Shown here: piece by piece, positions 1 through 64,000 of the stretch | Layout of the letters: each line of letters begins with the position of its first letter | How positions within the stretch are numbered: the stretch's first letter is position 1 | Assembly (NCBI GenBank): GCA_000004985.1 | Contig: GG738854.1 | Direction: 5' to 3' (one strand) | Length of the DNA stretch: 64,000 nucleotides | Source of the DNA: Naegleria gruberi | Lineage: Eukaryota | Program-made: the position numbers and the translations under genes | Notes under the pieces: generated by a model | Told to the model about the DNA's origin: nothing | Database searches by the model: none | What the model saw: the letters and a program-made list of their open reading frames with translations, nothing else

Positions 1-11
1 TACAACAAGTG

Positions 12-1262
12 ATGAAAAATTACTTGACAATACTATTGGTTTTGATTGCAATTATCATGATGGCTAGTCATCCAATGATGATTCATTGTTTATCATCATC
101 ATCGGAATATTCCTCCTTTATGAATTCTGATAATCATGGAGATGTTTCAATGGTAGAACAATCAGCTCAAGGAAATGCTGCCCTTCAATCAGCCCTAGAC
201 GCCTTGAATTACACTTCAACTTTTACTTATTCGGGAAGAATTACAACATTGGACTTGTTGAATGAGGTGATGAAGAATTCATCCCTAGATAGAAATACTG
301 CTTTGGATTATATTAATAGCTATTATGTTTCTATTAGATTGCCTGTTAGATTTCAAAAATTGACCAATTCAAATGATCTTGTGGAGAGAATTGAAGTTCT
401 GGCTGTGAATAGAATTAGGAATTCATTCTACTTGATGGTGAATAGTTACAACGTAGAGTCATATTTTCTGGGAAAGAACACAACTGTTGGAAAGACAGTT
501 CCATTGTTTACCGATTTGACATCACCATATTTCCCAACTGCTTTTGATGGAAAGACTTTTGTAATGGTTTTCAAACCAAATGGTTGGGCAAACATTTTGA
601 AACAAAGTGATAGTAATGCCACCTCGTCGAGAACTATTCTTCACACTCCACAATTGAAAATGTTCAATCCAACCACCAATTCGAGAAATCATTTCAAAAT
701 TGTTAATATTATGGGAAAGAATGCTTCCCAAGTGATTAATGTTGATTCTGGAAAATGTTTAACATTTAATGATTTTGGATATTTTAACAACTTGATTGCC
801 GACTTTCAAGATTGTGATAGTAATAATAGTAATCAATTATATGTTTGGACTGGTACAACTCTGGTTCCACTCTTCTCTAGAAATGGTAATCAATATTATG
901 CCCTTAAGAGAGATTTCACATTTGGAACTTCATTTATGGAATATTCCAATGATTTCAAATATACAACCATTACTTTACAATTGGTTACACCTGCCAATTA
1001 TGATGTTGTGAGATCACAAAATATTTCTCTAACAGATAGCTCTATTGAGCAATTTTATTCCGACTATTCTCTAGTATTGGACGAAAAATTGGATTCCACA
1101 ATCAAGACATTTGTTTCAAGATCAGTACAGGAAAATACTGATGATAATAGATATCTTAAAGTTATTGGAACAAGGTGGTCAATAGCTCCTTCCTCATTCA
1201 GTAGCAGTTTCATTTATTCTCTTGTATTGTGCTGTTTGGTAATTATTATGCATTTTGTGTAA
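12..1262 (+). CDS. Secreted, N-glycosylated protein with a C-terminal hydrophobic (GPI-anchor-like) tail; function unknown
   Basis: ORF 9..1262 starts at GTG; the first ATG is at 12. N-terminal signal peptide MKNYLTILLVLIAIIMMASHP, many NxS/T sequons, C-terminal hydrophobic stretch SLVLCCLVIIMHFV. Confidence 0.5.
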   Translation: MKNYLTILLVLIAIIMMASHPMMIHCLSSSSEYSSFMNSDNHGDVSMVEQSAQGNAALQSALDALNYTSTFTYSGRITTLDLLNEVMKNSSLDRNTALDYINSYYVSIRLPVRFQKLTNSNDLVERIEVLAVNRIRNSFYLMVNSYNVESYFLGKNTTVGKTVPLFTDLTSPYFPTAFDGKTFVMVFKPNGWANILKQSDSNATSSRTILHTPQLKMFNPTTNSRNHFKIVNIMGKNASQVINVDSGKCLTFNDFGYFNNLIADFQDCDSNNSNQLYVWTGTTLVPLFSRNGNQYYALKRDFTFGTSFMEYSNDFKYTTITLQLVTPANYDVVRSQNISLTDSSIEQFYSDYSLVLDEKLDSTIKTFVSRSVQENTDDNRYLKVIGTRWSIAPSSFSSSFIYSLVLCCLVIIMHFV

Positions 1263-1433
1263 ATAAATAATTCATTATCACTCTTTAATCTGGATTTTAA
1301 TTTGGCAGTACTGTGAACAGTTTTATGATGACGTTTCTTGAATTGATGCTTAAACTCAATTTTTCAATTTTTTCAAGTTGACTGGAAAATGACAGATAAT
1401 TGTTGCATATAATGAACTGGAAAGAACTAAAAA

Positions 1434-2611
1434 ATGATACAACAGCTGGATAGCGACAGCCTTGCAAATATTCTATCCTTCTTTCCAACGAAAGATTGTT
1501 ATTTCGTCTACTTTAGTTTACAACATTCTTGTAAGAATTTATATAGACAGTTATCAACAAGACAATCACCACTAGAGCCTAAAACTATCCAACAATTTCT
1601 TCATTCCGATCAAGAAAAATTCCATCATCCGATAGTCAATTTCCAGAATTTGAAATTTCACTCAAATTATTGGAAAGTGATTCGAATGAGTGTTTTGATA
1701 AATTGGAACAATTCTTTTCAAATATTTTGGATAAAGACACTGAGAATGAAGAGAGCGTTTATTACGTGAATAGAATTTCAACAGAAGAACACAAGTCAAT
1801 TAGACAATATTTAAAGGAATGGATTGAAAAAGTGCCAAATATCGTTAACAATATTTCAATGAATGTTTGTAGATTGACCAAAGAAATCATTCTTCATTTA
1901 CAAATTGTTAAAGAATGTGATGATAGAAAGGGAATTCCAGGAAGAGTTGTCAATATGAAAGATTGTATCAGTTTATGGAATATTCATACAAAAGTGGAGG
2001 GATTGCATTCAAGAGGAAGACCAATTAATGTTGATGAGTATGGATATGTTCCTCACAATTGGAATCCTATTTATGGATATGTTTATCTAGGTGGAGATAT
2101 TGGAATGTTGCTCTTGTATTATTTGGTGAAGAATTGCTTGGTTGAGTGGATGGAAGAACGAGCAACAATTCAATTAGATATGTTATATGATAAGGAAACG
2201 ATGAAAATATTGAAAGAGCAATGGATTCACAGTGATAGAAGGGAAAGAATTGTGGAATACTTTTTTCAATTGATTGTCAAAAAAAGGCCCATTGAAGGAA
2301 TTCAAGTTTCACAAAATGAAGATTTTATCAAGTTTGAATTTGAAACTCTAAATATGGAAAAGAATATTTGGAAAATGAAAAACAATCAAATATCCTTGCC
2401 AAGATTTCCTTCAACTGAACTATCTCTTATTTCACATGTAAGGCCTCAAAATCTGAGGTTTTTCAAGATTCCACTGCTTGGAAGAGTAGATAATTGGTTT
2501 CTTTCGAATATTTGCGCGAATGCATGGTGTTGTCCTTTGAGTGTTTCAGGAATTTGTTGTAGTTGGTGTTTTACTGATTTATGCTGTTACAAAAGGGTAG
2601 GTTTTAATTGA
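1434..2611 (+). CDS. F-box-like N-terminus with polycysteine C-terminal tail; paralog of 40724..42460; reading frame shifts near 1590-1670 (possible pseudogene or indel)
   Basis: ORF 1434..1769 (MIQQLDSDSLANILSFFPTKD, F-box-like) and ORF 1670..2611 are in different frames. Both align to consecutive parts of the 578-aa paralog at 40724. The second frame is open back to about 1583. No plausible GT..AG intron joins them. C-terminus AWCCPLSVSGICCSWCFTDLCCY. Confidence 0.45.
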
Positions 2612-2858
2612 ATCTTATAATTATTGAACATTTGACAGAGTATTGACTTTTCAAAAATTTGGGGATGGCATCACTTTGCTTGCTGTTTGAATTTTCTGTG
2701 TAGATCAGAACACAAAATATGTTTCACACTTAATTTGGATAATTGTTGGATGGTTTGTTTTCCAGAAGGACGAGAAATAATGAGAGAAACCTACACAGAA
2801 GAGGATAAAAGAGATTTATTCTAACATATGGTTTTCATAAATTGAAAGCAACAAAATT

Positions 2859-2948
2859 TGATGCGAGTGGGATTTGAACCCACGCCCTTGCGGAACACGG
2901 TATTAGAATACCTTAACGTGTCGTCTTAGACCACTCGACCATCGCACC
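2859..2948 (-). tRNA. tRNA-Leu (anticodon most likely AAG), class II with long variable arm and a putative 10-nt intron at position 37/38
   Basis: Reverse complement reads GGTGCGATGGTCGAGTGGTCTAAGACG..ACACG TTAAGG[tattctaata]C CGTGT..GTGGGTTCAAATCCCAC TCGCATC A. Acceptor stem 7 bp with one G-U pair, Leu-type D-loop GAGTGGTCTAA, T-loop TTCAAAT, 11-nt variable arm. Confidence 0.7.
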
Positions 2949-3321
2949 ATCGAATATTTCAAACAAAATGGTTAAGACAACAGTTAAAAGAGAATTTCAA
3001 AGAGAAAAGCAAGTTGAAAGAACCATGTTAAGACTACAGTTTGGTTAATGGGTTCGAGGATTTTACAATCAATCTGTTCACTAATGACTTTTCTTGAATG
3101 ATATAGATTATTCTGAATTCTGTTTGATTAATAATAATTAATTTAATTATTGAAAGTAAAATTTTGATGGAACTATCTGTTGCTCAATGATGTCGGTTAG
3201 CACAATTAGGTGCCTTTTCAAAATATTATCGATACTATTCGAAAGGAAAATAATCCATAATATTTGTGTGTGAAAACAACAAGCTCCATCTCTTCTCTTT
3301 GAATTCATTCAAATGATTCAA

Positions 3322-3837
3322 TTATTCTTCATCGTACAAGTGAGAGAATTCAATAACATCATCCAAATCATCCACATCAACCATTCTCTTCTGATAAATA
3401 CCATCTTTTGGATGATTTCTATGCCACTTTTTATGATTTCTTCCTTCAGATCTGAATCTTCCATTTCTAGTCTGTTTTTTGAAAGCTCTTTCTTCATGAT
3501 GAATTGCATTCCATTCCACCTTATTAAATCCCTTCTCAGTATTAAACTTGTGAAAGGAATTCAAAAGAACAGGTTCTGCTCTCTTTATATTCGCTCTCTC
3601 TGCAACCCAATCACATCGTTGATGATTTTCCTTATACTGACGATCATAGAGTTCCAATTCAGCAGTATAATTCCTCTCCAATCGATGAGCTCCGGCAGAA
3701 TATTCCAAATTACTTGATGATTTTTGTTTGTATTTGGAGCAACCTCCGTGATAGGATGTATCACTAGTCTTTGCTACACGAGGTGTTTGCCATTTAACTT
3801 TACCACTTCTAGCCAATGAGCCGTGAATAACTGCCAT
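3322..3837 (-). CDS. Basic 171-aa protein with eS30 (RPS30)-like N-terminal motif; otherwise uncharacterised
   Basis: A 171-aa ORF is long for an AT-rich genome. N-terminus MAVIHGSLARSGKVKWQTPRVAK closely matches the eS30 start [21 protein letters not shown]. A C-terminal IYQKRMVDV resembles eS30 YNRRFVNV. The overlapping plus-strand ORF 3313..3717 is low-complexity and rejected. Confidence 0.45.
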   Translation of the reverse strand: MAVIHGSLARSGKVKWQTPRVAKTSDTSYHGGCSKYKQKSSSNLEYSAGAHRLERNYTAELELYDRQYKENHQRCDWVAERANIKRAEPVLLNSFHKFNTEKGFNKVEWNAIHHEERAFKKQTRNGRFRSEGRNHKKWHRNHPKDGIYQKRMVDVDDLDDVIEFSHLYDEE

Positions 3838-4026
3838 ATTGTTCTTTGTTTAATTGTTGTTTGTTTTTTTTGGTTAAAAATAGAAGAATTCACTTGAAAA
3901 AATATGAAATTTGCTTTTGTTCTATTTTTATAATATTGTAAGGAGTTTTATGTAACCTCATTATTCGGATAGGTTGTTGCATTGATATTTCAGCAGGAAA
4001 TATGTTAAGGTATTGATGTTTCCAAT

Positions 4027-4374
4027 GTGGACAGTTCTTTTGGTGTTGAATATGCTTTAAACGACGACACCTTCTCATCAAACAATGTAGAAGAAAGAGC
4101 TCAATTCATCAAGACACTCACTGCCAAATTGTATTGCATCCAAACAATCACTTTTGAGAAAAAGGAATACTCCCTTGTGGCAATACCTAAAATATCATGT
4201 AGCAAAGTGATAAACAAGGGAACAAAAGAGGATTTTGAAAGGTTTATGGACCACGAGTTCATTACCAATTCACTGCTGAATGATTTGAAACGATATTTCA
4301 AGAGTTATGAATTTGAATTAACAGACAAAGCGAGAATTGACAATCAAAAGAGAAAAGAGTACAAAAGAGAATGA
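4027..4374 (+). CDS. Small hypothetical protein (115 aa); GTG-initiated ORF with no in-frame ATG near the 5' end
   Basis: ORF track only. First in-frame ATG is at residue 74. No recognisable domain. Confidence 0.2.
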   Translation: MDSSFGVEYALNDDTFSSNNVEERAQFIKTLTAKLYCIQTITFEKKEYSLVAIPKISCSKVINKGTKEDFERFMDHEFITNSLLNDLKRYFKSYEFELTDKARIDNQKRKEYKRE

Positions 4375-4667
4375 TGGCCGCTGGCTTGTGCAATTTTACA
4401 AAAACATTCAATTTACTGCAGTAACAATTCCTTAAATAAAACACCATCGTTTCAGAAAAATAATAGAGAACTCTGATAATATTTTCTGATGAAATTCTCC
4501 AAGTGAAATCTCCACAGTTGTCTGAAAGGAATTAGAAAAATTAGCCAATTTTCCAATACTTTAAGGAAATCAAGTTTCAGTGAGAAAATTTGTAAAATAA
4601 AAATGTCTCAACTCCTACATTATCTTTGACATTAGAATAGCCAGTCTGTTTTCTTGTAGCTGTAAAC

Positions 4668-7211
4668 TTATTTTCTTGTTTTCAGTCTCAATTCCAGAGG
4701 GAGAGAATTGACATCAACCTTTGAACAGCCACCAACATGAATTGTTTGCAACTTTGAACATGCTTTGGCAATAGTAACAAGTCCCTTATTAGTAATATCA
4801 CAAAATCTTACATCCAATTCTTCCAAATTAGTTAAAGAACTCAACTCGGTTACCCCCTTGTCATGAATTTGATCCTCTCCTAAATTCATTACATAGAGCT
4901 TTCTCAAAGATTTCACATTTCCAATCATGGCGCAACCAGCATCACCAAAAGCTGTGTTTTGTTTCAAATCCAAAATTTCCAGCTTTGATAAATTAGCCAA
5001 TTTTCCAAGAGAATTTAATGAGTTACCAATGATTGAATCAGCATAAAGATGTTTAAGATTGGAGAAAGTACTGATCGTATTGAAAACGTCTTCGCTCATT
5101 GTCGCCCTACTCAGATTCAAAACTTGAATAGTATGATTATTTTTGAGGCCTAAGAATTCCTCTCCAGATATTGCATAACCCTCAAGTTTCAGAGTGTGTA
5201 ATGTCTGTATTGTGTTAAGTGCTGTAAAGAAAATATATGCATTTGCCTTCTTCTCGTGTCCAAAATGGTTTCTATCAAATTTACAATCCAAAACTTGAAG
5301 ATTTTTCCAATTAGCAACACAATCTCCAACGTCACTAATGAAATTACGACTTTCAATTCTAATAATTTCCAAATTGGGCGTGTGAGTAACAAACTCGCTA
5401 GTTATGAATGTAGTCGGTCCACAATATTCCAAATGTTTCAAAGCATAATTGGTTTCTGCAAAAACTTTTGCAAAATTCTCATCCAAATAGTAAGATCTTG
5501 AATTTGTCATCTTTGTCCTGAGAACACTTCTCCCAAAGCAAATTTTCTCCAGATTGTTAAATTTACGTACGGCCAATGTTATTAAAGACTCAAATGTTTC
5601 AATTCCTTCAATATTGAGCTCGGTTATTTTGGTACAAAGAGAATTGTCAGTTGTAAAGAGTTCTAATTTCTCAACAAGATTGTTCTCAATTTCATTTTCA
5701 TCAGCTAATTGGATAGTTCTCTTAGGGAATGAAAAAAGGTAATGGCTTATTGGATAAACTATTGACATTTGGTGTCTATGTAGACTTTGAATTTGAATGA
5801 GGTGGGATATTTCTTGAAATGAAAGGTTTGTACTTTCAACATGGAGATATTTAAATATAAATCTTGGCTTGTTAGCTTCCTTAAACTTTCCAAAATATGT
5901 TTTGATAAATTTAGAATAATTTAGTATTCCATCAAAACAACATGTTTTTGAAAAGCTGCCACCATAAAACTCTATCACAACCTCCTGAATTTTAAAAGGT
6001 AGATTTGAAAGTAATTGAATTGTAGAAGATCCCATCCTCACAAGATTGGTTGCTCCACTGTGACTTCTACTGCGAGCAGAGTTTGGAGTGCTGACTTCCT
6101 GGTTATTATTTACACACATGTCAACACTCAACTTGGGCCGTCTCTTTGTTGTTCCTGTTGACAGTCTTGGCATGGATAGAGCCTTTTTTGGAGGGGAAGG
6201 AGGTAATTTTACAACTGGATTAAGGTAAATTGATGGAGCCATTTCAAAGCTCTTCTTTTGTTTCTTTGGAGGTGATTCCTTCTTTTTTGGTGATTTCTCG
6301 CTTTTTGGTTTATCTACACTCACACTCTTTGAGTAAATGTAAGCTCTTACTGGAGATGAAGGAGCTTTCCTTATTGCCCTAGATGATGGCTTAACAATTG
6401 ATAATCGAGGTGGTACCTTTTTAGTTTCCTCCATTTTCTTATTGGCATCCATAAAAGCAGTTGCAGTAAATGTTGGTGCTGTTGATGCTGCATTGGCAGA
6501 AAGAGCCTTCCTTCCCAAACTGCTAAACATGGGAGAAGTTGGTGGTGATGCTTGCTGAAGAACCATATCCTCATCATCCATTGAGTGTTTTTTCATATTT
6601 GGAATGGGTGATAATTCCATGCTATCAATGCCAACCCTCTTCTTATTGGCAGTCAAATATCCGAGTGTTGAATTATTATCAGAAGTGGGTGAGTGTCTTT
6701 CATGATGAGAAGGAGGTGATAATGATGATGGTGGTGATGATGAATGGTGCTGTGAAGAGTAGGATGAAGAAATTCTTACTTTAGCCTCACTTGAGGGTAT
6801 ACTTGTTGAATCGGAGAGAACTACAGATGATACTCCCTTATATTTTCTAATGTTTTGAGGTGTTTGTGAAGGATTAGGACCCATGGCCAAATCTACATAT
6901 AAATGTTCCTCTGCTCCATTAAAAGTTGAATTATTATTCTCACTGATCATACTGAAGGAATCTTCTTCCATCAAATCTGAGGGAGTCAATAATAATGTAT
7001 CATCAACATCCATTCTTTTTCTTGTGGGTGAGGAGGGTATCGGAGGAAGAATAATTTGTCTACTCTGTTTCCTCTTTAATGATGATAGAGGTTCAAACAG
7101 AACAACTTCCTCCTCTGAAACTGCTGTCCTCAATAGAAATTCAACTGCTGCATTATTGGGCGTTGATGAGGGTGCAAAATAGCCTGATGAATAACTACTG
7201 GTTTTTTTCAT
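4668..7211 (-). CDS. F-box/LRR protein (cysteine-containing leucine-rich repeats, AMN1/GRR1-like) with long S/P/K-rich disordered N-terminal half
   Basis: 847-aa ORF with ATG at 7211. C-terminal half has LRR_cc-type repeats (LEELDVRFCDITNKGLVTIAKACSKLQTIHVGGCSKVD; LKHLYADSIIGNSL..LEILDLKQN). A possible F-box-like segment LSNLPFKIQEVVIEF precedes them. Confidence 0.6.
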   Translation of the reverse strand: MKKTSSYSSGYFAPSSTPNNAAVEFLLRTAVSEEEVVLFEPLSSLKRKQSRQIILPPIPSSPTRKRMDVDDTLLLTPSDLMEEDSFSMISENNNSTFNGAEEHLYVDLAMGPNPSQTPQNIRKYKGVSSVVLSDSTSIPSSEAKVRISSSYSSQHHSSSPPSSLSPPSHHERHSPTSDNNSTLGYLTANKKRVGIDSMELSPIPNMKKHSMDDEDMVLQQASPPTSPMFSSLGRKALSANAASTAPTFTATAFMDANKKMEETKKVPPRLSIVKPSSRAIRKAPSSPVRAYIYSKSVSVDKPKSEKSPKKKESPPKKQKKSFEMAPSIYLNPVVKLPPSPPKKALSMPRLSTGTTKRRPKLSVDMCVNNNQEVSTPNSARSRSHSGATNLVRMGSSTIQLLSNLPFKIQEVVIEFYGGSFSKTCCFDGILNYSKFIKTYFGKFKEANKPRFIFKYLHVESTNLSFQEISHLIQIQSLHRHQMSIVYPISHYLFSFPKRTIQLADENEIENNLVEKLELFTTDNSLCTKITELNIEGIETFESLITLAVRKFNNLEKICFGRSVLRTKMTNSRSYYLDENFAKVFAETNYALKHLEYCGPTTFITSEFVTHTPNLEIIRIESRNFISDVGDCVANWKNLQVLDCKFDRNHFGHEKKANAYIFFTALNTIQTLHTLKLEGYAISGEEFLGLKNNHTIQVLNLSRATMSEDVFNTISTFSNLKHLYADSIIGNSLNSLGKLANLSKLEILDLKQNTAFGDAGCAMIGNVKSLRKLYVMNLGEDQIHDKGVTELSSLTNLEELDVRFCDITNKGLVTIAKACSKLQTIHVGGCSKVDVNSLPLELRLKTRK

Positions 7212-7329
7212 TGTTATTCCTCTCTCTAGTGTATAATATCTCTTTCAACCTTTATATCCCAGAAAATGATCCTTGTATCTCCTCTAATAATAATAGCAAT
7301 AATATTGAGTGTTGTTTTTGGCTCAAAGT

Positions 7330-7480
7330 TTTGTGAAAGCTACCGCGAGCAATGATTGTCCACTTTTTTAACTATGCACGTTGTGTCTGTTCATATGCGC
7401 GCAAGAGTGAAGAAATGATTCTTTAAGGGTTTGATGAATTTGCGTCGTTAAAAGGGCTCGCTTTTTTAACGAGTGAATTT
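7330..7480. promoter_or_regulatory. GC-rich palindromic motifs inside the AT-rich divergent promoter between the 4668..7211(-) and 7831..9222(+) genes
   Basis: GCTACCGCGAGC; CATATGCGCGCAAGAG containing the 8-bp palindrome TGCGCGCA; imperfect hairpin GTCGTTAAAAGGGCTCGCTTTTTTAACGAG. Confidence 0.3.
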
Positions 7481-7830
7481 TTCATTAAGAAACAATGTAT
7501 GAAGGCGGAAAAAATATATATTAAGGAATGAGTAATAACCTTGTAATATAATTGTTTTGGTTTACAACCATTGTGTTTATAAAAGTTGTAAGCTAACTTA
7601 CTTTTAACAAATTCTGAAAATTTTGATAAATCTGATATTCATCATACCATAAAATTGTAACAAGTGTGAAATTGTATCAAATATATATTATAATAATGTT
7701 TTTCTAATGGATTAGAAATACTGCTAAAACTGAATAGTTCTATTTTTGGAAAACTTCTTGAATTAGAATTCTTCTGAAACCAATCTCGTTCGAAATCCAA
7801 CTTGGTATCTTACCAACTAAAAAAAAACGA

Positions 7831-9222
7831 ATGACTTCAAGTGTACAACCATCTACTCCACCTCTAGGCGCAACAGGAGTTGATGAAACAACACCTCTCT
7901 TTGAGAGTACTCTCCTTATTGAAGATCAGGATAATTTGTTAATGTCTGATCTCAAGAATAATCAAGAAAGTGCCCTATTCGAAACAATTGATAAGGATAA
8001 TATTGACAGCAACTTTACCATTGAAGCGAATACTTCTGGTGGGGTTGATTTTGATGCAAATATATTCAATGATGAAGAATTTGGCAATTTAGCATCTGCC
8101 TTCACAACTGAAACAAAGGAAGAGGAACAAGTGGCAAAAAGTCCAATTCTCATTGAAGTTCCCTCCAATGCAAACTTTTTCAATATGAAAAGCTCACAAG
8201 AATATACCATTGAGGAGGATCAACCATTCCTTGAAACCTTTGAAATGCACCAGGAGAAACTCGAGCAAGAAGAGAAACCTTCTGATGTTGCCCCTTTCAC
8301 AGATGCTTCTGAATCTTCGTTCATGGCTGGAACTTCTAATTTGAATGATAAGATGGATATGGCACCACCAACTAGATTGAAATTCAGTGTTGAAGGATCT
8401 TACACATCCTCATCCACAACAGATCCACTAACCTCATTCACAGCTCCCAGTATTTCAATAATGGAAGCTGATGATAATCCCTTTTCATTAACTTCTCCTC
8501 AGGACTTTTCCTCAAATGTTTCATCGAATGGATCAACAAGTGGATTTTCAAATAATCATTCTGCTAGATCGTCTGACAACTCTCCTCCCTCCAAATCAGT
8601 TAAAACTGAAAACAAGTCAAGTGCAAGTCAGAGATTGGAAAGAGATGATGACTTGTCTGGTTATACTTCAGATGTGTCATCTGAGGAGGGAGAACAGAAA
8701 CTTCCTGGTATTTCCAAAACTCCCTACTTTGAACTTCGAATCACACTTTCACAATTCAACTTTTTCAGAGTTGTGAGAGTACCTCAATTGGTAAATCTCA
8801 ACGATTTGTATATTATTTCAATGGAAGCACTGGATTGGGATGATGATAAGTATAGAGAACATCCACATTATTTCAGAGATGAAGGTGGAAGAATCTTCGC
8901 CAGCTCAATACGTACATTATCTAACATTCCACCTGAAGAAGAGGACAATGTTAAAGATGAAAAGACCTATCTTTTAAATCAGGTGCTCAAGCATGAAAGA
9001 AGTACTCTCACGTTGTACTATTCCAGTAAGAAGGAGTGGATTGTCACTATTGCCCTTCAAGAAATATTCGATGAGAAGCCACCCAAAGACAAATACTCAC
9101 AAGCGGTTTACTGTGTTTCTGGGCGAGGAGGGGGCATTAGTGAAGTAGACTCATCCAAGGAAGGTAAATTTGATAAATCCAGTGTAAACAAACGTCTACA
9201 AGAAATCAAACCCACCGAATAA
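7831..9222 (+). CDS. Acidic, serine-rich hypothetical protein (463 aa)
   Basis: ATG at 7831 with A-rich context. Long non-repetitive ORF. No recognisable domain. Confidence 0.5.
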   Translation: MTSSVQPSTPPLGATGVDETTPLFESTLLIEDQDNLLMSDLKNNQESALFETIDKDNIDSNFTIEANTSGGVDFDANIFNDEEFGNLASAFTTETKEEEQVAKSPILIEVPSNANFFNMKSSQEYTIEEDQPFLETFEMHQEKLEQEEKPSDVAPFTDASESSFMAGTSNLNDKMDMAPPTRLKFSVEGSYTSSSTTDPLTSFTAPSISIMEADDNPFSLTSPQDFSSNVSSNGSTSGFSNNHSARSSDNSPPSKSVKTENKSSASQRLERDDDLSGYTSDVSSEEGEQKLPGISKTPYFELRITLSQFNFFRVVRVPQLVNLNDLYIISMEALDWDDDKYREHPHYFRDEGGRIFASSIRTLSNIPPEEEDNVKDEKTYLLNQVLKHERSTLTLYYSSKKEWIVTIALQEIFDEKPPKDKYSQAVYCVSGRGGGISEVDSSKEGKFDKSSVNKRLQEIKPTE

Positions 9223-9256
9223 ATTAAATCATCCAATTTAATAATCGAGTAAAAAA

Positions 9257-11108
9257 TTAAGGCCAGACACCAACTTCATTGTAACTGGAAGCAACATTTT
9301 CAATGGCAGAAATGTAAGCAGCAGTTCTCAAATCAACGTTGTGCTTTTCCTTAACTTGCTTCAAGGTTTCCCATGTTTCATGCATGACACCTTCCAAGCC
9401 AGAGTAGACATAGTCAATTTCACCAGAACCAGAAGTGAGAACAAGATATTCAAGATCAGAAAGCTTCTTCTTACCAGACAATTCAGTGATAGCATCAACC
9501 ATTTCACGCTTATAATTTTGTTCAGCTCTACGAGTCATTCTACCGAATTGGACGTGACCCAAATTCTTCAACCATTCAAAGTAAGAAGCAATGATGCCTC
9601 CAGAGTTGACATAAATATCAGGAATAACTTCTTGACCATTCTTCTTTAAAACTTCATAGGCATCAGCAGAGATTGGCATGTTAGCACCTTCAACAATAAC
9701 CTTAGCACCGACTTCATGAACATTTTGAGCATTGATTTGATTTTCCAATGCAGAAAGAATGAGAATATCACAATCAACCTTCAACAATTCCTTAGGATCT
9801 CTGAGGGAGACTTGAGCATCTGGATATCCCATCAAAGTCTTCTTAGTTTGTCTGTGCAACAAAACTTGTGAAACATCCAAACCATTTGGATTATAGATTG
9901 AACCAGTAGAGTCGCTGACACCGACAACAATGGCACCTTGTCTTTGCAAGAATTTGGCAGTGTGGCTACCAACTCTACCAATACCTTGGACAACAACCTT
10001 TTTACCGAGCAAAACTCTGTCATCAGCAATTCCTTCCTTGTCAGAATAAAAATCACGAATGGCAAAGTACATTCCCTTACCAGTGGCTGTTTAAGGAAGC
10101 ATTTCACAAAATAATCCAAATATTCCAAAAATAAGAGTATGACCATTTTCGAATTATTACAGTTATGTTTTCATGAAATTTCACATTCATACATACCTTC
10201 AACACGACCTCTGACACCTCCTTGTGAAACTGGTTTACCAGTAACAGAAGCAAAACTGTTAATATTATTTGGGAAGAATGCTCTATAGGTATCTTGAATC
10301 CAGGACAACTCTCTTGAAGTGGTTCCAATATCTGGTCCAGGAACATCAACTTCAGGGGACATTACACCTCTTGTGAAGAGTTCTGTAGCATATCTTCTTG
10401 TAATTTTTTCCAATTCGATTGGATTATAGTCATTGACATCAATATCAATACCACCTAGCATGAAGAAATGCAAACAAAATATATTTCAATGATTAATCAT
10501 ATTTTCACAAGTGTCAATGACAAAAGTCAAAGTGCACAAAATCAATAATAATAATAAAAATTATCATGCAAATAATGAATGTGAAGATCAACAATATAAA
10601 TAATATTGAGAACAGTTATTCTTGAAAAAGCCATTCACATAAACATACCTTTAGCACCTCCGAATGGAATGTTATTCAAAGAACACTTCATAGTCATCAT
10701 CATTGACAAACCAACAATATCGTCTCTGGTCAATCTGGTATAACGAATACCACCCTTGCAAGGAAGACAATGACGAGAGTGTTGTGCTCTGTAAGCTCTC
10801 AACAAGGTAACATCCTTATCAAACTTATTCAAAGAGTGAGTTCTTCTCACTGGAATTACAAATTCATAAACAGCTTCAGGTTCCTTGATGTATTCTAATA
10901 AACCTTCTGGATATTGATTTTGTTGTTGTACAATACTGGCGGCCTTGTCATAAAAATGATTGACGTTAGTCAAGAGATTGAATTTTTCTCCTACTTGATC
11001 AGTTGATTTACAAGCCTTTTGGCAACTATTAATACTAGATAAAACAACACCCTTTGATGATGAAGTCTTGTTCAAGAGTGGTGTTGTAGTAGTGATCAAA
11101 TGCTTCAT
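9257..11108 (-). CDS. Glutamate dehydrogenase, mitochondrial/animal (GLUD)-type, 3 exons: join(9257..10086,10197..10454,10649..11108), about 515 aa
   Basis: Strong family motifs: RAYRAQHSRHCLPCKGGIRY, PFGGAKGG, ELEKITRRY, VTGKPVSQGGVRGR, VVQGIGRVGSHTAKFL, SGGIIASYFEWLKNLGHVQFGRMT. Exons are in phase 1/1 with donors GTATGT and acceptors CTAG and AACAG. Introns are 194 and 110 nt. N-terminal presequence-like MKHLITTTTPLLNKTSSSKG. Confidence 0.9.
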
Positions 11109-11578
11109 TTTTTTATGCTTTGTAAAAATATAGAACAGCTAACTGTAATAATTGGTTTGATGATGTGATCAACAAATAGGAGGAGGCTTTATATTTGTGT
11201 AGTGGTCATTGCCAGAAAAAGCCTATTAAACAGCATATACCGGAACTTGTCTTTCATTGAAAAATTAATTATTTTCTTGAAAATTTCATTGAACAGCATG
11301 TAGGTTTTGATAATGACCACTCCAGTGAGGATTCTCTTGTTGGATATTAGTGAAGATTGCTCTCTTTGAAGCTTCTTTGTGGTAAGCAGACCAAACTAGG
11401 GCGTAACGTTTTTTGCGATTTTATGACCATTTAAAGATGTGTTGCAATAAGTGGAATTGGGTTTACAATAACTATTTAAGCCTTGTTACAACCACTACAG
11501 TCAGCTGTGGACAGTGAAAGAAAATTGATTTAGTGTGAGATTGGAAGAAAAATTACTGTTGACTTTATCAATTCTGAT

Positions 11579-13223
11579 CTAATGTGAAATTACACTAAAT
11601 ACCAAATAAATCAAAGAAATAAATACCAATGAAATGAACGAGAATGAAACAGTGTTTGCTCCAGCACAAATGAATCTATCCAAAGGAAGAACATAGGCAC
11701 TGGTGGAATATTTCAATTCAGATGGTCCATAACCAGTGAATGTCATTTCAATAGTGAATGCAGTATAACCAATCTTTGGATTTTCCACATCAACACTCCA
11801 TGTCAATGAGTCAACCTCAGTCAAAGTCTTGGAATTAAAGATGGATCCAACATGACTGTATCTGAAATCTCTCGAATAAGTATTTGTTCCGTACCATAAC
11901 AATACCTTACTTGGTTTAATTCCATTTGTAACCTTAACCCAAATTCTGAGTCCATTCGAAATAGTTTCATTGTAGAAAGTATATTGTGGAAGAAGTGAAT
12001 TTCTCGTGGTTGCATAGTAATAAGCAAGGACTGATTGGGGAACATCAGATCCAGCTAAAGAGTGTCCAGTATTAGGCACATAACGAATATATTTTGTGGA
12101 CAATCCTGGAATTTGTTGATAACTGAACAAACTCAAATCTGGCCACATAAATTCATCTCCCATGGCATTGATCATATAGGTTGGTATATTTGTATACCTA
12201 TCTCTATAATTGAATGGATCGACAGCTTGTGCCAATAAATCAAATGCAGTAGTATTCAATTGATTTAAAACTCCTAAATTTTTGTAATCTTGCAAAGCTT
12301 CTGGCCAAGCACAAATTGATTTGTTAATATGTAGGAAACATTCTTTCAAATTCATTATTTGAATAACAATTGGAATTAAACTCTTAATTCTAATTAATTG
12401 AAATTATTTCCAACCATTTCGAATATTAGAACTCAACCATTCTAAACTTGTTTAAACTTACCTTGAATCCCTACTAGCTCCAACCAACCAAGTAGCCCAA
12501 CCACGTTTACTCGTTCCAGCAATTGTAAATTTTTCAATAGAAAATCCAATTTGCTTACTCACAAAATCCTGAATCACATCCATCGCTCTAACTGATGTCT
12601 TGGCCATTGCAAAATGAGATAACCACTCATAATCTTCAACATTGTAAACTGTTCTATTCATGGCCATGTTATTATTCATTCGCTCCATAAATTTCATCCA
12701 CGAGAAGGACATGATTTGATCTTCAGATCTACTAGTTTTGGAACTATCTGATGCGAAAACAATTGGCTGATTTGGAACGGATAATAACATGGAAGAAACT
12801 GTTTGCGAATTTGTGGAAATTGCTTGAAGAATTGCATTTCCTGTTGGCATTTCCATTCCAGTTTTTCCTGCTTCGATTAGTAAGAAACCTTCCTTGATGG
12901 ACCGATCTAGAGTTTTAGGAATGGAAATTAGTAGATAGTGTGACCTATTCATGTGTTGGAAAGCTTTCGAATAAATTAACTTACCAAGAAGAGGCTGAGC
13001 CAATTTCTGCATCTGTTAACCAGTTGACACCTCGCATGGTGATTGTGTAGAAAGTGCAATCGGAATAGGTAGTTGTAGCTGAGATGGAATAGGACATGCT
13101 TGGGGAAGGTTGCTTTAGGTACAAATCGAACATTGTGTCTTGAGAAGAAACTTGAAGAAACAAGACACAACCAAGCAAAATAAAAGAAAGTGAACGAATG
13201 GCAAGATGACAGCTCGAAGACAT
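11579..13223 (-). CDS. PhoPQ-activated pathogenicity-related (PqaA-like) secreted serine hydrolase, 3 exons about join(11579..12380,12462..12944,12985..13223)
   Basis: Signal peptide MSSSCHLAIRSLSFILLGCVLFLQVSS at ATG 13223. Nucleophile-elbow motif IAGTSKRGWATWLVGA. C-terminal hydrophobic tail. Introns of about 40 nt (GTAAGT..AATAG) and 81 nt (GTAAGT..TTAAG). The three ORF-track pieces 12981..13280, 12458..13012 and 11579..12355 join in matching phases. Confidence 0.6.
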
Positions 13224-13443
13224 TTTTTTTTGGAAAGTTATTGAAAGAAGATCTATTAGAAAGCAAAAGGACTTTTGCAATTAGAAATCTTTCCAATAAA
13301 GTTGACTTTTCTCTTTCCACATTCGAATTGTAAAGAATATTCAAATTCGTTGAAATTCTCTCTGAAATTCCAACAGAAAGAATTCTTTAAAGAAAAAGTT
13401 CATCTTTGTAAAAATTTATTGATGATCAAGAACAATAAAAAAA

Positions 13444-14342
13444 ATGAAAATTCAAATACTGAGTGATTTGCATATTGAACATTTTCCTTCCCTCTCTGAT
13501 TTTCAAGCACAATATAAGAATCGGTATGGAAATTATTTATGTGAGACGGTCTATGGAGAGGTTCTGATACTTGCTGGAGATATTGGTGATCCATTTCAAC
13601 AGAGTTATTTCGATTTTATGCAATATTGTTCGGGGAAGTATAAAGCAGTGATGGTTATTGCTGGAAATCACGAATTTTATGGACATGAATATTTTCAAAC
13701 TATTGATCAGATTAGAAATTTGACCAGATCATTTTCAAATGTATATTTTTTGAATAGAGATGTGGTTGAGTTGACCATTGATGGGAGCTCACTTGTGTTT
13801 TTAGGTTGTACTCTTTGGAGTCATGTACCAGATAAAGCGTTAAATGTAGTTCAGAATGTAAGTGAAATAATATCTATTATCAATACTGAATCAATTACTA
13901 GTCAATGAATGATTACAGATGTATTAGTATTAATAATAATGGAACATTACAATTATTGAATGTTTATCATACGAGTCAAATGTTTAAACAAGATTTAAAT
14001 TGGATTCATTCAGAATTGAAAAAGCACAACACTAAGAAAGTTGTAGTTTGCACTCATCATGCCCCTTTTGTTAAAGGAGTAGCATCACCTTATTACGAGA
14101 ATACCACTGACGAGTCAACCCTTTTGAGCAATCATGCTTTTGCTTCTGATCTGAGTAAGATAATTTCCAATCCTCCAATAATACTGTGTGTATTTGGTCA
14201 CACACATTATTCATCAATTCAGGTTGTGAATAATGTTTATTTGGCAAGTAATCAGCTAGGTTATATTGCAAAAAACTTTTCATCTGAGAAGTCTGATAAC
14301 AAATACAGGGAGGATCTTTTCTATGATAGTGTCAATAAATAA
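13444..14342 (+). CDS. Calcineurin-like metallophosphoesterase, 2 exons join(13444..13857,13902..14342)
   Basis: MPP motifs DLHIEH, ILAGDIGDP and IAGNHEF in exon 1; VFGHTHYS in exon 2. A 44-nt intron GTAAGT..ACTAG (phase 0) is needed to keep the domain contiguous. Confidence 0.65.
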
Positions 14343-14344
14343 AT

Positions 14345-15472
14345 CTAGTTGAATGTATTCCACAAATTCATCAAAGTTCTGTCCTTAATAGAATAAGGAA
14401 CATCCAAAATTCCTCTCAAAATCTTGAGCATATCTAACCCCATCGTTAGTCCAAGGAAACCAGCAATTTCACCAAACAAACTTTCAATTGAAGAAGTGAC
14501 AACCTCGGTAATGTAATTCACATTCAATGTAGCGTATGCAACAGATATCACAACCAATGTTTCGTCTGCTCCAATTAGCTCAACATCAGAAGTTACAGGC
14601 TCCCATCTAACATCGACTAATTGTGGATTAATAGGAGTTGTTTTTAATCTTGAAGTGATAATTTTGGTCAACATGAAATAATTGTCTCTTCTTGGAACTG
14701 CAAAGTTTGTTTCTCCAACTAGATCAGGCATTGTTCCATTTGAATGGAATGACACCTGCAGGCCAACTCTCGAGTAGTCGCTTACATCTGATCCTGTTGG
14801 TCTTGGTACTCGAACAAAGAATGACAAACTACCAGTATAACCTGTATAATTTGCAGTCACAACATTAATGGATCGATTGTTGAAAACATAGCACCTAAAC
14901 AATGAATCATCTTGTCGTATTTCCTTATATTCAGCTTGTTGTAGGTATTCAGGAATATCTTTTTGGATATCAGCCCTAAACACTTTCTCCAATCTCAGCC
15001 CACAATAACTACAGTTATTTGTTAGTGCATTCCAATTACAAATTGAAATAGCTGGAAAGGGAAGCGGTACCTCCTCAACATATGACAAAGAGGTGGTTGG
15101 ATTATTAATCGCATCCACAAAGTTCACAATTGAATTAATCGAATACCATAACGAAACACCAATCATTACAATCCAACCAATAGCTGTTAATATCTGATAC
15201 CATCTCAGAGGTATCTGCCATCCACAAATAGTTCTCTTTCTTTTGTGCTTTTCAGATTCTGCAGGCTCATTATTTCCAAATTGATTATTCGTATTATTCT
15301 TAGATTTGTTTCCTCCAATAATTACATCAAATAAGGATAAATTCTTTGAGGATTTTCTTTTCGATAATTTCTTTCCAATTGTTGGAATTTCCACTTCATG
15401 AGGTGAATCCAATCGGGTAGTATTTTGTTGAGCAACTTGTTGAGGGTTATTTGAAGAATTATTCTTCATCAT
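14345..15472 (-). CDS. ENaC/degenerin (amiloride-sensitive Na+ channel superfamily)-like small channel subunit
   Basis: TM1 ILTAIGWIVMIGVSLWY followed by PFPAISICNWN (hallmark FPAVTIC-like post-TM1 motif). A Cys-containing extracellular region of about 200 aa. TM2 with G-x-S-like filter LFGEIAGFLGLTMGLDML. Paralog of 16011..17177. Confidence 0.6.
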   Translation of the reverse strand: MMKNNSSNNPQQVAQQNTTRLDSPHEVEIPTIGKKLSKRKSSKNLSLFDVIIGGNKSKNNTNNQFGNNEPAESEKHKRKRTICGWQIPLRWYQILTAIGWIVMIGVSLWYSINSIVNFVDAINNPTTSLSYVEEVPLPFPAISICNWNALTNNCSYCGLRLEKVFRADIQKDIPEYLQQAEYKEIRQDDSLFRCYVFNNRSINVVTANYTGYTGSLSFFVRVPRPTGSDVSDYSRVGLQVSFHSNGTMPDLVGETNFAVPRRDNYFMLTKIITSRLKTTPINPQLVDVRWEPVTSDVELIGADETLVVISVAYATLNVNYITEVVTSSIESLFGEIAGFLGLTMGLDMLKILRGILDVPYSIKDRTLMNLWNTFN

Positions 15473-15908
15473 CAGTGATAAGATAAGGATTCGAGGTGTT
15501 ATTTCCTACTCCAAATACAACTTGTGGTGTTGGTGTCATTACGAAATTTTGTACATCCTGTGATATAGGTTGGCTAAAGCTCTCCACGGTTACTGTTTTA
15601 TGATTCCTCATTGCTTCATTCTCTATCACTTGAAGAATAATATCTTGTGCCCTAGTTTGTCTATCCTCAATTTCCTCTATTTTTGGAGTCAAGACTACTT
15701 CATCATCCCGATAAATATTTGAATTATTTGAAATTTGATATTCTTTAACTGGAGAAGATATAGATTCTTGTTCGGAATGATCTTGTTGATTTAGTTGTTG
15801 ATGATTTGTAGGCGACGATGGTCTATACAAATCTCTCACCACTGAAGAACTAACCTTCTGAAAGAATGGATCGTCTTCAACGGGCATAATCTCTGGTGCA
15901 CTTTTCAT
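15459..15908 (-). CDS. ORF immediately upstream of and overlapping (out of frame) the ENaC-like gene start; possible N-terminal extension via frameshift or unrecognised splice, or an independent small ORF
   Basis: ORF 15459..16037 is open. An internal ATG at 15908 has AAAAAAAAGATG context (MKSAPEIMPVEDDPFF..). It overlaps 15459..15472 of the downstream ORF. Confidence 0.25.
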   Translation of the reverse strand: MKSAPEIMPVEDDPFFQKVSSSVVRDLYRPSSPTNHQQLNQQDHSEQESISSPVKEYQISNNSNIYRDDEVVLTPKIEEIEDRQTRAQDIILQVIENEAMRNHKTVTVESFSQPISQDVQNFVMTPTPQVVFGVGNNTSNPYLITDDEE

Positions 15909-16010
15909 CTTTTTTTTAAGGTTGAATTTGTTTGGCTGAACATATAAATTTACTGTATTTGAAAGTGGCGGGAAGAATGGTTGTAGAATTTGTAAGGAAC
16001 TTGAAAAAAA

Positions 16011-17177
16011 ATGCTGAACAAGAAAAAGACGGTTCAATTCTCTGATATTTTAAAAGAGGAGGTGGAGAATGATGTTTATTCAGTACAAAAAACAACTTCA
16101 ACCAAGGCCAATAATACTGCTACTACTATTTCTCCAGAGGATATCAAGTCGATCAAGGAAAAGTTGGAAAAACCAATTTCTAGAGAAGTTGCTATGGAAA
16201 TTAAAAAGAAGGCGATATTAACTTCGGATAGTGATGCTGTGCAAGATTATTTATTTGAGGAAGATGGTGGACAGGAAGGCGAGGAGGAAGAGGATCCGAG
16301 TGATTGTTTGGAAAGAAGAATAGGAGTTAAAGTTAAGGATGTGATTTTGATTTATGCATGGTTGATATTGGGAGCATTATTGATTTATTATGTTTATTCA
16401 TCAGTTAATACCTATGTTGTGGACAGAAACAAGCCAGCGACCAATGTTGCATACACAGCTCAATCAAAACTCTCATTTCCTGCTGTCACAATATGCAATT
16501 GGAATACTGGAGATGATCCTGTGAATGATATTGCCTTGGATTATTGTTTTCATGCAACGTCAAATGATTCAACTCACGAAGAATGCAAATTTCCAATTAC
16601 AAAGAAGAAAATTGTTAGTGGAGATCAGATTTTCTCCTGCCTAGTTCTGAATAATGACACCAGAACTCCTCTCCAAGCCACAAAAACAGGTTATTTGGGC
16701 ACCATCTCTGTAATTGTGACCATCAAAAATGTTACATTATCCTCTGGAGAGATTAGATCCTCTGGAGTCCAAGTTACCTTCCACAATATTGGAGAAACAG
16801 CACAAGATTTGCTTCTCAATGAAACAAAGTGTGCAACTCCAAACTTTGATAATAATTTCTCAATTTCTAAAGTTGTGAGCCACACCATTAGACCAACACC
16901 ATTTACCAAAACTTTTTGGGAATCCTCTTATTCAGCAGTAGAATTGGTAAAACAGAGGAATAACAAGATTATGGTTTCATTTGCTTACAACACGCTGAAC
17001 ATACAACAGGTAACAGAATATGAAGCAAGTAACTGGCTACAATTATTAGGAGAAATTTCAGGCATGGCCAGCACACTTTATGGATTTGGATTTGTTATGT
17101 TTTGGAGAACATGTTTGTGGTTACCAATAGCAATCAAGAAAAAGTCTGTAAAGGTAGTTTGGGAGGAGCTGAACTGA
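16011..17177 (+). CDS. ENaC/degenerin-like small channel subunit (paralog, divergently oriented to 14345..15472)
   Basis: ATG at 16011 (AAAAAAAATG). TM1 VILIYAWLILGALLIYYVY. LSFPAVTICNWN motif. Extracellular Cys-containing domain. TM2 SNWLQLLGEISGMASTLYGFGFVMFW. Confidence 0.65.
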   Translation: MLNKKKTVQFSDILKEEVENDVYSVQKTTSTKANNTATTISPEDIKSIKEKLEKPISREVAMEIKKKAILTSDSDAVQDYLFEEDGGQEGEEEEDPSDCLERRIGVKVKDVILIYAWLILGALLIYYVYSSVNTYVVDRNKPATNVAYTAQSKLSFPAVTICNWNTGDDPVNDIALDYCFHATSNDSTHEECKFPITKKKIVSGDQIFSCLVLNNDTRTPLQATKTGYLGTISVIVTIKNVTLSSGEIRSSGVQVTFHNIGETAQDLLLNETKCATPNFDNNFSISKVVSHTIRPTPFTKTFWESSYSAVELVKQRNNKIMVSFAYNTLNIQQVTEYEASNWLQLLGEISGMASTLYGFGFVMFWRTCLWLPIAIKKKSVKVVWEELN

Positions 17178-17233
17178 AACTTCTATTTTACCAATTTGCA
17201 AACAATTTAAATAATTTAACAATTGCTTGTTAA

Positions 17234-18010
17234 TTATTTATTTGGGAAGGCCAAAGTGTAGAATTCCTTCCAATTCATTGTCTTTCCATCTTTCCAATTT
17301 GCATTAATATATTGAGCCATGTGTGGGAAGGCAGTAATTACCATTTGTCTAAAATCCAAAGCAATAGCAGAATCAGATTGCTCTCTTGGTCCATCTCCAA
17401 AGATTCTTCTTATGACATTGAAAATTCTTACTGCTGCACTGGAGCCAATTTGACCAACAACATACCAAAAGTAATCCCACAATGTTACTAATTGATCAGA
17501 CATTTCATCATAATCTCCTTGTGTTCTGTACTTATGGCTTGCTCCTGGTGGAGGTGGAGTTGGATCAACAAATCTATCAATGAGAGAAAAGACAGTTCTA
17601 AAAGCTTTTTCACCAAGAATACTCAATACTTGGAAGAAATATCCAGCAAGGCTTTCGTCTGATAATTGCATGTTAGCAGCAAGATCAGCACTTTCAATAT
17701 ACTTAATCTTGCTCTTGTCTATTACTTGCAATGCTTTTATAATCAATTGTTTTGTTTGTTGTAAACCAAACTTATTGACAATTCTCAAAAAGTGGGCCAT
17801 CAAACTCTCCTCGACAACATCAGCTTCTTCTTGATAGGTACTTCTTCTTTCAATCTTTTTAATGAGTTTATCAACACGCTTGTCAATAATCTTGTTAAAC
17901 AAACGTTTTACTTGAGTTCTTTCCTCTCTAGTCAATTGAGAGCCTGTAATACCAACAGCCAGCAAACAAACCAAAAGGAATGTAGCAATTACAAAGGTTG
18001 ATCTTTGCAT
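17234..18010 (-). CDS. Secreted hypothetical protein (258 aa) with N-terminal signal peptide
   Basis: ATG at 18010. MQRSTFVIATFLLVCLLAVGITGS signal peptide. No recognisable domain. Confidence 0.5.
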   Translation of the reverse strand: MQRSTFVIATFLLVCLLAVGITGSQLTREERTQVKRLFNKIIDKRVDKLIKKIERRSTYQEEADVVEESLMAHFLRIVNKFGLQQTKQLIIKALQVIDKSKIKYIESADLAANMQLSDESLAGYFFQVLSILGEKAFRTVFSLIDRFVDPTPPPPGASHKYRTQGDYDEMSDQLVTLWDYFWYVVGQIGSSAAVRIFNVIRRIFGDGPREQSDSAIALDFRQMVITAFPHMAQYINANWKDGKTMNWKEFYTLAFPNK

Positions 18011-18335
18011 GTTAATTTTTTTTCAGATAACACAACCAGTTGGCATCAATTCTCGTTTTAAATGAGAGTATTGGTCAACCGCTCATCCATCCTCAAGCCC
18101 CAATATGGAAACTTAAAGTCTGGACTATTCCTCAAGTCCTTCCAACACGAATTGTAGACGTTTGACAGTTTTCTAAGGATCATCCATATGGTGATTTTAC
18201 AAAATTATTACAATTCCAATTAGAATCAACCTTCTCCTTAACATCAATAAGTTAGCATACAGTGAGTGCAGAAGTGCAAAATCAGATTTTGCAAGATAAT
18301 CAAATTTTACGAAACTATTTTTAAACAAGAAAAAA

Positions 18336-18998
18336 ATGTTGCAACAAGAAAATGTCAACATGTTGGAGAATAACAATATTTGGCTCATTGATGGCTTGGT
18401 CTCGGAGGAGGAATGCCAGGAAATTATAACAAATGAATGTGAAAAGAAGGAATTTGAGAGTGGAACTTATAATAATGCACAAGACCGTTCCATCAGAAAT
18501 AATTCTCGGCTCATCATGGATAATCAAAATTATTCTAATTGGTTATGGACACGAGTTAAAGATTATATTCCAAAATTGGCATCCGAGCTCAGCAATAAGT
18601 GTGTGAGAAGAGCTACAACTATTGGTTATGAATTATGTGAATTGAGCGATAAGATTAGATTTTACAGATATTACAAGGGTGAATTTTTTGCTCCTCATTC
18701 AGATGGTGGAATTGTATTGGAAAGTGTGGAAACTATTGATGGAGAGGAATATTATGTGACCAAAAAGAGTTTTCTCACTTTATTGTTGTATCTGAATGAA
18801 ATTCCAAATGGAGGGGGTGAAACTGAATTTCTCAACAAGAATACTAAACAAGTGGAGTGGTCTGTAGAGCCAAAACCTGGAAGGATTTTACTGTTCGTTC
18901 ATGAAAATTATCATCAAGCCAAAACTGTGAATCAGGATGGAGATGTAAAGTTTGTGATGAGAACTGATGTGCTTTATAGACATCTAACCAAAAAATAA
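18336..18998 (+). CDS. 2OG-Fe(II) oxygenase (prolyl 4-hydroxylase-like, P4Hc)
   Basis: HxD..H iron-binding triad: FAPHSDGG and RILLFVHENYHQAKTV. ATG at 18336 in A-rich context. Confidence 0.65.
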   Translation: MLQQENVNMLENNNIWLIDGLVSEEECQEIITNECEKKEFESGTYNNAQDRSIRNNSRLIMDNQNYSNWLWTRVKDYIPKLASELSNKCVRRATTIGYELCELSDKIRFYRYYKGEFFAPHSDGGIVLESVETIDGEEYYVTKKSFLTLLLYLNEIPNGGGETEFLNKNTKQVEWSVEPKPGRILLFVHENYHQAKTVNQDGDVKFVMRTDVLYRHLTKK

Positions 18999-19338
18999 AC
19001 TGGACTAATGGGCTTGAATGTTGTCTAATGTTTATTAGATTTTCATTGATTTTCCAGTTTTACAATGAAAATATGTGGAAAAGAAATGAGTCATTTCTCA
19101 TATTCGAATCCTTTTTGATTGTAATAATTCCATTGTCCAATCATTTCCTACTCGTCACTTTTAAACCATTACAATTCTGGTTAAGGCCAGATTAGTAGGT
19201 TTGGAAATCAAGTTGAAAATAAATTCCAAATTGATTTTTTATTTTTAAATTCATAAAAAAATTCAAGAGAGTTCTCTTAACAAGCACAAAATAACGTCAA
19301 GTTTAACGCTATTTTCCAAACAAAACCACAGAAACAAC

Positions 19339-20322
19339 ATGGACAGTTTTATTAACGGCAACCATTACGATGATGCAATGATCAATACTGATGACGATGA
19401 TTTCCTCTCCTATGATGAAATCATTAATTATAAATCCCAACAACAACAACAAGAACCATTACACTCCAACTCTTCAGTTGGCTCTGAAGTGTCGGATGAT
19501 GAGTGGTTTTTGAATATGGATCAACCCATCTCTCCTGTACAGGCTGGATTAGAAGACTTTAAACAATTTAGCTCGAGTCCTCCTCCTGCAGATGATCAGG
19601 CTTGTTTACCTTCTTTTGATGATATTTGCCAACAACTTAAAGGCAACAACAACGCTGCTCAATCACCTTGTAGTCTCTCAGTTTTCTCAAGTGATAGTAA
19701 TCACTCTCAAGAATCTGTTTGTAGCTACAATACAGATTCTACTCTAAATAATAGAAGCAGCAAGTTTGAAACCTCCAAGTTTGTACAAGAAAAGAAGAGA
19801 GGTAAGAAGGCAAAGCAAGAAGAAGAGAAAACAGTCAGAAAGAGAGCCAAGAAGGAAGTCAGCAGTAAAATATGGCAACACAACAAATTCTCTGCCAGTG
19901 CTTCCTATGTAGAGATTAACACTACTACACCACAAGTTAACATTACTTTTGAAGTGTTTCAGACTAAGAGAAGACAAAATGCTCCTTTGGAGTCTGATAA
20001 GAATGACATTCACAAGATTTGTGAAATCTCCTTCCAAATGTCAAACTTGAACACCACAAAGACTAATTATGTATCTCTGAAAGGTCGTTTGGATAAAGAG
20101 GCGATCTATGGTACCGAAAAGGTCACTAAATTCTACACATGGATAAGATTGAAGGGTACTGAAGAGTATCTTTTTCTCTATTGCCAAACTGGAAAGACCA
20201 CAGAGGTGCATAATATTGTAAATTATGATAATGGAAGACTCGGCACAAGATCCGATCATCTTTCCAAATACTCTGGCAAGTGTTCCAACACTGCCCAAGT
20301 TATTAGGTCCAAACCATACTAG
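19339..20322 (+). CDS. Hypothetical protein with acidic N-terminus and K/R-rich NLS-like stretch (KKRGKKAKQEEEKTVRKRAKK)
   Basis: 327-aa ORF with ATG at 19339. No recognisable domain. Confidence 0.45.
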   Translation: MDSFINGNHYDDAMINTDDDDFLSYDEIINYKSQQQQQEPLHSNSSVGSEVSDDEWFLNMDQPISPVQAGLEDFKQFSSSPPPADDQACLPSFDDICQQLKGNNNAAQSPCSLSVFSSDSNHSQESVCSYNTDSTLNNRSSKFETSKFVQEKKRGKKAKQEEEKTVRKRAKKEVSSKIWQHNKFSASASYVEINTTTPQVNITFEVFQTKRRQNAPLESDKNDIHKICEISFQMSNLNTTKTNYVSLKGRLDKEAIYGTEKVTKFYTWIRLKGTEEYLFLYCQTGKTTEVHNIVNYDNGRLGTRSDHLSKYSGKCSNTAQVIRSKPY

Positions 20323-20676
20323 TACTAACCTACGGTATGCTATGAGCCTGTAAGGGAATATTTATTTTCATATGCAATATTACATATAATATCTTTCATA
20401 AGATGATTATCTTATGGTAAATATTATGGTAGTATCTGTATTTGAAAATAAGAATTCTCTTGTTTTCGTATTACAAAATAAACATTATTATTTCTTTATA
20501 AATTGAAAAACAGTTCATTTCAAAAAGGAAATGCAAAATGTTGTCATTTTCATACAATTCCTGCAACACTCTAACAAAGATTGAAGAAGTATTTTGAGTA
20601 TTAAATAGTTCATACAATTAATTGGACATAGACCTTCTTGTCAACTGGATATTTAAATCTGCAATTTATGTTTTAT

Positions 20677-21804
20677 TTACAAATCTACAACAACTTTACC
20701 ACTCTTTTCACCAGTGAACAAAGATTGTAAAGCCTTTGGAATATTTTCAAGCCCAGTAAACTTGGTTTCGAATGCCTTAAGCTTTCCTTGCAACAACCAT
20801 TGAACAAGTTGAGCAGTTCCTTCTTGGAATCGTGGCATGAAAGATGAGATAATAAATCCCTGAGTCTTCAATTCTCTAACAACATGGATTGTACTCAATC
20901 TCAAACCAGTTTCTGGATTTTGTTCATTGTAACTGCTAATAGCTCCACAAAATGAAATTCTACCTTTACAATTCATGGCCAAAGTTACAGCATCCAAAAT
21001 AAATCCACCAGTATTATCAAAATAACAATCGACACCTTTTGGACATTCTTCATCAATGGCCTTCTTCAACTCATTGACATTATTATTGAACTTTTTGTAA
21101 TTAATGACAGCATCAAATCCATTTTCAAGCAATTCCTTAACATTGTCATTTCCTGAAATACCAACAACTCTACATCCTAAAATTTTACCAATTTGTCCAA
21201 CAACACTTCCAACAGCACCAGAAGCAGCACTAACGACAATAGTTTCACCTTCCTTAGGAGCACAAATATCAATCAAACCAAAATAGGAAGTCAATCCTGG
21301 CATACCCAAAACACCCAAAAAATATGAAAGTGGAATTCCACTTACACCTTCTAATTTTCTCAAATAAACACTCTTATCACTCAAATCAACAACTTGTTCT
21401 AATACCCAAGGTAATGCACCATAGACAATATCTCCTTCCTTATAAGTTTCGGCAAGTTTAGCACCAACTTTGACAACCTTAGCAACAGCACCACCACTAA
21501 CTGGTTCATTGAGTGGGTATGGTCCAAAATATCCTTTTGGTGGTTGTGCACTCATTCTAATTCTCATATATGGATCTATTTTCAATGAATTTCATTTCCA
21601 ATCACGAAAAATTACTCAATTAAACAACTTATTAAATTTTCAATCTCACATACCAACAGAAAGATGCAACAAACGAACAACCAATTGTTCTTCACCCAAT
21701 TGATCAACATTTGGTAAAGCAATTTCTTCCAATTTGAAATTATCCTCCTTAATCAAACCTTCAGGATAGGAAACCAAGAGTAAACGTTTATTTGTTGTGG
21801 ACAT
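20677..21804 (-). CDS. NADP-dependent oxidoreductase of the MDR/zinc-binding dehydrogenase family (prostaglandin reductase / leukotriene B4 12-hydroxydehydrogenase-like), 2 exons join(20677..21575,21654..21804)
   Basis: Exon 1 MSTTNKRLLLVSYPEGLIKEDNFKLEEIALPNVDQLGEEQLVVRLLHLSV. Exon 2 DPYMRIRMS..GMPGLTSYFGLIDICAPKEGETIVVSAASGAVGSVVGQIGKILGCRVVGISG. This aligns along its full length with PTGR1. A 78-nt intron GTATGT..AAATAG in phase 1. Confidence 0.85.
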
Positions 21805-22131
21805 GATGATCGGGAATTAAAATGTTACTATGAGATTTTGGCCAATGGAGAAAAACTCTTGGAGATGGAGAGGTATTTTTTTTATGGTTTTTGGTCAACT
21901 TCCAACCACGGAAGTTATATGGAGAAGATTTCGCCAAGTAGAAATTCGCATAATTGATATTCATTGTGCGATAATAGTGAGTGCGTGCTGGATTTTTTGT
22001 AAACTTTTTGTAAATGGTGAGAAGCAATATATTGGTAAATTACATACGAGTCAACTTACCATTTGGTATTGAAATATAACTATAAGAATGAATTAAGGAA
22101 TAATTGGATTACTAAGCATTCTAGATTTCAA

Positions 22132-24366
22132 TTATTTTCGTTCAAGTGAAAATTGAACAAATAAGGCATGCAATATCTGCTCTGGTAGAAATGAAACTTT
22201 TTCGCAATCATTGAAAAGTTCCTTGCAATGTTCAATTCCAAATAATAACAATTCTCTGTAAAAATCTTTGAAGGAATCTAAGTGTAGATAATTTTTACAT
22301 GATATTGCAATTTTGTAATAATTTGCAGTTGTCAGAACGAAATTATTCTTGCAGAATTCGAGTAGGTTGCTTATTTCATGTCTCAATGCCAAATCAATTA
22401 ATTCAATCTGTTTTGTTGCATCAAATTTAAATGGTATTCCATAACAAGATTTGATAACAATTTCCAATAATTCCAAATCCTCTGAAGGGTCTGGAACAAA
22501 AACACCATCATCACTGAGATCACTAAACGATGATCCACTATCAAAGAGTGCATCAAAGAATATGCTAGAAGAGCTCAAAACAGTTTTGTGGCAATACAAA
22601 TACTTGTCTAGCCCTAGTTTCACTTTGATGTCACCTGTTTTCTCGTCATTGTATAGGTCAACGAGGCCTCTTGGAGGAATTTCAACTTTTTCATCAAGGT
22701 TGATGATTGTCTTTTGAGGTATTGCCATTTTTTGAATAATCGAAACACTATTCTTAAGAACAATTGGACTATTTCCGAGTGGAACGCTATTTTCAGTGGA
22801 TTTTAAACGAAGTGCAGCATATTCCACAAAGTATTCATGTATGTATTCAAAAATCTTGTTTTGTAAGGATAGGTCTTCATTGCAGAATTTGAGATGTGTT
22901 TCAATTTGTTCCCATTGAGAGGTGAATCTTTCAACTGTAATTGACTCTACTAATTTCTTCACTAAATTCTTTTTCAAGTTGATAAATTCACCATTTTCAA
23001 ACAATCCCAATAACGATAAAACATTCAATATCTCATGTTCCATGAATTCCAAATTATCATTTTGATATATGAGTGAGTTAATCAATCGTTGAATTATTTC
23101 TCTTTGGCATAAATTAATCTTACTAAGAAGGTATTCATTTTGCAAAATAATTTTGCAAAATTGGGGTGATTTCTTTTCGATTAATGGGATAAATCCATAA
23201 ATATCCAAAATATTGATTTGATCTCTGGCTTGTTTCTTCAGTTTTGGAATGTGTGTAGAAGTAATTCCAATATGTGGGTAACGTGAGATATCGAAAAATG
23301 AATCACCACTATTTCCTTCTCTTCCATTTCCTGCAATTGTTACAATATTTCCATTTTGTAATATCTTTCTAATTCTTTGATTACTTTGATCGGCAATATA
23401 AACTTCATTTGATGAGACAAAAACACTTGAAGGCCGATTGAGCATTGTATCAATTGCAGGCACATTATCATCACCATACCCTTCCTTTCCATTTCCTGCA
23501 ATTGTTGCAATATTTCCATTTGCTAAAATCTTTCTAATTCTATGGTTGCCAGTGTCTGCAATATAGACTTCACCATTTGATGAAACAAAAACACTTTTTG
23601 GAAAATTGAGAGAAGTATTTGTTGCCAATATGTTATCCTCATGAAATCCCACGAGTCCATTTCCTGCAATTGTTACAATATTTCCATTTCTCAATATTTT
23701 TCTAATTCTATGGTTGCCAGTGTCAGCAATATAAACTTCATTATTTGATGTCACGAATACACTTGAAGGCCGATTGAGCATTGCATTAACTGCAGGCACA
23801 TTATCATCACCATACCCTTCCTTTCCATTTCCTGCAATGGTTACAATATTTCCATTCGACTCAATCTTTCTAATTTTGTTACGGTTTTGATCTGCAATAT
23901 AAACTTCATCATTTAATGTCACGAAAACACCTGAAGGACGATTAAGCATTGCATTAATCGCAAGTCTATTATATACTCCTTTACCATTTACATTATTTCC
24001 AGCAATTGTTATAATATTTCCATTTGTTAAAATCTTTCTAATTCGATTATTAAAATAATCAGCAATATAAACTTCATTATATGGAGAAACAAACACTCCG
24101 ATTGGATAATTCAGCATGGCATTAGTTGCAGGACCATTATCACCACTAAATCCATTTTGTCCATTTCCTGCAATTGTCACCATTTTTCCATTGGTTAATA
24201 CCTTCCGAATTTTATGATTGCCAATATCAGCAATGTACACTTCGCCATTCGATGAAACAAAAACACTTGAAGGACCTTTAAAGTTTGCATTGGTCGCTAG
24301 TAACAGTTGCATTTTCAGTTTTTTAAGCCTTGATTTTTTATCTTCAGTTGTTGCTCTTCTTTTCAT
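22132..24366 (-). CDS. NHL-repeat beta-propeller protein fused to a C-terminal BTB/POZ (and BACK-like) region
   Basis: At least six NHL repeats, e.g. NGEVYIADIGNHKIRKV..TIAGNG. C-terminal BTB-like YLYCHKTVLSSSSIFFDALFDSG. ORF starts at TTG 24411; first ATG is at 24366 (AAAAAAAATGAAAAGA). Confidence 0.65.
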   Translation of the reverse strand: MKRRATTEDKKSRLKKLKMQLLLATNANFKGPSSVFVSSNGEVYIADIGNHKIRKVLTNGKMVTIAGNGQNGFSGDNGPATNAMLNYPIGVFVSPYNEVYIADYFNNRIRKILTNGNIITIAGNNVNGKGVYNRLAINAMLNRPSGVFVTLNDEVYIADQNRNKIRKIESNGNIVTIAGNGKEGYGDDNVPAVNAMLNRPSSVFVTSNNEVYIADTGNHRIRKILRNGNIVTIAGNGLVGFHEDNILATNTSLNFPKSVFVSSNGEVYIADTGNHRIRKILANGNIATIAGNGKEGYGDDNVPAIDTMLNRPSSVFVSSNEVYIADQSNQRIRKILQNGNIVTIAGNGREGNSGDSFFDISRYPHIGITSTHIPKLKKQARDQINILDIYGFIPLIEKKSPQFCKIILQNEYLLSKINLCQREIIQRLINSLIYQNDNLEFMEHEILNVLSLLGLFENGEFINLKKNLVKKLVESITVERFTSQWEQIETHLKFCNEDLSLQNKIFEYIHEYFVEYAALRLKSTENSVPLGNSPIVLKNSVSIIQKMAIPQKTIINLDEKVEIPPRGLVDLYNDEKTGDIKVKLGLDKYLYCHKTVLSSSSIFFDALFDSGSSFSDLSDDGVFVPDPSEDLELLEIVIKSCYGIPFKFDATKQIELIDLALRHEISNLLEFCKNNFVLTTANYYKIAISCKNYLHLDSFKDFYRELLLFGIEHCKELFNDCEKVSFLPEQILHALFVQFSLERK

Positions 24367-24621
24367 TTTTTTTGAAAATAGACAAAAAAGCAGTGTTTCT
24401 AATCTAGTCAATATTACAATGGAGAATTGTACATCAAGGTTTCTCTTAATGATTAATTGATCAACAAGATTCTTCAGATAGTCATATTTTATTTAAAAAT
24501 ATTACATATTACCTCCAATGAAAACCAAAAGGAATCGTGTTGTAAGGAGAATGTATTATTTCCATTTATAGATGATTATCCTGAAATCCACTTTATAAAA
24601 TCAATTGACAAATGATGCTCA

Positions 24622-25744
24622 TCAAAAGACCCAATGCTTATCAACATAAAAGAATGAAACATTTGGATGAGTCGATTGAACAAATTTCAAATATTCACTC
24701 TTCAAACTCCAATAACTTTCTTTATCCAATGGAAGAAACAAAACACAATAATTCTCCCTCGATAATGGATCATCTTTGTGTTCTCTAAAATAACCATCAT
24801 CTCTAAAGAAAACAGTTGATTGAGGACCTTTCTTCCAACTAAAGAAGAATAGTTCCTTCTCCTTTGAAATTGGGTTGAGTAAACGAGAGAGGCAATTTCT
24901 TAAAAGTTCTGAATGCTCGTTGTTGTTTCCAGTTATGGAAATGTCAGAGTTTAGCTCGTTGGTGACCCTATCAAATAAGTTATGAGATAATTCTTGTGGA
25001 TCGTTGTCAGAAGCATTTGAAACTCTTACAATATTTTTTTACAAGTCTAAAAGGCTTGGCTTGGGGACAACAAAAACGGGACATGAAGAAAATTGTTGGA
25101 GGACATTTCTCAAGATGTTGTTGCAATCACCAATAGTGAAATCCTGTGTTGGAAAGCAACCAAAAAGTGAAGAGAGGCACTTCATTGTTGAAGTAGTTTG
25201 GTTTTTTTCAAGAAGTTTGATGAAATTAAAGTTTATTTTGATGAAAGTGTAACGTCTTCTTTCATGGCGCCAACTAATGTAACATGTCTACGTATACAGT
25301 TTCAATCCTCTCTACAAAATACACGACAACGTCACTCGGATTATCACCATCTTCCACAACATTAAACAATGACAAGAATTTTTGAATTTCCTCTTTCAAA
25401 TGAGTTGGTTGACCTAAAATTCGAATCGAAATATTTTGGTCATGTTGATGTTTCACAATCTTGTGAATGGTTTGATGAATATGATCGAAATCTTTTTCTT
25501 TCTGAACGAAAAGAAAGTAATTTTCTGGAATGTTGCTGAATATGGCTTCTTTCTTTCCAAATGAAACAAAAACAACTTTTTCTTCTATTCGAAACTGTAT
25601 CTGAATCTAAAATGAAAGAAACCTACGGTTTTTCTTAAAGCATTCCTCTAAAGTTTCCAAAGATGGTCGGCATTCAGTCTTTTGGGTTGTGTTTCTACTC
25701 CACAAACCACGAAAATTCTGAAGAAAGGTCTGAAAGATCTGCAT
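24622..25744 (-). CDS. Unresolved multi-exon gene or pseudogene, minus strand: several open segments separated by stops
   Basis: Minus-strand segments MQIFQTFLQNFRGLWSRN.., IQIQFRIEEKVVFVSFGKKEAIF..VDMLH*, MKCLSSLFGCFPTQDF.., and ..FFFSWKKGPQSTVFFRDDGYFREHKDDPL..YVDKHWVF*. Candidate short-intron boundaries exist, but phases could not be reconciled by eye. Confidence 0.25.
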
Positions 25745-25782
25745 GCGTTTTTTTTTTGAGTTTTTATTGTAAACGAGATTTG

Positions 25783-25930
25783 TGATTCTAATAGCAAACG
25801 TGATGATTTCACGTTTCTTGTTCTTTCATTAGATTCGAATAGAATGGAAACGTGAGAGGTTGCATAGAAATCATGTAGTTAGAATCACGATTCTTTTTCT
25901 ACCTCACACGTTTCCACTAGATTCGAATAA
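25783..25930. repeat. Imperfect inverted repeat / hairpin with flanking 12-nt direct repeat in the divergent promoter between the 24622..25744(-) and 25982..26668(+) genes
   Basis: Arms GGAAACGTGAGAGGT and ACCTCACACGTTTCC. Outer arms GTGATTCTAA and TTAGAATCAC. Direct repeat TAGATTCGAATA occurs twice. Confidence 0.4.
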
Positions 25931-26116
25931 CTTAAAAAAAATGGTCTAGTATTGTCATAGACACAGACGCTATTATTAATATTGGAAATCTTTACCAATG
26001 GCTCGAAAAAAAATCATCACTCAGTAAGTTTCTTCCACATTCGTATTTCAATTTTATCAGAACAAAAACCTTTGGTCATTATTACAAACCATGAAAAAAT
26101 CCCCAGCTCAACAAGA

Positions 26117-26668
26117 ATGGAATTAAAGGAATCTCTGTCTAACCTAATCCATGAAAATAGAATTTTCTTTTTTGAAAATCATATCAACTTGGAAACTGAC
26201 ATTCCATCAGAAAAGAACAAAATCATTGACTTGATGTTACAAAAAATTGAGGTTGAAAACATGAAATATAATCCTAACAAAAAGTCTACCAACATTCTTG
26301 TGCTTGGACCTCAACACTCTGGAAAATCTTCAACAATCAACACTTTGGGTAAATATTTCAATAGACGAATCCAAGTTGCAATTTGTGATGTTGGACGAAA
26401 GGCAGATGTTGGCACAGTTCACTATGAAAAATTTCATCTCGGTTCCTCTAATGGTCATGAATATCACATCTTTGATACTGCTGGTAAACCATTCGAAAAG
26501 GGAATGGATGGAAATGATGTGAATCAAATTCAAAAGTTAATGCATGGATTGCCAACAGGTGTAAACTTGTCACTTTCTGAATGGATGAATTCAGAAATTG
26601 TTACAGAAAATGCAGTTGGATTTGTGTTCCTTGTTGTCAGTGCTGAGGTTCTTACAAAGCGTAGATAG
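26117..26668 (+). CDS. Small P-loop GTPase-like protein (G1 GPQHSGKSS, G3 DTAG)
   Basis: ORF 25982..26668. Plausible ATG at 26117 (MELKESLSNL..). NILVLGPQHSGKSSTINTLG Walker A motif. HIFDTAGKPFE switch II. Confidence 0.5.
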   Translation: MELKESLSNLIHENRIFFFENHINLETDIPSEKNKIIDLMLQKIEVENMKYNPNKKSTNILVLGPQHSGKSSTINTLGKYFNRRIQVAICDVGRKADVGTVHYEKFHLGSSNGHEYHIFDTAGKPFEKGMDGNDVNQIQKLMHGLPTGVNLSLSEWMNSEIVTENAVGFVFLVVSAEVLTKRR

Positions 26669-26798
26669 ATTAGTTATTAAATGAATAAATATGTCATTAG
26701 CAACAGTATTGACCCAACTTTGAAACAAAAGCATCATTCCTTAAAACTGTAATGAAATACACATCGAAAAAGTTGTCGAAACGTGAAAATAAATACCA

Positions 26799-27475
26799 GT
26801 GAGTAGATATTCTAAACGTGACATCACGTTTCAATTTGGTTCAACAAAAAATGTCTGTAACAACTCTCCCAAACCTTCCTCTCAAAATTCTCGGTTGGTG
26901 ATCTTGGTAAATCATCCTTCATCAACACTCTCCTCAAATTTTTCAATCCAAATATTATGGTTGAAACATGTGATGTTGGAAGAAAGGCAGAAGTTGGTAC
27001 CTTACTTTACGAAAGTGTTCCAGTTTCGTCTGCCAACTTGTTGTTGTTTGATTCTGCTGGTAAACCATTCGAAAATCCAGACGACTTGAATACCTTAAAA
27101 TTAATCTTGCAAGGAATCAAGACCGGAACTAATTTAGTGGAAAATTACTTGACAAACAAGATTGACCTCGATAATAGGATTGATGGCGTTATTTTTGTTT
27201 GTAGAGCTTGTGAATGGAATTCTGTTTCTTTACAAAAATTTGTCAAATTCCAAAATGTTGTTAAAGAAACAGATATAAAGGGGCTTCCTTTCAATCCAAT
27301 GATTGTTTTAACACATTTCACAGAGTCAATGTCAGAGAAGCAATTTGTGGATAAAGTTACAAATGCTGTTCCATTTGCATTCTTGGATAATCCAAAAGAT
27401 CTTTCCAAAGATTTGACACCACAAGCTATGGAAGCATGCAAAAGAATTTCAAGACAATTCAAAATATGTAAATAA
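26799..27475 (+). pseudogene. Degenerate tandem duplicate of the P-loop GTPase-like gene (P-loop lysine lost, internal frameshift)
   Basis: Two ORFs in different frames, 26799..27089 and 26957..27475. The first has VNHPSSTLSSNFS in place of GPQHSGKSSTINTLGKYF. The second (VETCDVGRKAEVGTLLYES..FDSAGKPFE) is paralogous to VAICDVGRKADVGTVHYEK..FDTAGKPFE of the upstream copy. Confidence 0.5.
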
Positions 27476-27508
27476 TTAATCTCTAAAGCTTCAACAATGG
27501 TTTAAGGC

Positions 27509-27581
27509 AAAATGAATCGCCCACCGTGGGGGTCGAACCCACGACCACAAGGTTAAGAGCCTTGCGCTCTACCGACTGAGC
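27509..27581 (-). tRNA. tRNA-Lys (anticodon CTT)
   Basis: Reverse complement GCCCGTCTAGCTCAGTCGGTAGAGCGCAAGGCTCTTAACCTTGTGGTCGTGGGTTCGACCCCCACGGTGGGCG. Canonical cloverleaf. Anticodon loop CTCTTAA. Confidence 0.9.
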
Positions 27582-27937
27582 TAGACGGGCCACGTATCAC
27601 GTAAAAATCATGTGAAACTCATCCCTTAGTTACCATCAATATTTAATGCAGTTCTTAATATTTTCACTCAGTCTTCAAAAGTGCAGAAACGACAAGCACA
27701 TTTGTCTGATAAATTGATCTTCATCAATGACAAGGTTACCATTAGAGTCAACTTCAGTTTTGTACAATTCGATACCAGAAATTCTGCCATCCTTATACTC
27801 AAGTTTGAAAGGAGAGAATATTGTAAAATTAATACAATTTTCAAGATTGAACGGGTTACATATTTATGTTGTACTGTTACTTAGGGAGCGACTGCCAAAA
27901 GTTGAACATTGAATAGTTTAAATTATTACAAATTTAT

Positions 27938-28999
<1,062 letters not shown>

Positions 29000-29613
29000 T
29001 TACAGTGTTACCTCACCCAATGTTCATTCAAGTGATGGAAATAGATAACAATAAATTGTTTAAAATTATATCACCCACTTCTTATTCAATTTTAAAATTT
29101 TTAAGAACTTTGAGGTGATATCTTGGAACTATTTTCCTCTCAAAATATTGAAGAATTATTCAAAATTTCAGTCTATTACATCATTTCCTTATAAAAATCT
29201 TCAAAAGAATTACATACAGTTCATCTAATCAGATATGCTGAGACAGGACTTCAATAATCCCCTCTCTACAATCCGAACTACATAACCATTTATCAGGCTT
29301 CCACCAGAAACTTAGGGAGATGCACTGACTTGTGGTCTAGCTCCTTTAATTGGTAATTAATTAACTATTTGTAATTCTCAATACATTTTGCTCTGAAACA
29401 TGGTGTTGGAAAGGAGAAAAGAGAAAATGTATTTGTTATTGTGGTTTAGTTTCTTAATTAATGAAACTGTTGTGTTTCTATTTTTAAAATAATCAGTTTA
29501 ATTTCAATATTGAAACTTGTGCAAGGAACCAACAAGTGAACTTTCTATTCAAATCATTCTAGGTAGCATGTTTTTTAATTGAAATGTTTCTGTTAATATT
29601 TTTTGAATTGCTG

Positions 29614-30405
29614 TTAGTCATCTATTTTATCTAGGGAATGACGTGTATCTACCTCTTCAATTATTTCTTCGTCTTCTGTTTCAGAACTCTCTTCAGAGAT
29701 GGCTATCTCATCATTGTTATCATAGGCCTGTAAATACCTTTTGCTTACTTGTTCTTGTTGGGCGGCATTGATGGAAGCAACAATTTGAGTACCACCCATG
29801 TCGATGGTTGTGATTTGGCTGGGTTGTTGCTGTTGGTGTTGTGATTCAATGAAGGCAAGAGCATTCGTATCGATTTCAATAGTATCCTCCCTGGTGAATC
29901 CAACTTCCTTCATGGTTTGTGCTTCCATTTCCTTCTTTTTGAAATAGGCCATATATGCCTTTGTAGCCATGAGACGAGAGAATGTATCTTGTAAACTTGA
30001 AAGGGTTGATTCTTTCAATTGATCAATTAAATCAGACAAGAAAGCAGCCGTTTGATAATTGATTAATTCAATGCTCCTATTATCCACTCCACTAACATTT
30101 GGTCCCACAACTGGTGGTTGTTGCTGCTCAGTTTTGAAGATGGCATAAAATTTCTTATTGTGATTAAATGTAGAGGAATCTGTGGAGACTGAATATTCAT
30201 CTCCAATATAGGATTCCATAAATGCAGAAATCTTAGTCTTTAGCTCATAAGGTATTGCAACTTCCAAACTAGAACTTGTCTTGACAAATGAATTGTATAT
30301 ATCACAAACTTTCTTATTCATAGTTTGTGGATCTGTCTTGTATTTCTGATCTTTGAGTAATTCCAAAACTTTACAACATCTCTCAAATAAAATTAATAAT
30401 TCCAA
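29614..30405 (-). CDS. Hypothetical protein with Q-rich and acidic C-terminus (263 aa ORF; first ATG at 30321)
   Basis: ORF track starts at TTG. No recognisable domain. Confidence 0.4.
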   Translation of the reverse strand: MELLILFERCCKVLELLKDQKYKTDPQTMNKKVCDIYNSFVKTSSSLEVAIPYELKTKISAFMESYIGDEYSVSTDSSTFNHNKKFYAIFKTEQQQPPVVGPNVSGVDNRSIELINYQTAAFLSDLIDQLKESTLSSLQDTFSRLMATKAYMAYFKKKEMEAQTMKEVGFTREDTIEIDTNALAFIESQHQQQQPSQITTIDMGGTQIVASINAAQQEQVSKRYLQAYDNNDEIAISEESSETEDEEIIEEVDTRHSLDKIDD

Positions 30406-30437
30406 AGAAAATTCCTTGCAACAAAACTAAACACATG

Positions 30438-33287
30438 TTAATGTTGAATTTCAATATAGCAATGAGATCTACCTACCTTATAAATTAACTCTCTTCCCTC
30501 TCCAGTTCTATCACCAATTGTCTTAATTAACAAGACAGTTATTGGATTCTTTCCAGTAATTGTTGCTTTTTTATCTTGCACAGAAGTTCTGGTCTTCCAT
30601 TTTCTTCTCTCCACGATAAGCTGCATAAACACAACAAATCCACTCGTCAATAATACGTAGCAATAATCAAAAAGGAAATACAAGGTACCATGTGTACCCA
30701 ATATAGTCAATTTCAAACTTGTTCTCCAATTTGGTATATCTATCATACCCACTACAAAAGTTGAAATTCCAATTAATAAACTCAAGGAAGTAACTATTAG
30801 GAATTCTGATCTGTAACATAGAGGGTCATCATAATCACTAAAGTACGTTTGAAATCCACAAGAAAGCTCTTCCATTTTCCTTGTTTTCGATAGGACCTTA
30901 CTCATGTATGTGGAAATATTACTATCACCAAAATTGAAAATTCTCTTACAAAAGTCATAGAATAACCATTTCCTGTTAATAAACAAATCAAAAGACAATG
31001 CAATAAATCCTGGAAGTACAAATCCAACAATCAATGCTGCCAGTTTCACATAGCCTATAATAGAGACAACCACTGAGAATGTATCTCCAGAACTAGAATT
31101 GAGTATCCATAAAAAGAATGGTGTTGGTAAATTTACAATAATGATTAGACTGATAATAGCCGACAGGTAAATTCTCTTAGATGCCAACTTGGATAAAAAC
31201 CTCATTTGCATAGTTTTCCTCTTGTAGTTTGATACGAGTCCTTCGTCGTTAAATTCTCCAACTGATATTACTGTATCTTCCATCTTGTCTACAATTCTAA
31301 TAACTCTATATAAATTACGAACAAATGTGTATCTTATCAACGATACCAAATAGAGCATAGCAAGTGTTAAATAATATGAATATTCAATAGCATCATAATT
31401 AAATACTGAATAGATATCGCTGATAACTCCCAACGCATTGAAAATTACACTAATGACAGCACTGATCATGGCTGTGTGAAGTCTACTTTTGACAGGTTGC
31501 TTTTGTCTGTAAATGAAGAGAAATCCTACTACAAGTAATGAAAAAATTCCAACAATGGTATGTCTTACTGCTCTTATGTAATAGTAAATTTGAAACATTG
31601 ATGTTTGATAGATTTGAACGTAGTAATCACAATCTTCATCATAATAATCAACAGAAAAATCTACTTCATGAGCTAAATAATAGGATTGAAGAGAGTCCTT
31701 ATTCATATAGGAATTGAGAAAATCTTGCTGACCTTGCATGGTAGTATTTTTGTATCCTGCGTTAACTATTGGCATGAAATAAATAAAATATTTGTGATCT
31801 GTTGTGTTGTTATTATCCTCAGAGAATGTACGAGTGTTGGGTAAATTCTTTGGTCTGACAATTGAATTCAGTCTCTTTTCAAAGTAAATATATGTTCCTC
31901 CTGTATAGGGCGTTACGTCGTGTATTTGATAGACACAAAACTTGGAATATTCACTATAGGTACCATTCAAATTCACTCTTTCACCAACTGCAGTTGGAGA
32001 AAGAGCCATATTAACATCATCATTACAAGTTGGATAATGATCATAATTTTTCACTGTCGTAATTGTTCCTGTATATTTTCTCAGATAGGGGTTTGAACTG
32101 TTATCATAGCCCACATAAAAAGAAGGAAATCCATCTCCATAAACAGCATGAAAAGTTGCTTGTGGTTGATTCATAAAATCCAAAACCTTAATCTTTCTAT
32201 TATCCTTAATATTCTTATCGAAAAAGTATCGATACTGAACCCCCTTTTCGTCTGGTTTCGATGTCTGCAAGTTATTATATATCTTATCAAACCCTGCATC
32301 AGCTGTAATACCTTTAGAAAATCCAAAAAGCTTGAAATTTCCTGCACTAATAGACAAATTTGCCTCTCCAATAATGATTCTCATTCTAACTACAGGATTC
32401 ACATTTGGATTCTGAAACCTTGAACTCTGCGTATCATTGAAGAGGGGATAATAATTCTGAAAGGTATGATTGGATATGAATTTCCATTGTAAAATAGCTC
32501 GTCCCTTCTTATCACCATCAAGTGGCAACACTCGACAATGGGTAAATTTCTCCGATATTGTATTAATTGATAGTGTTGTTCCATTATTCCCATAAGTGAG
32601 TGCATCACCCTTTGTTAAATTCCAAAACTTTTCCACTAAATTATTCCTCCGAAATTCATTCAATAATTCCAATGATGATGGTGATGATGGCAATAATTGA
32701 AAGACACTAATTACTATCGGAAGAGAAATAATCATGAGCAAAAGCAGTCTTAGTACTTTCTCCTTTCCAAAGCACGTTTGTGCCAGCAAGCCAAGTTGTT
32801 CCGTCTTCACAAGCTTTGGAAGCAGCTTACTGTGAAACGCTTCATCATCACAATTTTCTCGACTTGTTATTACTTTATCCACAATTCTACCTTCCTCCAC
32901 ACCATCATCATCAACACCATTATTATCATTCTTTATTTCCGTCCGTTCAAAACAAACATCATCCTCATCGCCATTATTCTTATAATTATAATTCTTATCA
33001 TCGTAATTATTATTACTATTTTTCTTCAATAACAATTCCAAGCTATTATCAAGAGTATTGCCATGAATATTATAACATTTCCCAAAGTTTTGATTTTTTA
33101 CGGATTGAATATCTTCCTCATCATGGTTGAGATGATGAATTGGATAATGATGATGATGAGATCGAATGATGTGAATCATGTTGTTCAGAAGTATCACGAT
33201 AAATGGAGGAAAAAAGTTCACGATAGAATGGTACTGAGAGGATTCTTTGAACCAACTGCTGGTTATTGTCGAGTTGTTGTTGTTCAT
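30438..33287 (-). CDS. Large multi-pass membrane glycoprotein, 7-TM receptor-like with large N-glycosylated ectodomain
   Basis: 949-aa ORF with ATG at 33287. Signal/anchor LRLLLLMIISLPIVISVFQLL. Ectodomain of about 450 aa with many NxS/T. At least 7 hydrophobic helices in the C-terminal 380 aa. Confidence 0.45.
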   Translation of the reverse strand: MNNNNSTITSSWFKESSQYHSIVNFFPPFIVILLNNMIHIIRSHHHHYPIHHLNHDEEDIQSVKNQNFGKCYNIHGNTLDNSLELLLKKNSNNNYDDKNYNYKNNGDEDDVCFERTEIKNDNNGVDDDGVEEGRIVDKVITSRENCDDEAFHSKLLPKLVKTEQLGLLAQTCFGKEKVLRLLLLMIISLPIVISVFQLLPSSPSSLELLNEFRRNNLVEKFWNLTKGDALTYGNNGTTLSINTISEKFTHCRVLPLDGDKKGRAILQWKFISNHTFQNYYPLFNDTQSSRFQNPNVNPVVRMRIIIGEANLSISAGNFKLFGFSKGITADAGFDKIYNNLQTSKPDEKGVQYRYFFDKNIKDNRKIKVLDFMNQPQATFHAVYGDGFPSFYVGYDNSSNPYLRKYTGTITTVKNYDHYPTCNDDVNMALSPTAVGERVNLNGTYSEYSKFCVYQIHDVTPYTGGTYIYFEKRLNSIVRPKNLPNTRTFSEDNNNTTDHKYFIYFMPIVNAGYKNTTMQGQQDFLNSYMNKDSLQSYYLAHEVDFSVDYYDEDCDYYVQIYQTSMFQIYYYIRAVRHTIVGIFSLLVVGFLFIYRQKQPVKSRLHTAMISAVISVIFNALGVISDIYSVFNYDAIEYSYYLTLAMLYLVSLIRYTFVRNLYRVIRIVDKMEDTVISVGEFNDEGLVSNYKRKTMQMRFLSKLASKRIYLSAIISLIIIVNLPTPFFLWILNSSSGDTFSVVVSIIGYVKLAALIVGFVLPGFIALSFDLFINRKWLFYDFCKRIFNFGDSNISTYMSKVLSKTRKMEELSCGFQTYFSDYDDPLCYRSEFLIVTSLSLLIGISTFVVGMIDIPNWRTSLKLTILGTHGTLYFLFDYCYVLLTSGFVVFMQLIVERRKWKTRTSVQDKKATITGKNPITVLLIKTIGDRTGEGRELIYKVGRSHCYIEIQH

Positions 33288-33493
33288 TCCTTGAAGTGAT
33301 CATCATTGTGGGGATGATTGGTGGTGGTGTGGAAGAGAGGATGATTCGAATGGTGAGATTTGTTGTTATGATCATCCTCGTGCTCGTGATGCAAGTCGTT
33401 TCTAACTTGCATTTTTTTATTGTGGTATCTCTGGAAAGTTGTGTTGGCATTTGACAGGAGTACTTTTCCGCAGCAAATTCAACAATGTTTTAT

Positions 33494-36107
33494 TTACATG
33501 ACAAGACAATTTCTATCTGATGAATTATTCATCTTTTTACCTAAACTCTTGTTTCCAGAAGATGAAGGTTTCTGGTGATGTCTATTGACATTGGCATGTA
33601 CAGGTGCATTTGGATTGTGTGATCCGCCAAGAATGGATTTTATCACTTGTACATCATCCTCATCATACTCATCAACCAAATGTTGTCTTTCACCATCTTC
33701 CAGTAAGCTATCATAAGCATCCTTTTGTTCTTTCATGTATTGGAATACTTTCTGTTCATTGTCTTGTTGTTTGGATCTGGCAAGAGTGAATTCTTCATGG
33801 ACTATGGTGATGGTTTCGATCAAGTTTTGATCTAATTCAGCTTCCAATTGCTCTTGTGTGTAATTTGTAAAGTTTCTGGCAATGAGATGGATACAACATT
33901 TTTTGACAATTTCAGCTTGACACATTTCAGCAACTTGACACATTTGTAAAACGTTGGAAGGTTGAAGATAGAGGACAATCTTTCTCTCTGCTGCAAGTTT
34001 GAGTGTATCAATGTTAAATCTGGTAGCCAGTTCAAGGAGAGGTACACTTTGCTCAGCAGTCAACTCATTATCATTGATATTTCCACCTGTGTAAATGTGT
34101 TTCAATAGAATTTCGAATGAATCTCTGGTGGTGCTGTCGAGGTGAATAACCTTTTGGAAACTTTCACTGAATTGACCAATGGAGAACATGGCTCTGAAAT
34201 ATTCCAATCTGGCACATAAAATACAACGATGTGATCTGATAAATGTTCCATCATCCAATGAAAAACTCACGTCTGAGAGGAAGGAGAAGATGGTATCAGC
34301 TGCTGGGTCATTAAGTCCTGAACTTTCTCTCATTGCCAATTTGTACAAATTTTCAAAATCTCTGGTATAATCACTCAGCTCTCCAAGAAGACTGCTTGAT
34401 CCCTTGACTTTTTCATGGATCATTTCTTTGGAAACCACCTCAATCATTGTAGCTAGATCCTTCTTATTCTCATCAGATATATCCTCTTTTTTTAACAATT
34501 CTGTCAAAATTTTGGTAGCTGCTTGTGTATTGTTAATATGTTCATTAATGATGAGAAGCATTCGTTCATTCTTTGCTGAACGACCAGTTGCATTGGTATA
34601 AATGAAATTCAATAGTTCATCCAATTCTTCTTGACTTTCAACAAAATCCAGGGTAATTACTCTTTCAATGTGTGATGTATCTGTGACCTTGAATTTTGAT
34701 GATTGATTATTATTCGATTCCAAATATTCCTTAATCAATAAACTTGTAAATAAAGGACTACGGGCACTAAGAATGGCAGCATGGCAAACAGCTTCATGTC
34801 CATTCTTTGATTTGAGAATACAATCAGCATAGTATTGAGTTTCTTTCAAAAGTTTGGTATAACTTGCTGTGAAACTCATACCAGTCACTAAAAACATATT
34901 GTAACCACCAACAAAAACATCACCAATATAAGTTTCAGCAATGGAACCGACTGGAGTTGGATCATTAACATATTTACCGTGACCATGCCCCAAATTAAAG
35001 TGCAAATTGTGTCCCCAAGAGTAGACATTTCCATCATTGGTCAAGACAATAAATGAACTGTATGATGAGGCAATCTTTTTGATATTTCCTTTTGAAATTG
35101 GAATGCTCACCATTGTGGGGTTCATAATTTCACTGTTTGCATCACTGAGATGATCATTCTTTTCAGTTTTTGCTGTTTTAATTCTTCCCCAAACATAAAT
35201 ATTACCCAAATTATCCAAAGCCATTGTATGTCTCATTCCACAACTCACTTGAACCCAACGAGAACCACTCTCAGCATATGGATGTTTCACTTCAACAATT
35301 TTTTCCTCACTAATATGAGCACTACCGTCCTTAGTCACTTGGCCATCACTATTTTTACCATAGCCAAACAATTTTCCACTCTCAGTCAATACAAATCCAT
35401 GGTGAGTTCCACAATTCACACTGGCACAAACCTCTGAATCAATCAATGAATTTCTCACCATGACAGGTTTATGTCTATTCTCCAAACCCCAAGTGAATAA
35501 TCTTCCATCCTCACTCACAGCAGCCGAATGTCCTTCACCAGCTGCACAATCAACAATTCTATGCGAAAACAAGTATTGAATTGGTTCTGGTATTCCACAC
35601 AATGAAGACATTCCGTGCCCACATCCCATTCCAAAGCCGAAACTAAATAAAGTTCCATCACAAGTCAAAACGAGTGAATGTGTCTTTCCAGCACTTGCTT
35701 TCAATACACGATGATGTGCACTTGTACTGAATGGTTCTTTAACTTCGATCGGAAGTGTATAATTTAAAATATCAAGAGATTCAGGTTCACCTAAACCAAG
35801 AGCACCATATCTATTTCTTCCAACTATTCCATTTAGTTTAGAATAGTTTTTTATATGATTAATTATAAAAAGATCAAATGATCATTACACTACCTCCATA
35901 AAGATGTCCACTTGTAGTAACAATCAGAGAATGCCACAAACCCACCGAAATAGACTGAATATCGAGAGACGAAAGTTGTGGAGATTCCACCAATGTCGTC
36001 TGAGTTTTATAAGTATCAAGTGCTAAACCACCAAATCCTCCGAAACCAACTTGCTACTGTTGGAAATGTATTTCTATTAGAAACTTACCAGCAAGAGTTG
36101 CAGACAT
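33494..36107 (-). CDS. RCC1-repeat plus tandem BTB/POZ protein (RCBTB-like), at least 3 exons about join(33494..35823,35894..36037,36089..36107)
   Basis: RCC1 repeats GLWHSLIVTTSGHLYGVGRNRYGALGLGEPE and HSLVLTCDGTLFSFGFG. Two BTB cores GHEAVCHAAILSARSPLFTSLL and RSHRCILCARLEYFRAMF. Micro-exon 1 ATGTCTGCAACTCTTGCTG|GTAAGT. Exon 2/3 junction GGAG|GTAGTG..AATGGAATAG|TT in phase 1. The exon-2 acceptor is ambiguous; the intron is 51 or 67 nt. Confidence 0.65.
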
Positions 36108-36366
36108 TTTTTTAGATGTTGATAACAAGTGAGAACTCGAATCATCATAATTGTTGGGAACAACAGAACTTGTTTACAATACTTTTTAATATTGCATGAC
36201 ATGTTTAATTTGATTGCAACATAACCTTTAATATTAAATTTTAAAAGCCAAGTTGACCATACTTTGAATCCACCAAGATTCTTCTAGCTCACTGAAAGAG
36301 TTAGAGAAAGAGTGAACCACAAATGGCACGCACAAAATCCAGGAACGAAACTAGCAGTAATAAAAA

Positions 36367-37205
36367 ATGTCGTTATCTGATGATTCTTTCACAAAGACAA
36401 AGAGAAAATACTCCGATTATGAAAAAGATTATAAAGAAGAAGATGATGCTGATGATGAATTAATTTATGATCGTTTTGATAAGAAACGTAAAGGTGAAGA
36501 AGAATTAATTGTCGGAATGAAAACAATGTTAAATGTTCAACCTGATGAGGTGATTTTCTTACTCCGAAGGCAACAATTGGTATTTCGAGTGTTTCTCATC
36601 AATTTAGAAGAGTTTGGAAAGAAACTCCGAATGGAATTGTTTACAATATGATTATTCAATTGAACTATTCCTTTAAGAAACGTTCCTGTTCCTTGGATGA
36701 TAGAATTCAAGTGGCCAATTTTTCCAAATCGGCAATAATAGGAGCTTTCATTCAGGGAGAATCATCAGAAAAGATTCTTTCAAAGACAGAACGTTTTGTT
36801 GATGAATTAAGCAAAATTAAGGATAAATCTGAAAATTTCACAAATGCCATTTCAAGAATTGACAGATTTGATTATGGACAAGATGACAAAATGTATTATG
36901 GAGCTTCCCTTCGTAGAGCTGCTGGTTTTGAAATATCCTTTGGTAAACTTGGAGTATTGAGATATTGGCAATGGAAAGAAAGAGATGAGGAATTTGGAGA
37001 TTCCACAGTATTTGCTAAATTATCCAAAAAATTGGAAACTTTGAATTTGACAGAGGAAGAATGGGATGTTATCATTGAAAATTCGATTGGATATTTGGAG
37101 GAAGAACAAGTGGAAATTTGTTTTTATGAATTTCAGTATGAAGAGGAGATGGGAGATTCAATTTTTATGGATAATGAATTGGTACCATCACTGCCTTGTG
37201 ATTAA
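36367..37205 (+). pseudogene. F-box-like family member A of a tandem triplet; frameshifted within the F-box-like region
   Basis: ORFs 36367..36651 and 36648..37205 are in different frames. Against paralogs B and C, the region PDEIIEQIFDFIPNRYSAIRVSGVSQQFRRVWK is present but carries a net 4-nt deletion: PDEVIF then frame change, GISSVSHQFRRVWKETPNGIVYNMIIQLNYSF in the other frame. Confidence 0.5.
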
Positions 37206-37248
37206 ATTCTATGATTGGCTGTCAGCTTTCAATTTTACAATAAAAAAA

Positions 37249-38091
37249 ATGTCAGCACAAGAAAGTGAAGAAACATCAAACTCATGCTACTCTTCAGATG
37301 ATGAAGAACAGAGTCAGGGAACAAAGAGAAAGCTTGATGATGATGATTTTATTTCCAAAAACAAGAAACAAAAACAAACAATTATTGGAGTGCAAACTCT
37401 CGGACAAATGCCAGACGAAATTATTGAACAAATATTCGATTTTATTCCGAACAGATATTCGGCAATTCGTGTTTCTGGTGTTTCTCAACAATTTAGAAGA
37501 GTTTGGAAGAAGACTACTTTTGGAATCGTTTACAATATGATTATTGAACTAAACTATTCTTTTGTGAAACATTCGTATTCTTTGGATAAACAAATTGGAA
37601 TTGGCCGAATTGTTAAAGAAGAGATCAATCAACTGTTTGCTGAAAAAGAAGATGAAAAGCAAGATTTATTTTATGAACAACAGGCTGATCTTTTAATTGA
37701 AGAATTGAGGAAAAAAGAAAACATGTCAGAAAACTTTACAAAAGCACTTTCAGAGATTACAAGATTTGATTATGGAGAAGAGAGGGATGTGCCTAATGGA
37801 GTATGTATGGGAGTGAGTAAGGGAATGGAGATTGAATTTGGAGATCTAGGGATGATTAGATTTTGGAAATGGGATCAAATCTATGTTAAACATGGAGACT
37901 CTATAGAATCTGGCATAATGTCGGAAAGTTTACTTGATTTGAATTTGACAGAGGAGGAATGGAATATCATTATTGAAACTGCAGGTAGTAAAGCAGATCT
38001 GTGGCTTAGATATAAAAACTTTGAGCACCACAATGAAGTGGGCTCAATATTTGAGGATCATTTGTTAGAAATTTCAAGTGAGCTTTGGTGA
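37249..38091 (+). CDS. F-box-like family member B (280 aa)
   Basis: ATG at 37249 (AAAAAAAATGTCAGCA). MPDEIIEQIFDFIPNRYSAIRVSGVSQQFRRVWKK. Conserved C-terminal region shared with A and C (NLTEEEWD..II). Confidence 0.6.
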   Translation: MSAQESEETSNSCYSSDDEEQSQGTKRKLDDDDFISKNKKQKQTIIGVQTLGQMPDEIIEQIFDFIPNRYSAIRVSGVSQQFRRVWKKTTFGIVYNMIIELNYSFVKHSYSLDKQIGIGRIVKEEINQLFAEKEDEKQDLFYEQQADLLIEELRKKENMSENFTKALSEITRFDYGEERDVPNGVCMGVSKGMEIEFGDLGMIRFWKWDQIYVKHGDSIESGIMSESLLDLNLTEEEWNIIIETAGSKADLWLRYKNFEHHNEVGSIFEDHLLEISSELW

Positions 38092-38257
38092 TGATGGAAC
38101 ATAAATTGAGTTTAGAATATTCAAATATTGCTAGAAATAATTATTTTCTGTTCAATAAACCCAGTATCAGTTATACTAAAGTACTTCATATCATGCCGCG
38201 GTATTATCTTTCGAATAATTTCACAGTTTACAAAATATTATTTTTTTTTTTAAAAAA

Positions 38258-39046
38258 ATGTCATCACAACAATCTAATATTATTGATGATAATCAATCCA
38301 CAATGAAAAAACATGACAAAAATAGCCAAATTTCTCACCACCACAAGAAAAATCTGGCAAGTCAACCTGAGGAAATTATTGAGCAAATATTCGAATTTAT
38401 ACCTAGAGATGAAATTATTCGTGTATCGGGAACTTGCCAGCAATTCAGGAGATTGTGGAAAGAAAGTCCTCATGGAATAGTTTTTAACATGATTATTCAA
38501 CTAAACTATTCCTTTCAGAAATATTCCTATTCTTTGAATGATGAAATTGAATTGGGAATATATACAAAGGAAACAATTAGTAGAATGATTTGTAAGAAGG
38601 AAAAGGAAAGGCAACAGTTATTTAATCTTGAAAAGAAAGATCGATTGTTAACTAAATTAAGTGGAAAGGAAAATATTTCTGAAAATTTCAACAAGGCAAT
38701 TAAATTGATTACAAGATTTGATTATGAAGAAATAGAAAGAGAACACAATAATTCACCGTGTTATGCACGTGGATTTGAAATTGAATTTGGTCAACTTGGA
38801 ATGATGCAACTTTGGAAATGGAATTATTTAAGAGAAGACCACAGCGAATTATCAGCCAAAATGTCAGAAAAATTGAAATCATTGAATTTAACAGAAGATG
38901 AATGGGATTTCATTATCAAAATGGCATGTAACTATATTAATTTATCGAGGGTTGATTTGGATGATTTTTACTATCAAGAAATTCGCGAATCAATATTTAA
39001 GGACCATTATATTATGACCAAACCTATAATTTCTTTCAGGTTTTAA
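38258..39046 (+). CDS. F-box-like family member C (262 aa)
   Basis: ATG at 38258 (AAAAAAATGTCATCA). PEEIIEQIFEFIPRDEIIRVSGTCQQFRRLWKES. LNLTEDEWDFIIK. Confidence 0.6.
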   Translation: MSSQQSNIIDDNQSTMKKHDKNSQISHHHKKNLASQPEEIIEQIFEFIPRDEIIRVSGTCQQFRRLWKESPHGIVFNMIIQLNYSFQKYSYSLNDEIELGIYTKETISRMICKKEKERQQLFNLEKKDRLLTKLSGKENISENFNKAIKLITRFDYEEIEREHNNSPCYARGFEIEFGQLGMMQLWKWNYLREDHSELSAKMSEKLKSLNLTEDEWDFIIKMACNYINLSRVDLDDFYYQEIRESIFKDHYIMTKPIISFRF

Positions 39047-39213
39047 AAGTGTTGATTTCAAATTATAAAATAAAAACTGAATGTATTTAGTTAAAGCAGG
39101 TTTGAAACACTTTCGTATGTGATTTTAATTTTGTTGGTGTTATCTTGTAAATCAAAATTACAGGCTAAGGAACTAATTCAATAAAATAGCATTGCAACAA
39201 AATTAAAATCACA

Positions 39214-39284
39214 GGGGGCGAGGGGGAATCGAACCCCCGGCCACAGCTTTGGAGGCTGCGATGTTACCATTACACCACCGCCCC
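39214..39284 (-). tRNA. tRNA-Trp (anticodon CCA)
   Basis: Reverse complement GGGGCGGTGGTGTAATGGTAACATCGCAGCCTCCAAAGCTGTGGCCGGGGGTTCGATTCCCCCTCGCCCC. Anticodon loop CTCCAAA. T-loop TTCGATT. Confidence 0.8.
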
Positions 39285-39841
39285 TTGTGTGATAATATTG
39301 TTTTTGGCATTCAATATAACCTGATTGAGCATCAATAATAATGCTTTATTCCCTATCTCTTATTTCTCTTACTAAAAGTCAATATCGTTACTACATGAGG
39401 AAAGCAGCAGAAGCCTTTCTCTTTGTTGATGAAGTAATTCCCTTTTCTGTTTGTTGAGCTACTCTTGTTGTTTTGTTCTTCTTATCGAAACATGACCTAT
39501 CAGTGCGAACACTGTTTTCGTCATTCAACTCCATTTCGCTCCACAAGGACAGTAATCGAGGATTAACCACATCAGCAAGTGTTTGAACATGACTAAAACG
39601 TTTCTCCCAACCATTCAACTTGACTTTAACCTTGAGCAAATTTCTCAAGTTGCAAAGGCAATTAAATCCACCTCCTCCACATTTTCAAAAGCATGATCTG
39701 ATCCCTTGCCGATACTCCGAACGTCCCCTGTTTGCCAAAATCTTCAACAACCTTTCCAAAGTCAAATTCTTCGACAGGGTACATCTTCAAGGAAAGATCT
39801 TTTTTTTTCTTTTAAAAGCCAACTTGCAGGTTTAAGAATAT

Positions 39842-40444
39842 TTGGTTTCGTTTACAACAAGATATCCACCAATGAAAATCTACAAACAAAAAAAAATGGC
39901 AACAAGCAAAAATCAACTTGTTTTAACCATGAGCGATTATTATGATTGCCCATTGCATGGAGTGGCCAATCTCTTCGATCAGCCACACATTTACGAGAAA
40001 CATGGAACAATCGATAACGATTTTGAACCCTTTTATTATTTGAAACCAATTTATGATACAAATTTTCTCAAATTACTATTGGAAGATTGGGATATATGGG
40101 TGAGATATTATGATACAATGATTCGGAATGAACTTGGACCCAAAGATTTGCATCCCTGTTTAGCCATTGATCAGGAAAGAAGTAAACAAGTGGAAGAATT
40201 ATTAAAGAAATATTCGTATAATATTTCTACTGAGGAAGTTGATCAAGTGATTAAGGCATATGGAGAATTTACACCGAAAACAAAGGTGAGAGGAGTTGCA
40301 AAGCCGGATACGGTTAATTGGAGTAATATTGAGTATGGAGCTAATTATTCAGTATTAAATTTTCTTTCGGATACGAGAGGAGTGATAAAAAGGGATAAAT
40401 TGACTGATGTGACATTTGAATTCAAGTATTCTGAAGATGAATAA
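39842..40444 (+). CDS. Hypothetical protein (200-aa ORF; likely start at ATG 39896)
   Basis: ATG at 39896 has context CAAAAAAAAATGGCAAC. No recognisable domain. Confidence 0.45.
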   Translation: MVSFTTRYPPMKIYKQKKMATSKNQLVLTMSDYYDCPLHGVANLFDQPHIYEKHGTIDNDFEPFYYLKPIYDTNFLKLLLEDWDIWVRYYDTMIRNELGPKDLHPCLAIDQERSKQVEELLKKYSYNISTEEVDQVIKAYGEFTPKTKVRGVAKPDTVNWSNIEYGANYSVLNFLSDTRGVIKRDKLTDVTFEFKYSEDE

Positions 40445-40723
40445 AAAGGATTTAGGAAATATCAATTTGATCAGTAAGAATAAGCTAATCTCCTCAATTA
40501 GCTCACTATTAGAATCTAGTTGAAACTCAACTTATCTTCATCAATATTTTCTTCTATTAAAGAAGAACTAATTTTTCACATTAATAAGGAAGATAACATT
40601 AATTACAAGATTTTTATGATATTATCGTGATTTTCTTAAACCAAGAAAGAAAACAAGAAGAAAACCAAAGAATACATTTCGAGTTCTAAAAAGATCCAAT
40701 CTATCTCACATCACATAAAAAAA

Positions 40724-42460
40724 ATGATTCAACTCCTTGACTTGGATTCTCTTGCTTCCATCTTCTCATTTCTTCCTGACAATCACCGAGGAAAATCTGC
40801 TCAAATATTGAAATGTGTTTCCAAGTACTTTTCCCACTTGTTTTCAGTAAATTATAATCATCAATATACTGATTACTTTCGGGAAGTGTTCGGATCAATG
40901 TTTGTGCCAAAGATGTATATTCAACTATGTAGGCTTTCTACTCAGTCCTCCGATCGTGATGAATTTGGAGATCAATTTAGCAATTGTTTAAAAAGATTAT
41001 TCGGAAGAAGATTTGAAGCAATTTCCAAGACTGAATTTGAATTGGAGTTTGATTTTCCAACTACTACTGAAGAGAAGAATACTGAACATATTTTGAATTT
41101 TCTTCCACACATTGTGGAGCAGAATTCAGACGAAAGGCAATACTTGTTGGATGATGAAAAACATTCTGCCAATCATGATTTGATAAAGCAACTGCTACAT
41201 TGGAAGTTTAATTCTAAAGATTCACTGACATTGAATAATTATCGGAACTTTGATAAAAGGAAGAAAATCAATGCATTTCGTTTCTTCAAAAAATTCAAAT
41301 TTCATTTTCAATTAGTCACTAACTCCACATTGGGAGAAACAGAAATTTACACTTGTAAATACTTTAATCTATTCGAAGTATGGGATAATGTCATAGTTCC
41401 CAAACTAGATTCAACTTCTGTTAGATGTGAAATAGAGAAGAGTTCAGAATCTCAAGCTTATGGAATTATTCGTTCTTCTTTTCTGAACTTCATCAAGTAT
41501 GCAGAAAAATATGGAGACTTTGAATTGCAACAAATATATAATGGGAAAGAGTTGGATGAATTACAAAAAATCTCACAAGAAGGTTCTATTACTGACTTGA
41601 TTGACTATTTGACCATTTCAAGAAATATAATAATGCATTTCACAACGAGTATACTCTCCAACAATACCAACCTGATTCGATATTCTTCCATAGAGAGGCC
41701 ATACTTTCACCCTAAAATACGCACTGCTTTGGGAATTACTGAGAACCTATCACTCATACCATGGAATGTATTTACCAACAATATTAGACTCGAGTTCTCT
41801 TCAATCATTCTCTATCACTTGTTGGAGGATGCGTTGAATATTTCAGAGGAATATCTCACCAAGTACAGAAACATACACAACCTACCAATATATCACCAGA
41901 AAGAGCAGAGGATTACTTTTGTATCGAATAGGAACAATTTTGTTCTCAAATTTCAAACCCTTGAATTCTACAGAACTGTTGCCATAATTAGAAATAACAT
42001 TGTGACAATACCCTTCTACCCAAGTGCATCCCTTGAGGGTTTCTCTCATCATGTTCCTCGCGACCAAGTATCAACCTTCCCTACCACCTTAGATTCAGTC
42101 AATCTGTGTTGCATGAAGTACTGCACCTTCAATACTATCACTGCTCCATTATGGTGTGTTCCTTGCTGTTGCTGGTGGGGTGCCATGACTTGTTGTTGTC
42201 TCTATCCTCTATGTTATCAAGCAGAGAAATTGCTCTCTGGAGATGGTATGTGTGATGCACTGGTGGACAGCAAACATAGATGCATGTCGTGTTTTGATTG
42301 TGATGTATGTTTATTCGTTTCTGCCAACTCCTTGTGTTATCCTTGCTTTTTATTAAAGGCCAGGGTAACCGATGGACCTTTTCTACCAGAGGCCAGAAGT
42401 TGGACCATTGCTGACGACAAGATATTTGGAAATAATAATAACTATTGCAATATTCTGTAG
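40724..42460 (+). CDS. F-box-like N-terminus with polycysteine C-terminal tail protein (578 aa), intact paralog of 1434..2611
   Basis: ATG at 40724 (AAAAAAAATGATTCAA). MIQLLDLDSLASIFSFLPDNH. C-terminal 100 aa with about 25 Cys: CCMKYCTF..LWCVPCCCWWGAMTCCCLYPLCY..CMSCFDCDVCLF..CYPCF. Confidence 0.6.
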   Translation: MIQLLDLDSLASIFSFLPDNHRGKSAQILKCVSKYFSHLFSVNYNHQYTDYFREVFGSMFVPKMYIQLCRLSTQSSDRDEFGDQFSNCLKRLFGRRFEAISKTEFELEFDFPTTTEEKNTEHILNFLPHIVEQNSDERQYLLDDEKHSANHDLIKQLLHWKFNSKDSLTLNNYRNFDKRKKINAFRFFKKFKFHFQLVTNSTLGETEIYTCKYFNLFEVWDNVIVPKLDSTSVRCEIEKSSESQAYGIIRSSFLNFIKYAEKYGDFELQQIYNGKELDELQKISQEGSITDLIDYLTISRNIIMHFTTSILSNNTNLIRYSSIERPYFHPKIRTALGITENLSLIPWNVFTNNIRLEFSSIILYHLLEDALNISEEYLTKYRNIHNLPIYHQKEQRITFVSNRNNFVLKFQTLEFYRTVAIIRNNIVTIPFYPSASLEGFSHHVPRDQVSTFPTTLDSVNLCCMKYCTFNTITAPLWCVPCCCWWGAMTCCCLYPLCYQAEKLLSGDGMCDALVDSKHRCMSCFDCDVCLFVSANSLCYPCFLLKARVTDGPFLPEARSWTIADDKIFGNNNNYCNIL

Positions 42461-42720
42461 TTTATGATGAAGGAAGAAAATCAAATAGGAAATATCAATG
42501 GTTGAATTCATTGTTTCTTACGGAGCTACTCGGACAGCTATTGTAAAAAGACTCAAGTGTTCGTTTTGATTGGATTCAATTGATGCATTTATAACACCAC
42601 AACCATTTTAAATGTTTTTTAAATGTTTATTGAACATTGTTCTGAATAGTTCCATTATTGACAATTTGAACAATCCAAATAATATTATTTTATCATTTTC
42701 TAAAATTAAATCAAAAAAAA

Positions 42721-43737
42721 ATGACGCAAATAGAATCAGCACTTACTGAAGATTACAGGCCTGTAAAATTGCTTCTCCTTGATCATTGTCATGATGATAG
42801 AGAAAATAATCTCCATCAAAAATTAACTCTTAAATTGAGACAATCCGATAGAATTGTTTTGATTTATAAAGCCGTGGAAAGATTTAAGAAACATCGAAAA
42901 GTTGATGAGAGATTGGTTCGTGATTTGGACTATGGTTTGCTTGTTGTACAAATAGAAGGTACTGTATTAAGAAAATTGAGAAATCAAGATAGAGAGGTGG
43001 CTTTGGCAGCTGTTGAACAGAATGGAAATTCCTATTCCTATATCAAAGGTGCTTTTCAAAAAGATTTGGAATGTGTGAGGAGGGCTGCCTCCACATGTGG
43101 CAATAGAATTGGTATGAGAATATTGAATCAAACTAAGAATCTATTCACTGATGAAGAGCGAATGGGCGTGATGAAACTAATGTTGGAAAATAGTAGATTG
43201 AATCTGGTTTACCTATTTAGATACATGTCCCCAGATTGGTTCAAAAGCTTGGAATTTTGCATGGAATTGCTTCCCAAAGTTGGGAATCATTTGTTTTCTG
43301 TTTTTTTTGATTCGTTTAGAGGGAATAGAGATGCATTGTTGCAACTCTTAAGAAATTGTACAACATTTGATAATAATTTTCCACAATTAGTGGAAAAACA
43401 TGTGTGGGATAAGGAATTAGTTTTGGAGATGGTGTCAAGGGTGGGTATTTCAATTGAACACGTACCACGAAACTTACAAGCTGACAGAGATGTTATTCTG
43501 ACAGCCGTAAAAAACGATGGAAGAGCATTGATGTTTGCCCATCCTCCACATAATGCTGATTTTGAAATTGTCACAAATGCAGTCAAAAGTAATGCAAGAG
43601 CCTTTTTCTATGTTGATAATGAGTTAAAGTCATCAAAGAAATTCATTGAAATATGCATGAGAGAAAATCTTGATGATTTTATTATTTTGAGAAAATGTGA
43701 TTTCGAGGTTGATAATGCCTTTAAAAAGTTCGAGTGA
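42721..43737 (+). CDS. DUF4116 repeat-containing protein
   Basis: Repeats such as REVALAAVEQNGNSYSYIKGAFQKDLECVRRAAS and DRDVILTAVKNDGRALMFAHPPHNADFEIVTNAVKSNARAFFYVDNELKSSKKFIEICM. ATG at 42721 in A-rich context. Confidence 0.6.
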   Translation: MTQIESALTEDYRPVKLLLLDHCHDDRENNLHQKLTLKLRQSDRIVLIYKAVERFKKHRKVDERLVRDLDYGLLVVQIEGTVLRKLRNQDREVALAAVEQNGNSYSYIKGAFQKDLECVRRAASTCGNRIGMRILNQTKNLFTDEERMGVMKLMLENSRLNLVYLFRYMSPDWFKSLEFCMELLPKVGNHLFSVFFDSFRGNRDALLQLLRNCTTFDNNFPQLVEKHVWDKELVLEMVSRVGISIEHVPRNLQADRDVILTAVKNDGRALMFAHPPHNADFEIVTNAVKSNARAFFYVDNELKSSKKFIEICMRENLDDFIILRKCDFEVDNAFKKFE

Positions 43738-43740
43738 TTA

Positions 43741-43762
43741 ATGTAGCTCACATGGTAGAGTG
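43741..43762 (+). other. Truncated 5' fragment of tRNA-Ala (first about 20 nt), 100 bp upstream of the intact tRNA-Ala
   Basis: ATGTAGCTCACATGGTAGAG matches positions 5-25 of the tRNA-Ala at 43862, then diverges (TGGGACTATT..). Confidence 0.5.
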
Positions 43763-43861
43763 GGACTATTATTATCTATTTTATTAAGTAACTTAAGTGA
43801 TTAGGAAGCATATGAGGCCTATTGGAAATGTTGTATTAAGCATTGGTTAATCTTATTGTAA

Positions 43862-43934
43862 GGGGATGTAGCTCACATGGTAGAGCGCTTCTTTAGCATG
43901 GAAGAGGTACGGGGATCGATACCCCGCATCTCCA
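43862..43934 (+). tRNA. tRNA-Ala (anticodon AGC)
   Basis: GGGGATGTAGCTCACATGGTAGAGCGCTTCTTTAGCATGGAAGAGGTACGGGGATCGATACCCCGCATCTCCA. G3:U70 Ala identity pair present. Anticodon loop TTAGCAT. Confidence 0.85.
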
Positions 43935-44004
43935 GCTTACTTTTTGCAGACGTTCATTTATTAGAAAGTTCGAAATGACCTACTTTTTAAATTAGCAAAA
44001 CTTT

Positions 44005-45738
44005 TTAATGAATGTCACCTCCAATGAAATTCAACCGACTTCCAATATTTTCCAATATTATTGGAACATACTCAACAGCTTCTCCGTCAATTGTCAGATA
44101 ACTCTTCTTTGTTGAGGTTGGCTTAAAGTACATCGCCTTAATTTTACGATACAACCACTTGTCATGGTTATGATAGTCTCCCTTCTCACAGCTCAATAAA
44201 ATAGATAAAAGTTCAAGAGGACTGGCAGGCTTCTTCACATACATCAAATCGACAAGGTTGTCATTGTGGAAGCTTAAATGGGAAGCTACAAAATCTGCTG
44301 CAGCATGAGAGACATTACTTGCAAACATATAGGTGAAGGATTGGTCGACTTCTTCGTGCTTTACATATTCTTCAGTATTAACAATACTTGCCTGCTTTGA
44401 ACTATCCAAATATTGGGTCAGGCCCATTTCCTTTAACTCTTTAGAGAGGAATTGACGTGATATTGGACTGTCCAATTCAATTTTTGATTTCAAATCAGTT
44501 TGCACAAAGGCACTGTTAATAGAGTGATTTCCTTTGAATTCTTCAATTTCAGCTCCATTTTGTTTCTTCAAGTATTCATATTTCTTTGGTTGAACAATCG
44601 TCAAATTACCTGTATAGTATCTTCCAAAACAAGCGTACCATACAGATCCTAGAATGAATCTGAAATCTCCAATGAATCTAATAAATTCAGTATCAACATC
44701 CACATCGGCAATGCCACCAAAACTAAAACTAACAAATCCATAAGTCTTTCCTTTTCCAGGTTGGAAGACTGTCCACAAATCCATAGGAGAACAAAGACCT
44801 CTACAAATAAATAGAGTGCCTCTCTTGACCAAGCTTTCGTCATTGGTTATGGTGTTGAATCCAAACAAGAATTTTTGGAAATGACAACTCACTGCATTAC
44901 CACTTCCAGTTGGAATGACACCAAATCTCATCTTTGAAAGTAAATCCAATTTTCCTTCTTTTTCTAATCTTGGAATTAAACCATTTATGACTTCATTCAG
45001 AGTACCGTCTCCACCACAAGCTATAATTTCATTAACCTTACTCAAATCCAACTCTTTTTCACAATATTCTTTAATGTGACCAGATCTCTTAGAAACAATA
45101 AACTCAAAATTATTTCCAATATGACTTTCTGTAATCATTGGCTTGACAATATTCTCAAAATTTTGTAAAGATTGACCTGATCCACTCTTTGGGTTAATAA
45201 ATATCAATAATTTTCTATTGGATTGAACTAATTGCTCTCCAGATTCAACTCTAAATATTTTCTTCTTTAACAAATCAGCAAGTGATTGAACCAATTCCGA
45301 GCTAGGACCACTAATTGTCATCTTTTCCTTGTGATTGGTAATTAAATTCAAACTCAACAAGACCACTCTATCTTCTTCTTCGGAATGGACAGCATAAAAC
45401 TCATAGAGAGGAATAATTCTGGTTTCTTGCTGGTTATTACTGGAGGTAATAATTAATTGTTCATCAAAAACTTCAACAGTACAATCAGAAATTATATTTG
45501 AATAGCCTTGTCCGTCCTGTACTTTATAGTCTACTGTCATATTGGCAGCTTTCATCAAGGATTGTCCCTTCTTTTCCAAGTAGAGTATGTGTTTATCCCG
45601 ATTAGCATGTTTGTTGAGTATTTCACTCATCTGTTGATAGGGAGAGCTATTCTTCTTATTATTCTTCTTCCACAAATATCCGACAACTATCACCACAGCA
45701 ATCACCAAGGCAGTAAATAACCAAGTGTTATCCAACAT
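44005..45738 (-). CDS. Lipid kinase with DAGK catalytic domain (sphingosine/ceramide kinase-like) and N-terminal TM anchor
   Basis: LLIFINPKSGSGQS and IIACGGDGTLNEVINGL (DAGKc GGDG motif). N-terminal hydrophobic WLFTALVIAVVIVVGYLW. ORF starts at TTG 45783; first ATG at 45738. Confidence 0.65.
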   Translation of the reverse strand: MLDNTWLFTALVIAVVIVVGYLWKKNNKKNSSPYQQMSEILNKHANRDKHILYLEKKGQSLMKAANMTVDYKVQDGQGYSNIISDCTVEVFDEQLIITSSNNQQETRIIPLYEFYAVHSEEEDRVVLLSLNLITNHKEKMTISGPSSELVQSLADLLKKKIFRVESGEQLVQSNRKLLIFINPKSGSGQSLQNFENIVKPMITESHIGNNFEFIVSKRSGHIKEYCEKELDLSKVNEIIACGGDGTLNEVINGLIPRLEKEGKLDLLSKMRFGVIPTGSGNAVSCHFQKFLFGFNTITNDESLVKRGTLFICRGLCSPMDLWTVFQPGKGKTYGFVSFSFGGIADVDVDTEFIRFIGDFRFILGSVWYACFGRYYTGNLTIVQPKKYEYLKKQNGAEIEEFKGNHSINSAFVQTDLKSKIELDSPISRQFLSKELKEMGLTQYLDSSKQASIVNTEEYVKHEEVDQSFTYMFASNVSHAAADFVASHLSFHNDNLVDLMYVKKPASPLELLSILLSCEKGDYHNHDKWLYRKIKAMYFKPTSTKKSYLTIDGEAVEYVPIILENIGSRLNFIGGDIH

Positions 45739-45802
45739 ATTTTTTCTAACAATGATTTTGGATAATAGTGTTAAATCGTTCAATTCGGAAGTATTGAGTG
45801 GT

Positions 45803-48481
45803 TTATTTATTGATTTCGGCTAAGAGATTTGCAAAATCAGAGCAAATTCTCTTTATCAACAAGTCAGGCGAGGAGCTTAACATGGTGACGAGGTGTTGGA
45901 GAATCAATCTCTTTGGAGTTCCAGCAATGAGTGGATTCCAATTTGTGGATGTAGATTTTGGATCCCAAGGACCTAAGAGAGAACGGAAGAGATCAGTCAG
46001 TCTGTTATTATTAATCTTTGCCAAATGTTTTGCATAGGATTGAACAGCATACATGTAACTTCCAATATCTCCAATTGCTGCTGCAGATGTCATGGCAAGC
46101 TCTAGGTCATCTATGATATCAATGTTAGCAGTTTCTGTTGTTGGTGTTATTTCTGGATGTTCAAGTCTGAATTTTTGCACTGCTTTGGCAGCCTTGTTTC
46201 TTAATACTTTGAGTGTCACTTCAGCATCTTCAAAATTAACATCCTCAATTTCTTCAAGGTTTACTCTGCCTTGAGAAAGGAAAGGAGAAAATACTGAATG
46301 TGAATCGGCAACACAAATCCATGTGTTCAAATTTACATCAAAAGCAAAAGATTCACCACTAGTTAATGTTACAATACCAACACCTTTAGCTGTCACAGCA
46401 ATATCATCAACAATTCTCATCTCTACAGAAGTAATGGACGTGTTGCTTAGTAATGGGTCTGCACTGCAACGTACAAGGCACTTTTGCTTCCTGACATCCC
46501 ACACATAAAACATTAGCTCTGCAGTGTAAGCTGCCAAGAAATCTCCTGAACAATTTACATGTTCAATCTTTGAATCTAAAACTAATGGAGGTAATAATCT
46601 CATACCAGACTCTGTTGAAAAAACATGGCACTGATTGGAAGGGAATGTACATACAGCAATAAAGAATTGAGTACCAGCAGCCAAGTTTGGATAACTATGA
46701 AGGACGCTACCCGTTCCTGAAACTGTGCTCTTCCATTCTAGAGCGTTGTTTCGTTTCAATTCAACAATACCCTCCAGTGAGCAGAATAATTCATCTCTGG
46801 CATTAAGTCTTAAATAGAGTGGCTCAGCAGTAATGGTAGATAAATCCCTTAAAGGATTAATTGGATTCTTTGTTTTTTTCTTATTCTTTTTCGAATTATC
46901 TTCTGGTTCAATACGTGTTCTTTTCTTTGTTACTTCGGTTGTTACTTTCAAAATGTCAGATGTTGAATATGTACTAGGGGCAAATCCAATTGATGTCTCC
47001 ACAGCATTAACTCCTATTCTATTTGAAATTACATCATTCAACATGTTTTCCTTTTGCGTATCAATATTGAATGGACCAGTAGCAAAATTTTTGAGAGTGT
47101 TTTCCTCCTCTTCTTCATCATCATCAAAAGAAGTATGTACTGGTACAATTCTCTTTTTACCATTAACTATTTCAGTTCGTTGTGTAACTGATGGTTTTGG
47201 TTTTGGTGGTATGACATTGTTAGAACTACTAGAGGTTGCTAGAGAAGCTAAAGGATTAGACTGCAATTGTGGAAGAGGTGCAATTTCTCCAAGTTGAGGA
47301 ATTGCAAAAATGGTGCTAGGATATTCAGACAAAACTGTACCAAGCTCCATGTCTCCGTAATATTGTTCGAGGTATTCTTTTTTTTCTCTTTGACTTAATG
47401 GATTTCCAAAGAAGCCTGAAGGGAATGTGATTGAGTGTACTGAACCATCATTACTTGATACTAATAAAGACAACCCATCTGCACTCCATACAATGTCACT
47501 AATTGACTGTTTACAAATATTGTTAATATGAATCATTGGCTTTGGAATTTCAGAAGAAAAAACGCTTATCGTATCTTCAGTGCTCACTGCAAAGAAAGTC
47601 CAAGGTTTGGCTTTCTTCTTGAAAATACATGGATTAAAAGCAGTAAACCAAACAGGGTGATTATTGTGGAAAGGGATACATTGGGAGAAATCGTCCTGTC
47701 TCATATAAATATTTGCACAATAAACAGTCTTTGTGTATGCATTTGGAATAATCAAGAATTGACCACAAGGAGAAAATGAAGGTTTGTAAACAGCAATATC
47801 AACCTTACCGAATACATTACTAATCCTTTTGTGAAATTGAAAAACACCATCATTAAGGGCCCAAATAAATACAGAATGATCCGATTGAGATACAAGATAC
47901 TTTCCGATAGGATCAAAGGTAACACCTTTCACAAATTCATTGTGGTCGCTGGATTTCAATACAATATCACCAACATTTTTTGCTCTCATATCATAGACTA
48001 CTACAGAATTGTCAATTGAACAAGAAGCTAAATATCGTGAGTCACCACTCCAAGCAATAGACAGCACATCACTTGTGTGAGTCTTGAAATGTTTGATCCT
48101 CTTCCAACTCTCTTTATCAGTATTTGCTTTGGAGACCTTGTACACACTAACAGAAAAGTCATCAGAATTGGCTGCAATAAATTTACCATCTGGACTAAAC
48201 CTTGCACAATTAGTATTTCCACCAATTTTCTGGATACAGAAATCCGATTCTGTTTTAATAGTAGCGACTGATGAAGATAATTCGGTCTCTGTGATTGCAG
48301 TATCACCTGATGGTTTTGTAGAGTTGATGTAAGAAGTAGCTTTCCATATGTTGATCAACTCATCTGAACAAGTTAAAAATCTACTATTATCGGGATGAAC
48401 ATCAATAGAAAAAACAGGTTGTTCAGAAGAAATCCAGTTAATTTTTTCTGCAATGGCTTTTGGTTGTTGTTGTTCTTCCAT
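45803..48481 (-). CDS. HIRA: Histone chaperone HIRA/Hir1 homolog (N-terminal 7-blade WD40 plus C-terminal Hira region)
   Basis: VFSIDVHPDNSRFLTCSDELINIWK. ..DVLSIAWSGDSRYLASCSIDNSVVVYDMRA..VKGVTFDPIGKYLVSQSDHSVFIW. ..KKKAKPWTFFAVSTEDTISVF..DIVWSADGLSLLVSSNDGSVHSITF. These align block-by-block with HIRA. ORF starts at TTG 48520; first ATG (MEEQQQ) at 48481. Confidence 0.85.
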   Translation of the reverse strand: MEEQQQPKAIAEKINWISSEQPVFSIDVHPDNSRFLTCSDELINIWKATSYINSTKPSGDTAITETELSSSVATIKTESDFCIQKIGGNTNCARFSPDGKFIAANSDDFSVSVYKVSKANTDKESWKRIKHFKTHTSDVLSIAWSGDSRYLASCSIDNSVVVYDMRAKNVGDIVLKSSDHNEFVKGVTFDPIGKYLVSQSDHSVFIWALNDGVFQFHKRISNVFGKVDIAVYKPSFSPCGQFLIIPNAYTKTVYCANIYMRQDDFSQCIPFHNNHPVWFTAFNPCIFKKKAKPWTFFAVSTEDTISVFSSEIPKPMIHINNICKQSISDIVWSADGLSLLVSSNDGSVHSITFPSGFFGNPLSQREKKEYLEQYYGDMELGTVLSEYPSTIFAIPQLGEIAPLPQLQSNPLASLATSSSSNNVIPPKPKPSVTQRTEIVNGKKRIVPVHTSFDDDEEEEENTLKNFATGPFNIDTQKENMLNDVISNRIGVNAVETSIGFAPSTYSTSDILKVTTEVTKKRTRIEPEDNSKKNKKKTKNPINPLRDLSTITAEPLYLRLNARDELFCSLEGIVELKRNNALEWKSTVSGTGSVLHSYPNLAAGTQFFIAVCTFPSNQCHVFSTESGMRLLPPLVLDSKIEHVNCSGDFLAAYTAELMFYVWDVRKQKCLVRCSADPLLSNTSITSVEMRIVDDIAVTAKGVGIVTLTSGESFAFDVNLNTWICVADSHSVFSPFLSQGRVNLEEIEDVNFEDAEVTLKVLRNKAAKAVQKFRLEHPEITPTTETANIDIIDDLELAMTSAAAIGDIGSYMYAVQSYAKHLAKINNNRLTDLFRSLLGPWDPKSTSTNWNPLIAGTPKRLILQHLVTMLSSSPDLLIKRICSDFANLLAEINK

Positions 48482-48642
48482 TTTTTTTAAATTTTTTGAA
48501 AGGAATAATTTTGGCGGCAAGTTAAATTCGAATTTTTTTGTTAAATTTCAACTAATATTTTTGAAAACATAGATTAAATTGTTAATGTTTCTTCCAATAA
48601 ACAGAAAAAGTTTGAATTTTGAAATTTTGAAATATTCTTTAA

Positions 48643-49740
48643 TTATTTCTTCTTCTTTGCAATTTGGAAATCTTTAGAGTCTTTTCTTGGTGCCTTGCTT
48701 CCTTTGACTTTGTAATGACCTTTAGCTTGGGCCATAAGATGTACCTTCTTGGTCTTTCTGGTATCTTTTTCTGTCAAATGTTGGAAGATATTGATGGCGT
48801 TTGTCTTTAATTGACCTGTCTTTTTCTTGGAGTTTTCCTTTAAAATTCTACTACTGATCTTCATAGCCTTAGTCTTTTCATCCTTTGATTTTGATCCAGA
48901 AGCTACCAAGTGTGAAATACCCTTCTTGACAGGCATTGACTTTTCGTCTTTAACTTGTGTATCAAATTTACCCATACTTGCTGTACTCACTCTGGCAAAA
49001 TCATATGCATTAAGAAAATCATCCTTCATTCCAAGATGTGCTCGCTTTGGATTAATTTTACCTCCATTAACGTTAGAAATCTTCAAAGATGATGGAGCAG
49101 TTGGATTATATTTGTTTTTCATAGCAAGAGCTCTATTTTCCTTTTCAGCATCATTTGAACCCTTCTTAGCAGCTCCTTTACCGATATTTGTGACTTGATT
49201 TTTAAGTTGTAGTCTCTTCTTTTCCTTCTTTTCTAATTGTCTTTGTAAGAATGGATCTTCGAATTTCTCGTCACCTGCCTTAGCTGGTATAATTATATCA
49301 TTTTCAGCAGCATTATTGGCCTTCTTCCAACCAAATCTAGGTCTAAATTCGTCATGTACTTCATCATAAACCAAAGCATCCCTTTCATTCTTTCCTCTAA
49401 CACGGAGACCCTTTTCTTGTTGGTATTTTTCAAATCGGGTCATTTCTCGTTTCTTTGGACATGGTTTTCCTCTAGGTAAACGGAACTCTGGGTCAGGTAA
49501 TTCGGCATAAAGACCTGTTTCTTCATGTGTAATATTTTCAATTTGGAAAAGACGATTTACTAATAATTGTACATTGTCTCTAGCACTGTTAAGAAGTTGA
49601 TCTTGTGATGGAGTTTCAATCGGATGTACATCTAAACACATTAAATGACCAATATCATATTCCAAATCATCGGTCTTCTCCACAGATGATGCTTTAAAGG
49701 TTTGTTGCGATGAGGTTTTGTTGAGTGAACGTGCAACCAT
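48643..49740 (-). CDS. RRS1: Ribosome biogenesis regulatory protein RRS1 homolog
   Basis: YDIGHLMCLDVHP..ARDNVQLLVNRLFQI..LPDPEFRLPRGKPCPKKREMTRFEKYQQEKGLRVRGKNERDALVYDEVHDEFRPRFGWKKAN matches the RRS1 core. Lysine-rich C-terminus. ATG at 49740. Confidence 0.8.
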   Translation of the reverse strand: MVARSLNKTSSQQTFKASSVEKTDDLEYDIGHLMCLDVHPIETPSQDQLLNSARDNVQLLVNRLFQIENITHEETGLYAELPDPEFRLPRGKPCPKKREMTRFEKYQQEKGLRVRGKNERDALVYDEVHDEFRPRFGWKKANNAAENDIIIPAKAGDEKFEDPFLQRQLEKKEKKRLQLKNQVTNIGKGAAKKGSNDAEKENRALAMKNKYNPTAPSSLKISNVNGGKINPKRAHLGMKDDFLNAYDFARVSTASMGKFDTQVKDEKSMPVKKGISHLVASGSKSKDEKTKAMKISSRILKENSKKKTGQLKTNAINIFQHLTEKDTRKTKKVHLMAQAKGHYKVKGSKAPRKDSKDFQIAKKKK

Positions 49741-49961
49741 TTTTTTTGAAGTTATTTTTTCAACTAAATTTTTGATGAAGCGAAAACGAATATCATCACC
49801 ATCAGGAATATTATTTTTTATTTAGTGATTTTAAATTCTAATCCTAAGTAGATGGTATTGTTTAAAAGTTTTAAATATAAGATACATATTGTTCAATATT
49901 ACAATCATTTCATAATATTAAATAGAATTTAATTAAACATTATGTAGAAGGAATTAAAAAA

Positions 49962-52900
49962 ATGCAAAACAATGTAGAGGAAACAAAATTTAATAACAAT
50001 AATAGTAGTACTAATAACATGGTCAACAACAATACAAGTATTGGAAAGGAGAATGGTGGAGAGAATGCCTATATTGATGATTCGTTGGAAACTTTACCAA
50101 TGCGATCTGCTAGAAGAATCATTCAATTCATTGGTGAGAAATTATCAAATGATTCGGAAATTACTCCATCCAAAAGGAAAGCCATCGAATCCATCATTAC
50201 AGAGGATAGAATAATGAAGGAAATTGAACAATTGGTAGGGAAGGATTACTTTAATTTGAGTGAGGAAGTAACAAGCCTTGGAAGGAAAATTAATATGAAT
50301 CAAAAGATGGATGTTGAGTATTCTGATAGACCAGAGCCTATTGTTCTTACCAATCGAGTAAAGATGCTCTATGGAGGAGAGAATGATAAATCAAAGGTAG
50401 TTTCCTCAACATTGAGAAGATTTGATAAATCCAAATATTCTCATGCATCAAAATTGAAACAACAACAAGAATTGAATAGGAAATTAATTAATAATTCGAA
50501 AAACTTGAAGGTAGATCCGAGAGATATCGAGGAAAATCAACCAGTTCGATTAGTTTACGATGAGGAAAAGCCAACCCAGAAAGATATTGAAATTTATAGA
50601 GGTGATAAGAATGAAGAATTGACTGATGAGGAACGTGCACTACAACAAGCAGTGAGCTACATGCAAAAGTACAAGGAATACTTTAAATATATACAGGATA
50701 TTAAGGTTAGTAGAGTTTGATATTTTAATTAGAAATGTAAAGTATTTGAGACATATTCCAAGTAAATCAGCTCGTAGTATGATTATTGAGAATTTTGAGA
50801 AATATTTGGTAGGTTTTTGGATAATTTCACTTTTGTTTCATACTGTTGACTAGATGGATGCCAAGTACTATTTACACTTTTATCATAAATATTCGTATTT
50901 TTGGGCTCCAGAGTCAACTAGATCTGTAGAATCCTACAAAGGGCTATTCGTTCCAATTGACAAGAGAAAAGAAGAGGAAACTTTTGATTTTAAATCACTT
51001 GATACTTACGAACCACTGAGGACAATGATTTATCAAGATTTTCATGACAGAGTAAGGAATGGATTACCACCTTCTTTGGATTTGGATGGAAAACTTCCTC
51101 TTCTTGCAATGCACTATGCAAGAACTACCTTTGTACCACCAATGACAAGAGAGGAAATGAACAGGCTTTTCTATCCAATAACAGAGGATGTTAAATATCA
51201 AATTCCAGAATATAAGGGCACCAAAGTAGATAAGGTACAGAATTCTACCATGCTAAATAGATTCCAAAAGTATTACTTTACCAGAAGGCATTTGGCTGGT
51301 TTAAAAACTTTATTTTGGTATTATGACTCGTATACTGAATGCGTAAAACCTGTTGCGGTCGAAGAATTTCTGGATCATTTATCTCGTCTAGTTTACCTTT
51401 TTGAGAATGATTTAGTGAAGGTCAAACATGAAGATCAATGTCTTGGATTATTTCATTCCTTCACACAACATTCTGCCATATCCAAAGAGCTAATAATGAT
51501 TATTTCTTCTTGTTTCTTCATGGGACTACCATTCGTGACATCCTTTGAGAAAATAGATAATATTCAGGATTTGATTTCCAATATTTCTCAATACTGTTCC
51601 CTTCCTGTTATTGCCTCAGCAGATCACAGGATTGTTTCCAAAATACTTGGTAGCAACCAATCGAATATTAGTAAGCTATTGTACTATGGAAATAACGAGT
51701 CATCTTTTCAAAGCGAAAAAGGAACTACTTCTTTTAAGAAGGATCCAATTTCTAATATTCTCAAACCTATCAAAGTAAGTTGAAAAGTTAGAATGAATTA
51801 ATTTATAATCTCTTTTAGCAAATTAGTGTAAATAACAAGCCATCCCATGTCACCTCGTGGGATTACATTCCATCTAATATAGATACCAATATGCATGTGG
51901 TTAATTACAAGGAATCTATTAAAAGTAGGACGAGCGAGTTGGATTCTGCAGATATAGAGAATGTTAGACAATCTACAATATCTAAATATTCAAGCAGAGA
52001 CAAAAGAAATGACCTTCTCTACATGACTTACCATGGAACTCAAGTTGGATGCATAACAGGCTCAACTTTTGAGAGAGTGATTGATTCATTGAATGAACAA
52101 TTTAAAGATTTACTCAATCATATCAAGCAAACAAAATCAAGTGATACTACACCCAAGAAAGTTAATGTTATGATAATGTCCAATGGTTTCAGTATGCTAA
52201 CAATGTATTTGCTTGCATTTTGTTTTGAAAATGCCCTCTCCTTTTCTTTTATTCCTATAACTGAAAAGGAAACAATGCTAAAAAATTTAGGAGAGTTGCA
52301 ACCAGATATTATCATTAGTGATACACATACCATAAATTGGATATCAGAAATTCTTGACTCGGTAACTTTTAACTATAAGTATCCAAACCATAACACTGTT
52401 ATTGACAGTGAACATTTGAACAATATTAACATTGAATATGAAGGGCTAATAACAGACTGGACCATGTCAAATACACTAAAGAACCTGAAAAATACATTCT
52501 CCCAGATTGGAAAGCAAAACCACAATAACCATTGGAATTTACACGGAATAATAACTATTGGAACAGGTTTACCTATTGAGACCATCCATACTCTATCAAA
52601 GAAAGTCAAATTTATATACCAGTTGATACAAGAGGATCATGTTCAATCTCCTCTTTTGGTAAGAAATTTCTCAAACTCTGGACATTATTCACTTGAACGT
52701 GAGATTATGAAACCATGGACCTTTTCGACAATCAATGAAAAAAATCAAATTGTGATAGAGGGAGTTTCTGCAATTGTTAGAAAGAGACCTTTGTTTGAAT
52801 CCCGTAAGGAAGAGGTTATACTCACAGGTATGGAAAATTCAGTATTCGACACGAACGAAAGGTCTAACACCTTGGAACAATCAAATCAATTAAGAAATAA

Positions 52901-53797
52901 TCTTATAGAACAATACAGACAAGTGGAAATGCCAAAAGATGTTCGAGAATCACTCACCAAATGTCTAAGGTTGAAAGAGGAGTTTGATTTTTATGTTCAA
53001 GTACACAAGATGGTACAAAAACGTGAGAGTAGCACCAAGAAACCAACTTCTTTGGCCCTGTTCGATAACATTTTATATTCAGTCTTATTGGATGAGCTGG
53101 AGAGTATTACATCGATTGGTAAAATTGAAGACCTTACTGAAGTTCTCAAGTATTTGGAACTAAGAATAGACTTGACTGCTCAATGTGTACAATTGCAATT
53201 AATTGATTTTAGATTTAGATTTTCATCATCCCTCAGGGAGAAGAAGGTCAAGTTCCATTTCAAACATGATTCTCTTGGAATATTAATTGATAACGTACAA
53301 ACCACTATCAAGACCAATATTTTCTACATTCAAAATAACTTTTGTTTTAGACCATTCATTTCAGATAATGTTTACTATAGTAAGTTTTATTTGTTTCACA
53401 ATATTAAATTGTTCTAGATTTGGATATGATTGAGGGAATATTCCAACACAAGCTTAAAGAACGAGCTATTATTCAAAAGTATAACAACCAATTATATTTA
53501 ATTCTATTCACAAAAAGACCAGATTACAACCTTAGGCCTATCATATTTTCAATGGTGGAGGAGAGTTTGAGAATGAATGGATTTTCATTTAAGGAGAATA
53601 ACAGATGGCCCCTATCAATGTTCGGAACGAGGGGTGGCTCTAGCAAGCTTATTGATGGGCTGAAAAATAGCAAAATTCTATTCTGTTATGGTTTGGACTG
53701 CTTTGATGGCGATAATAGATTGTGTGAGAGGAATAATCAATTAATAATTCAATTTATAGAGCAATATTTTCGTAGAGAAAAATATTCCAAGATGTAA
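49962..53797 (+). CDS. Large (about 1201 aa) conserved-looking hypothetical protein, 4 exons join(49962..50705,50854..51774,51819..53379,53418..53797); possible degenerate AMP-binding (ANL)-like region
   Basis: Four consecutive plus-strand ORFs (49962, 50854, 51891, 53420) join in frame through introns AAG|GTTAGT..TTGACTAG|ATG (148 nt, phase 0), AAA|GTAAGT..CTCTTTTAG|CAA (44 nt, phase 0) and TATA|GTAAGT..TTGTTCTAG|AT (38 nt, phase 1). The middle region YMTYHGTQVGCITGSTF / SNGFSMLTMYLLAFCFENALSFSF is faintly ANL-like. Confidence 0.5.
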
Positions 53798-54049
53798 CTT
53801 GGACAATATGGTTGCAAAAAAGTCCTCAACTGTCGAATGAACGAAAGTAGCAGACACTCCATGATGAATAGACCCAAAATTTTGTTGTGCCTCTTCAATA
53901 TGGACAAGATTAGTATCGACACCCACATATTCAACTGTTCACTGTATTATTTGGGCAGTAGCAATTTTGTACCAGGTGAATTTTTAGGCATACCTTAAAC
54001 TTTGTGCAAGATCAAGAATACTTGAATAAAAGAGTCACAAGCTAGTGTA

Positions 54050-55417
54050 TTAAGAAATCCTCTCCAATAGTCCATTTTGGAAATTAACAATCTTATCGTA
54101 TAACTCATCTGTTTCCTCCAAAAAATATTTTCTTATCAATAATCGTTTCAGCATTTGTACATTGTCTCCAACATTGTCAATGGCTTCATTCAGAAAACGT
54201 AAAAACTTGTCGCTGTCTTGTTGCCATATCGACAACATGTCAACCTCGACCAGGAATGGACTAGCTCTCTTAATTCCATACTTTTGGTAGCAATCCATGA
54301 AAATTTGATTCGCTCTCTTGAAATTACCAATTGAAAAATATGAATCAGCCAAATTCACCAAATAATCAATCATTGTCTCCTTGTATTTACACAAGGCAGT
54401 ACATTTCTCAAAGTCAAGAATTGCCTCCTTGAATTTTCCAAGTTGATGATAGGCATCTGCTCTATTCAGAAATAATAGAGAGTGTTCTGAGAAATAGCTA
54501 CTACCCATATTGTATTGTTCAATAGCTTGCATAGGATTATTCATAGAGAATAACCCTCCTCCTATATTATTGAACAAACCAGCAAGTTGAAACTGTTCCA
54601 ATTTAGGAAGAGTTTCTGTATTAAAGTTAGTATCCAAGGCCTTCTTGTAAAAATCAATTTCCAAATCAAATCGTTCCATATCTGAGTGAGCTATGCCCAA
54701 CCAATTGTATATTGTATAGAAGCATTCATACCTATGGAGAACTGTATTCAAATCAGAATTGGCAAGTTTTACTTGGTGGTCCTCTGAGAGAACAAATTCC
54801 AATGCATTTTCATAACTCTTGATACATAATTGTTGTTTCTTCTCCTGCAAGGCCATGGAGGCACCAAATAAACAAAGCCAATAATCGATATTAAAATAAT
54901 TATTTTGAAATACTTCCGATCTATATTCCTCCATCTCCTTGTAGATATTCTTGTACTTTTCAAAGTTATTTTGAAAATCAGTGCAAGTATAAATTCCATA
55001 AACTAAATTTCTAATATGAGTCCTATAATCACCAATCGACCAAAACAATGAAGCTTTTCGGAAATAACCATACGGATAGAAAGGGATCTTACTAATAGCC
55101 TGATTAATATATTCCTCAGCTATATTGAAATTATTCTTTGCAATTTCCAATTCAAACTTATAAATTAAATTATTGTATTCCTCCGTGAGTACTCTTGGCA
55201 ATTCAATACATCTAACCCGAGGCTCATCATTGGTAATTTTAAAATAGTCGAAAATATCTAACTGGTTCGTATTATTGTTGCATTGTTCAATTGTTGTTGT
55301 TGTTGTTTCTCTGCTGGTTTCTCCTATTTGACTATTTATAAATGCTTGAATTTCTTCTTCACTCTCTTCAATATTGTCGGAAGTAACTTCATAAATAATT
55401 GAATGTTGTCGAGACAT
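54050..55417 (-). CDS. TPR-like repeat protein (455 aa)
   Basis: ATG at 55417. Multiple 34-aa helical repeats with W/LG/Y/A/F/A/P-like spacing (e.g. AEEYINQAISKIPFYPYGYFRKASLFWSIGDY; ADAYHQLGKFKEAILDFEKCTAL; ADSYFSIGNFKRANQIFMDCYQKYG). Confidence 0.5.
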   Translation of the reverse strand: MSRQHSIIYEVTSDNIEESEEEIQAFINSQIGETSRETTTTTIEQCNNNTNQLDIFDYFKITNDEPRVRCIELPRVLTEEYNNLIYKFELEIAKNNFNIAEEYINQAISKIPFYPYGYFRKASLFWSIGDYRTHIRNLVYGIYTCTDFQNNFEKYKNIYKEMEEYRSEVFQNNYFNIDYWLCLFGASMALQEKKQQLCIKSYENALEFVLSEDHQVKLANSDLNTVLHRYECFYTIYNWLGIAHSDMERFDLEIDFYKKALDTNFNTETLPKLEQFQLAGLFNNIGGGLFSMNNPMQAIEQYNMGSSYFSEHSLLFLNRADAYHQLGKFKEAILDFEKCTALCKYKETMIDYLVNLADSYFSIGNFKRANQIFMDCYQKYGIKRASPFLVEVDMLSIWQQDSDKFLRFLNEAIDNVGDNVQMLKRLLIRKYFLEETDELYDKIVNFQNGLLERIS

Positions 55418-55491
55418 TTTTTTAATTAATATAATACTAATTAAACTATTGCATAATAATTATAACATTTGGTAATCACACATTTGTTAGT

Positions 55492-57165
55492 TTATTGTTT
55501 GTTTTCTAATTTTGAAACTCTATCAAGAAGCATTTCTAATTGAGATTTGAGGAATAAATTCTCCTGTTCAACTCTCCTCACATGCTTGAAAACAAAATTC
55601 AATTGTCTGGCAGAGAGATAATGAATGAGATTCCTTGTAGTTTCGTAAGATGCAACACTGTAAGGTGTTTGACCTCTCTTGTTTCTAAAATTGACATCTG
55701 CACCATTGGAAATCAGTAACTCAATGATTGGGCACCAATTTCTCTCAGCTGCATAATGTAAGCCAGTTTCTAATTCATCATCACATAAATCTATTTGAGC
55801 TCCATAGCTGTAGAGAAGTTTAGTCACAGAGAATAACCCCAATTTACAAGCCAACATGAATGGCGAACGGTTATTCTTGTCCAAAGTGTCCACGCCCACA
55901 TTAGGTTGACTAAGAAGGAATGAAAGCAACTCTTCATTGTTATTTCTTACTGCAGCATGAAGAGGGGACTCAAAACAGGCTCCATGTTGAATGGCAAAGT
56001 CAAAATCGTTAGGATAGTTAGTCATTATATATTTTACAATGTTGGATCTGTTAAATTTAGTGGCAGAGTAGAGGAAGTATTCGTTAGGGTTTGATTTTTC
56101 TCGAATCAAGTATTGCTTGTAATTATTTTCAAAGAGAACTTTGAATGCCTCAACATTGTCTTGACACGATAAAAGAACATAGATTGCATTTCTCCCATTA
56201 ATATCGTACTTGTGAGGTTGGGCTCCAAATTCAATCAGTCTTCTCAACTTTTCCAAATCAATAGTCTCTCTTCTGATTTCTTCAGTGAGTGCCTTGTTGA
56301 GAACAATTCTGTTAATGTTTTGGTTTGGTGTCAGGTCATTCAAAAGTGGTGGAATGTTTCTCTGCAGTCTGGACTCCAATAGGAACATGTACATTTCCTC
56401 TACCATCTCTGTGGTACCTAGCTTACATGCCAATTCATAGCCATTCAGAGTATAGTCAATCAGAGTCTTCTTACAAAGCTTATTTGGCTTGGTCAATTGG
56501 CTTATATTGTAATTTACCAATTCGCTTAACATTTCAGGTGAATAGAGCAACAATCTCACATCATTCTGATAAATTTCTCTTGCCAAATTTCTATCCTTAT
56601 TAACAACAGCCCATTGAAACTCAACCACAGAATTACAAGGAAGAAACACATCATTGGACAAGTGATATTGGAAAGGACAAACTTTGGAATGTTTCAAATT
56701 CTCAAAAAATCGTTGAATTTCATTCTTAATATGAACATTCTCAATAGTTTGAGTTCCAATATTCTCTCTAGTGAATGGAGACTCTGAATTGTGATTTATC
56801 AACCATTGACTAATCAGTTCCTTCTCATATGTTCTTCCATCTCCAGCCAAATAGGGCTCTACCATTATTATATCACTTATTGGACAAAACAAATCATCGG
56901 AAGGTTGCAAAGACTCAAAGTCTACTTCTTCATCTTGTTGACTATTGTTGGCTGGTTGTATGGTTGCAGTTGAAATATTATCAATAACCAAATTTTCAAG
57001 CCTTTGATTTTCTACCAGTAAATTCTCTTCTTCATAATCAACAAGACATGGTTCTTGCTTGTTAGTGGAAGGATTCATATTCAGTAAGACAATTGGTTCT
57101 TCTCCCATTTTCTTTTCATATTGTTCTTCCATCAGATTACAATTAATTTGAGTTGATAAGGTCAT
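55492..57165 (-). CDS. U-box E3 ubiquitin ligase-like protein with C-terminal ankyrin repeats
   Basis: U-box core DLFCPISDIIMVEPYLAGDGRTYEKELISQWLINHNSESPFTRENI. At least 3 ANK repeats (SPLHAAVRNNNEELLSFLL; SPFMLACKLGLFSVTKLLYSYGAQIDL; TGLHYAAERNWCPIIELLISNGADVN). ORF starts at TTG 57171; first ATG at 57165. Confidence 0.7.
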   Translation of the reverse strand: MTLSTQINCNLMEEQYEKKMGEEPIVLLNMNPSTNKQEPCLVDYEEENLLVENQRLENLVIDNISTATIQPANNSQQDEEVDFESLQPSDDLFCPISDIIMVEPYLAGDGRTYEKELISQWLINHNSESPFTRENIGTQTIENVHIKNEIQRFFENLKHSKVCPFQYHLSNDVFLPCNSVVEFQWAVVNKDRNLAREIYQNDVRLLLYSPEMLSELVNYNISQLTKPNKLCKKTLIDYTLNGYELACKLGTTEMVEEMYMFLLESRLQRNIPPLLNDLTPNQNINRIVLNKALTEEIRRETIDLEKLRRLIEFGAQPHKYDINGRNAIYVLLSCQDNVEAFKVLFENNYKQYLIREKSNPNEYFLYSATKFNRSNIVKYIMTNYPNDFDFAIQHGACFESPLHAAVRNNNEELLSFLLSQPNVGVDTLDKNNRSPFMLACKLGLFSVTKLLYSYGAQIDLCDDELETGLHYAAERNWCPIIELLISNGADVNFRNKRGQTPYSVASYETTRNLIHYLSARQLNFVFKHVRRVEQENLFLKSQLEMLLDRVSKLENKQ

Positions 57166-57925
57166 GGTCAATTATATTCAATTTACAATTTCAGACTTTG
57201 GGTAATTTTACAATTTGTATATATTTACAAGGGCATATATTTACAGTGTTTTACAAATATTAATATTGGATTGTAGTGAGGTGGTTATACACTTTCCGAT
57301 ATTGAAAATTAAATTGATGAGGAGAATACCAAATTCAAAGATAACTGATTCAGTGCCAAATGATGATTTGAATAAAGCTTGCACTATTTTTAATGTTGGT
57401 GCTTTTTGTTTTGTGGTTTGCGATTCTCTGTTTTGGATAGACAAGATTTTCAAACGTCTTGCCTCAATCGTTCTCGGCGAGTGTTGTATTTTGTTGTTAC
57501 TTGTTGTTGCTTGTAATATTAGTATTAATAATAGACACTAGGGTTTACAATTTTGCCAAGGCAGATTACAAATTGATGATTTTGGGAGAGAAATATGATG
57601 AGTGGCTCTTGATTGAGTGTAAATATGACTTTTAGAGAAGGACATTCTCTTTCAGTTAATTTCATTATTGAATCCAAGTAGTAATATTATTAGATTTTGA
57701 TTGTATTTAAAATAATATATGAGTTTTTTAATAATAATATTCAATCATGATGGAAACTTTATTAGGAACCAATCATTTCATTGTATACAACGTTTCACAA
57801 AATTTAAAGGAAATAGAGGAACAAAATATTCCTAATAGAGTTTTAAAACAATAAGGCAATCATCCTGCTAAACACAATGCAAACTTGATTTCTTTGCCAC
57901 GAATCAAAATTTATTCAAGATAACT

Positions 57926-60904
57926 TTACAAAAGTCCTAACAATAAAAAACCAATAGAAATAAAGGTCAAACCTGATGTTTGGTAATTAGTGAAGGCACT
58001 ACTCAATTTGAAACAATTTTGGGAAGAGCAAACACATTCAAACTTTGAAATTGGATCCAATGTATAGTTATAATTTTCTATATTTGCACAGAAGGGAGTT
58101 AATACTTTGATTTGATTGGTTACAGATATAATGAGCTCACCATTTTCAGTAAGAATGATGGAATGTGGATTATCCAATACCAACTTGTCATTTTCTGCAC
58201 CTGCAATTGTGGTTATAACACCTGTATCATTGTTGATCATTCTCAATCTGCCATTAATTGTGTCAGCAATAATTATGTTTCCTTTTTTGGTGACAGCAAC
58301 ACCAGTTGGAATATTAAGTTTCGAGTTAGCTGCTTTGTCACCATCACCAGAGAGTCCAATCAATCCACTTTGACCAGCAATTGTTGTAATAACTCCATCC
58401 TTAGAAACCTTTCTAATGGTTGAATTGTTCATCAAATAGAGCTCATTAACCACTTCATCATAGAAGAATTCATTAACAAGGATTGAAGAAGAGGTGCTTA
58501 CAACATTGTCTTTTGGAGGAATTGTCTTAATAGACAATCCATTTCCAGCAATAGTCGAAATGACTCCATCTTTGGTAATCTTTCTGATTCTAGTTTGTTC
58601 ATTGAAAATAAGATCTCCTGATTTGGTCATCTTCATACTACCATAAACAGTTCCAATCAATGCGTTGATTGCTAAACCTCCATCGCCAACTCCTCCCATA
58701 ACTACTGAAACAATTGGATTCTTATCTAGTCCAGTTAGTGGCATTTTACGAATTCTGTTATTCTGCATATCAACAATGAATAGGTTATTATCAAAGATAG
58801 CCAATCCTTGGGGAATATTTAACAATGTTTCAGATACAGGTAAATTATCGCCTCTGGAAGTGAGATACGACCTATCATCACCTAAAACTCCATTAATTTT
58901 TGAATTTGAGTCAATTCTCATTATCATGTCACCAGTTGTAATGTAAATTTCATTTGTTTTTTGATTGAAAACTATACCACCAGGAGTAGGCACAGATGTT
59001 TCAGTAGCTAAACTTCCAAATTGAGTTGTTTGTGATTTTCCATTTCCTGCAATGACCTGCACTGAACCGTCAACAATCTTCTTTACCATGTTATTGAATG
59101 TATCACATACATACAATTCTTCTTCATTATTGGCATTAACTTTCAACATCATGTGTGAAGGATTCTTCATTCCAGATGCTATAGTTATAATAGATCCATT
59201 GATAAATCTTTTTTTAACTGAGTTTCGCTCCAGTATGAATATTTCATTTGTGAGAGGGGATTGAATGGCATGACTTGGATAATCTAATCCAGACACGATT
59301 GTTGTAATAATTCCATTAGAAACCTTTCGAATGGCTTGATTACCATTATCTGCAATTAGTAAGTCTCCACTTGAAGTTAAAGATAATCCACTTGGAGAAA
59401 ATAATTGAGCCTTATTGGAAGGACCATTGTCACCTACATCACCTGCCTCTCCTGTTCCAGCTACAGTTGTAACTATACCACTCTTTCCGTCAATCTTTCT
59501 AACACAATTCAGATAACCATCCGAAATGAAAACATCTCCATTACTTGGGTCTACAACAACACCATATGGATCTACCACAGATGCAGTTGTAGCTGGTATG
59601 TTATCAATTAGTTTTCCTTGATTAGTTCCAATAATAGTTGAAACAGATTTATCTGCAGCAGACATTTTCTTAATGACTGAATTTTGGTAAAAGAATACAT
59701 CCTGAGTAGATGGATCAAAAGTGAATGATCTCAAATTGTCGTCAAGGAAAATTCTTTTAGCTATTCCATCACTATTAGATACTTTTACAACATCTCCAAA
59801 TACGGAATCACCAATCCACAAGTCCTTTGTTTTAGTATCATATTGAAGATTGGGAACCCTCAAATTCAACAAGCTTGCCTTGATATTATCTCCCTTGAAA
59901 ACAGACTTTCCATTACCCATTACTCCATTGTAAAGAGTCTTTCCATTTTCGAACCTTAGTGAAAATATCTTGTTATTAGTATAATCTGAAACATAGATTT
60001 TACCACCCCAATAGCTGACTTGAAAAGGGACCATTTCAATTGTCAAAGCATCAACATTCTCTAGAGGCTTATCCACGGAAAGACCATTACCATTTCCAGC
60101 GATAGTTCTTAATACTCCAGTTTTAGTATTAATGGCAAAAACTCTAAAATTTCCAGAATCGCTAACAATCAACTCCTCTGTTTGCGGATTAATAGTTAAG
60201 TAGCTTATACTATTAAAAAGACAATCCACAGCAATAGAACAAGATGCACTAAAACCAGACATTCCCTTAGTCCCTGCAAAATTTGAAACAATTCCACTGG
60301 AAACAGAAACACGGCTAATGGATGTAGATCCTTCAACATATAAATATCCATCATAAATAGCCATAGTATTTGGATCATTTAAACCTGCATCACTAATTAA
60401 TGTGTTTGTTTGCTTTGTTGCCAAATCGTAATACTTAATCACTGAAGCAGAATACATGGTGTAGTAAATTCTGTTGTTTTTATCATCAACTAGAATGCTT
60501 CTTGGATCATCTTCTGTTAAGACACTAGTTTCACCAGAGGTAAAATTGTACACTGCTAATCCTTGAACACCATTGATGAAATATGCAACGTTGTCAGAAA
60601 ATGTGCTGAAATAGGGAATTACAGGTCTATCAGTAGCTAGTGGTACAGATTTGATGAAGCCACTTGATTTATCAATTTTGAAAAGATCATAATTGTAATA
60701 ATAAATTTCACCAGCAATTGGAGATATCCCAAAATACCAAGCAGAAAAAGGAATTTGTAAAGCTGAAACTGAATTACCAAATGGATTTCCACCAATAAGA
60801 GTTGATTCTTTAAAGAGAGGTGGAACTGTACTGACTTGACAATTGCACCAAGTCAATATGCAGGCAATCAAACAGGTTGCAATAATGAGTGTAACTGTTT
60901 GCAT
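57926..60904 (-). CDS. Giant cell-surface NHL-repeat protein (signal peptide, more than 15 NHL-type beta-propeller repeats, C-terminal hydrophobic anchor)
   Basis: ORF starts at GTG 60928; first ATG at 60904 (MQTVTLIIATCLIACILTWCNCQ signal peptide). Repeats such as LLIADNGNQAIRKV and LFIVDMQNNRIRKM. C-terminal SGLTFISIGFLLLGLL. Confidence 0.65.
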   Translation of the reverse strand: MQTVTLIIATCLIACILTWCNCQVSTVPPLFKESTLIGGNPFGNSVSALQIPFSAWYFGISPIAGEIYYYNYDLFKIDKSSGFIKSVPLATDRPVIPYFSTFSDNVAYFINGVQGLAVYNFTSGETSVLTEDDPRSILVDDKNNRIYYTMYSASVIKYYDLATKQTNTLISDAGLNDPNTMAIYDGYLYVEGSTSISRVSVSSGIVSNFAGTKGMSGFSASCSIAVDCLFNSISYLTINPQTEELIVSDSGNFRVFAINTKTGVLRTIAGNGNGLSVDKPLENVDALTIEMVPFQVSYWGGKIYVSDYTNNKIFSLRFENGKTLYNGVMGNGKSVFKGDNIKASLLNLRVPNLQYDTKTKDLWIGDSVFGDVVKVSNSDGIAKRIFLDDNLRSFTFDPSTQDVFFYQNSVIKKMSAADKSVSTIIGTNQGKLIDNIPATTASVVDPYGVVVDPSNGDVFISDGYLNCVRKIDGKSGIVTTVAGTGEAGDVGDNGPSNKAQLFSPSGLSLTSSGDLLIADNGNQAIRKVSNGIITTIVSGLDYPSHAIQSPLTNEIFILERNSVKKRFINGSIITIASGMKNPSHMMLKVNANNEEELYVCDTFNNMVKKIVDGSVQVIAGNGKSQTTQFGSLATETSVPTPGGIVFNQKTNEIYITTGDMIMRIDSNSKINGVLGDDRSYLTSRGDNLPVSETLLNIPQGLAIFDNNLFIVDMQNNRIRKMPLTGLDKNPIVSVVMGGVGDGGLAINALIGTVYGSMKMTKSGDLIFNEQTRIRKITKDGVISTIAGNGLSIKTIPPKDNVVSTSSSILVNEFFYDEVVNELYLMNNSTIRKVSKDGVITTIAGQSGLIGLSGDGDKAANSKLNIPTGVAVTKKGNIIIADTINGRLRMINNDTGVITTIAGAENDKLVLDNPHSIILTENGELIISVTNQIKVLTPFCANIENYNYTLDPISKFECVCSSQNCFKLSSAFTNYQTSGLTFISIGFLLLGLL

Positions 60905-61183
60905 CTTTTTTTTCAATGAGAAGATCACAATTCTATTTGCCTGTTACTTATGGATTGTCCACATGGATATTAAACGTTCTTGTTGGTGAATGGTCTGTTA
61001 GTTTCTAGGATTTCACTGATTTAAATTACCCGTTCGGCTTATTTCGAATTGTTCTAGCTTAAATCTTTTACAAAATTCGTATCATTGTAAGCATAAGAAT
61101 TAAAGTAGCACAAAAGAATTTTGCAAGGTATCTAAATTATATTTGATTTTATTTACAATTAGTTCAATAAGAGTTTCAAAGAT

Positions 61184-62141
61184 TTACATGAATTTTCCAT
61201 CATGATAATCTTCAAAAGCTTGTTCAATTTCCTCTCTAGTATTCATAACAAAAGGTCCATATCGTGACATTGGTTCATGCATTGGTTCACCTGCAATGAT
61301 TACCATTTGTACAAAATCAGAAGTTGATTTGAATTCAAAAAGTTGATCTTCTGTAGTTTCAGAAAAGAGAAGAGCTGCCTTTTCCTTAGCATTTTCAAAC
61401 TTGTTTCCATCTTGAGTCAAGACTCCACTTCCCTTAATGACATATACGAAACCTTGATAACCCTTTGGAATGAGTTCCTTAAATGTATGACCTGATTTTG
61501 TAATCTTGACATCAAAATACAAGACCTTAGTTCTCAATTCGAGAGGACTTTCAATATCTGCATATTGACTCTTTCCACCAATTACTGCAATTGATGTGTG
61601 TTCATCAATTTGCTTTTTTGGAATGTTTTCTGCTTTCAAATCTTGATATTTTGGAGGAACCATCTTATCCTTTGCTTTAAGATTAACCCACAATTGCATT
61701 CCTGTATTGACATTCAATCCAACAGGTGTTTCAGAGTGAATAAGTCCACTGCCAGCTGTCATCCATTGAATATCACCAGCATGAATAACACCACCACCTC
61801 CTCTATTATCCTTGTGTTCAAAAGCTCCATCCATCATGTATGTCACAGTTTCAAATCCTTTTATTTCCATTAAATAATTATAAATATCATGATAATTAAA
61901 TAATTAAATAGAATAGGAAAGGATGTAAATTGAAAATGCACAAATTAAACTTACCTCTATGAGGATGATTTGGAAAACCTGCAGGTTTAGCAACCTTAAA
62001 TTCGTCCAACAAGAGGAATGGATCATGATACGACACAGAACCTCCAATGGTTCTAATAACTCTGGCACCTACGCCTTCACTTTGTTCCTTTCCCAAAATT
62101 GTCTTGATAACTTTTACAAATGATGCTGATGAGGAGGACAT
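61184..62141 (-). CDS. Pirin (bicupin), 2 exons join(61184..61857,61955..62141), 286 aa
   Basis: Exon 1 MSSSSASFVKVIKTILGKEQSEGVGARVIRTIGGSVSYHDPFLLLDEFKVAKPAGFPNHPHR|G. Exon 2 FETVTYMMDGAFEHKDNRGGGGVIHAGDIQWMTAGSGLIHSE. A 97-nt intron AGAG|GTAAGT..AAAAG|GA in phase 1. The ORF-track upstream extension to 62558 starts at TTG and contains no ATG. Confidence 0.85.
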
Positions 62142-62921
62142 TCTTGATAATGATGATAACTTGTTTGATGATACTTTCAATTCTAATTTGTTAATTTTTG
62201 ATGATGATTCTTTCAAATTAACAATGATTGGTTCTTGCTGTTGTTCCGATGATAAAGATTGATTCTGCTTCTTATTCAAAATAAATGTACCAATGATGAT
62301 AAATAAAAGTATGATAAAAGCAACTGTTATGTGAAGTGTTTGTTTCTTGAATCGATTTGAGGCGCTGTATGCTTCAAAGAAATGTTTTTGAGTATGCTCT
62401 GTTTGTGGAGGCACTTTTTTTGAGTTTTTATTTGAAAAGTGTGTTTGTGTTCCTGCTTCTTTTTGTGACTTTCTGTTTTTAGGGTGAGGGAATTGATGGA
62501 TTTGGTAGCGTGCGCAATAATTGTACTGTTTGTGCGTACTATGAGTGGAAAAACTCAATGGATAGTGCTTGCTTAATCACAGCCGAATTATGCAACTGTA
62601 ATTAAGCTCCTCTTTGAAAATTAATCTCTAATTGGATATTATTATTCATCATCAATTTATTTAATTTTTTATTTAAATAAAAAACGGAAATGAAAATAAT
62701 GGAATGAAAATCTATTAAAAAATATGCTTAGGAAGATCATTCTAAAAAAAACAAAGACATTCTCCGCTGCTTCGTGTTTTAATCTTTCTCTCCAACAAAA
62801 GAAGATCTTTAAACAACAACAACATCAGCAACAGCCTCTTTTTGTACCATATTACATTCATCAACACTCACAACAATTTAGAGAATTTTCTTCTTCGACT
62901 TTAAAAAACAAAATAATCAAC

Positions 62922-64000
62922 ATGACTATTGCTCAAGTTCTTCAAGATGAAAAATTGAAACACTTTGTTTGCCCAGAGAAGGTTCCTGTTACTAGATTGG
63001 AATTGGATGAAGCTTGGAATGCTTTGGATGAACAACAAAAGTTGTATGCTCACTACTTTTCCAGAGCAGCTATTAGTGGAACAGGAATTGTTTTAGGGCA
63101 ATGTTCTGAAGAATCTCCATTGATTTACAAATTGTTGGTTTTGCTTTGTGATGATTTGGCATTATTGAAGGAAAAGACATTGAATGCTGGAGTGAGTGAA
63201 AAGGACTATGATTCCTTCTTGCAATATTCTGTCCAATTCTTTGGTAATTTGGGAAATTATGTGTCCTTTGGTGACAGTAAATTCGTTCCAAGATTGGAGG
63301 TTTCAGAATTTGAAAAGATTGTTAATTGTGTAAATAATGAACAAGCTGTTACCTTGTTCCAACAAGTTAAGGAACCATTGTATAGTTTGGATACTAATTT
63401 ATTGGAATTATCCTTTGGTAACTCTTCATATTATAATAGAGAAGTCACTTCTCATGATGCTGAAAGAGTCAAGTCATTCATGGAATCCAACTCAATTGCT
63501 GCTGAAAATACTAGACTTTTCAAGACTGGAGAAAATCAATTCGAACTCAAGATTGCAAGTGCTAGTCCAAAGGCTTCCACCACTCACACCCATGAAGATT
63601 TGACCATTACCACTACTTATGGTGATTTCAGTAAGGAATTGGCTGGTGTTCGTGACAATTTGGAGAGAGCTCTTCCATATTCCGCAAACGAATTCCAAAA
63701 GAACATGTTAATCAAATATCGTCAACACTTTGATGGAGGTGATTTCAAAGATTTCTGTGACTCTCAAATTCAATGGGTTCAAGATAAGGGGCCTATTATT
63801 GAAACCAACATTGGTTTCATAGAGACCTACCGTGATGTTTTAAGAGTCAGAGCAGAATTTGAAGGATTTGTTGCTGTTGTCAATCGTATTGCTAGTATGA
63901 AAGCCCAAGCTGTCGTTGAGGATGCTGAAAAATTCATTTCTCGTTTGCCATGGAATACTGACAAGACTAATGGAGACAAGAAGCCATTCGAAGTTGAAAC
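62922..64000 (+). CDS. DPP3: Dipeptidyl peptidase III (M49 family), 5' part; continues beyond the window end
   Basis: Reading from ATG 62922 is open to position 64000. MTIAQVL..QKLYAHYFSRAAISGTG..FGNLGNYVSFGDSKFVPRL..WVQDKGPIIETNIGFIETYRDVLRVRAEFEGFVAVVNRIASMKAQAVVEDAEKFISRLPW aligns block-by-block with DPP3. Not in the ORF track because there is no stop within the window. Confidence 0.85.
   Translation, partial: MTIAQVLQDEKLKHFVCPEKVPVTRLELDEAWNALDEQQKLYAHYFSRAAISGTGIVLGQCSEESPLIYKLLVLLCDDLALLKEKTLNAGVSEKDYDSFLQYSVQFFGNLGNYVSFGDSKFVPRLEVSEFEKIVNCVNNEQAVTLFQQVKEPLYSLDTNLLELSFGNSSYYNREVTSHDAERVKSFMESNSIAAENTRLFKTGENQFELKIASASPKASTTHTHEDLTITTTYGDFSKELAGVRDNLERALPYSANEFQKNMLIKYRQHFDGGDFKDFCDSQIQWVQDKGPIIETNIGFIETYRDVLRVRAEFEGFVAVVNRIASMKAQAVVEDAEKFISRLPWNTDKTNGDKKPFEVE

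Follow-up and report, generated by a model that had tools for sequence, protein, structure and literature searches.

Ubiquitin-system genes in a 64-kb stretch of the Naegleria gruberi genome: a probable chance grouping of members of large gene families, including one old tandem F-box array

The grouping of ubiquitin-system genes in a 64-kb stretch of the Naegleria gruberi genome (the whole stretch of DNA analysed, called the window here) is most likely a chance juxtaposition of unrelated members of large, lineage-expanded families, to which one old tandem array has been added; we put the probability of this reading at about 0.75. Several unrelated BTB and F-box adaptor types and one U-box ligase would simply happen to fall within 64 kb of a polyubiquitin gene, each gene presumably acting alone, with the common pathway as the sole tie among them. 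That the grouping is due to chance we infer from a small background sample and from the literature. The BTB and F-box repertoires of Naegleria are very large and fast-evolving, so windows with several such genes are expected to arise by chance.

The window is an ordinary nuclear stretch of a 665-kb scaffold of N. gruberi NEG-M; nine of its ORF products match annotated proteins of this strain exactly, and all nine are encoded on one 665,159-bp contig. Among its approximately 30-40 genes, 6-7 are solid ubiquitin-system genes by Pfam (about five independent loci), a density of 15-20% of genes. The cut-offs used are the Pfam gathering scores (F-box 20.5 bits, U-box 21.4, BTB 20.5), and Pfam scans of the remaining ORFs of the 64-kb window and of the gaps between them found no further ubiquitin-system domains.

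Ubiquitin-system and related genes of the window

The genes concerned are the following (coordinates are those of the window):

1434-2611, plus strand: cysteine-tail gene A, in two overlapping reading frames, with an F-box-like N-terminus and a cysteine-rich stretch at 2495-2584
4668-7211, minus strand: LRR protein of 847 aa (NAEGRDRAFT_57283), with a low-complexity N-terminal half and C-terminal LRRs
22132-24366, minus strand: NHL-repeat propeller plus BTB protein of 744 aa (exact match to NAEGRDRAFT_64426)
27938-28855, minus strand: polyubiquitin of 305 aa, four head-to-tail 76-aa ubiquitin units and a terminal Asn
33494-36053, minus strand: RCC1-repeat propeller plus two BTB domains; main ORF 33494-35704, with more RCC1 exons upstream to about 36053
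36367-37205, plus strand: tandem copy 1, F-box destroyed; a pseudogene, or a gene for an F-box-less 185-aa product from 36648
37249-38091, plus strand: tandem copy 2, with an F-box of 22.6 bits (Pfam; cut-off 20.5) and a family-specific C-terminal domain
38258-39046, plus strand: tandem copy 3, 262 aa, with an F-box of 26.8 bits (Pfam); exact match to NAEGRDRAFT_64435
40724-42460, plus strand: cysteine-tail gene B, 578 aa (NAEGRDRAFT_78780), with an F-box-like N-terminus and a cysteine-rich C-terminal tail at 42083-42172
55492-57165, minus strand: U-box plus ankyrin-repeat protein of 557 aa (exact match to XP_002680319.1)

The polyubiquitin gene, the U-box/ankyrin E3-like gene and the two BTB adaptor-type fusions named in the initial annotation are all borne out. 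Pfam scores ubiquitin in the first at 418.8 bits over four stretches; its units follow one another without spacers and end in GG plus one extra residue (N), as those of polyubiquitin do. At the DNA level they form a repeat with a period of 228 nt, whose units are 77-84% identical to each other, and the same 305-aa protein, identical throughout, is encoded in N. fowleri and N. lovaniensis. Cleavage of this protein would, judging by its domain family, supply free ubiquitin. The U-box, at residues 92-158 of ORF 55492-57171 (minus strand), scores 44.7 bits (cut-off 21.4) and is accompanied by an Ank_2 match of 89.5 bits; the protein is probably a single-subunit E3 ligase, a prediction from its sequence, and its U-box would be expected to bring in an E2 enzyme directly. 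The database name of XP_002680319.1, "homeobox transcription factor", is a mislabel.

The NHL-BTB protein has NHL repeats at 118.7 bits and a BTB domain at 31.8 bits (cut-off 20.5) by Pfam, and the NHL repeats recur in the DNA as five copies with a period of 168 nt. The RCC1-BTB protein has RCC1_2 at 104.6 bits and BTB at 92 bits over two stretches (Pfam), and RCC1-like ORF pieces were found upstream of its main ORF. Both have the architecture of a Cul3 substrate adaptor, namely a BTB domain joined to a separate protein-binding domain, and by analogy with their domain families they would link Cul3 to targets held by the NHL or RCC1 propellers. Numerous BTB proteins do not act as Cul3 adaptors, and no BACK domain was reported in these BTB proteins by Pfam at E <= 0.1.

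The gene at 4668-7211 had been described as an F-box/LRR gene, and the LRR part of that description stands. LRR_6 and LRR_4 lie above the Pfam cut-offs, and in a PDB sequence search the closest solved relatives, matched across the LRRs alone, are FBXL17 and FBXL2. The F-box part finds no support: Pfam found no F-box in the protein, including a scan of the isolated segment at E <= 10, and hhalign comparison with the F-boxes of the window gave a probability of 0.3% (a single-sequence AlphaFold model of the candidate F-box segment, with pLDDT below 50, is unreliable). The analysis thus corrects three gene calls: a decayed tandem copy (below), this LRR protein, in which no F-box is detectable, and the U-box/ankyrin protein that wrongly bears a homeobox name.

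Other candidates were discarded. The 2OG-Fe(II) oxygenase encoded at 18336-18998 is unsupported as a Skp1 prolyl hydroxylase, its sole solved relative being a transmembrane prolyl 4-hydroxylase (E = 1e-4), and a FAU-type ubiquitin-like fusion on the RPS30 gene (about 3763-3837, minus strand) is ruled out by stops in all frames directly upstream. The initial annotation had drawn its region from 4668 to 60904; the 1000-aa gene that sets the right end (57926-60904) encodes a secreted-type NHL-repeat protein in which Pfam found no ubiquitin-system domain. A DUF4116 domain is also present in the window (Pfam).

The tandem F-box genes and the cysteine-tail family

The three neighbouring genes at 36367-39046 form a same-strand direct repeat with a period of about 0.9 kb (spacing 889-952 nt), and are a tandem array. 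Their DNA is 65-80% identical within conserved blocks. In an all-against-all BLASTP comparison copies 2 and 3 are 47% identical, and copy 1, with 38% identity to both, is a genuine paralogue. Copies 2 and 3 are intact, with F-boxes above the cut-off (the UniRef name of copy 3 is "F-box domain-containing protein"), but Pfam finds no F-box in copy 1, where a DNA alignment reveals a 16-nt deletion that removes the codons for the helix-1 residues IIEQIF and shifts the frame. The three tandem F-box-like genes called initially are therefore two intact genes and one that has lost its F-box. The array is old and holds a lineage-specific F-box gene in three copies, of which one has already decayed, in what looks like classic birth-and-death evolution, and it is probably the only locally generated part of the window. 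Its F-box proteins would be expected, from their domain families, to bridge Skp1-Cul1 to targets held by their C-terminal domains.

The situation is less clear for the two genes with polycysteine tails (the only such tails in the window), both of which had also been called F-box genes. The N-terminus of gene A scores 19.9-20.6 bits as an F-box in Pfam, on either side of the cut-off of 20.5, and that of gene B is sub-threshold at 13.4 bits (E = 0.074). The N-terminal consensus of the family, LDxDxLxxIxSFxP...SLKxxC, resembles the F-box pattern; at full length an F-box was scored by Pfam in none of six members, and a profile of seven cysteine-tail N-termini matched no F-box protein in the PDB. 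The tails thus stand, as does a borderline F-box in one gene, but the other gene falls short of the cut-off, and gene A lies outside the region that the initial annotation covered. The two overlapping frames of gene A imply an intron or a frameshift. Its C-terminal part is 28% identical to gene B over 99 aa (BLASTP), and the two genes, 38 kb apart, are distant paralogues; they may be a much older dispersed duplicate pair. The gene B protein is 100% identical to XP_002680191.1, and a search of 1.84 billion representatives yielded only six relatives, all from Naegleria; this work points to a small family, specific to Naegleria, whose members carry a cysteine-rich tail. One member of the family in N. 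lovaniensis likewise has a BTB gene and an LRR_6 gene as flanking neighbours, a hint that these families may tend to lie together. Micro-synteny of the cysteine-tail and LRR genes between N. gruberi and the N. lovaniensis locus L007 was considered and rejected, as the LRR proteins lack similarity even at E < 1.

Frequency of ubiquitin-system genes

The initial annotation held that the window is strongly enriched for ubiquitin-system genes and that such clustering is not expected by chance. As a background we used 55 neighbour genes from N. fowleri and N. lovaniensis loci, a sample that is centred on related genes and comes from species other than N. gruberi; two of the 55 (about 3.6%, both BTB-type) are of the types in question. 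For about five independent loci in 30-40 genes against 2/55 the Fisher P is 0.09-0.12. With 3.6% as background, the binomial P for about five independent loci is 0.004-0.014 per window; the excess over this proxy background is thus a nominal one, and several such windows would be expected by chance among the approximately 640 in a 41-Mb genome. Against the chance reading stand the raw density in the window (15-20% of genes, compared with about 3.6% in the sister-species sample), a Fisher P of 0.01-0.03 when all genes are counted instead of loci, and a binomial P < 1e-3 for a true background of no more than 3.6%. The gene category was picked after looking at the window.

The expansion of BTB and F-box genes in Naegleria is already known. 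These two are picked out among the families that diversified in N. gruberi (PMC4327156, supplementary text). Of the additional domains that Naegleria Ras-superfamily GTPases carry, none is more frequent than the F-box (PMC8296547, Additional file 4); 72 F-box and 24 BTB annotations are listed for these GTPases (PMC8296547, Table S8), and birth-and-death evolution is seen in some F-box-bearing Rab-like clades (PMC8296547). A literature search for published genome-wide F-box, BTB and U-box counts in N. gruberi gave qualitative statements and this GTPase table only. The initial annotation had itself allowed that the families might be so abundant genome-wide that the window would not stand out, and the qualitative statements on BTB and F-box expansion in these papers (PMC4327156; PMC8296547) bear this out in part.

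Origin of the grouping

It had also been suggested that the region is prone to duplication of adaptor families, and one could go further and regard it as a nursery in which Cullin-RING adaptor genes arise by repeated local duplication and divergence. The all-against-all BLASTP comparison of the window proteins links the three tandem genes (38-47%), the two cysteine-tail genes (28%) and the NHL propellers, and also an ASC/ENaC-like pair and a GTPase-like pair; at the DNA level, repeats in the window are confined to the ubiquitin units, the NHL units and the 0.9-kb array. The trio with its decayed copy and the two cysteine-tail paralogues are what a nursery would leave behind, and the other old duplicates (the ASC and GTPase-like pairs and the NHL propellers) and the nominal excess over the sister-species background are in keeping with one. 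On the other hand, just three of the ten listed genes are interrelated (five with the cysteine-tail pair). The U-box, LRR and polyubiquitin genes are singletons in the window by BLASTP, and the NHL-BTB and RCC1-BTB proteins gave no BLASTP match to each other, so they are not paralogues; the suggestion of duplication thus holds for the trio and the pair but not for the BTB, U-box, LRR or polyubiquitin genes. Moreover, all of the duplicates are old (28-47% protein identity), recent segmental repeats are absent from the window, and since unrelated families (ASC/ENaC-like, GTPase-like and NHL) also hold old duplicates, duplication is not specific to ubiquitin adaptors and any tendency toward it would be general. 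We therefore consider a nursery unlikely. Somewhat more doubtful is a related possibility, a genuine excess with this part of the scaffold acting as a hotspot of Cullin-RING adaptor birth and turnover, one that includes the Naegleria-only F-box-like/cysteine-tail family as membrane-tethered SCF adaptors; the cysteine-rich tail might then be a membrane anchor.

A functional cluster of ubiquitin genes, kept around polyubiquitin by co-regulation or by a role in one pathway, would be one of the rare cases in which genes of the ubiquitin pathway lie physically clustered in a free-living protist, and the birth of ligase adaptors could be studied there. The co-occurrence itself speaks for it, as does the N. 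lovaniensis cysteine-tail gene that also lies beside BTB and LRR_6 genes. Synteny comparison with related species, which the initial annotation had proposed as a check, speaks against it, as neither N. fowleri nor N. lovaniensis has the grouping. In these two species the polyubiquitin gene (on VFQX01000003.1 and PYSW02000043.1, respectively) has EF-hand, C2, DNA ligase and SpoU genes as neighbours, and the RCC1-BTB orthologue (51% identity) is on other contigs (VFQX01000012.1 and PYSW02000011.1) between DRMBL/TRAPPC10 and Ku/MutY-like genes; the two sister species are mutually syntenic at both loci, and when every window protein was compared with these loci by tblastn, the index genes alone gave matches. 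Within the window, the ubiquitin-system genes occupy both strands and are intermixed with housekeeping genes for GDH, HIRA, RRS1, a lipid (DAGK-type) kinase and pirin. A functional cluster is thus very improbable. Giant viruses that infect amoebae commonly carry BTB, F-box, ankyrin, DUF4116 and ubiquitin genes, and the domain mix of the window (BTB, F-box, Ank/U-box, DUF4116, polyubiquitin) is the one feature that would suit an integrated giant virus or another horizontally acquired island. We give such an island almost no credence: the GC content is even across the window (32-39%), the interspersed housekeeping genes are cellular and some of them are split over several reading frames, orthologues lie in cellular contexts in the sister species, and Pfam found no viral hallmark domains in the scanned ORFs. 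Three window genes were also without relatives in a viral contig collection (single-protein queries, which reach close relatives only).

Comparison with known ubiquitin-system genes

The polyubiquitin gene is like the stress-type polyubiquitin genes (yeast UBI4, human UBB and UBC) in its spacerless head-to-tail 76-aa units and its one extra C-terminal residue, and its four units are nothing unusual beside them. RCBTB1/2 and IBtk are animal RCC1 plus BTB proteins that work with Cul3; the Naegleria RCC1-BTB gene has the same order, an RCC1 propeller and then the BTB domain(s), but its protein lacks the ankyrin repeats that IBtk has. Outside Naegleria its similarity to other proteins is low (22-30% identity), with an IBtk-like protein among the matches. 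The 847-aa LRR protein shares with the FBXL proteins FBXL17, FBXL2 and Skp2 cysteine-containing LRRs of the FBXL type, and it has a short "LPFKIQEVVIEFY" motif at the position expected for an F-box helix; it differs from them in its 380-aa low-complexity N-terminal half and in having no detectable F-box.

Expansions of the F-box and BTB adaptor families of Cullin-RING ligases within single lineages, with tandem arrays and a birth-and-death mode of evolution, are known from plants and nematodes and have been noted in Naegleria (PMC4327156; PMC8296547). In comparison with these, the array in the window is tiny (three copies), and the other adaptor-type genes of the window are not derived from it. 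What it shares with them is a diverged tandem array (38-47% identity), one frameshifted copy and genus-specific family members. Another shared trait is the large number of F-box and BTB genes and the variety of their partner domains.

Ubiquitin-system genes

Pfam analysis gives a solid count of six ubiquitin-system genes (seven including a borderline one) among the approximately 30–40 genes of the window, or about five independent loci when the tandem array is counted as one. No further ubiquitin-system domains were found in the remaining ORFs and gaps, and the right-edge gene (1000 aa) encodes an NHL-repeat protein in which Pfam finds no such domain.

Genes with Pfam-supported ubiquitin-system domains, followed by the weaker candidates
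22132-24366 (-): NHL and BTB; product identical to XP_002680312.1
27938-28855 (-): polyubiquitin, four units
33494-35704 (-): RCC1 and two BTB, with more RCC1 exons upstream to ~36053
37249-38091 (+): tandem copy 2, F-box above the gathering score
38258-39046 (+): tandem copy 3, F-box above the gathering score
55492-57165 (-): U-box and ankyrin repeats; product identical to XP_002680319.1
1434-2611 (+): cysteine-tail gene
4668-7211 (-): leucine-rich repeat (LRR) protein, 847 aa, identical to XP_002680306.1
36367-37205 (+): tandem copy 1
40724-42460 (+): cysteine-tail protein, 578 aa, identical to XP_002680191.1

The polyubiquitin gene, the U-box/ankyrin gene and both BTB fusions proposed by the initial annotation are borne out by these searches; its other assignments hold in part. 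Three tandem F-box genes had been proposed, and copies 2 and 3 carry the domain, but copy 1, a true paralogue (38% identity), has lost 16 nt, a frameshifting deletion that takes out the codons for helix 1 of the F-box ('IIEQIF'); it is a pseudogene or a remnant without F-box, a gene caught in decay. Two polycysteine-tail genes with F-box-like N-termini were also proposed. The window does contain two such tails and only two (one gene, at 1434-2611, lies beyond the 4668-60904 range claimed for the cluster), and the N-termini are F-box-like in appearance, but they score 19.9–20.6 bits in one gene and 13.4 bits in the other, where the cut-off is 20.5, none of the six family members scores for an F-box at full length, and the family profile matched no F-box proteins among solved structures. 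The presumed F-box/LRR protein has leucine-rich repeats of the FBXL type (its best solved relatives are FBXL17 and FBXL2), but neither Pfam nor hhalign detects an F-box in it, and nor does a structure model, which is too poor in that region for use.

Two of the confirmed genes raise points of annotation. NCBI and UniProt name the U-box/ankyrin product (XP_002680319.1/D2V6H9) a 'homeobox transcription factor'; Pfam sees only the U-box and ankyrin repeats, with no homeobox at E ≤ 0.1, and the name is likely a misannotation. A search for homologues of the RCC1-BTB protein returned no N. gruberi protein, though the gene is present at 33494-36053 (-); it may be unannotated or modelled otherwise. 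In place of a single gene model, its N. lovaniensis orthologue (locus L005:10001-12861) has two, one for RCC1 (506 aa) and one for BTB (287 aa).

The cysteine-tail proteins join an F-box-like N-terminus to a cysteine-packed C-terminal tail (for example, CCCWWGAMTCCC), a tail that might be lipidated and act as a membrane anchor. When 1.84 billion representative proteins were searched exhaustively, six relatives emerged and no more, every one from N. gruberi or N. lovaniensis. In N. lovaniensis (PYSW02000008.1, locus L007:7777-14790) a member lies between a BTB gene and an 829-aa LRR_6 gene, an arrangement that loosely echoes the window; the LRR proteins of the two loci show no similarity to each other.

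Relationships among the genes

All-against-all comparison of the window's proteins linked only three groups: the tandem trio (38–47% identity), the two cysteine-tail genes (28% identity over 99 residues, separated by 38 kb), and the NHL propellers of two otherwise unlike proteins. No match was found between the two BTB proteins, and the U-box, LRR and polyubiquitin genes have no paralogues within the window. Direct DNA repeats are limited to the ubiquitin units, the NHL units and a 0.9-kb tandem array, so there has been no recent segmental duplication in the window. Old duplicates of unrelated families are also present, namely two ENaC/ASC-like genes and two GTPase-like genes, so local duplication is a habit of the N. 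gruberi genome in general, without specificity for ubiquitin adaptors.

Character of the window

The GC content is about 33% across the whole window, and both strands are crowded with long ORFs. Nine ORF products are exactly identical to annotated N. gruberi NEG-M proteins, all from one 665,159-bp contig, so the window is ordinary nuclear DNA of this sequenced free-living amoeboflagellate.

Other genes of the window
3763-3837 (-): ribosomal protein S30, exon 1 (Pfam, 32 bits)
7831-9222 (+) and 11579-13012 (-): two genes with domains more familiar in bacteria, plasmid pRiA4b ORF-3-like (44 bits) and PhoPQ-activated pathogenicity-related protein (over two ORFs)
14345-15472 (-) and 16011-17177 (+): divergent pair with amiloride-sensitive sodium channel (ENaC/ASC) domains, 30% mutual identity
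25982-26668 (+) and 26957-27475 (+): neighbouring paralogues, 38% identity over 92 aa, weak P-loop GTPase similarity, not firmly assigned to any family

The two genes with bacterial-type domains are possible old horizontal acquisitions. Unlike animal FAU, in which a ubiquitin-like domain is fused upstream of S30, the N. gruberi S30 exon has no such fusion.

Comparison with sister species

Both N. fowleri and N. lovaniensis have a gene for the identical 305-aa polyubiquitin (on VFQX01000003.1 and PYSW02000043.1, respectively), with EF-hand, C2, DNA-ligase and SpoU-methylase genes around it in each species. Their RCC1-BTB orthologue, at 51% identity, is on separate contigs (VFQX01000012.1 and PYSW02000011.1), flanked by DRMBL/TRAPPC10 and Ku/MutY-like genes. 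Gene order at both loci is common to the two sister species, and none of the window's other genes was found there, so the grouping, which the initial annotation had proposed to examine by synteny, is absent from both species and is thus peculiar to N. gruberi or close relatives of it. Another N. lovaniensis locus (L008:3111-3375 (-), PYSW02000012.1) has an unannotated ubiquitin-like ORF with ~52% identity to ubiquitin, an internal frame change and no terminal GG, probably a decayed ubiquitin-like gene. This 22-kb locus and L009 (22 kb, PYSW02000067.1) are on different contigs and agree in gene order and almost exactly in gene sizes; what this assembly shows here is an uncollapsed haplotype or else a recent segmental duplication.

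Origin of the grouping

The initial annotation held that such clustering is not expected by chance. No published counts of these families for N. gruberi were found, and the background used here is a proxy from the sister species, the 55 genes flanking five independent loci; two of these genes have a BTB-type domain and none an F-box or U-box (~3.6%, with wide uncertainty). Fisher tests give P = 0.01–0.03 when every gene is counted and P = 0.09–0.12 for independent loci only; the binomial probability of at least five independent loci in 30–40 genes is 0.004–0.014 at 3.6% background and 0.016–0.048 at 5%. The category 'ubiquitin system' was picked only after the window had been inspected. The 41-Mb genome holds about 640 windows of this size, so several to dozens equally rich ones are expected. 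The literature points the same way: the supplementary text of a cross-eukaryote survey of 'ubiquitin toolkits' draws particular attention to the diversification of BTB and F-box in N. gruberi (PMC4327156), and in a re-annotation of Naegleria GTPases the F-box is the commonest extra domain (PMC8296547, Additional file 4), Table S8 carries the annotation F-box 72 times and BTB 24 times, and birth-and-death evolution is seen in some of the Rab-like clades that bear an F-box (PMC8296547).

The grouping is thus most likely a product of chance, in which unrelated genes from very large families came to lie near one another, together with one small, old tandem array in which one copy is already being lost. 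A region prone to duplication of adaptor families, as first suggested, would explain the tandem trio and the cysteine-tail pair, but accounts for no more than five of the ten; the BTB, U-box, LRR and polyubiquitin genes are unrelated to one another, and other families are duplicated as well. The absence of synteny in the sister species and the housekeeping genes in between contradict a functional cluster. A viral island is contradicted by uniform composition, by the cellular housekeeping genes and by three scans of viral contigs, with single-protein queries that reveal close relatives only, in which nothing matched. Each gene most likely acts independently in the usual manner of its domain type. 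Judging from their families, polyubiquitin would supply free ubiquitin, the U-box protein would serve as a single-subunit ligase, the F-box proteins are predicted Skp1-Cul1 adaptors, and the BTB proteins are predicted Cul3 adaptors that would bind targets via their NHL or RCC1 propellers.

The window's genes have been annotated since the 2010 genome, with the possible exception of RCC1-BTB, and the gene families and their expansion in Naegleria have been described before; worth noting here are the Naegleria-only F-box-like/cysteine-tail family and the homeobox label borne by a U-box/ankyrin protein. In plants and nematodes, tandem F-box arrays in which copies decay are well known.

What the first reader, a model, noticed from the sequence alone, without database searches (positions are those of the whole stretch)
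12945..12984. Class of ultra-short spliceosomal introns (38-44 nt) coexisting with 70-194-nt introns
Joining ORF-track pieces by conserved protein domains requires introns of 40 nt (PqaA-like gene, GTAAGT..GAATAG), 44 nt (metallophosphoesterase, 13858..13901), 44 nt (51775..51818) and 38 nt (53380..53417). All start GTAAGT and end TAG or CAG in the correct phase. Other introns in the same window are 70-194 nt (GDH 194 and 110, PTGR 78, pirin 97). Introns this short are near the lower limit for spliceosomal introns. They explain why the ORF track fragments several genes.
Basis: partly seen in the sequence, partly recalled or inferred. Interest (0 to 1): 0.5.

Follow-up and report, generated by a model that had tools for sequence, protein, structure and literature searches.

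The report
Ordinary short introns of Naegleria gruberi
The four 38-44-base interruptions are real, canonical GT-AG spliceosomal introns in genes of the amoeba Naegleria gruberi; they are the common short size class of this genome, not a record, and the only new point is that one public gene model misses one of them.

Summary
Each starts GTAAGT and ends TAG (none ends CAG). Removing each one restores a reading frame that is collinear with homologues.

The window is Naegleria gruberi NEG-M: nine proteins derived from it match GenBank EFC proteins exactly.

Evidence that these are true introns:
- The splice junctions rebuild invariant residues (W80 in the PhoPQ-related protein, N828 in the 1223-aa protein).
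- N. lovaniensis or N. fowleri have longer introns at the same position and phase for three of the four.
- An independently assembled second strain from a metagenome carries the interruptions it covers.

- 37-45 nt is far above the known lower limit (15-16 nt in Stentor).
- The short introns are the largest size group in this window, not a rarity. I found two more (37 and 45 nt) in the same gene, plus weaker candidates of 42 and 50 nt.
- Two of the four, and both extra ones, are already in the public model EFC47449.1.

The small new point is that the public metallophosphoesterase model EFC47438.1 (154 aa) stops inside the unrecognised 44-nt intron. The spliced protein is 284 aa.

No transcript data could be checked. 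Interest is low.

The parts
12945..12984 (-). 40-nt intron 1 of the PhoPQ-related (PqaA-like) gene. GTAAGT...ATAG, phase 2, splits the W80 codon as TG|G.
   Evidence: W80 is invariant, H82 nearly invariant, and the alignment is gapless across the junction in 11 homologues, including intronless bacterial ones; the N. lovaniensis orthologue has a 91-nt intron at the same codon and phase; the segment is identical in a second strain.
12390..12461 (-). 72-nt intron 2 of the same gene. GTAAGT...TTAG.
   Evidence: the join ...GASRDSR|IKSLIPIV matches homologues, with D239 and R241 invariant. N. lovaniensis has an intron of about 183 nt at the same place; the donor is GTGAGT in the second strain.
11579..13223 (-). 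PhoPQ-related (PF10142) gene. Three exons, 510-aa product with an N-terminal signal-like segment.
   Evidence: PF10142, E = 9e-85, one stretch covering profile positions 4-367 of 367 across both junctions; homologues found.
13858..13901 (+). 44-nt intron of the metallophosphoesterase gene. GTAAGT...CTAG, phase 0. Not present in the public gene model.
   Evidence: the alignment is gapless in 12 of 13 homologues; the Metallophos hit runs 1-241 across the junction. N. lovaniensis has a 98-nt intron at the same place; the public model EFC47438.1 is the unspliced 154-aa ORF.
13444..14342 (+). Metallophosphoesterase gene. Two exons, 284 aa.
   Evidence: Exon 1 carries the GDxG and GNHE motifs; exon 2 carries THHAP and GHTH.
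50706..50742 (+). GTTAGT...AAAG, phase 0.
   Evidence: YIQDIK|YLRHIPSK aligns with N. fowleri YIHNIK|FLKFIPSK; the intron is in the exact public model. N. fowleri has a 47-nt intron at the same place.
50809..50853 (+). GTAGGT...CTAG. Its length is a multiple of three, and the in-frame stop is its own terminal TAG.
   Evidence: the join ENFEKYL|MDAKYY; exact public model. N. fowleri has a 168-nt intron at the same place.
51775..51818 (+). 44-nt intron. GTAAGT...TTTAG, phase 0.
   Evidence: the N. fowleri orthologue is one continuous ORF across this point; exact public model; 41 nt in the second strain, with both splice sites kept.
53380..53417 (+). 38-nt intron. GTAAGT...TCTAG, phase 1, splits the N828 codon as A|AT.
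   Evidence: N828 is invariant. N. fowleri has an intron of about 100 nt in the same codon and phase (A|AC); exact public model.
49962..53797 (+). Five-exon gene for a 1223-aa protein found only in Naegleria and Willaertia. No Pfam domain.
   Evidence: the spliced product equals EFC47449.1 / XP_002680193.1 exactly; homologues found.
10455..10648 (-). 194-nt intron of glutamate dehydrogenase. GTATGT...CTAG.
   Evidence: the spliced product equals EFC47563.1 exactly.
10087..10196 (-). 110-nt intron of glutamate dehydrogenase. GTATGT...ACAG.
21576..21653 (-). 78-nt intron of the PTGR-like oxidoreductase gene. GTATGT...ATAG.
   Evidence: the spliced product equals EFC47567.1 exactly.
61858..61954 (-). 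97-nt intron of the pirin gene. GTAAGT...AAAG.
   Evidence: the spliced product equals EFC47577.1 exactly.
35824..35893 (-). 70-nt intron of an RCC1-repeat/BTB gene. GTAGTG...ATAG.
   Evidence: an RCC1_2 repeat at residues 37-65 spans the junction HLYG|VGRNRYG. My whole-gene model was not found in the public set.
30427..30476 (-). Probable 50-nt intron joining a 937-aa membrane region to an RGS-like tail. GTAGGT...TTTAG.
   Evidence: a weak RGS hit (E = 3.9e-4, below the Pfam cut-off) at residues 930-1025 spans the junction at 937/938. Neither the spliced nor the unspliced product is in the public set.
2597..2638 (+). Candidate 42-nt intron. GTAGGT...ACAG. Unverified.
   Evidence: The only support is that it joins two open frames; there is no Pfam hit.

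Best explanation
These are ordinary U2-type (GT-AG) spliceosomal introns in nuclear genes of Naegleria gruberi NEG-M. They belong to the genome's short-intron size group of about 37-50 nt.

**How they most likely work (inferred).** They are recognised across the intron ('intron definition'). The main signal is a strong 5' splice site, AAG|GTAnGT(T), which pairs with the U1 and U6 snRNAs. The 3' end is usually TAG, chosen as the first usable AG downstream of a weakly defined branch point. There is no polypyrimidine tract.

**Shown.**
- Removal is required for function. Each unspliced transcript meets a premature stop.
- Splicing rebuilds conserved residues and complete domains.
- Intron length changes freely between species: 40 against 91 nt, 44 against 98, 37 against 47, 45 against 168 and 38 against about 100. 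Position and phase are conserved.

**Inferred, not shown.** That the segments are removed from RNA, and the recognition mechanism.
For: - **Source organism.** Four single-exon ORFs match EFC47439, EFC47445, EFC47447 and EFC47448 of N. gruberi exactly.
- **Boundaries and frames.**
- **Domains restored.** PF10142 and Metallophos each give one continuous hit across the junctions.
- **Alignments across the junctions.** Gapless for the PhoPQ-related protein and the metallophosphoesterase, including against intronless bacterial homologues; gapless against Willaertia at the third junction of the 1223-aa protein. The invariant W80 and N828 codons are split by the introns.
- **Orthologous introns.** Same site and phase in N. 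lovaniensis and N. fowleri. N. fowleri has a continuous ORF across the 51775 site.
- **Public annotation.** My four-intron model equals EFC47449.1 exactly, and the GDH, PTGR-like and pirin models also match.
- **Independent assembly.** A second strain, 98-99.4% identical, in metagenome ERR1078381 has the same interruptions. Four are identical and one is 41 instead of 44 nt with its splice sites intact.
- **Splice signals.** Donor consensus G at -1 in 10/13, GTA in 12/13, G at +5 in 12/13, T at +6 in 12/13. Acceptor TAG in 10/13.
- **Chance control.** Real signals exceed decoy signals.
Against: - No transcript evidence was available here. Exon-junction 24- and 27-mers for the two genes whose spliced products I could not find in the public protein set found nothing in the metagenome contigs.
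- The branch-point motif yTnAy is not enriched over shuffled introns: 8 of 13 observed against 8.5 expected. The branch point is therefore unidentified.
- The public annotation treats the metallophosphoesterase as a 154-aa unspliced ORF, so the annotation pipeline did not call this intron.
- The size grouping rests on only 14 introns from one 64-kb window.
Confidence: 0.92

Rival explanations
1. The interruptions are frameshift or insertion errors of sequencing or assembly, or mark decaying pseudogenes, and the GT...AG ends are coincidental.
For: Five of the six short segments change the frame, as an error would. I had no read-level data for the NEG-M assembly.
Against: - The same segments appear in an independently sequenced and assembled strain.
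- Orthologues in two other species have introns at the same codon and phase.
- The 45-nt segment is a multiple of three and carries an in-frame stop, which is not a frameshift.
- All have GTAAGT-type donors, and these hexamers are 2.4 times depleted elsewhere in the window.
- The flanking exons are intact and conserved.
Confidence: 0.01
2. For the metallophosphoesterase (and possibly the PqaA-like gene), the public view is right. The upstream ORF is a complete short gene (154 aa), and the downstream ORF is separate or untranslated. The 44-nt segment is not spliced.
For: EFC47438.1 is exactly the unspliced 154-aa ORF. No spliced transcript was found.
Against: - The 154-aa product lacks the C-terminal THHAP and GHTH metal-binding motifs that are invariant in the family.
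- The downstream ORF continues the Metallophos profile to position 190 of 191.
- The join is gapless against 12 homologues.
- N. lovaniensis has an annotated 98-nt intron at the same place.
- A N. gruberi paralogue model carries a 20-aa insert exactly there.
Confidence: 0.04
3. The 37-50-nt introns are a mechanistically separate class, handled by a different recognition route from the 70-194-nt introns. This would resemble human short introns that use SPF45 in place of U2AF (recalled from memory), giving a truly two-peaked genome-wide length distribution.
For: No intron of 51-69 nt was found in the window. The short introns lack a polypyrimidine tract and a recognisable branch-point motif. N. 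gruberi's published mean intron length is 203 bp (PMC8296547), far above these lengths, which implies a very skewed or two-peaked distribution.
Against: - Donor and acceptor consensus look the same in the short and long introns of the window.
- The long introns also lack a polypyrimidine tract.
- Orthologous introns move freely between the size ranges across species, for example 45 against 168 nt. This argues against a class-specific requirement.
- A sharp minimal-length peak with a long tail is the norm in compact genomes.
- There are only 14 introns.
Confidence: 0.1

Closest known systems
Annotated spliceosomal introns of Naegleria gruberi NEG-M (JGI/GenBank gene models EFC47449.1, EFC47563.1, EFC47567.1, EFC47577.1)
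   Different: The 44-nt intron at 13858..13901 is absent from the public model EFC47438.1, which is a truncated 154-aa ORF. I could not find the public model of the PqaA-like gene among 11 exact-match variants, so the status of the 40-nt intron there is unknown.
'Minimal introns': the narrow peak at the lower end of the intron-length distribution in compact genomes (for example fission yeast, C. elegans, Drosophila; recalled from memory)
   Same: A tight cluster of lengths (37-50 nt), a strong 5' splice site, AT-rich content (20-31% GC), recognition presumably across the intron, and coexistence with a tail of longer introns.
   Different: The peak here is seen in only about 8 introns from one window. 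Its genome-wide position and width were not measured.
Truly ultra-short introns: Stentor 15-16 nt, myxobolid myxozoans with medians of 22-27 nt (PMC13644364); Paramecium and the Bigelowiella nucleomorph (named as extremely-short-intron species in PMC3488318; their lengths are from memory)
   Same: GT-AG spliceosomal introns in a microbial eukaryote, with weak internal signals.
   Different: The Naegleria introns are 1.5 to 3 times longer, are not uniform in size, and keep a strong extended 5' splice site. They are not at the known lower limit.
Orthologous introns of N. lovaniensis and N. fowleri
   Same: The same codon and phase for five of the six short introns.
   Different: They are longer: 91, 98, 47, 168 and about 100 nt, against 40, 44, 37, 45 and 38 nt. 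The intron at 51775 is absent in N. fowleri.

Membership tests
U2-type (GT-AG) spliceosomal introns | GT at the 5' end and AG at the 3' end | tested here: met
   All 13 tabulated introns, including the four claimed.
U2-type (GT-AG) spliceosomal introns | Extended 5' splice site complementary to U1/U6 (GTAAGT-like) | tested here: met
   GTAnGT in 12/13 and G at -1 in 10/13. The four claimed introns are all GTAAGT.
U2-type (GT-AG) spliceosomal introns | Branch-point adenosine in a yUnAy context about 10-40 nt upstream of the 3' splice site | tested here: inconclusive
   8 of 13 introns have a yTnAy with its A 8-30 nt from the 3' end, but shuffled introns give 8.5 +/- 1.6. The metallophosphoesterase intron has none.
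U2-type (GT-AG) spliceosomal introns | Removal restores a reading frame collinear with homologues | tested here: met
   Invariant residues are rebuilt at two junctions.
U2-type (GT-AG) spliceosomal introns | Position and phase shared with introns of orthologous genes | tested here: met
   Five of the six short introns. The sixth lies where N. fowleri has uninterrupted coding sequence.
U2-type (GT-AG) spliceosomal introns | Absence from mature mRNA | not testable with these tools
   No RNA-seq or EST data are held. Junction k-mer scans of the metagenome contigs found nothing. Indirect support only: exact agreement with the public model EFC47449.1.
U12-type (minor) introns | 5' end (A/G)TATCCTT and a TCCTTAAC branch site | tested here: not met
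   None of the intron sequences has this 5' end.
Ultra-short ('tiny') introns under 30 nt, as in ciliates, nucleomorphs and myxozoans | Length below about 30 nt with a very narrow size range | tested here: not met
   Verified lengths are 37, 38, 40, 44, 44 and 45 nt, against 15-27 nt in the comparison groups (PMC13644364).
'Minimal intron' peak of a compact genome | A narrow mode at the lower end of the genome's intron-length distribution | tested here: inconclusive
   8 of 14 introns in the window are 37-50 nt and none is 51-69 nt. A genome-wide distribution was not available.

The most novel reading that the evidence does not exclude
Naegleria gruberi may have a genuinely two-peaked intron-length distribution: a tight class of about 37-50 nt that lacks a polypyrimidine tract and a recognisable branch-point motif, alongside longer introns. 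A sizeable share of the short class may have been missed by the 2010 annotation. Here one of four genes is certainly affected, a paralogue probably is, and a second gene possibly is. If so, many public N. gruberi proteins are truncated or carry in-frame intron translations, and the published mean intron length (203 bp) misdescribes the genome.
Probability: 0.2. Interest if true: 0.3.

Novelty: already known. Interest (0 to 1): 0.1.

Why it matters
It matters little for biology. Short GT-AG introns are expected in a compact protist genome, and most of these are already in GenBank.

There are two practical points:
- Gene models of N. gruberi, a widely used reference for reconstructing the early eukaryotic gene set, can be truncated where a 40-60-nt intron was missed. 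EFC47438.1 is 154 aa where the homology-supported product is 284 aa. A paralogue model appears to translate a 60-nt intron.
- ORF-based scans of this genome will split genes at such introns.

Neither point opens a new question.

Tried and rejected
- **Fetching the source locus.** Exact look-ups of window ORFs in the contig index found nothing, so N. gruberi DNA is not on record there.
- **Self-hits.** The three homology searches returned no hit to the window's own genes, so the organism was identified only later by exact cluster look-ups.
- **Public model of the PqaA-like gene.** Eleven exact variants were tried and none is in the collection: full length with the 72- or 81-nt second intron, exons 2-3 from three start codons, single exons, and a read-through form. 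The representative search returned only a 184-aa ORF from the second strain.
- **Transcript evidence.** Exon-junction k-mers for both genes whose spliced products I did not find in the public protein set gave 0 hits in the metagenome contigs.
- **Branch-point motif.** No enrichment over shuffles.
- **Abutting same-strand ORFs.** The pairs at 15462/15505, 33299/33497, 37051/37202, 45806/45819 and 55459/55495 have no credible donor. I treated them as separate genes.
- **Candidates without a consistent model.**
  - 25585..25626 (42 nt): no homology support, and another gene may lie on the + strand.
  - GTAAGT at 26024: no start codon or phase fits.
  - GTAAGT at 36088: the frame works only with a 39-nt intron ending AAG that skips three earlier AGs.
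  - 19195..19271 (77 nt): the join fails.
- **GTAAGT at 21345.** This lies inside the PTGR-like coding sequence and is not a donor.
- **Literature.** I found no published N. gruberi intron-length histogram, and the 2010 genome paper is not held.

Full report
**What is there.** The four segments lie exactly at the stated coordinates.
- 12945..12984 on the minus strand is GTAAGTTAATTTATTCGAAAGCTTTCCAACACATGAATAG, 40 nt.
- 13858..13901 is 44 nt.
- 51775..51818 is 44 nt.
- 53380..53417 is 38 nt.

All start GTAAGT and all end TAG. None ends CAG, as the finding allowed. None is a multiple of three, and read-through meets a stop after 1, 16, 2 and 12 codons respectively.

**Source.** The window is 33% GC and gene-dense. 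The best homologues were heterolobosean proteins at only 40-53% identity, because the homology search returned no self-hits. Exact look-ups settled the origin. Four single-exon ORFs equal Naegleria gruberi proteins EFC47439.1, EFC47445.1, EFC47447.1 and EFC47448.1, all on one 665,159-bp scaffold.

**Gene by gene.**

*PhoPQ-related (PqaA-like) gene, 11579..13223, minus strand.*
- Removing the 40-nt segment and a second intron of 72 nt (12390..12461) gives a 510-aa protein with one continuous PF10142 hit (E = 9e-85, profile positions 4-367 of 367).
- In an alignment with 11 homologues, including intronless bacterial ones, there is no gap at the junction.
- The invariant W80 codon is the one split by the intron (TG|G), and H82 follows.
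- The N. lovaniensis orthologue has a 91-nt intron in the same codon and phase.

*Metallophosphoesterase gene, 13444..14342.*
- Splicing gives 284 aa, with the Metallophos profile matched from position 1 to 190 of 191 across the junction.
- The alignment is gapless against 12 of 13 homologues.
- N. lovaniensis has a 98-nt intron at the same site.
- The exception is a N. gruberi paralogue model, P0121. It has a 20-aa insert (VGVKISKFHNFTTSFSNIFK) exactly at this junction. Its first residues, VG, fit a GTAGGT donor and its final K fits an AAG acceptor, so it is probably an untranslated 60-nt intron that the model reads through. This is inference; I did not see its DNA.

*Gene at 49962..53797.*
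- The five-exon product of 1223 aa is identical to EFC47449.1. All four short introns of this gene are therefore already in the public annotation.
- N. fowleri has introns at the same position and phase for three of them: 47, 168 and about 100 nt against 37, 45 and 38 nt. The last one splits the invariant N828 codon in both species.
- N. fowleri has an uninterrupted ORF across the 51775 site.

**Are they artefacts?** No. Metagenome ERR1078381 contains contigs from a second strain, 98-99.4% identical to the window, assembled independently.
- The 37-, 45-, 38- and 40-nt segments are present and identical.
- So are the first 29 nt of the metallophosphoesterase intron.
- The 44-nt intron at 51775 is 41 nt there, with both splice sites intact.

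As a chance control, real donor hexamers followed by AG at 30-55 nt join long open frames 10 times, from 7 donors. Permuted hexamers with decoy dinucleotides give 2.9 +/- 2.5, even though the real hexamers are 2.4 times rarer in the window. GTAAGT itself occurs only 16 times on both strands, and six of those are the 5' ends of verified introns.

**Size distribution in the window.**

| Status | Lengths (nt) |
|---|---|
| Verified short | 37, 38, 40, 44, 44, 45 |
| Probable | 50 (30427..30476; a weak RGS hit spans the junction) |
| Unverified | 42 (2597..2638) |
| Verified or supported long | 70, 72, 78, 97, 110, 194 |

The GDH, PTGR-like and pirin products match public proteins exactly. The short introns are thus the largest group, not an oddity. 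Most genes in the window have no intron at all. Fourteen introns cannot show that the distribution has two peaks. A sharp minimal-length peak with a long tail is the usual picture in compact genomes (general knowledge).

**Signals.**
- Donor: AAG|GTAnGT(T). G at -1 in 10/13, A at +3 in 12/13, G at +5 and T at +6 in 12/13.
- Acceptor: TAG in 10/13.
- No polypyrimidine tract. Intron GC is 18-31%.
A yTnAy with its A 8-30 nt from the 3' end occurs in 8 of 13 introns, against 8.5 expected from shuffles.
- In the 37-nt intron, an earlier TTAG lies 4 nt after a TTAAT and is out of frame. The AAG that is used lies 14 nt after it, which fits exclusion of an AG too close to the branch point. This is inference.

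**Comparison with what is known.**
- These lengths are not near the lower limit. Stentor introns are 15-16 nt, myxobolid medians are 22-27 nt, and about 30 nt is the conventional animal minimum (PMC13644364). A Giardia intron is 35 nt (PMC1201135 abstract).
- For N. fowleri, a 30-bp minimum intron was set 'based on an assessment of predicted genes'. The same paper lists mean intron lengths of 126-144 bp for N. fowleri and 203 bp for N. gruberi (PMC8296547).
- I could not find a published N. gruberi length histogram, and the genome paper is not held.

**What is new, modestly.**
- The public model EFC47438.1 is the 154-aa unspliced first ORF of the metallophosphoesterase. It lacks the C-terminal THHAP and GHTH motifs and should be a 284-aa two-exon protein.
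- I could not recover the public model of the PqaA-like gene from 11 exact-match variants. If a model exists, it differs from the homology-supported one. Accession numbering suggests one does exist; that is inference.

**Limits.** No transcript data were available, and junction k-mer scans found nothing. Removal from RNA is therefore inferred from homology, from orthologous intron positions and from the public model, and was not observed.

**Verdict.** The feature is already known and of low interest.

Noticed in passing
window 13444..14342 (+): The public N. gruberi protein EFC47438.1 (154 aa) is the unspliced first ORF of a metallophosphoesterase. The homology-supported product is 284 aa after removal of the 44-nt intron, so the public model is truncated.
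   Followed up: yes
protein P0121 (N. gruberi paralogue; not in the window): The model has a 20-aa insert (VGVKISKFHNFTTSFSNIFK) exactly at the conserved intron position of the metallophosphoesterase family. It is probably a 60-nt, stop-free GTAGGT...AAG intron that the model translates through.
   Followed up: partly
The 45-nt one is a multiple of three, and its only in-frame stop is its own terminal TAG.
   Followed up: yes
L004/L005/L006/L007 (metagenome ERR1078381, PRJEB11402) against window 49841..51976, 52153..55431 and 11887..13886: An environmental metagenome contains contigs 98-99.4% identical to this N. gruberi scaffold, so a second strain. The intron at 51775 is 41 nt there, and the donor of the 72-nt intron is GTGAGT.
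   Followed up: partly
whole window, both strands: Splice-donor hexamers are depleted. GTAAGT, GTAGGT, GTTAGT and GTATGT together occur 78 times, against about 190 for same-composition permutations. GTAAGT occurs only 16 times. This is consistent with selection against cryptic donors.
   Followed up: partly
L001, L002, L003 against the window: In all six comparable cases the N. gruberi intron is shorter than the orthologous N. lovaniensis or N. fowleri intron: 40/91, 72/183, 44/98, 37/47, 45/168 and 38/100. Yet N. gruberi has the larger published mean intron length. The sample is biased, because most cases were chosen for being short in N. gruberi.
   Followed up: partly
window 26024 (+) and 36088 (-): Two more GTAAGT sites sit at gene 5' ends: a GTPase-like ORF at 25961..26665 and the RCC1/BTB gene. 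Possible introns of 37 and 39 nt follow them, but I could not build a consistent frame or start codon.
   Followed up: partly
window 2858..2949 (-): A 92-nt tRNA gene scores 47.9 bits against Rfam tRNA, but ARAGORN could not assign an anticodon. It is probably an intron-containing tRNA. Three ordinary tRNA genes (Lys-CTT, Trp-CCA, Ala-AGC) lie at 27518, 39214 and 43862.
   Followed up: no
window 7831..9222 (+): A single-exon 463-aa ORF carries a PRiA4_ORF3 domain (plasmid pRiA4b ORF-3-like, E = 2.5e-11), a family named after a bacterial plasmid protein. Its exact sequence was not found in the contig index.
   Followed up: no
window 14345..15472 (-) and 27941..28999 (-): One ORF matches the N-terminal part of the amiloride-sensitive sodium channel family (ASC, E = 1.4e-14). 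The other is a polyubiquitin gene with four repeats. Both appear to lack introns.
   Followed up: no

What the first reader, a model, noticed from the sequence alone, without database searches (positions are those of the whole stretch)
14345..17177. Divergent pair of miniature ENaC/degenerin-like channel genes sharing a roughly 100-bp bidirectional promoter
Two paralogous genes, 375 and 388 aa, sit head to head. Each has a cytoplasmic N-terminus, a first TM helix, the post-TM1 ENaC hallmark (LSFPAVTICNWN in one, PFPAISICNWN in the other), a short Cys-containing extracellular domain and a second TM helix with a G-x-S-like filter (LLGEISGMAS / LFGEIAGFLG). The extracellular domain is about 200 aa, against more than 350 aa in classical ENaC/ASIC channels. 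The ENaC/DEG superfamily is essentially metazoan, whereas the ubiquitin sequence here is non-animal. A lineage-specific expansion of truncated ENaC-like channels outside animals would be notable. The two start codons are only about 100-540 bp apart, depending on which start the minus gene uses.
Basis: partly seen in the sequence, partly recalled or inferred. Interest (0 to 1): 0.75.

Follow-up and report, generated by a model that had tools for sequence, protein, structure and literature searches.

The report
Miniature ENaC-like channel gene pair, Naegleria
Two head-to-head genes of the amoeba Naegleria gruberi encode stripped-down relatives of animal sodium channels (ENaC/ASIC); the genes are already in public databases, but their widespread protist family turns out to link two channel families (ENaC/ASIC and the acid-activated chloride channel PAC) that the papers I could read describe as unrelated in sequence.

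Summary

The minus gene has a 5' exon (15522..15908) and a 58-nt intron, so the two ATGs lie 102 bp apart.

The extracellular domain is about 200 aa: palm and beta-ball only. Finger, thumb, knuckle and the HG motif are missing. The true filter position reads G-L-D (minus) and G-F-G (plus).

This is not a Naegleria-specific truncation. N. gruberi has at least 9 such units, and the mini form also occurs in Amoebozoa, a malawimonad, an apusomonad, a stramenopile and Ancoracysta.

ENaC-like genes in Naegleria were, to my recollection, reported in 2011 (paper not held here), so the headline claim is not new.

What seems new: a profile of the mini family significantly detects both ASIC/ENaC (E 1e-20) and PAC/TMEM206 (E 4e-14). 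Classical ASC profiles do not detect PAC.

Function is untested. The most likely reading is trimeric cation channels.

The parts
14345..15463 (-). Minus gene, exon 2 (includes the stop codon). It encodes most of the cytoplasmic N-terminus, TM1, the extracellular domain, TM2 and the short C-terminus.
   Evidence: ORF. tblastn of public model P0001. Spliced translation equals P0001. Pfam ASC 54.4 bits.
15464..15521 (-). Intron of the minus gene: 58 nt, GT..AG, not a multiple of 3.
   Evidence: Sequence read. Removing it reproduces the 501-aa public protein exactly.
15522..15908 (-). Minus gene, exon 1: 129 codons starting at ATG 15908. Low-complexity cytoplasmic N-terminal extension.
   Evidence: Codon-usage log-likelihood +0.21 bits per codon in frame, against -0.76 and -0.43 in the other frames and -0.09 upstream of the ATG. 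It is part of P0001.
15909..16010 (.). 102-bp divergent intergenic spacer between the two start codons (29% G+C). It must hold both 5' UTRs and any promoter elements.
   Evidence: Promoter function was not tested.
16011..17177 (+). Plus gene: single-exon CDS of 388 aa, identical to the public protein P0004.
15104..15202 (-). Minus gene TM1 helix (residues 91-123 of the 375-aa ORF).
   Evidence: AF2 helix H91-123, pLDDT about 80-86. Hydropathy peak 1.89.
15029..15058 (-). Minus gene post-TM1 motif FPAISICNWN (beta1). Its Cys is invariant in the family.
   Evidence: Aligns with FPAVTLCNLN of ASIC1/2.
14489..15103 (-). Minus gene extracellular domain, 205 aa: palm plus beta-ball only. Contains CYVFNN (14876..14893) and GLQVSFH (14744..14764).
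14381..14488 (-). Minus gene TM2 helix. Holds GEIAG (14459..14473; equivalent of GDIGG, the degenerin-site Gly plus an acidic residue). Holds G-L-D (first three codons of 14429..14440) at the position of the ASIC GAS selectivity filter.
16332..16430 (+). Plus gene TM1 helix (residues 108-140).
   Evidence: AF2 helix H108-140. Hydropathy peak 2.24.
16476..16505 (+). Plus gene post-TM1 motif FPAVTICNWN.
16431..17033 (+). Plus gene extracellular domain, 201 aa. Contains CLVLNN (16638..16655) and GVQVTFH (16764..16784).
17034..17141 (+). Plus gene TM2 helix. Holds GEISG (17049..17063) and G-F-G (within 17082..17093) at the filter position. It lacks the family's conserved Asp and Lys.

Best explanation
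The locus holds two anciently diverged paralogous genes of Naegleria gruberi. Each encodes a subunit of a minimal member of the DEG/ENaC (Pfam ASC) channel superfamily.

Each subunit has a cytoplasmic low-complexity N-terminus, TM1, an extracellular domain of about 200 aa, a pore-lining TM2 and a short C-terminus. The extracellular domain consists only of the conserved 12-strand palm plus beta-ball core. It keeps the Cys pair that I recall forming a beta1-to-beta-ball disulfide in ASIC1.

By analogy with every solved relative (ASIC, ENaC, FaNaC, PAC), three subunits should assemble round a central pore (inferred, not shown).

The pore is predicted to conduct cations. TM2 keeps the degenerin-site Gly followed by Glu. 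In the minus gene and in most of the family there is an Asp where ASIC has the Ser of the G-A-S filter. That Asp lies within 0-2 residues of the Lys that makes PAC anion-selective; the PAC mutation K319E makes it cation-selective (PMC7904269).

The gating stimulus is unknown. The acidic pocket and thumb used by ASIC and the protease-sensitive finger used by ENaC are absent. Gating therefore has to act through the palm/beta-ball core, for example by protons, osmotic or mechanical load, or a small ligand (inference).

The plus-strand paralogue has a divergent TM2 (G-F-G, no Asp or Lys). It may be a modulatory or heteromeric partner. The 102-bp head-to-head spacing would allow co-regulation, but nothing here shows it.

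The genes are not truncated animal channels. They belong to a pan-protist mini-ASC family that is intermediate in sequence between classical DEG/ENaC and PAC/TMEM206.
For: Identity and gene models:
- N. gruberi proteins at 100% identity; splice model.

Family membership:
- Pfam ASC 54.4 and 35.2 bits against the 23.6 threshold. All 50 mini-family members tested hit ASC at E <= 1 (best E 3e-22) and only scattered single-member hits to other families.
- Heterolobosean profile against PDB: ASIC2 E 4.5e-9, with alignments of TM1/beta1 and beta12/TM2.
- 50-sequence profile against PDB: ASIC5 E 6.5e-20, ENaC gamma 1e-15.

Fold:
- AF2 cores at pLDDT about 75-86 (minus) and about 60-80 (plus).
- Foldseek: ASIC E 1e-13; PAC E 3e-11 with TM-score 0.62 normalised on PAC.

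Domain map:
- hhalign to the ASIC-like P0144: probability 96%, collinear from TM1 to TM2, with large gaps that I assign to finger, Cys-rich thumb and knuckle.

Pore motifs:
- Family consensus GD[FIL][AS]GM.G.L.G[LI]D against metazoan GD[IL]GG..GL..G[AILV]S.

Breadth:
- 573 / 121 / 62 cluster representatives at E <= 1e-3 / 1e-10 / 1e-30. The best-scoring full-length representatives are mostly about 280-400 aa and match end to end in one stretch.
- Named members in Naegleria (at least 9 units), Willaertia, Planoprotostelium, Ceratiomyxa, Gefionella, Platysulcus, Ancoracysta and Thecamonas.

PAC link.
Against: - No functional, expression or localisation data exist here.
- Trimer formation, ion selectivity and gating are inferred from homologues.
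- Three textbook DEG/ENaC features are absent: the HG motif, the G/S-x-S filter, and the thumb with its Cys-rich disulfide set. Channel properties may therefore differ strongly from ASIC/ENaC.
- A conserved Lys sits three residues after the filter-position Asp (G-L-D-M-L-K). It could neutralise the Asp, leaving selectivity open.
- AF2 models rest on shallow alignments (8-9 sequences) and have only moderate confidence (mean pLDDT 64.5 and 58.8).
- The alignment of TM2 to PAC is weak (11 bits for that stretch), and the two methods place the Lys 0-2 residues from the Asp.
Confidence: 0.8

Rival explanations
1. They are protist counterparts of the proton-activated chloride channel (PAC/TMEM206): small trimeric two-TM anion channels opened by acid, rather than cation channels of the ENaC type.
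For: - Same size and architecture as PAC: an extracellular domain of about 200-240 aa with no thumb.
- The family profile hits PAC at E 4e-14 to 1e-6. hhalign probability 91%.
- A conserved Lys lies one turn below the filter position in most of the family.
Against: - Neither window protein hits Pfam TMEM206 at E <= 10, whereas both pass ASC. TMEM206 is absent from the 25 families listed for the 50 family members.
- The profile scores ASIC (70-74 bits) above PAC (39-55 bits).
- ASC hallmarks are present (FPAVTICN, CYxFN, G-D/E at the degenerin site). PAC has APGIALYP in place of the first and has no counterpart of the last.
- The residue at or next to the PAC Lys319 position is Asp or Gly, and K319E makes PAC cation-selective (PMC7904269).
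Confidence: 0.1
2. One reading: a Naegleria lineage-specific expansion of secondarily truncated ENaC channels, possibly acquired from animals by lateral transfer and then shortened.
For: - N. gruberi does have many copies (at least 9 units), several in adjacent pairs: this pair, the tandem fused in P0002, and NAEGRDRAFT_64710/64711.
- Lateral transfer between Naegleria and animal ancestors was one of two options offered by Studer et al. 2011 (from memory; paper not held).
Against: - The same miniature architecture occurs in Amoebozoa, a malawimonad, an apusomonad, a stramenopile and Ancoracysta, and in dozens of environmental clusters.
- In the ranked profile search, proteins longer than 450 aa that match only around TM1 and TM2 become common only below about E 1e-10, and the five long sequences I used as outgroup sit apart from the minis in the rough tree.
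- The plus and minus genes fall in different subclades, each with non-Naegleria relatives.
- PAC, the next relative, is also miniature. A small extracellular domain is therefore the more parsimonious ancestral state.
Confidence: 0.08
3. The two genes are an obligate co-expressed pair. One 102-bp bidirectional promoter drives both, and the products co-assemble into a heterotrimer, as the ENaC subunits do. The plus gene (G-F-G pore) would be the non-canonical subunit.
For: - Head-to-head ATGs 102 bp apart.
- Strongly different TM2 sequences in otherwise collinear paralogues.
- Heteromeric assembly is common in DEG/ENaC (established knowledge).
Against: - The N. gruberi window is uniformly compact, so short spacers are unremarkable: 2 bp and 56 bp separate these genes from their other neighbours.
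- The Willaertia homologue of the minus gene has no paired ASC neighbour.
- A related contig has a tandem pair, not a divergent one.
- There are no expression data.
Confidence: 0.25
4. They are decaying or non-functional gene relics with no channel activity.
For: They lack the HG motif, the GxS filter and the thumb. The plus gene also lacks the family's own conserved TM2 Asp and Lys.
Against: - Both reading frames are intact with coding-type codon usage throughout.
- Family-wide invariant or near-invariant residues are retained in both. In P0001 numbering: C271, C320 and N324 are invariant; P251, P266, G337, L442 and G471 are nearly so.
- The family is conserved across eukaryotic supergroups.
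Confidence: 0.03

Closest known systems
Acid-sensing ion channels / ENaC / degenerins / FaNaC (DEG/ENaC superfamily, Pfam ASC PF00858)
   Same: - Passes the curated family HMM.
- Two TM helices around an extracellular domain.
- beta1 motif FPAVTICN.
- beta-ball motif CYxFN, including the Cys pair that I recall forming a disulfide in ASIC1.
- beta7-like GLQVxFH.
- beta12 TLN.
- TM2 start LLG(D/E)I.G with the degenerin-site glycine.
   Different: - The extracellular domain is about 200 aa instead of about 350-500 aa.
- The finger helices, the Cys-rich thumb and the knuckle are missing.
- There is no HG motif before TM1.
- The G/S-x-S selectivity filter is G-L-D (minus gene and family consensus) or G-F-G (plus gene).
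- The host is a heterolobosean amoeboflagellate, not an animal.
Proton-activated chloride channel PAC / ASOR (TMEM206, Pfam PF15122)
   Same: - Same overall size (about 300-350 aa core).
- Same minimal two-TM plus 12-strand beta-domain architecture without a thumb.
- Foldseek E 3e-11, TM-score 0.62 on PAC.
- The mini-family profile detects PAC by sequence (E 4e-14 to 3e-9). The match has a convincing beta1 segment (nPstSVSYeE..d...P against HPVMSVSYKEVDRYDAP) and a collinear second stretch through TM2.
   Different: - Does not hit the TMEM206 Pfam model.
- Carries the ASC signature motifs.
- Has Asp or Gly where PAC has the anion-selecting Lys319.
- PAC is reported from vertebrates plus a hemichordate and as a single-copy gene (PMC6663466). 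This family is multi-copy and occurs in protists.
Published non-metazoan DEG/ENaC homologues (Cafeteria roenbergensis, Tunicaraptor unikontum; PMC10507113)
   Same: DEG/ENaC-family proteins outside animals, with patchy distribution among unicellular eukaryotes.
   Different: - Those sequences were reported to cluster with the animal ASIC and ENaC sub-clusters (PMC10507113). The Naegleria-type proteins form their own miniature group.
- Neither that paper nor PMC9822975 mentions Naegleria (one search lists neither).
Small arthropod DEG/ENaC channels with solved structures (centipede BRTNaC1, 431 aa; PDPNaC1, 421 aa)
   Different: Their solved chains are still longer (362 and 344 residues modelled, against a core of about 285 here). 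They are animal proteins. I did not examine their domain content or pore motifs.

Membership tests
DEG/ENaC (Pfam ASC, PF00858) | Score above the curated Pfam gathering threshold (23.6 bits). | tested here: met
   Minus 54.4 bits (E 1.4e-14) and plus 35.2 bits (E 9.6e-9), three stretches each. The full 501-aa model scores 45.6 bits.
DEG/ENaC (Pfam ASC, PF00858) | Two transmembrane helices flanking one large extracellular domain, with N- and C-termini inside. | tested here: met
   AF2 helices 91-123 and 329-364 (minus), 108-140 and 342-377 (plus). Hydropathy. All 4-5 mid-protein N-glycosylation sequons lie in the loop, and basic clusters lie just before TM1 and after TM2. Orientation is inferred, not measured.
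DEG/ENaC (Pfam ASC, PF00858) | Post-TM1 beta1 motif FPAVTxCN. | tested here: met
   FPAISICN and FPAVTICN. Aligned to FPAVTLCN of ASIC1/2. Conserved across the family.
DEG/ENaC (Pfam ASC, PF00858) | Palm plus beta-ball fold as in solved ASIC/ENaC structures. | tested here: met
DEG/ENaC (Pfam ASC, PF00858) | Conserved Cys pair linking beta1 to the beta-ball (Cys of FPAVTxC and Cys of CYxFN). That they form a disulfide in ASIC1 is from memory. | tested here: met
   Both Cys are invariant in 50 family members (C271 and C320 of P0001). Actual disulfide formation cannot be tested here.
DEG/ENaC (Pfam ASC, PF00858) | Cys-rich thumb domain, finger helices and knuckle. | tested here: not met
   The collinear hhalign to the ASIC-like P0144 shows three large gaps, which I assign to these domains. 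The extracellular domain is 205 / 201 aa with 4 / 5 Cys in total.
DEG/ENaC (Pfam ASC, PF00858) | His-Gly (HG) motif in the cytoplasmic segment before TM1. | tested here: not met
   No HG dipeptide anywhere in either protein. The ASIC-like comparator P0144 has TFHG.
DEG/ENaC (Pfam ASC, PF00858) | G/S-x-S selectivity filter in mid-TM2. | tested here: not met
   The GAS of ASIC aligns with G-L-D (minus) and G-F-G (plus). The family consensus is G-[LI]-D.
DEG/ENaC (Pfam ASC, PF00858) | Degenerin-site small residue followed by an acidic residue at the outer end of TM2 (LLGD of ASIC). | tested here: met
   LFGE (minus) and LLGE (plus). The Gly is invariant in the first six-sequence alignment.
DEG/ENaC (Pfam ASC, PF00858) | Trimeric, amiloride-sensitive, Na+-preferring conductance. 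| not testable with these tools
   Needs electrophysiology.
PAC / TMEM206 (PF15122) | Match to the TMEM206 Pfam model. | tested here: not met
   No TMEM206 hit at E <= 10 for either window protein, and none among the 25 listed families for 50 relatives. Human PAC itself scores 564 bits.
PAC / TMEM206 (PF15122) | Minimal two-TM plus beta-domain fold without a thumb. | tested here: met
PAC / TMEM206 (PF15122) | Pore-lining Lys (human K319) forming the anion filter. | tested here: not met
   In the HMMER alignment K319 pairs with the family's Asp. In an ungapped extension of the hhalign alignment it pairs with the Gly two residues earlier. The alignment in this stretch is weak.

The most novel reading that the evidence does not exclude
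The Naegleria-type mini-ASC proteins, including both genes of this window, belong to an ancient pan-eukaryotic family that is the missing sequence link between DEG/ENaC cation channels and the PAC/TMEM206 chloride channel. If so, the resemblance of PAC to ASIC/ENaC is divergence from a common minimal palm-plus-beta-ball ancestor, not convergence. The finger, thumb and knuckle of animal channels would be later insertions. The selectivity-filter position (GAS, G-x-D, Lys319) would be a conserved site at which charge was swapped.
Probability: 0.55. Interest if true: 0.75.

Novelty: new variant of a known kind. Interest (0 to 1): 0.5.

Why it matters
The headline claim, ENaC-like genes outside animals, is not new. 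Both proteins are in public databases with the ASC domain, and I recall that Naegleria was reported to have the family in 2011.

What the locus gives is a clean, intron-poor example of a minimal form of the superfamily: two helices plus the bare beta core. That form is widespread in protists and has not been characterised in any paper I could find. It matters in three ways.

1. It offers the smallest natural scaffold on which to ask what the DEG/ENaC core can do without its accessory domains.
2. Its pore carries an Asp ring where animal channels have the Na+-selecting Ser and where PAC has the Cl- selecting Lys. Selectivity rules can therefore be tested by simple swaps.
3. The family profile connects ASIC/ENaC and PAC by sequence. 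[quoted passage not shown] This turns the origin of both families into a question that can be tested.

Tried and rejected
- **Word-indexed homologue searches** found only 3-6 relatives each. The exhaustive representative search was needed to see the family.
- **Exact-protein contig look-ups** failed for the N. gruberi proteins P0002 and P0004. I could not measure the distance between this pair and the tandem pair on the same 665-kb scaffold.
- **Synteny.** The Willaertia homologue has no ASC neighbour. A related Logan/ENA contig has a tandem pair, not a divergent one. The divergent arrangement is therefore not conserved where I could look.
- **Scans of other collections** found no relative: GTDB prokaryote genomes, IMG/VR viral contigs and JGI metagenome contigs. 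These scans depend on a few exact peptide patterns, so they are weak negatives.
- **The afdb50 fold library** was not available.
- **Literature.** No held paper discusses Naegleria DEG/ENaC. Studer et al. 2011 and the Hanukoglu 2016 review are not held, so my statement about prior reports in Naegleria rests on memory. No held paper reports ASC-PAC sequence homology or protist mini-ENaCs.
- **Rejected: the PAC hit as a transmembrane-composition artefact.** 500 window-shuffled PAC sequences score at most 5.2 bits against 39-42 bits for real PAC. Two non-overlapping subsets of the family each detect PAC, while a classical ASC profile does not.
- **Rejected: neighbouring genes as functional partners.** The neighbours are a metallophosphoesterase, a PhoPQ-related protein, a 2OG-Fe(II) oxygenase and a protein with no family match. 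They are unrelated in kind.


Full report
**1. What is in the sequence**

The window is AT-rich (32-39% G+C). The two ORFs are exactly as described: 14345..15472 on the minus strand (375 aa) and 16011..17177 on the plus strand (388 aa). They are paralogues, with 30% identity over 293 residues and E = 1e-39.

Database look-ups identify the organism as Naegleria gruberi. The plus ORF is identical to a 388-aa "predicted protein" (P0004). The minus ORF is the 3' part of a 501-aa "predicted protein" (P0001). Both sit on a 665-kb scaffold and both already carry a precomputed PF00858 assignment.

The 501-aa model is reproduced exactly by joining 15522..15908 to 14345..15463, removing a 58-nt GT..AG intron. 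Exon 1 has the codon usage of real genes of this window in that frame only (+0.21 bits per codon). The sequence just upstream of ATG 15908 does not (-0.09).

The two start codons are therefore 102 bp apart (15909..16010).

**2. Family membership**

Both proteins pass the curated Pfam ASC threshold: 54.4 and 35.2 bits against 23.6. A profile of the two genes and their closest relatives finds ASIC2, ASIC1 and ASIC5 in the PDB at E 4.5e-9 to 3e-8. The alignments cover TM1 plus beta1 (FPAVTLCN) and beta12 plus TM2.

AlphaFold2 models were built on shallow alignments of 8-9 sequences. They are moderately confident in the core (blocks of pLDDT 75-86 for the minus protein, about 60-80 for the plus protein) and disordered in the N-termini.

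- Foldseek agrees: ASIC E 1e-13, PAC E 3e-11.

**3. Anatomy**

| Feature | Minus protein (375-aa ORF numbering) | Plus protein |
|---|---|---|
| TM1 | 91-123 | 108-140 |
| Extracellular domain | 124-328 (205 aa) | 141-341 (201 aa) |
| TM2 | 329-364 | 342-377 |

A profile alignment to a typical ASIC-like protein (P0144, 513 aa) is collinear from TM1 to TM2 (probability 96%). It shows three large gaps in the Naegleria proteins. By comparison with the ASIC1 domain layout as I remember it, I assign them to:

- the finger helices, between beta2 and the beta-ball;
- the Cys-rich thumb;
- the knuckle.

What remains is the palm plus beta-ball core. It keeps FPAVTICN, CYxFN, GLQVxFH and TLN. The two Cys of the first two motifs are invariant in 50 family members. 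From memory, these form the beta1-to-beta-ball disulfide in ASIC1.

There is no HG dipeptide before TM1.

That is the degenerin-site glycine and the following acidic residue. The real G-A-S belt aligns about 11 residues later with G-L-D in the minus gene and G-F-G in the plus gene. Across the family the consensus is GD[FIL][AS]GM.G.L.G[LI]D, against GD[IL]GG..GL..G[AILV]S in long animal-type sequences.

**4. Not a Naegleria oddity**

An exhaustive profile search of 1.84 billion cluster representatives gives 573 hits at E <= 1e-3, 121 at <= 1e-10 and 62 at <= 1e-30. The best-scoring full-length representatives are mostly about 280-400 aa and match end to end in one stretch. Proteins longer than 450 aa that match only around TM1 and TM2 (two or three stretches) become common only below about E 1e-10.

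Cluster look-ups name further N. gruberi paralogues:

- XP_002678414 and XP_002682191;
- XP_002672040, a fused model of 1563 aa;
- XP_002680073 and XP_002680074, which are adjacent locus tags;
- P0002, which is a fused tandem pair.

Relatives also occur in N. fowleri and Willaertia magna. Outside Heterolobosea, named members come from:

- Planoprotostelium fungivorum and Ceratiomyxa fruticulosa (Amoebozoa);
- Gefionella okellyi (malawimonad);
- Thecamonas trahens (apusomonad);
- Platysulcus tardus (stramenopile);
- Ancoracysta twista;
- TARA ocean samples.

A rough neighbour-joining tree puts the two window genes in different subclades. The minus gene sits with other heterolobosean proteins. 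The plus gene sits with environmental sequences (no support values were computed).

The pair is therefore an old duplication or a chance adjacency, not a recent local duplicate. "Lineage-specific truncation" is the wrong description. No relatives were found in prokaryote or viral collections, but those scans are insensitive.

**5. An unexpected link to PAC**

With 50 mini-family sequences (A4), the profile hits ASIC/ENaC/FaNaC in the PDB at E 6.5e-20 to 1e-15. It also hits the proton-activated chloride channel PAC/TMEM206:

| PAC chain | E-value |
|---|---|
| Xenopus 8h8d | 4e-14 (55 bits) |
| bovine | 6e-10 |
| human 7jna | 3e-9 |
| 7ji3 | 1e-6 |

I verified a human PAC sequence against the PDB at 100% identity. 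I then ran four checks.

- **Shuffle control.** 500 shuffles of human PAC that preserve local composition score at most 5.2 bits against the profile. Real PAC scores 39-42 bits.
- **Collinearity.** The match has two collinear stretches. One is TM1 plus beta1, where "knPstsvsyeeedplefPaV" pairs with "KHPVMSVSYKEVDRYDAPGI". The other runs from beta9 through TM2.
- **Independent subsets.** Two non-overlapping subsets of the family each detect PAC (31 and 28 bits). The six named heterolobosean-type sequences give 15 bits. A profile of 23 long sequences (450 aa or more) taken from the lower-scoring hits gives 2.8 bits, which is noise.
- **Other methods.** The Pfam ASC model does not hit PAC. hhalign of A4 against a single PAC sequence gives probability 91%, E 1e-6, over 231 collinear columns.

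The held literature says the opposite. TMEM206 and ASIC/ENaC are called "unrelated in amino acid sequence", under the heading "structural convergence" (PMC7904269). [quoted passage not shown] A review states there is "no homology" among PAC and the other trimeric channels (PMC10378246).

I found no paper reporting this bridge. The library is incomplete, however, and I could not run the reciprocal search.

**6. Mechanism**

What is shown: the fold, the topology, the motifs and the family.

What is inferred:

- Three subunits form one central pore, as in every solved relative.
- The pore is lined by TM2.
- The minus-type subunit is predicted to be cation-selective. It keeps the acidic residue after the degenerin-site Gly. 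It also has Asp at the ASIC filter position, which falls 0-2 residues from PAC Lys319 in the two alignments. K319E makes PAC cation-selective (PMC7904269).

A conserved Lys three residues below the Asp is a caveat.

The gating stimulus cannot be deduced, because the ASIC acidic pocket and thumb and the ENaC finger are absent.

The plus-gene TM2 (GFGFVMFWRTCLW) lacks both the Asp and the Lys. That suggests a different conductance or an accessory heteromeric role.

The 102-bp divergent spacer permits co-regulation. Spacers here are short everywhere, though (2 bp and 56 bp to the outer neighbours). The arrangement is not conserved in Willaertia. The neighbouring genes are functionally unrelated.

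**7. Novelty and verdict**

That Naegleria has ENaC/degenerin-like genes is, to my knowledge, already published (Studer et al. 2011; not held here, so unverified). It is also implicit in public annotation. Non-metazoan DEG/ENaC from a stramenopile and a filasterean relative are published too (PMC10507113), although that paper does not mention Naegleria.

I could not find descriptions of three things:

- the minimal architecture as a pan-protist family;
- the G-x-D pore motif;
- the sequence bridge to PAC.

I rate the object a new variant of a known kind, with moderate interest (0.5). The interest would be higher if the PAC link holds up under reciprocal searches and experiment.

Noticed in passing
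Family level (alignment A4, which includes window 14345..15908 minus and 16011..17177 plus): The profile of 50 mini-ASC proteins detects the proton-activated chloride channel PAC/TMEM206 in the PDB at E 4e-14 to 1e-6, in two collinear stretches. Shuffled PAC controls score at most 5.2 bits. Classical ASC profiles and the Pfam ASC model do not detect PAC. The papers I could read describe the two families as unrelated in sequence.
   Followed up: partly
Related proteins P0017 and P0177 (NAEGRDRAFT_64710/64711), P0002, and locus L002 8001..9910: ASC-like genes tend to lie in adjacent pairs elsewhere too. There are two consecutive locus tags on another N. gruberi scaffold. There is a tandem pair fused into one 492-aa model on the same scaffold as this window. 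There is a tandem pair (333 aa plus 226 aa) on a contig assembled from a public sequencing run, of unknown organism.
   Followed up: partly
window 13444..14342 (+): A calcineurin-like metallophosphoesterase is split into two overlapping ORFs (13444..13908 and 13905..14342). Only the first hits Pfam Metallophos. This is probably one gene with a small intron or a frame change. Its stop lies 2 bp from the stop of the minus ENaC-like gene.
   Followed up: no
window 11579..13012 (-): A PhoPQ-activated pathogenicity-related family protein (PF10142, a family named from bacteria) is split across two ORFs (11579..12355 and 12458..13012). The two ORFs match consecutive halves of the Pfam model, which implies an intron of about 100 nt.
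   Followed up: no
window 17234..18010 (-): A 258-aa ORF with a hydrophobic N-terminus that looks like a signal peptide (judged by eye) and no Pfam match lies 56 bp downstream of the plus gene, convergent with it. Function unknown.
   Followed up: no
locus L004 1..1484 (JGI sample 3300030738): A 1484-nt environmental contig carries a complete, intronless 398-aa mini-ASC ORF (166..1362) with UTR-like flanks. It looks like an assembled transcript. If so, family members are expressed in nature. The sample type could not be checked here.
   Followed up: no
window 18336..18998 (+): A 2OG-Fe(II) oxygenase (PF13640) gene lies nearby. It has no evident link to the channel genes.
   Followed up: no

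What the first reader, a model, noticed from the sequence alone, without database searches (positions are those of the whole stretch)
25982..27581. Tandem P-loop GTPase-like genes; the second copy has lost its P-loop and is followed by tRNA-Lys
Copy 1 has an intact Walker A (GPQHSGKSS) and DTAG. Copy 2, 130 bp downstream, reads VNHPSSTLSS in place of the GK-containing loop and switches frame before the conserved C(D)VGRKA(D/E)VGT..FD(T/S)AGKPFE block. The rest of copy 2 stays open and conserved for 170 aa. That suggests a recent decay, or a P-loop-independent function.
Basis: seen in the sequence. Interest (0 to 1): 0.5.

Follow-up and report, generated by a model that had tools for sequence, protein, structure and literature searches.

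The report
Circularly permuted GTPase beside its normal twin
In this Naegleria gruberi locus the first of two neighbouring GTPase-like genes has its two halves in swapped order and the second has the normal order; the reported loss of the P-loop in the second gene is a reading-frame mistake, although an 8-base deletion just upstream does cut that gene off from its start codon.

Summary
The window is Naegleria gruberi nuclear DNA. Two paralogous small GTPase-like genes sit in tandem on the + strand, followed by tRNA-Lys(CUU) on the minus strand.

The claim that copy 2 reads VNHPSSTLSS instead of the GK loop is wrong. That string is the out-of-frame reading of GGT AAA TCA TCC..., which is GKSSFINTLL. 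GKSS is retained, and it is in frame with CDVGRKAEVGT.

The real defect lies just upstream, at 26893-26905. It is a net 8-nt loss relative to a 98-99% identical metagenome contig and to a second N. gruberi paralog. It shortens Walker A from GDPHSGKS to GDLGKS and uncouples it from the ATG at 26851.

Copy 1 is not a plain intact GTPase. Its G4-G5 module (PLVIITNHEK...NRIFFFENH) lies N-terminal to G1-G2-G3, and the protein ends right after strand beta4. A profile of 50 canonical-order relatives matches canonical proteins collinearly. It matches copy 1 and its orthologs in two swapped pieces.

The permuted gene is conserved in at least four other contigs (dN/dS 0.14). It needs a small 5' exon and a 37-nt intron. 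In this window that exon has lost its ATG.

Scores to the YlqF model are far below cut-off, so this looks like an independent circular permutation within a septin/IRG/Toc34-like family.

The parts
25796..25816 (.). Palindrome AAACGTGA-N5-TCACGTTT upstream of the permuted gene. A further AAACGTGA lies at 25848..25855.
   Evidence: 6 of the 7 AAACGTGA sites in 64 kb lie in the two upstream regions of this gene pair; 1.5 are expected by chance. The site is identical in L002.
25936..26023 (+). Remnant of exon 1 of the permuted gene (..SIVIDTDAIINIGNLYQWLEKKSSL, the helix alpha3 region). The frame is open but has no in-frame ATG in this window.
   Evidence: It is homologous to L002 1038..1143 (MGLFEFFFGPSIVIDTDAVINIGNLYQWLEKKSSL) and to L006 603..717. 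It aligns to canonical profile positions 133-150 across the splice junction.
25941..25949 (+). Out-of-frame ATG GTC TAG at the site of a 23-nt gap relative to L002. This is the lesion that removes the start codon of the permuted gene.
   Evidence: Alignment of the window with L002; sequence read directly.
26024..26060 (+). Inferred 37-nt phase-1 intron (GTAAGT...ATCAG) joining exon 1 to exon 2.
   Evidence: It joins the two conserved frames exactly. A 34-nt GTAAGT..AG intron sits at the same position and phase in L006. The segment is 94.6% identical to L002, against 99.5% for exon 2. No transcript data.
26061..26668 (+). Exon 2 of the circularly permuted GTPase gene. It holds the G4-G5 module, a linker, G1-G2-G3 and strand beta4, then the stop codon. 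The annotated model XP_002680186 (183 aa) starts at ATG 26117.
26069..26098 (+). Strand beta5 with the G4 position: PLVIITNHEK. TNHE stands where the family has T[KH]xD.
   Evidence: The profile of canonical C-terminal halves scores 30.8 bits here; the best of 1000 shuffles scores 12.4. Coordinates.
26156..26182 (+). NRIFFFENH, the beta6/G5-region motif. The family consensus is nrvF.i.NY.
26306..26329 (+). Walker A / G1 of the permuted gene: GPQHSGKS.
26474..26485 (+). G3 of the permuted gene: DTAG.
26618..26644 (+). Strand beta4 (GFVFLVVSA). It is the last conserved element, and the protein ends 7 residues later.
   Evidence: Orthologs end at the same place.
26814..26831 (.). Palindrome AAACGTGA-CA-TCACGTTT, 20 nt upstream of the copy 2 ATG. 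A further AAACGTGA lies at 26779..26786.
26851..26901 (+). Stranded 5' end of the canonical-order gene (copy 2): MSVTTLPNLPLKILGW*.
   Evidence: L002 and P0004 continue in frame as ..KILVVGDPHSGKSS.
26893..26905 (+). Lesion inside Walker A of copy 2. It is a net 8-nt loss relative to L002, giving a frameshift and a loop two residues shorter.
   Evidence: alignment.
26861..27475 (+). Open frame of copy 2 (canonical order). Its motifs are GDLGKSS at 26897..26917, CDVGRKAEVGT at 26969..27001, DSAG at 27050..27061, beta4 NRIDGVIFVCRA at 27173..27208, and the G4 position PMIVLTHFTE at 27296..27325. The annotated model XP_002680187 (172 aa) starts at ATG 26957.
   Evidence: The intact forms P0002 and P0004 give a single collinear profile match.
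27518..27590 (-). tRNA-Lys(CUU). A neighbour on the opposite strand, with no sign of a functional link.
   Evidence: It is 100% identical in L002.

Best explanation
The locus holds a pair of paralogous small GTPase genes. They belong to an unnamed eukaryotic TRAFAC family whose nearest solved relatives are septins, IRG proteins and Toc34/GIMAP.

Gene 1 (25936..26668: two exons and a 37-nt intron) encodes one complete G domain in circularly permuted order. The order is alpha3, beta5(G4), alpha4, beta6(G5), alpha5, linker, beta1(G1), alpha1, G2, beta3(G3), alpha2, beta4, then stop. Gene 2 (26851..27475) has the normal G1-to-G5 order.

The permuted gene most likely arose in the heterolobosean lineage by in-frame tandem duplication of a canonical copy, followed by loss of the outer halves (inferred). 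Since then it has been kept by purifying selection as a working gene (shown for its orthologs).

In this assembly both genes carry small 5' lesions. Gene 1 has lost the ATG of exon 1 through a 23-nt gap. Gene 2 has a net 8-nt loss inside Walker A. These are either young null alleles of this haplotype or strain, or local sequence errors. The coding sequence beyond each lesion is still intact.

Function is inferred only by analogy with the septin/IRG/Toc34 class. On that analogy these are nucleotide-dependent, dimerising, probably membrane-associated switches. The two genes may be co-regulated through the shared AAACGTGA palindromes.

The reported replacement of the GK loop does not exist. It is an out-of-frame reading.
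For: Organism and annotation:
- XP_002680186 and XP_002680187, Naegleria gruberi.

Frame reading:
-.

Lesion in copy 2, and the intact state elsewhere:
-.

Circular permutation:
- A profile of the C-terminal halves of 48 canonical relatives (no Naegleria-type sequences in it) scores 30.8 bits, E 1e-11, on the N-terminal part of copy 1. The best of 1000 shuffles scores 12.4 bits.
- A full-domain profile of 50 canonical relatives matches P0002 and P0004 as one collinear stretch (positions 1-213).
- The same profile matches the window, L002, L006 and P0010 proteins as two stretches in swapped order: profile 133-218 on residues about 19-104, and profile 2-125 on residues about 111-235.
- Of the 106 family proteins scanned, the only ones with this swapped order were the two N. 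gruberi-type copy 1 proteins (P0003, P0007) and P0010.

Conservation:
- Orthologs occur in independent contigs L002, L006, L007 and L004/L005.
- L006 against L007 gives dN/dS 0.14. The G4-G5 module gives 0.30 and the G1-G3 module 0.09.
- Exon 2 is 99.5% identical to L002, against about 96% for non-coding DNA (Fisher p = 4e-5).

Intron:
- Same position and phase in L002 and L006.
- The conserved G4 strand has no in-frame ATG without splicing.

Family class:
-.

Not a YlqF member:
- TIGR03596 scores 14-23 bits against a cut-off of 208.

Origin:
- In a neighbour-joining tree of the G1-G3 halves, the permuted clade has 90% bootstrap support and sits next to the canonical Naegleria clade.
- Multi-G-domain tandem proteins exist in the family.
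Against: - There is no transcript or protein evidence. The 34-37 nt introns are very short and are only inferred.
- The AlphaFold model of the permuted protein is mediocre (pLDDT 67, pTM 0.70; the G4 module region has low confidence). Fold searches match only the G1-G3 half, weakly. The permuted 3D topology is therefore not shown structurally.
- The sister relation of the permuted and canonical Naegleria clades has only 52% bootstrap support, and P0010 is unplaced.
- The G4 aspartate is missing in both window genes (TNHE and THFT), so guanine specificity is doubtful.
- In this window the permuted gene has no usable start for its G4 strand.
- The second N. gruberi copy is annotated from a still later Met (135 aa). 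The gene may therefore be decaying in strain NEG-M.
- Whether the lesions are real cannot be decided without reads.
Confidence: 0.8

Rival explanations
1. One reading: copy 2 has lost its GK-containing P-loop and changes frame before CDVGRKA. On this view it is a recently decayed pseudogene or has a P-loop-independent role, while copy 1 is an ordinary intact GTPase.
For: A frame break does exist between the ATG (26851) and the rest of copy 2, and the downstream 204 codons are open and conserved.
Against: GKSS is present at 26906..26917, in frame with CDVGRKAEVGT. VNHPSSTLSS is the overlapping frame of the same bases, and it is also present as an ORF in the intact L002 gene. Copy 1 lacks G4/G5 after G3 and carries them upstream. 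Translation from ATG 26957 would lack beta1, the P-loop and alpha1.
Confidence: 0.1
2. The two 5' lesions (the 23-nt gap at 25949/50 and the net 8-nt loss at 26893-26905) are errors of the reference assembly. On this view both genes are intact in the organism.
For: The Walker A lesion parses as three small gaps (2, 4 and 2 nt) within 13 bases, a pattern that poor base-calling can give. Both ORFs are otherwise flawless and under constraint. A near-identical contig and a second N. gruberi paralog are intact at the Walker A site.
Against: Across 1.6 kb of otherwise clean sequence, the only indels inside coding DNA hit the start codon of one gene and the Walker A of the other. The 22/23-nt gap is flanked by a TGG microhomology, as real deletions often are. 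The second-locus copy of gene 1 is also annotated from a later Met. No read data were available.
Confidence: 0.35
3. Copy 1 is not a functional permuted gene. On this view it is two pseudogene fragments that happen to be in frame: the C-terminal half of a decayed upstream copy and the N-terminal two-thirds of a truncated copy.
For: The locus is a tandem array. In this window the 5' exon has no ATG. A partial fragment copy exists elsewhere (L008).
Against: The same architecture, linker (LQKIEVENMKYNPNKK against LQQLETDNAKYSPDNKE) and end point are kept at 55%, 52% and 30% identity in L006, L007 and P0010. dN/dS is 0.14 overall and below 0.3 in each module. Each domain module is present exactly once.
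Confidence: 0.07
4. Copy 1 is a divergent member of the known circularly permuted YlqF/YawG (YRG) family of ribosome-biogenesis GTPases. JGI named P0010 'ribosome biogenesis GTPase A'.
For: It has the same motif order, G4-G5-G1-G2-G3. It gives a weak collinear match to TIGR03596 across the G4-to-G1 junction (L006 protein residues 36-137, 23.2 bits).
Against: The scores are 14-23 bits against a cut-off of 208. The canonical-order family profile gives 139-141 bits in total. Family-specific motifs (QHSGKSS.IN, CDVGRKA.VGT, DTAGKPFE) are shared with the neighbouring canonical gene. No RsgA or YlqF Pfam hit appears for the window protein.
Confidence: 0.04

Closest known systems
YlqF/RbgA-YawG (YRG) family of circularly permuted GTPases (RbgA, RsgA/YjeQ, YqeH, Nug1, Nog2, Lsg1)
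   Same: The motif order is G4-G5-G1-G2-G3, so the cut falls between G3/beta4 and G4. The YlqF model gives a weak collinear match across the junction.
   Different: The window gene is not a member: it scores 14-23 bits against a cut-off of 208. It is a small single-domain protein of about 235 aa with no RNA-binding or zinc-finger extension. Its sequence relatives are canonical-order septin/IRG/Toc34-like proteins. The permutation is apparently young and confined to Naegleria-type heteroloboseans.
cpRAS domain (Elias and Novotny 2008, PMC2430557)
   Same: It is a second, independently evolved circular permutation of a G domain in eukaryotes, and it is also present in Naegleria gruberi.
   Different: cpRAS has the order G3-G4-G5-G1-G2, derives from Ras-family GTPases, and is embedded in large multidomain proteins. 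Here G3 (DTAG) follows G1, and the parent family is septin/IRG-like.
Septins, IRG (p47) GTPases and Toc34/AIG1-GIMAP ('paraseptin'-type TRAFAC GTPases)
   Same: These are the best solved-structure matches of the family profile: septin-9 and septin-3 at E 1e-10 to 5e-9, Irgb10 at 4e-8, Toc34 at 4e-6. Toc33/34 and GIMAP4 are also the top fold matches of the model. The family's G4 is T[KH]xD, like the TKxD or AKAD of these classes. Many relatives start with MG, which looks like an N-myristoylation signal.
   Different: No window protein reaches the Pfam cut-off for Septin, IIGP or AIG1. There is no septin unique element and there are no IRG helical domains. The Naegleria members have lost the G4 aspartate.
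Intact paralogs and orthologs: N. gruberi XP_002671740 (P0004, 212 aa) and metagenome proteins P0002 and P0008
   Same: They are 95% (P0004) and 47-48% (P0002) identical to copy 2, with the same length class and motifs.
   Different: They have a full Walker A (GDPHSGKS or GDQHEGKS) in frame with the start codon. The window copy reads GDLGKS and is out of frame with its ATG.

Membership tests
P-loop GTPase (G domain, TRAFAC class) | G1 Walker A, GxxxxGK[ST] | tested here: met
   Copy 1 has GPQHSGKS at 26306..26329. Copy 2 has only GDLGKS, two residues short and off frame from its ATG. The intact relatives read GDPHSGKS.
P-loop GTPase (G domain, TRAFAC class) | G3, DxxG | tested here: met
   DTAG at 26474..26485 and DSAG at 27050..27061. 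D and G are invariant in the family alignment.
P-loop GTPase (G domain, TRAFAC class) | G4, [NT]KxD, which confers guanine specificity | tested here: not met
   Copy 1 has TNHE and copy 2 has THFT at the aligned position. The wider family has T[KH]xD. Nucleotide specificity is therefore open.
Pfam MMR_HSR1 (PF01926) | Score at or above the gathering cut-off of 21.9 bits | tested here: not met
   Copy 1 scores 18.0 bits and the copy 2 frame 13.8 bits. The intact paralog P0004 scores 24.4 bits, and 23 of 29 relatives match.
AIG1/GIMAP (PF04548), Septin (PF00735), IIGP (PF05049) | Score at or above the Pfam gathering cut-off | tested here: not met
   AIG1 scores 14.4-14.7 bits against a cut-off of 27. 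There is no septin or IIGP hit for the window proteins. Relatives give only weak hits.
Circularly permuted protein (general definition) | Each module of the parent domain is present once, in swapped order relative to collinear homologs | tested here: met
   profile 133-218 matches first and profile 2-125 second in the window, L002, L006 and P0010 proteins. The canonical proteins give one collinear match. Shuffle control.
Circularly permuted protein (general definition) | The permuted chain folds into the same 3D domain | tested here: inconclusive
YlqF/RbgA cpGTPase (NCBIfam TIGR03596) | Score at or above the cut-off of 208.2 bits | tested here: not met
   14.0, 23.2 and 17.5 bits for the L002, L006 and P0010 proteins.
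YlqF/RbgA cpGTPase (NCBIfam TIGR03596) | Motif order G4-G5-G1-G2-G3 | tested here: met
cpRAS | Motif order G3-G4-G5-G1-G2 | tested here: not met
   DTAG (G3) lies 56 residues after the P-loop, near the C-terminus. The definition of cpRAS is from PMC2430557.
Expressed, spliced gene | A transcript joining exon 1 to exon 2 with removal of 26024..26060 | not testable with these tools
   Only comparative evidence is available: same intron position and phase in L006, and frame restoration.

The most novel reading that the evidence does not exclude
This is a third, independent and evolutionarily young circular permutation of the GTPase domain, after the YRG family and cpRAS. It arose inside a septin/IRG/Toc34-like family in the Naegleria lineage. 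In N. gruberi it is still next to its canonical-order sister gene, under a shared promoter motif. That would make it a natural snapshot of permutation by duplication. It is also a possible case of a permuted and a canonical G domain working as a heterodimeric pair.
Probability: 0.6. Interest if true: 0.7.

Novelty: new variant of a known kind. Interest (0 to 1): 0.6.

Why it matters
Circular permutation of the G domain has been described for only two groups: the ancient YRG family and cpRAS (PMC2430557). It was once argued that G4-G5-G1-G2-G3 exists only in YRG.

A recent, lineage-restricted permutation with the same cut point in an unrelated GTPase family would show that this cut is repeatedly accessible. 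Because the permuted and canonical genes are close paralogs in one organism, it would also give a matched pair for testing how permutation changes nucleotide binding, dimerisation and regulation.

It also corrects two public gene models. XP_002680186 lacks its 5' exon and G4 strand. XP_002680187 starts after the P-loop.

For the original finding, the practical lesson is that the 'lost P-loop' was a frame error.

Tried and rejected
1. A third, decayed 'copy 0' upstream (25000-25540). I saw faint similarities by eye (SQSCEW, LGLGTTKTGHEE). tblastn gave nothing there, and in L002 that DNA is an open 180-codon frame on the minus strand. Rejected.

2. An alternative (ciliate) genetic code to read through copy 1's TAG. 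Rejected, because long ORFs throughout the window are uninterrupted under the standard code and the organism is Naegleria.

3. Splicing ATG 25998 (MARKKIITQ) to the main ORF. The frames do not fit with the 26024..26060 intron. The correct upstream frame is the one homologous to L002 and L006 exon 1.

4. An intron after beta4 that would supply a missing C-terminal half of copy 1. There is no homologous sequence in 26669..26850 in any frame, and orthologs end at the same point.

5. Structure prediction. P0002 with 3 sequences gave pLDDT 48 and was unusable. The permuted protein gave pLDDT 67, and the fold searches were weak.

7. Two metagenome scans for further loci found nothing.

8. DNA of the second N. 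gruberi locus could not be fetched. The exact-protein look-ups for P0001, P0003, P0004 and P0006 were 'not on record'.

9. The sigma-70 and terminator scan is not meaningful for a eukaryote. It only re-found the palindromes.
Full report
**Source and setting**

The window is Naegleria gruberi nuclear DNA. It is 34% G+C and densely packed with ORFs. The two ORFs of the finding are 100% identical to XP_002680186 (NAEGRDRAFT_64427, 183 aa) and XP_002680187 (NAEGRDRAFT_64428, 172 aa). Both are annotated 'predicted protein' and lie on a 665-kb scaffold.

The neighbours are an NHL-repeat/BTB gene (22132..24411, minus strand), tRNA-Lys(CUU) (27518..27590, minus strand) and a polyubiquitin gene (27938..28984, minus strand).

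**The observation**

Two homologous P-loop ORFs do lie in tandem. They share 44% identity over 108 residues, with E about 4e-21. Copy 1 has GPQHSGKS and DTAG.

The key claim about copy 2 is a frame error.

In that second frame the same bases read FSVGDLGKSSFINTLLKFFNPNIMVETCDVGRKAEVGT. GK(S)S is therefore retained, and it is collinear with the rest of the protein. The out-of-frame VNHPSSTLSS ORF is also present over the intact gene of a related contig, which shows that it is only a shadow frame.

**What is really wrong with copy 2**

The start codon at 26851 opens MSVTTLPNLPLKILGW*, ending at 26901. This is one frame away from GDLGKSS (26897..26917).

Two independent comparators show the ancestral state:
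- Contig L002 comes from an ENA metagenome assembly. It is 94% identical to the window overall and 98-99% identical in the genes. At this site it reads ATG..CTC GTG GTT GGT GAT CCA CAT TCA GGT AAA, which is MSVTTLPNLPLKILVVGDPHSGKSS, in one open frame of 200 codons from the ATG.
- A second N. gruberi protein, P0004 (XP_002671740, 212 aa, on another scaffold), reads MSLTTLPNLPLKILVVGDPHSGKSS.

Relative to these, the window lacks 2 nt after 26892/3 and a net 6 nt around 26903-26905. The net loss of 8 nt causes the frameshift and shortens Walker A by two residues.

Downstream of the lesion the gene is clean. It is 98.7% identical to L002, against about 96% for the flanking non-coding DNA (Fisher p = 0.005). 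This is therefore either a very young null allele or a local error in the assembly.

The only in-frame ATG left is 26957, the annotated start. Translation from there would remove strand beta1, the P-loop and helix alpha1, so a 'P-loop-independent' folded protein is unlikely (inference).

**What copy 1 is**

Copy 1 stops seven residues after strand beta4 (GFVFLVVSA-EVLTKRR*). No G4/G5 sequence follows in any frame before copy 2.

Its ORF is, however, open for about 90 codons upstream of the P-loop. That stretch reads KPLVIITNHEKIPSSTRMELKESLSNLIHENRIFFFENHINLETDIPSEKNKIIDLMLQKI. This is the pattern found at the C-terminal end of canonical relatives, for example P0013: PFVVVTNIDKL...IVHKNRVFCITNP....

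I tested this in two ways.

1. I built a profile from the C-terminal halves of 48 canonical-order relatives, with no Naegleria-type sequences included.
   - It scores 30.8 bits (E 1e-11 for one sequence) on the N-terminal part of copy 1.
   - The best of 1000 shuffled controls scores 12.4 bits.

2. I built a full-domain profile (223 positions) from 50 canonical relatives.
   - It matches the canonical proteins P0002 and P0004 as one collinear stretch (positions 1-213).
   - It matches the copy 1 type proteins as two stretches in swapped order: profile 133-218 on residues about 19-104 (35-37 bits), then profile 2-125 on residues about 111-235 (105 bits).
   - This holds for the window, L002, L006 and P0010.

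Each module occurs once. That is a circular permutation with motif order G4-G5-G1-G2-G3.

**Gene model of the permuted gene**

The conserved G4 strand has no in-frame ATG upstream of it in the window, in L002 or in L006. In another frame just upstream lies a conserved small exon:
- L002: MGLFEFFFGPSIVIDTDAVINIGNLYQWLEKKSSL
- L006: MGGSSSKPAPRTPQRKFSVETETVLGTSNLYNWLETKM

In both contigs this exon ends at a GTAAGT donor. A 37-nt intron (window and L002) or a 34-nt intron (L006), ending in AG, joins it in phase 1 to the main ORF at the same position.

The spliced products are 237 aa (L002) and 244 aa (L006). Their alignment to the canonical profile runs across the junction, through the alpha3-to-beta5 region. 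The intron diverges more from L002 than the exons do: 94.6% identical, against 98.6% and 99.5%. The intron remains inferred, because no transcripts were available and it is unusually short.

In the window a 23-nt gap relative to L002 at 25949/50 leaves ATG GTC TAG out of frame. The exon 1 frame is then open from 25936 but has no ATG. So this assembly's permuted gene also has a 5' lesion. The public model, which starts at Met 26117, lacks the G4 strand.

**Is the permuted gene functional?**

Orthologs with the same architecture, linker and end point occur in independent contigs:
- L006 (P0009), 55% identical
- L007 (P0106), 52% identical
- L004 and L005 (P0010, 254 aa, intronless), 30% identical; JGI named this one 'ribosome biogenesis GTPase A', presumably because of the motif order

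L006 against L007 gives dN/dS 0.14. The G4-G5 module gives 0.30 and the G1-G3 module 0.09. Between the window and L006 or L007, synonymous sites are saturated while pN is about 0.32-0.35. Exon 2 differs from L002 at 3 of 608 sites, against 30 of 827 non-coding sites (p = 4e-5).

This excludes two accidentally fused pseudogene fragments. N. gruberi has the pair twice. P0006 and P0004 are adjacent genes on another scaffold, about 95% identical to the window pair.

In the species of L001 and L006 the two gene types lie on different contigs and are not adjacent.

**Family**

A profile search of 1.84 billion representatives found 99 relatives at E <= 1e-3. They are almost all eukaryotic and uncharacterised. 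They include diplonemids (for example a Diplonema papillatum 'GTP-binding protein'), MMETSP transcripts, and a two-domain shark protein.

They share these features:
- N(I/V)LV.G.QH.GKS..IN
- a conserved G2 threonine
- D(T)(A/P)G
- N.ID.V..V..A
- G4 as T[KH]xD
- often an N-terminal MG

Pfam gives only generic MMR_HSR1 hits, in 23 of 29 members, plus weak Dynamin_N, RsgA_GTPase, AIG1, Septin and IIGP hits.

The family profile's best solved-structure matches are Nug1-type GTPases (over G1-G3 only), septin-9 and septin-3 (septin-3 aligning through G4), Irgb10, Irga6 and Toc34. The weak fold matches of the model are Toc33/34, GIMAP4, septins and IRGs.

I therefore place the family in the septin/IRG/Toc34-type part of the TRAFAC class. 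It is not a member of any named family.

**Relation to known permuted GTPases**

The literature describes two groups: YRG (G4-G5-G1-G2-G3) and cpRAS (G3-G4-G5-G1-G2) (PMC2430557).

The present genes have the YRG order, but they score only 14-23 bits on the YlqF model, against a cut-off of 208. They score 139-141 bits on the canonical-order family profile. They also share idiosyncratic motifs (CDVGRKA.VGT, DTAGKPFE) with the neighbouring canonical gene.

In a neighbour-joining tree of the G1-G3 halves:
- the permuted genes of the window, the second NEG-M locus, L006 and L007 form a clade with 90% bootstrap support;
- that clade sits beside the canonical Naegleria clade (72%);
- the sister relation itself has only 52% support, and P0010 is unstable.

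Proteins with two to five tandem G domains exist in the family. They are the kind of intermediate that permutation by duplication requires.

The most likely history is an in-frame tandem duplication in a heterolobosean ancestor, followed by loss of the outer halves. This is an inference.

**Function**

Nothing is shown. By analogy with septin, IRG, Toc34 and GIMAP proteins, these would be nucleotide-dependent dimerising GTPases, often membrane-bound. The L006 protein starts MGGSSSK, which looks like an N-myristoylation signal.

Both window genes lack the G4 aspartate (TNHE, THFT), so guanine specificity is uncertain.

The octamer AAACGTGA occurs seven times in the 64 kb, against 1.5 expected. 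Six of the seven sites lie in the upstream regions of these two genes, including one palindromic pair per gene (25796..25816 and 26814..26831). They are conserved in L002 but absent from the more distant loci. This suggests either a duplicated promoter or co-regulation.

The tRNA-Lys is simply a neighbour on the opposite strand.

**Verdict**

The finding as written is half wrong. There is no loss of GK, and the frame shift was placed in the wrong spot. It does point at a real and more interesting object: a conserved, apparently independently evolved circularly permuted G domain lying next to its canonical-order paralog. Both genes carry small 5' lesions in this particular assembly, and whether those lesions are real needs read data.

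Noticed in passing
window 25796-25855 and 26779-26831; L002 879-964 and 1901-1953: AAACGTGA / TCACGTTT octamers cluster upstream of both genes, with one palindromic pair per gene. Six of the 7 sites in 64 kb lie here, against 1.5 expected. They are conserved in L002 but absent from the distant orthologous loci. This could be a shared regulatory element or a duplicated promoter.
   Followed up: partly
window 25846-25925: A larger inverted repeat, GGAAACGTGAGAGGT ... ACCTCACACGTTTCC, is flanked by direct repeats TAGATTCGAATA. It resembles a small hairpin or MITE-like element in the upstream region of the permuted gene. L002 has a 14-nt insertion inside it.
   Followed up: no
window 24676-25456 (minus strand); L002 1-540: L002 has an uninterrupted 180-codon minus-strand frame here. 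The window matches it in two blocks (24676-25027 and 25291 onward), separated by about 263 nt that L002 lacks. This could be an unannotated gene with an intron, or an insertion in the window.
   Followed up: partly
window 27595 onward; L002 2815-3958: Synteny with L002 ends right after tRNA-Lys. L002 continues with a second tRNA-like sequence (about 3172-3250) and a DEK_C/PC4-domain gene. The window continues with polyubiquitin. A rearrangement breakpoint may sit at the tRNA gene.
   Followed up: no
L008 (ENA ERZ929261, same sample as L002) 862-1089: This is a partial extra copy of the permuted gene. It starts within G2/G3 (..HLGSSNGHEYHIFDTAGKSFEKG..) and has a different C-terminal tail after SAEVLT. 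It is probably a fragmentary duplicate or pseudogene.
   Followed up: partly
L007 171-707: The ortholog P0106 continues after beta4 with a hydrophobic tail (VEDPLVLLLLLIAAILKQFPNK) that looks like a tail anchor. P0010 ends in CLIQ, which is CaaX-like. The C-termini of the permuted proteins are variable.
   Followed up: no
window 27938-28984 (minus strand): A polyubiquitin gene with four identical-length ubiquitin repeats. The listed ORF carries an upstream extension that is probably not translated.
   Followed up: no
window 2858-2949 (minus strand): ARAGORN reports a 92-nt tRNA of undetermined type with a two-base 'anticodon'. It may be an intron-containing tRNA or a false call. tRNA-Trp (39214-39284) and tRNA-Ala (43862-43934) are also present.
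   Followed up: no
public gene models XP_002680186 / XP_002680187 (window 26117-26668 and 26957-27475): Both N. gruberi models are truncated at the 5' end relative to the homologous full-length genes. The first misses exon 1 and the G4 strand. The second starts after the P-loop.
   Followed up: yes
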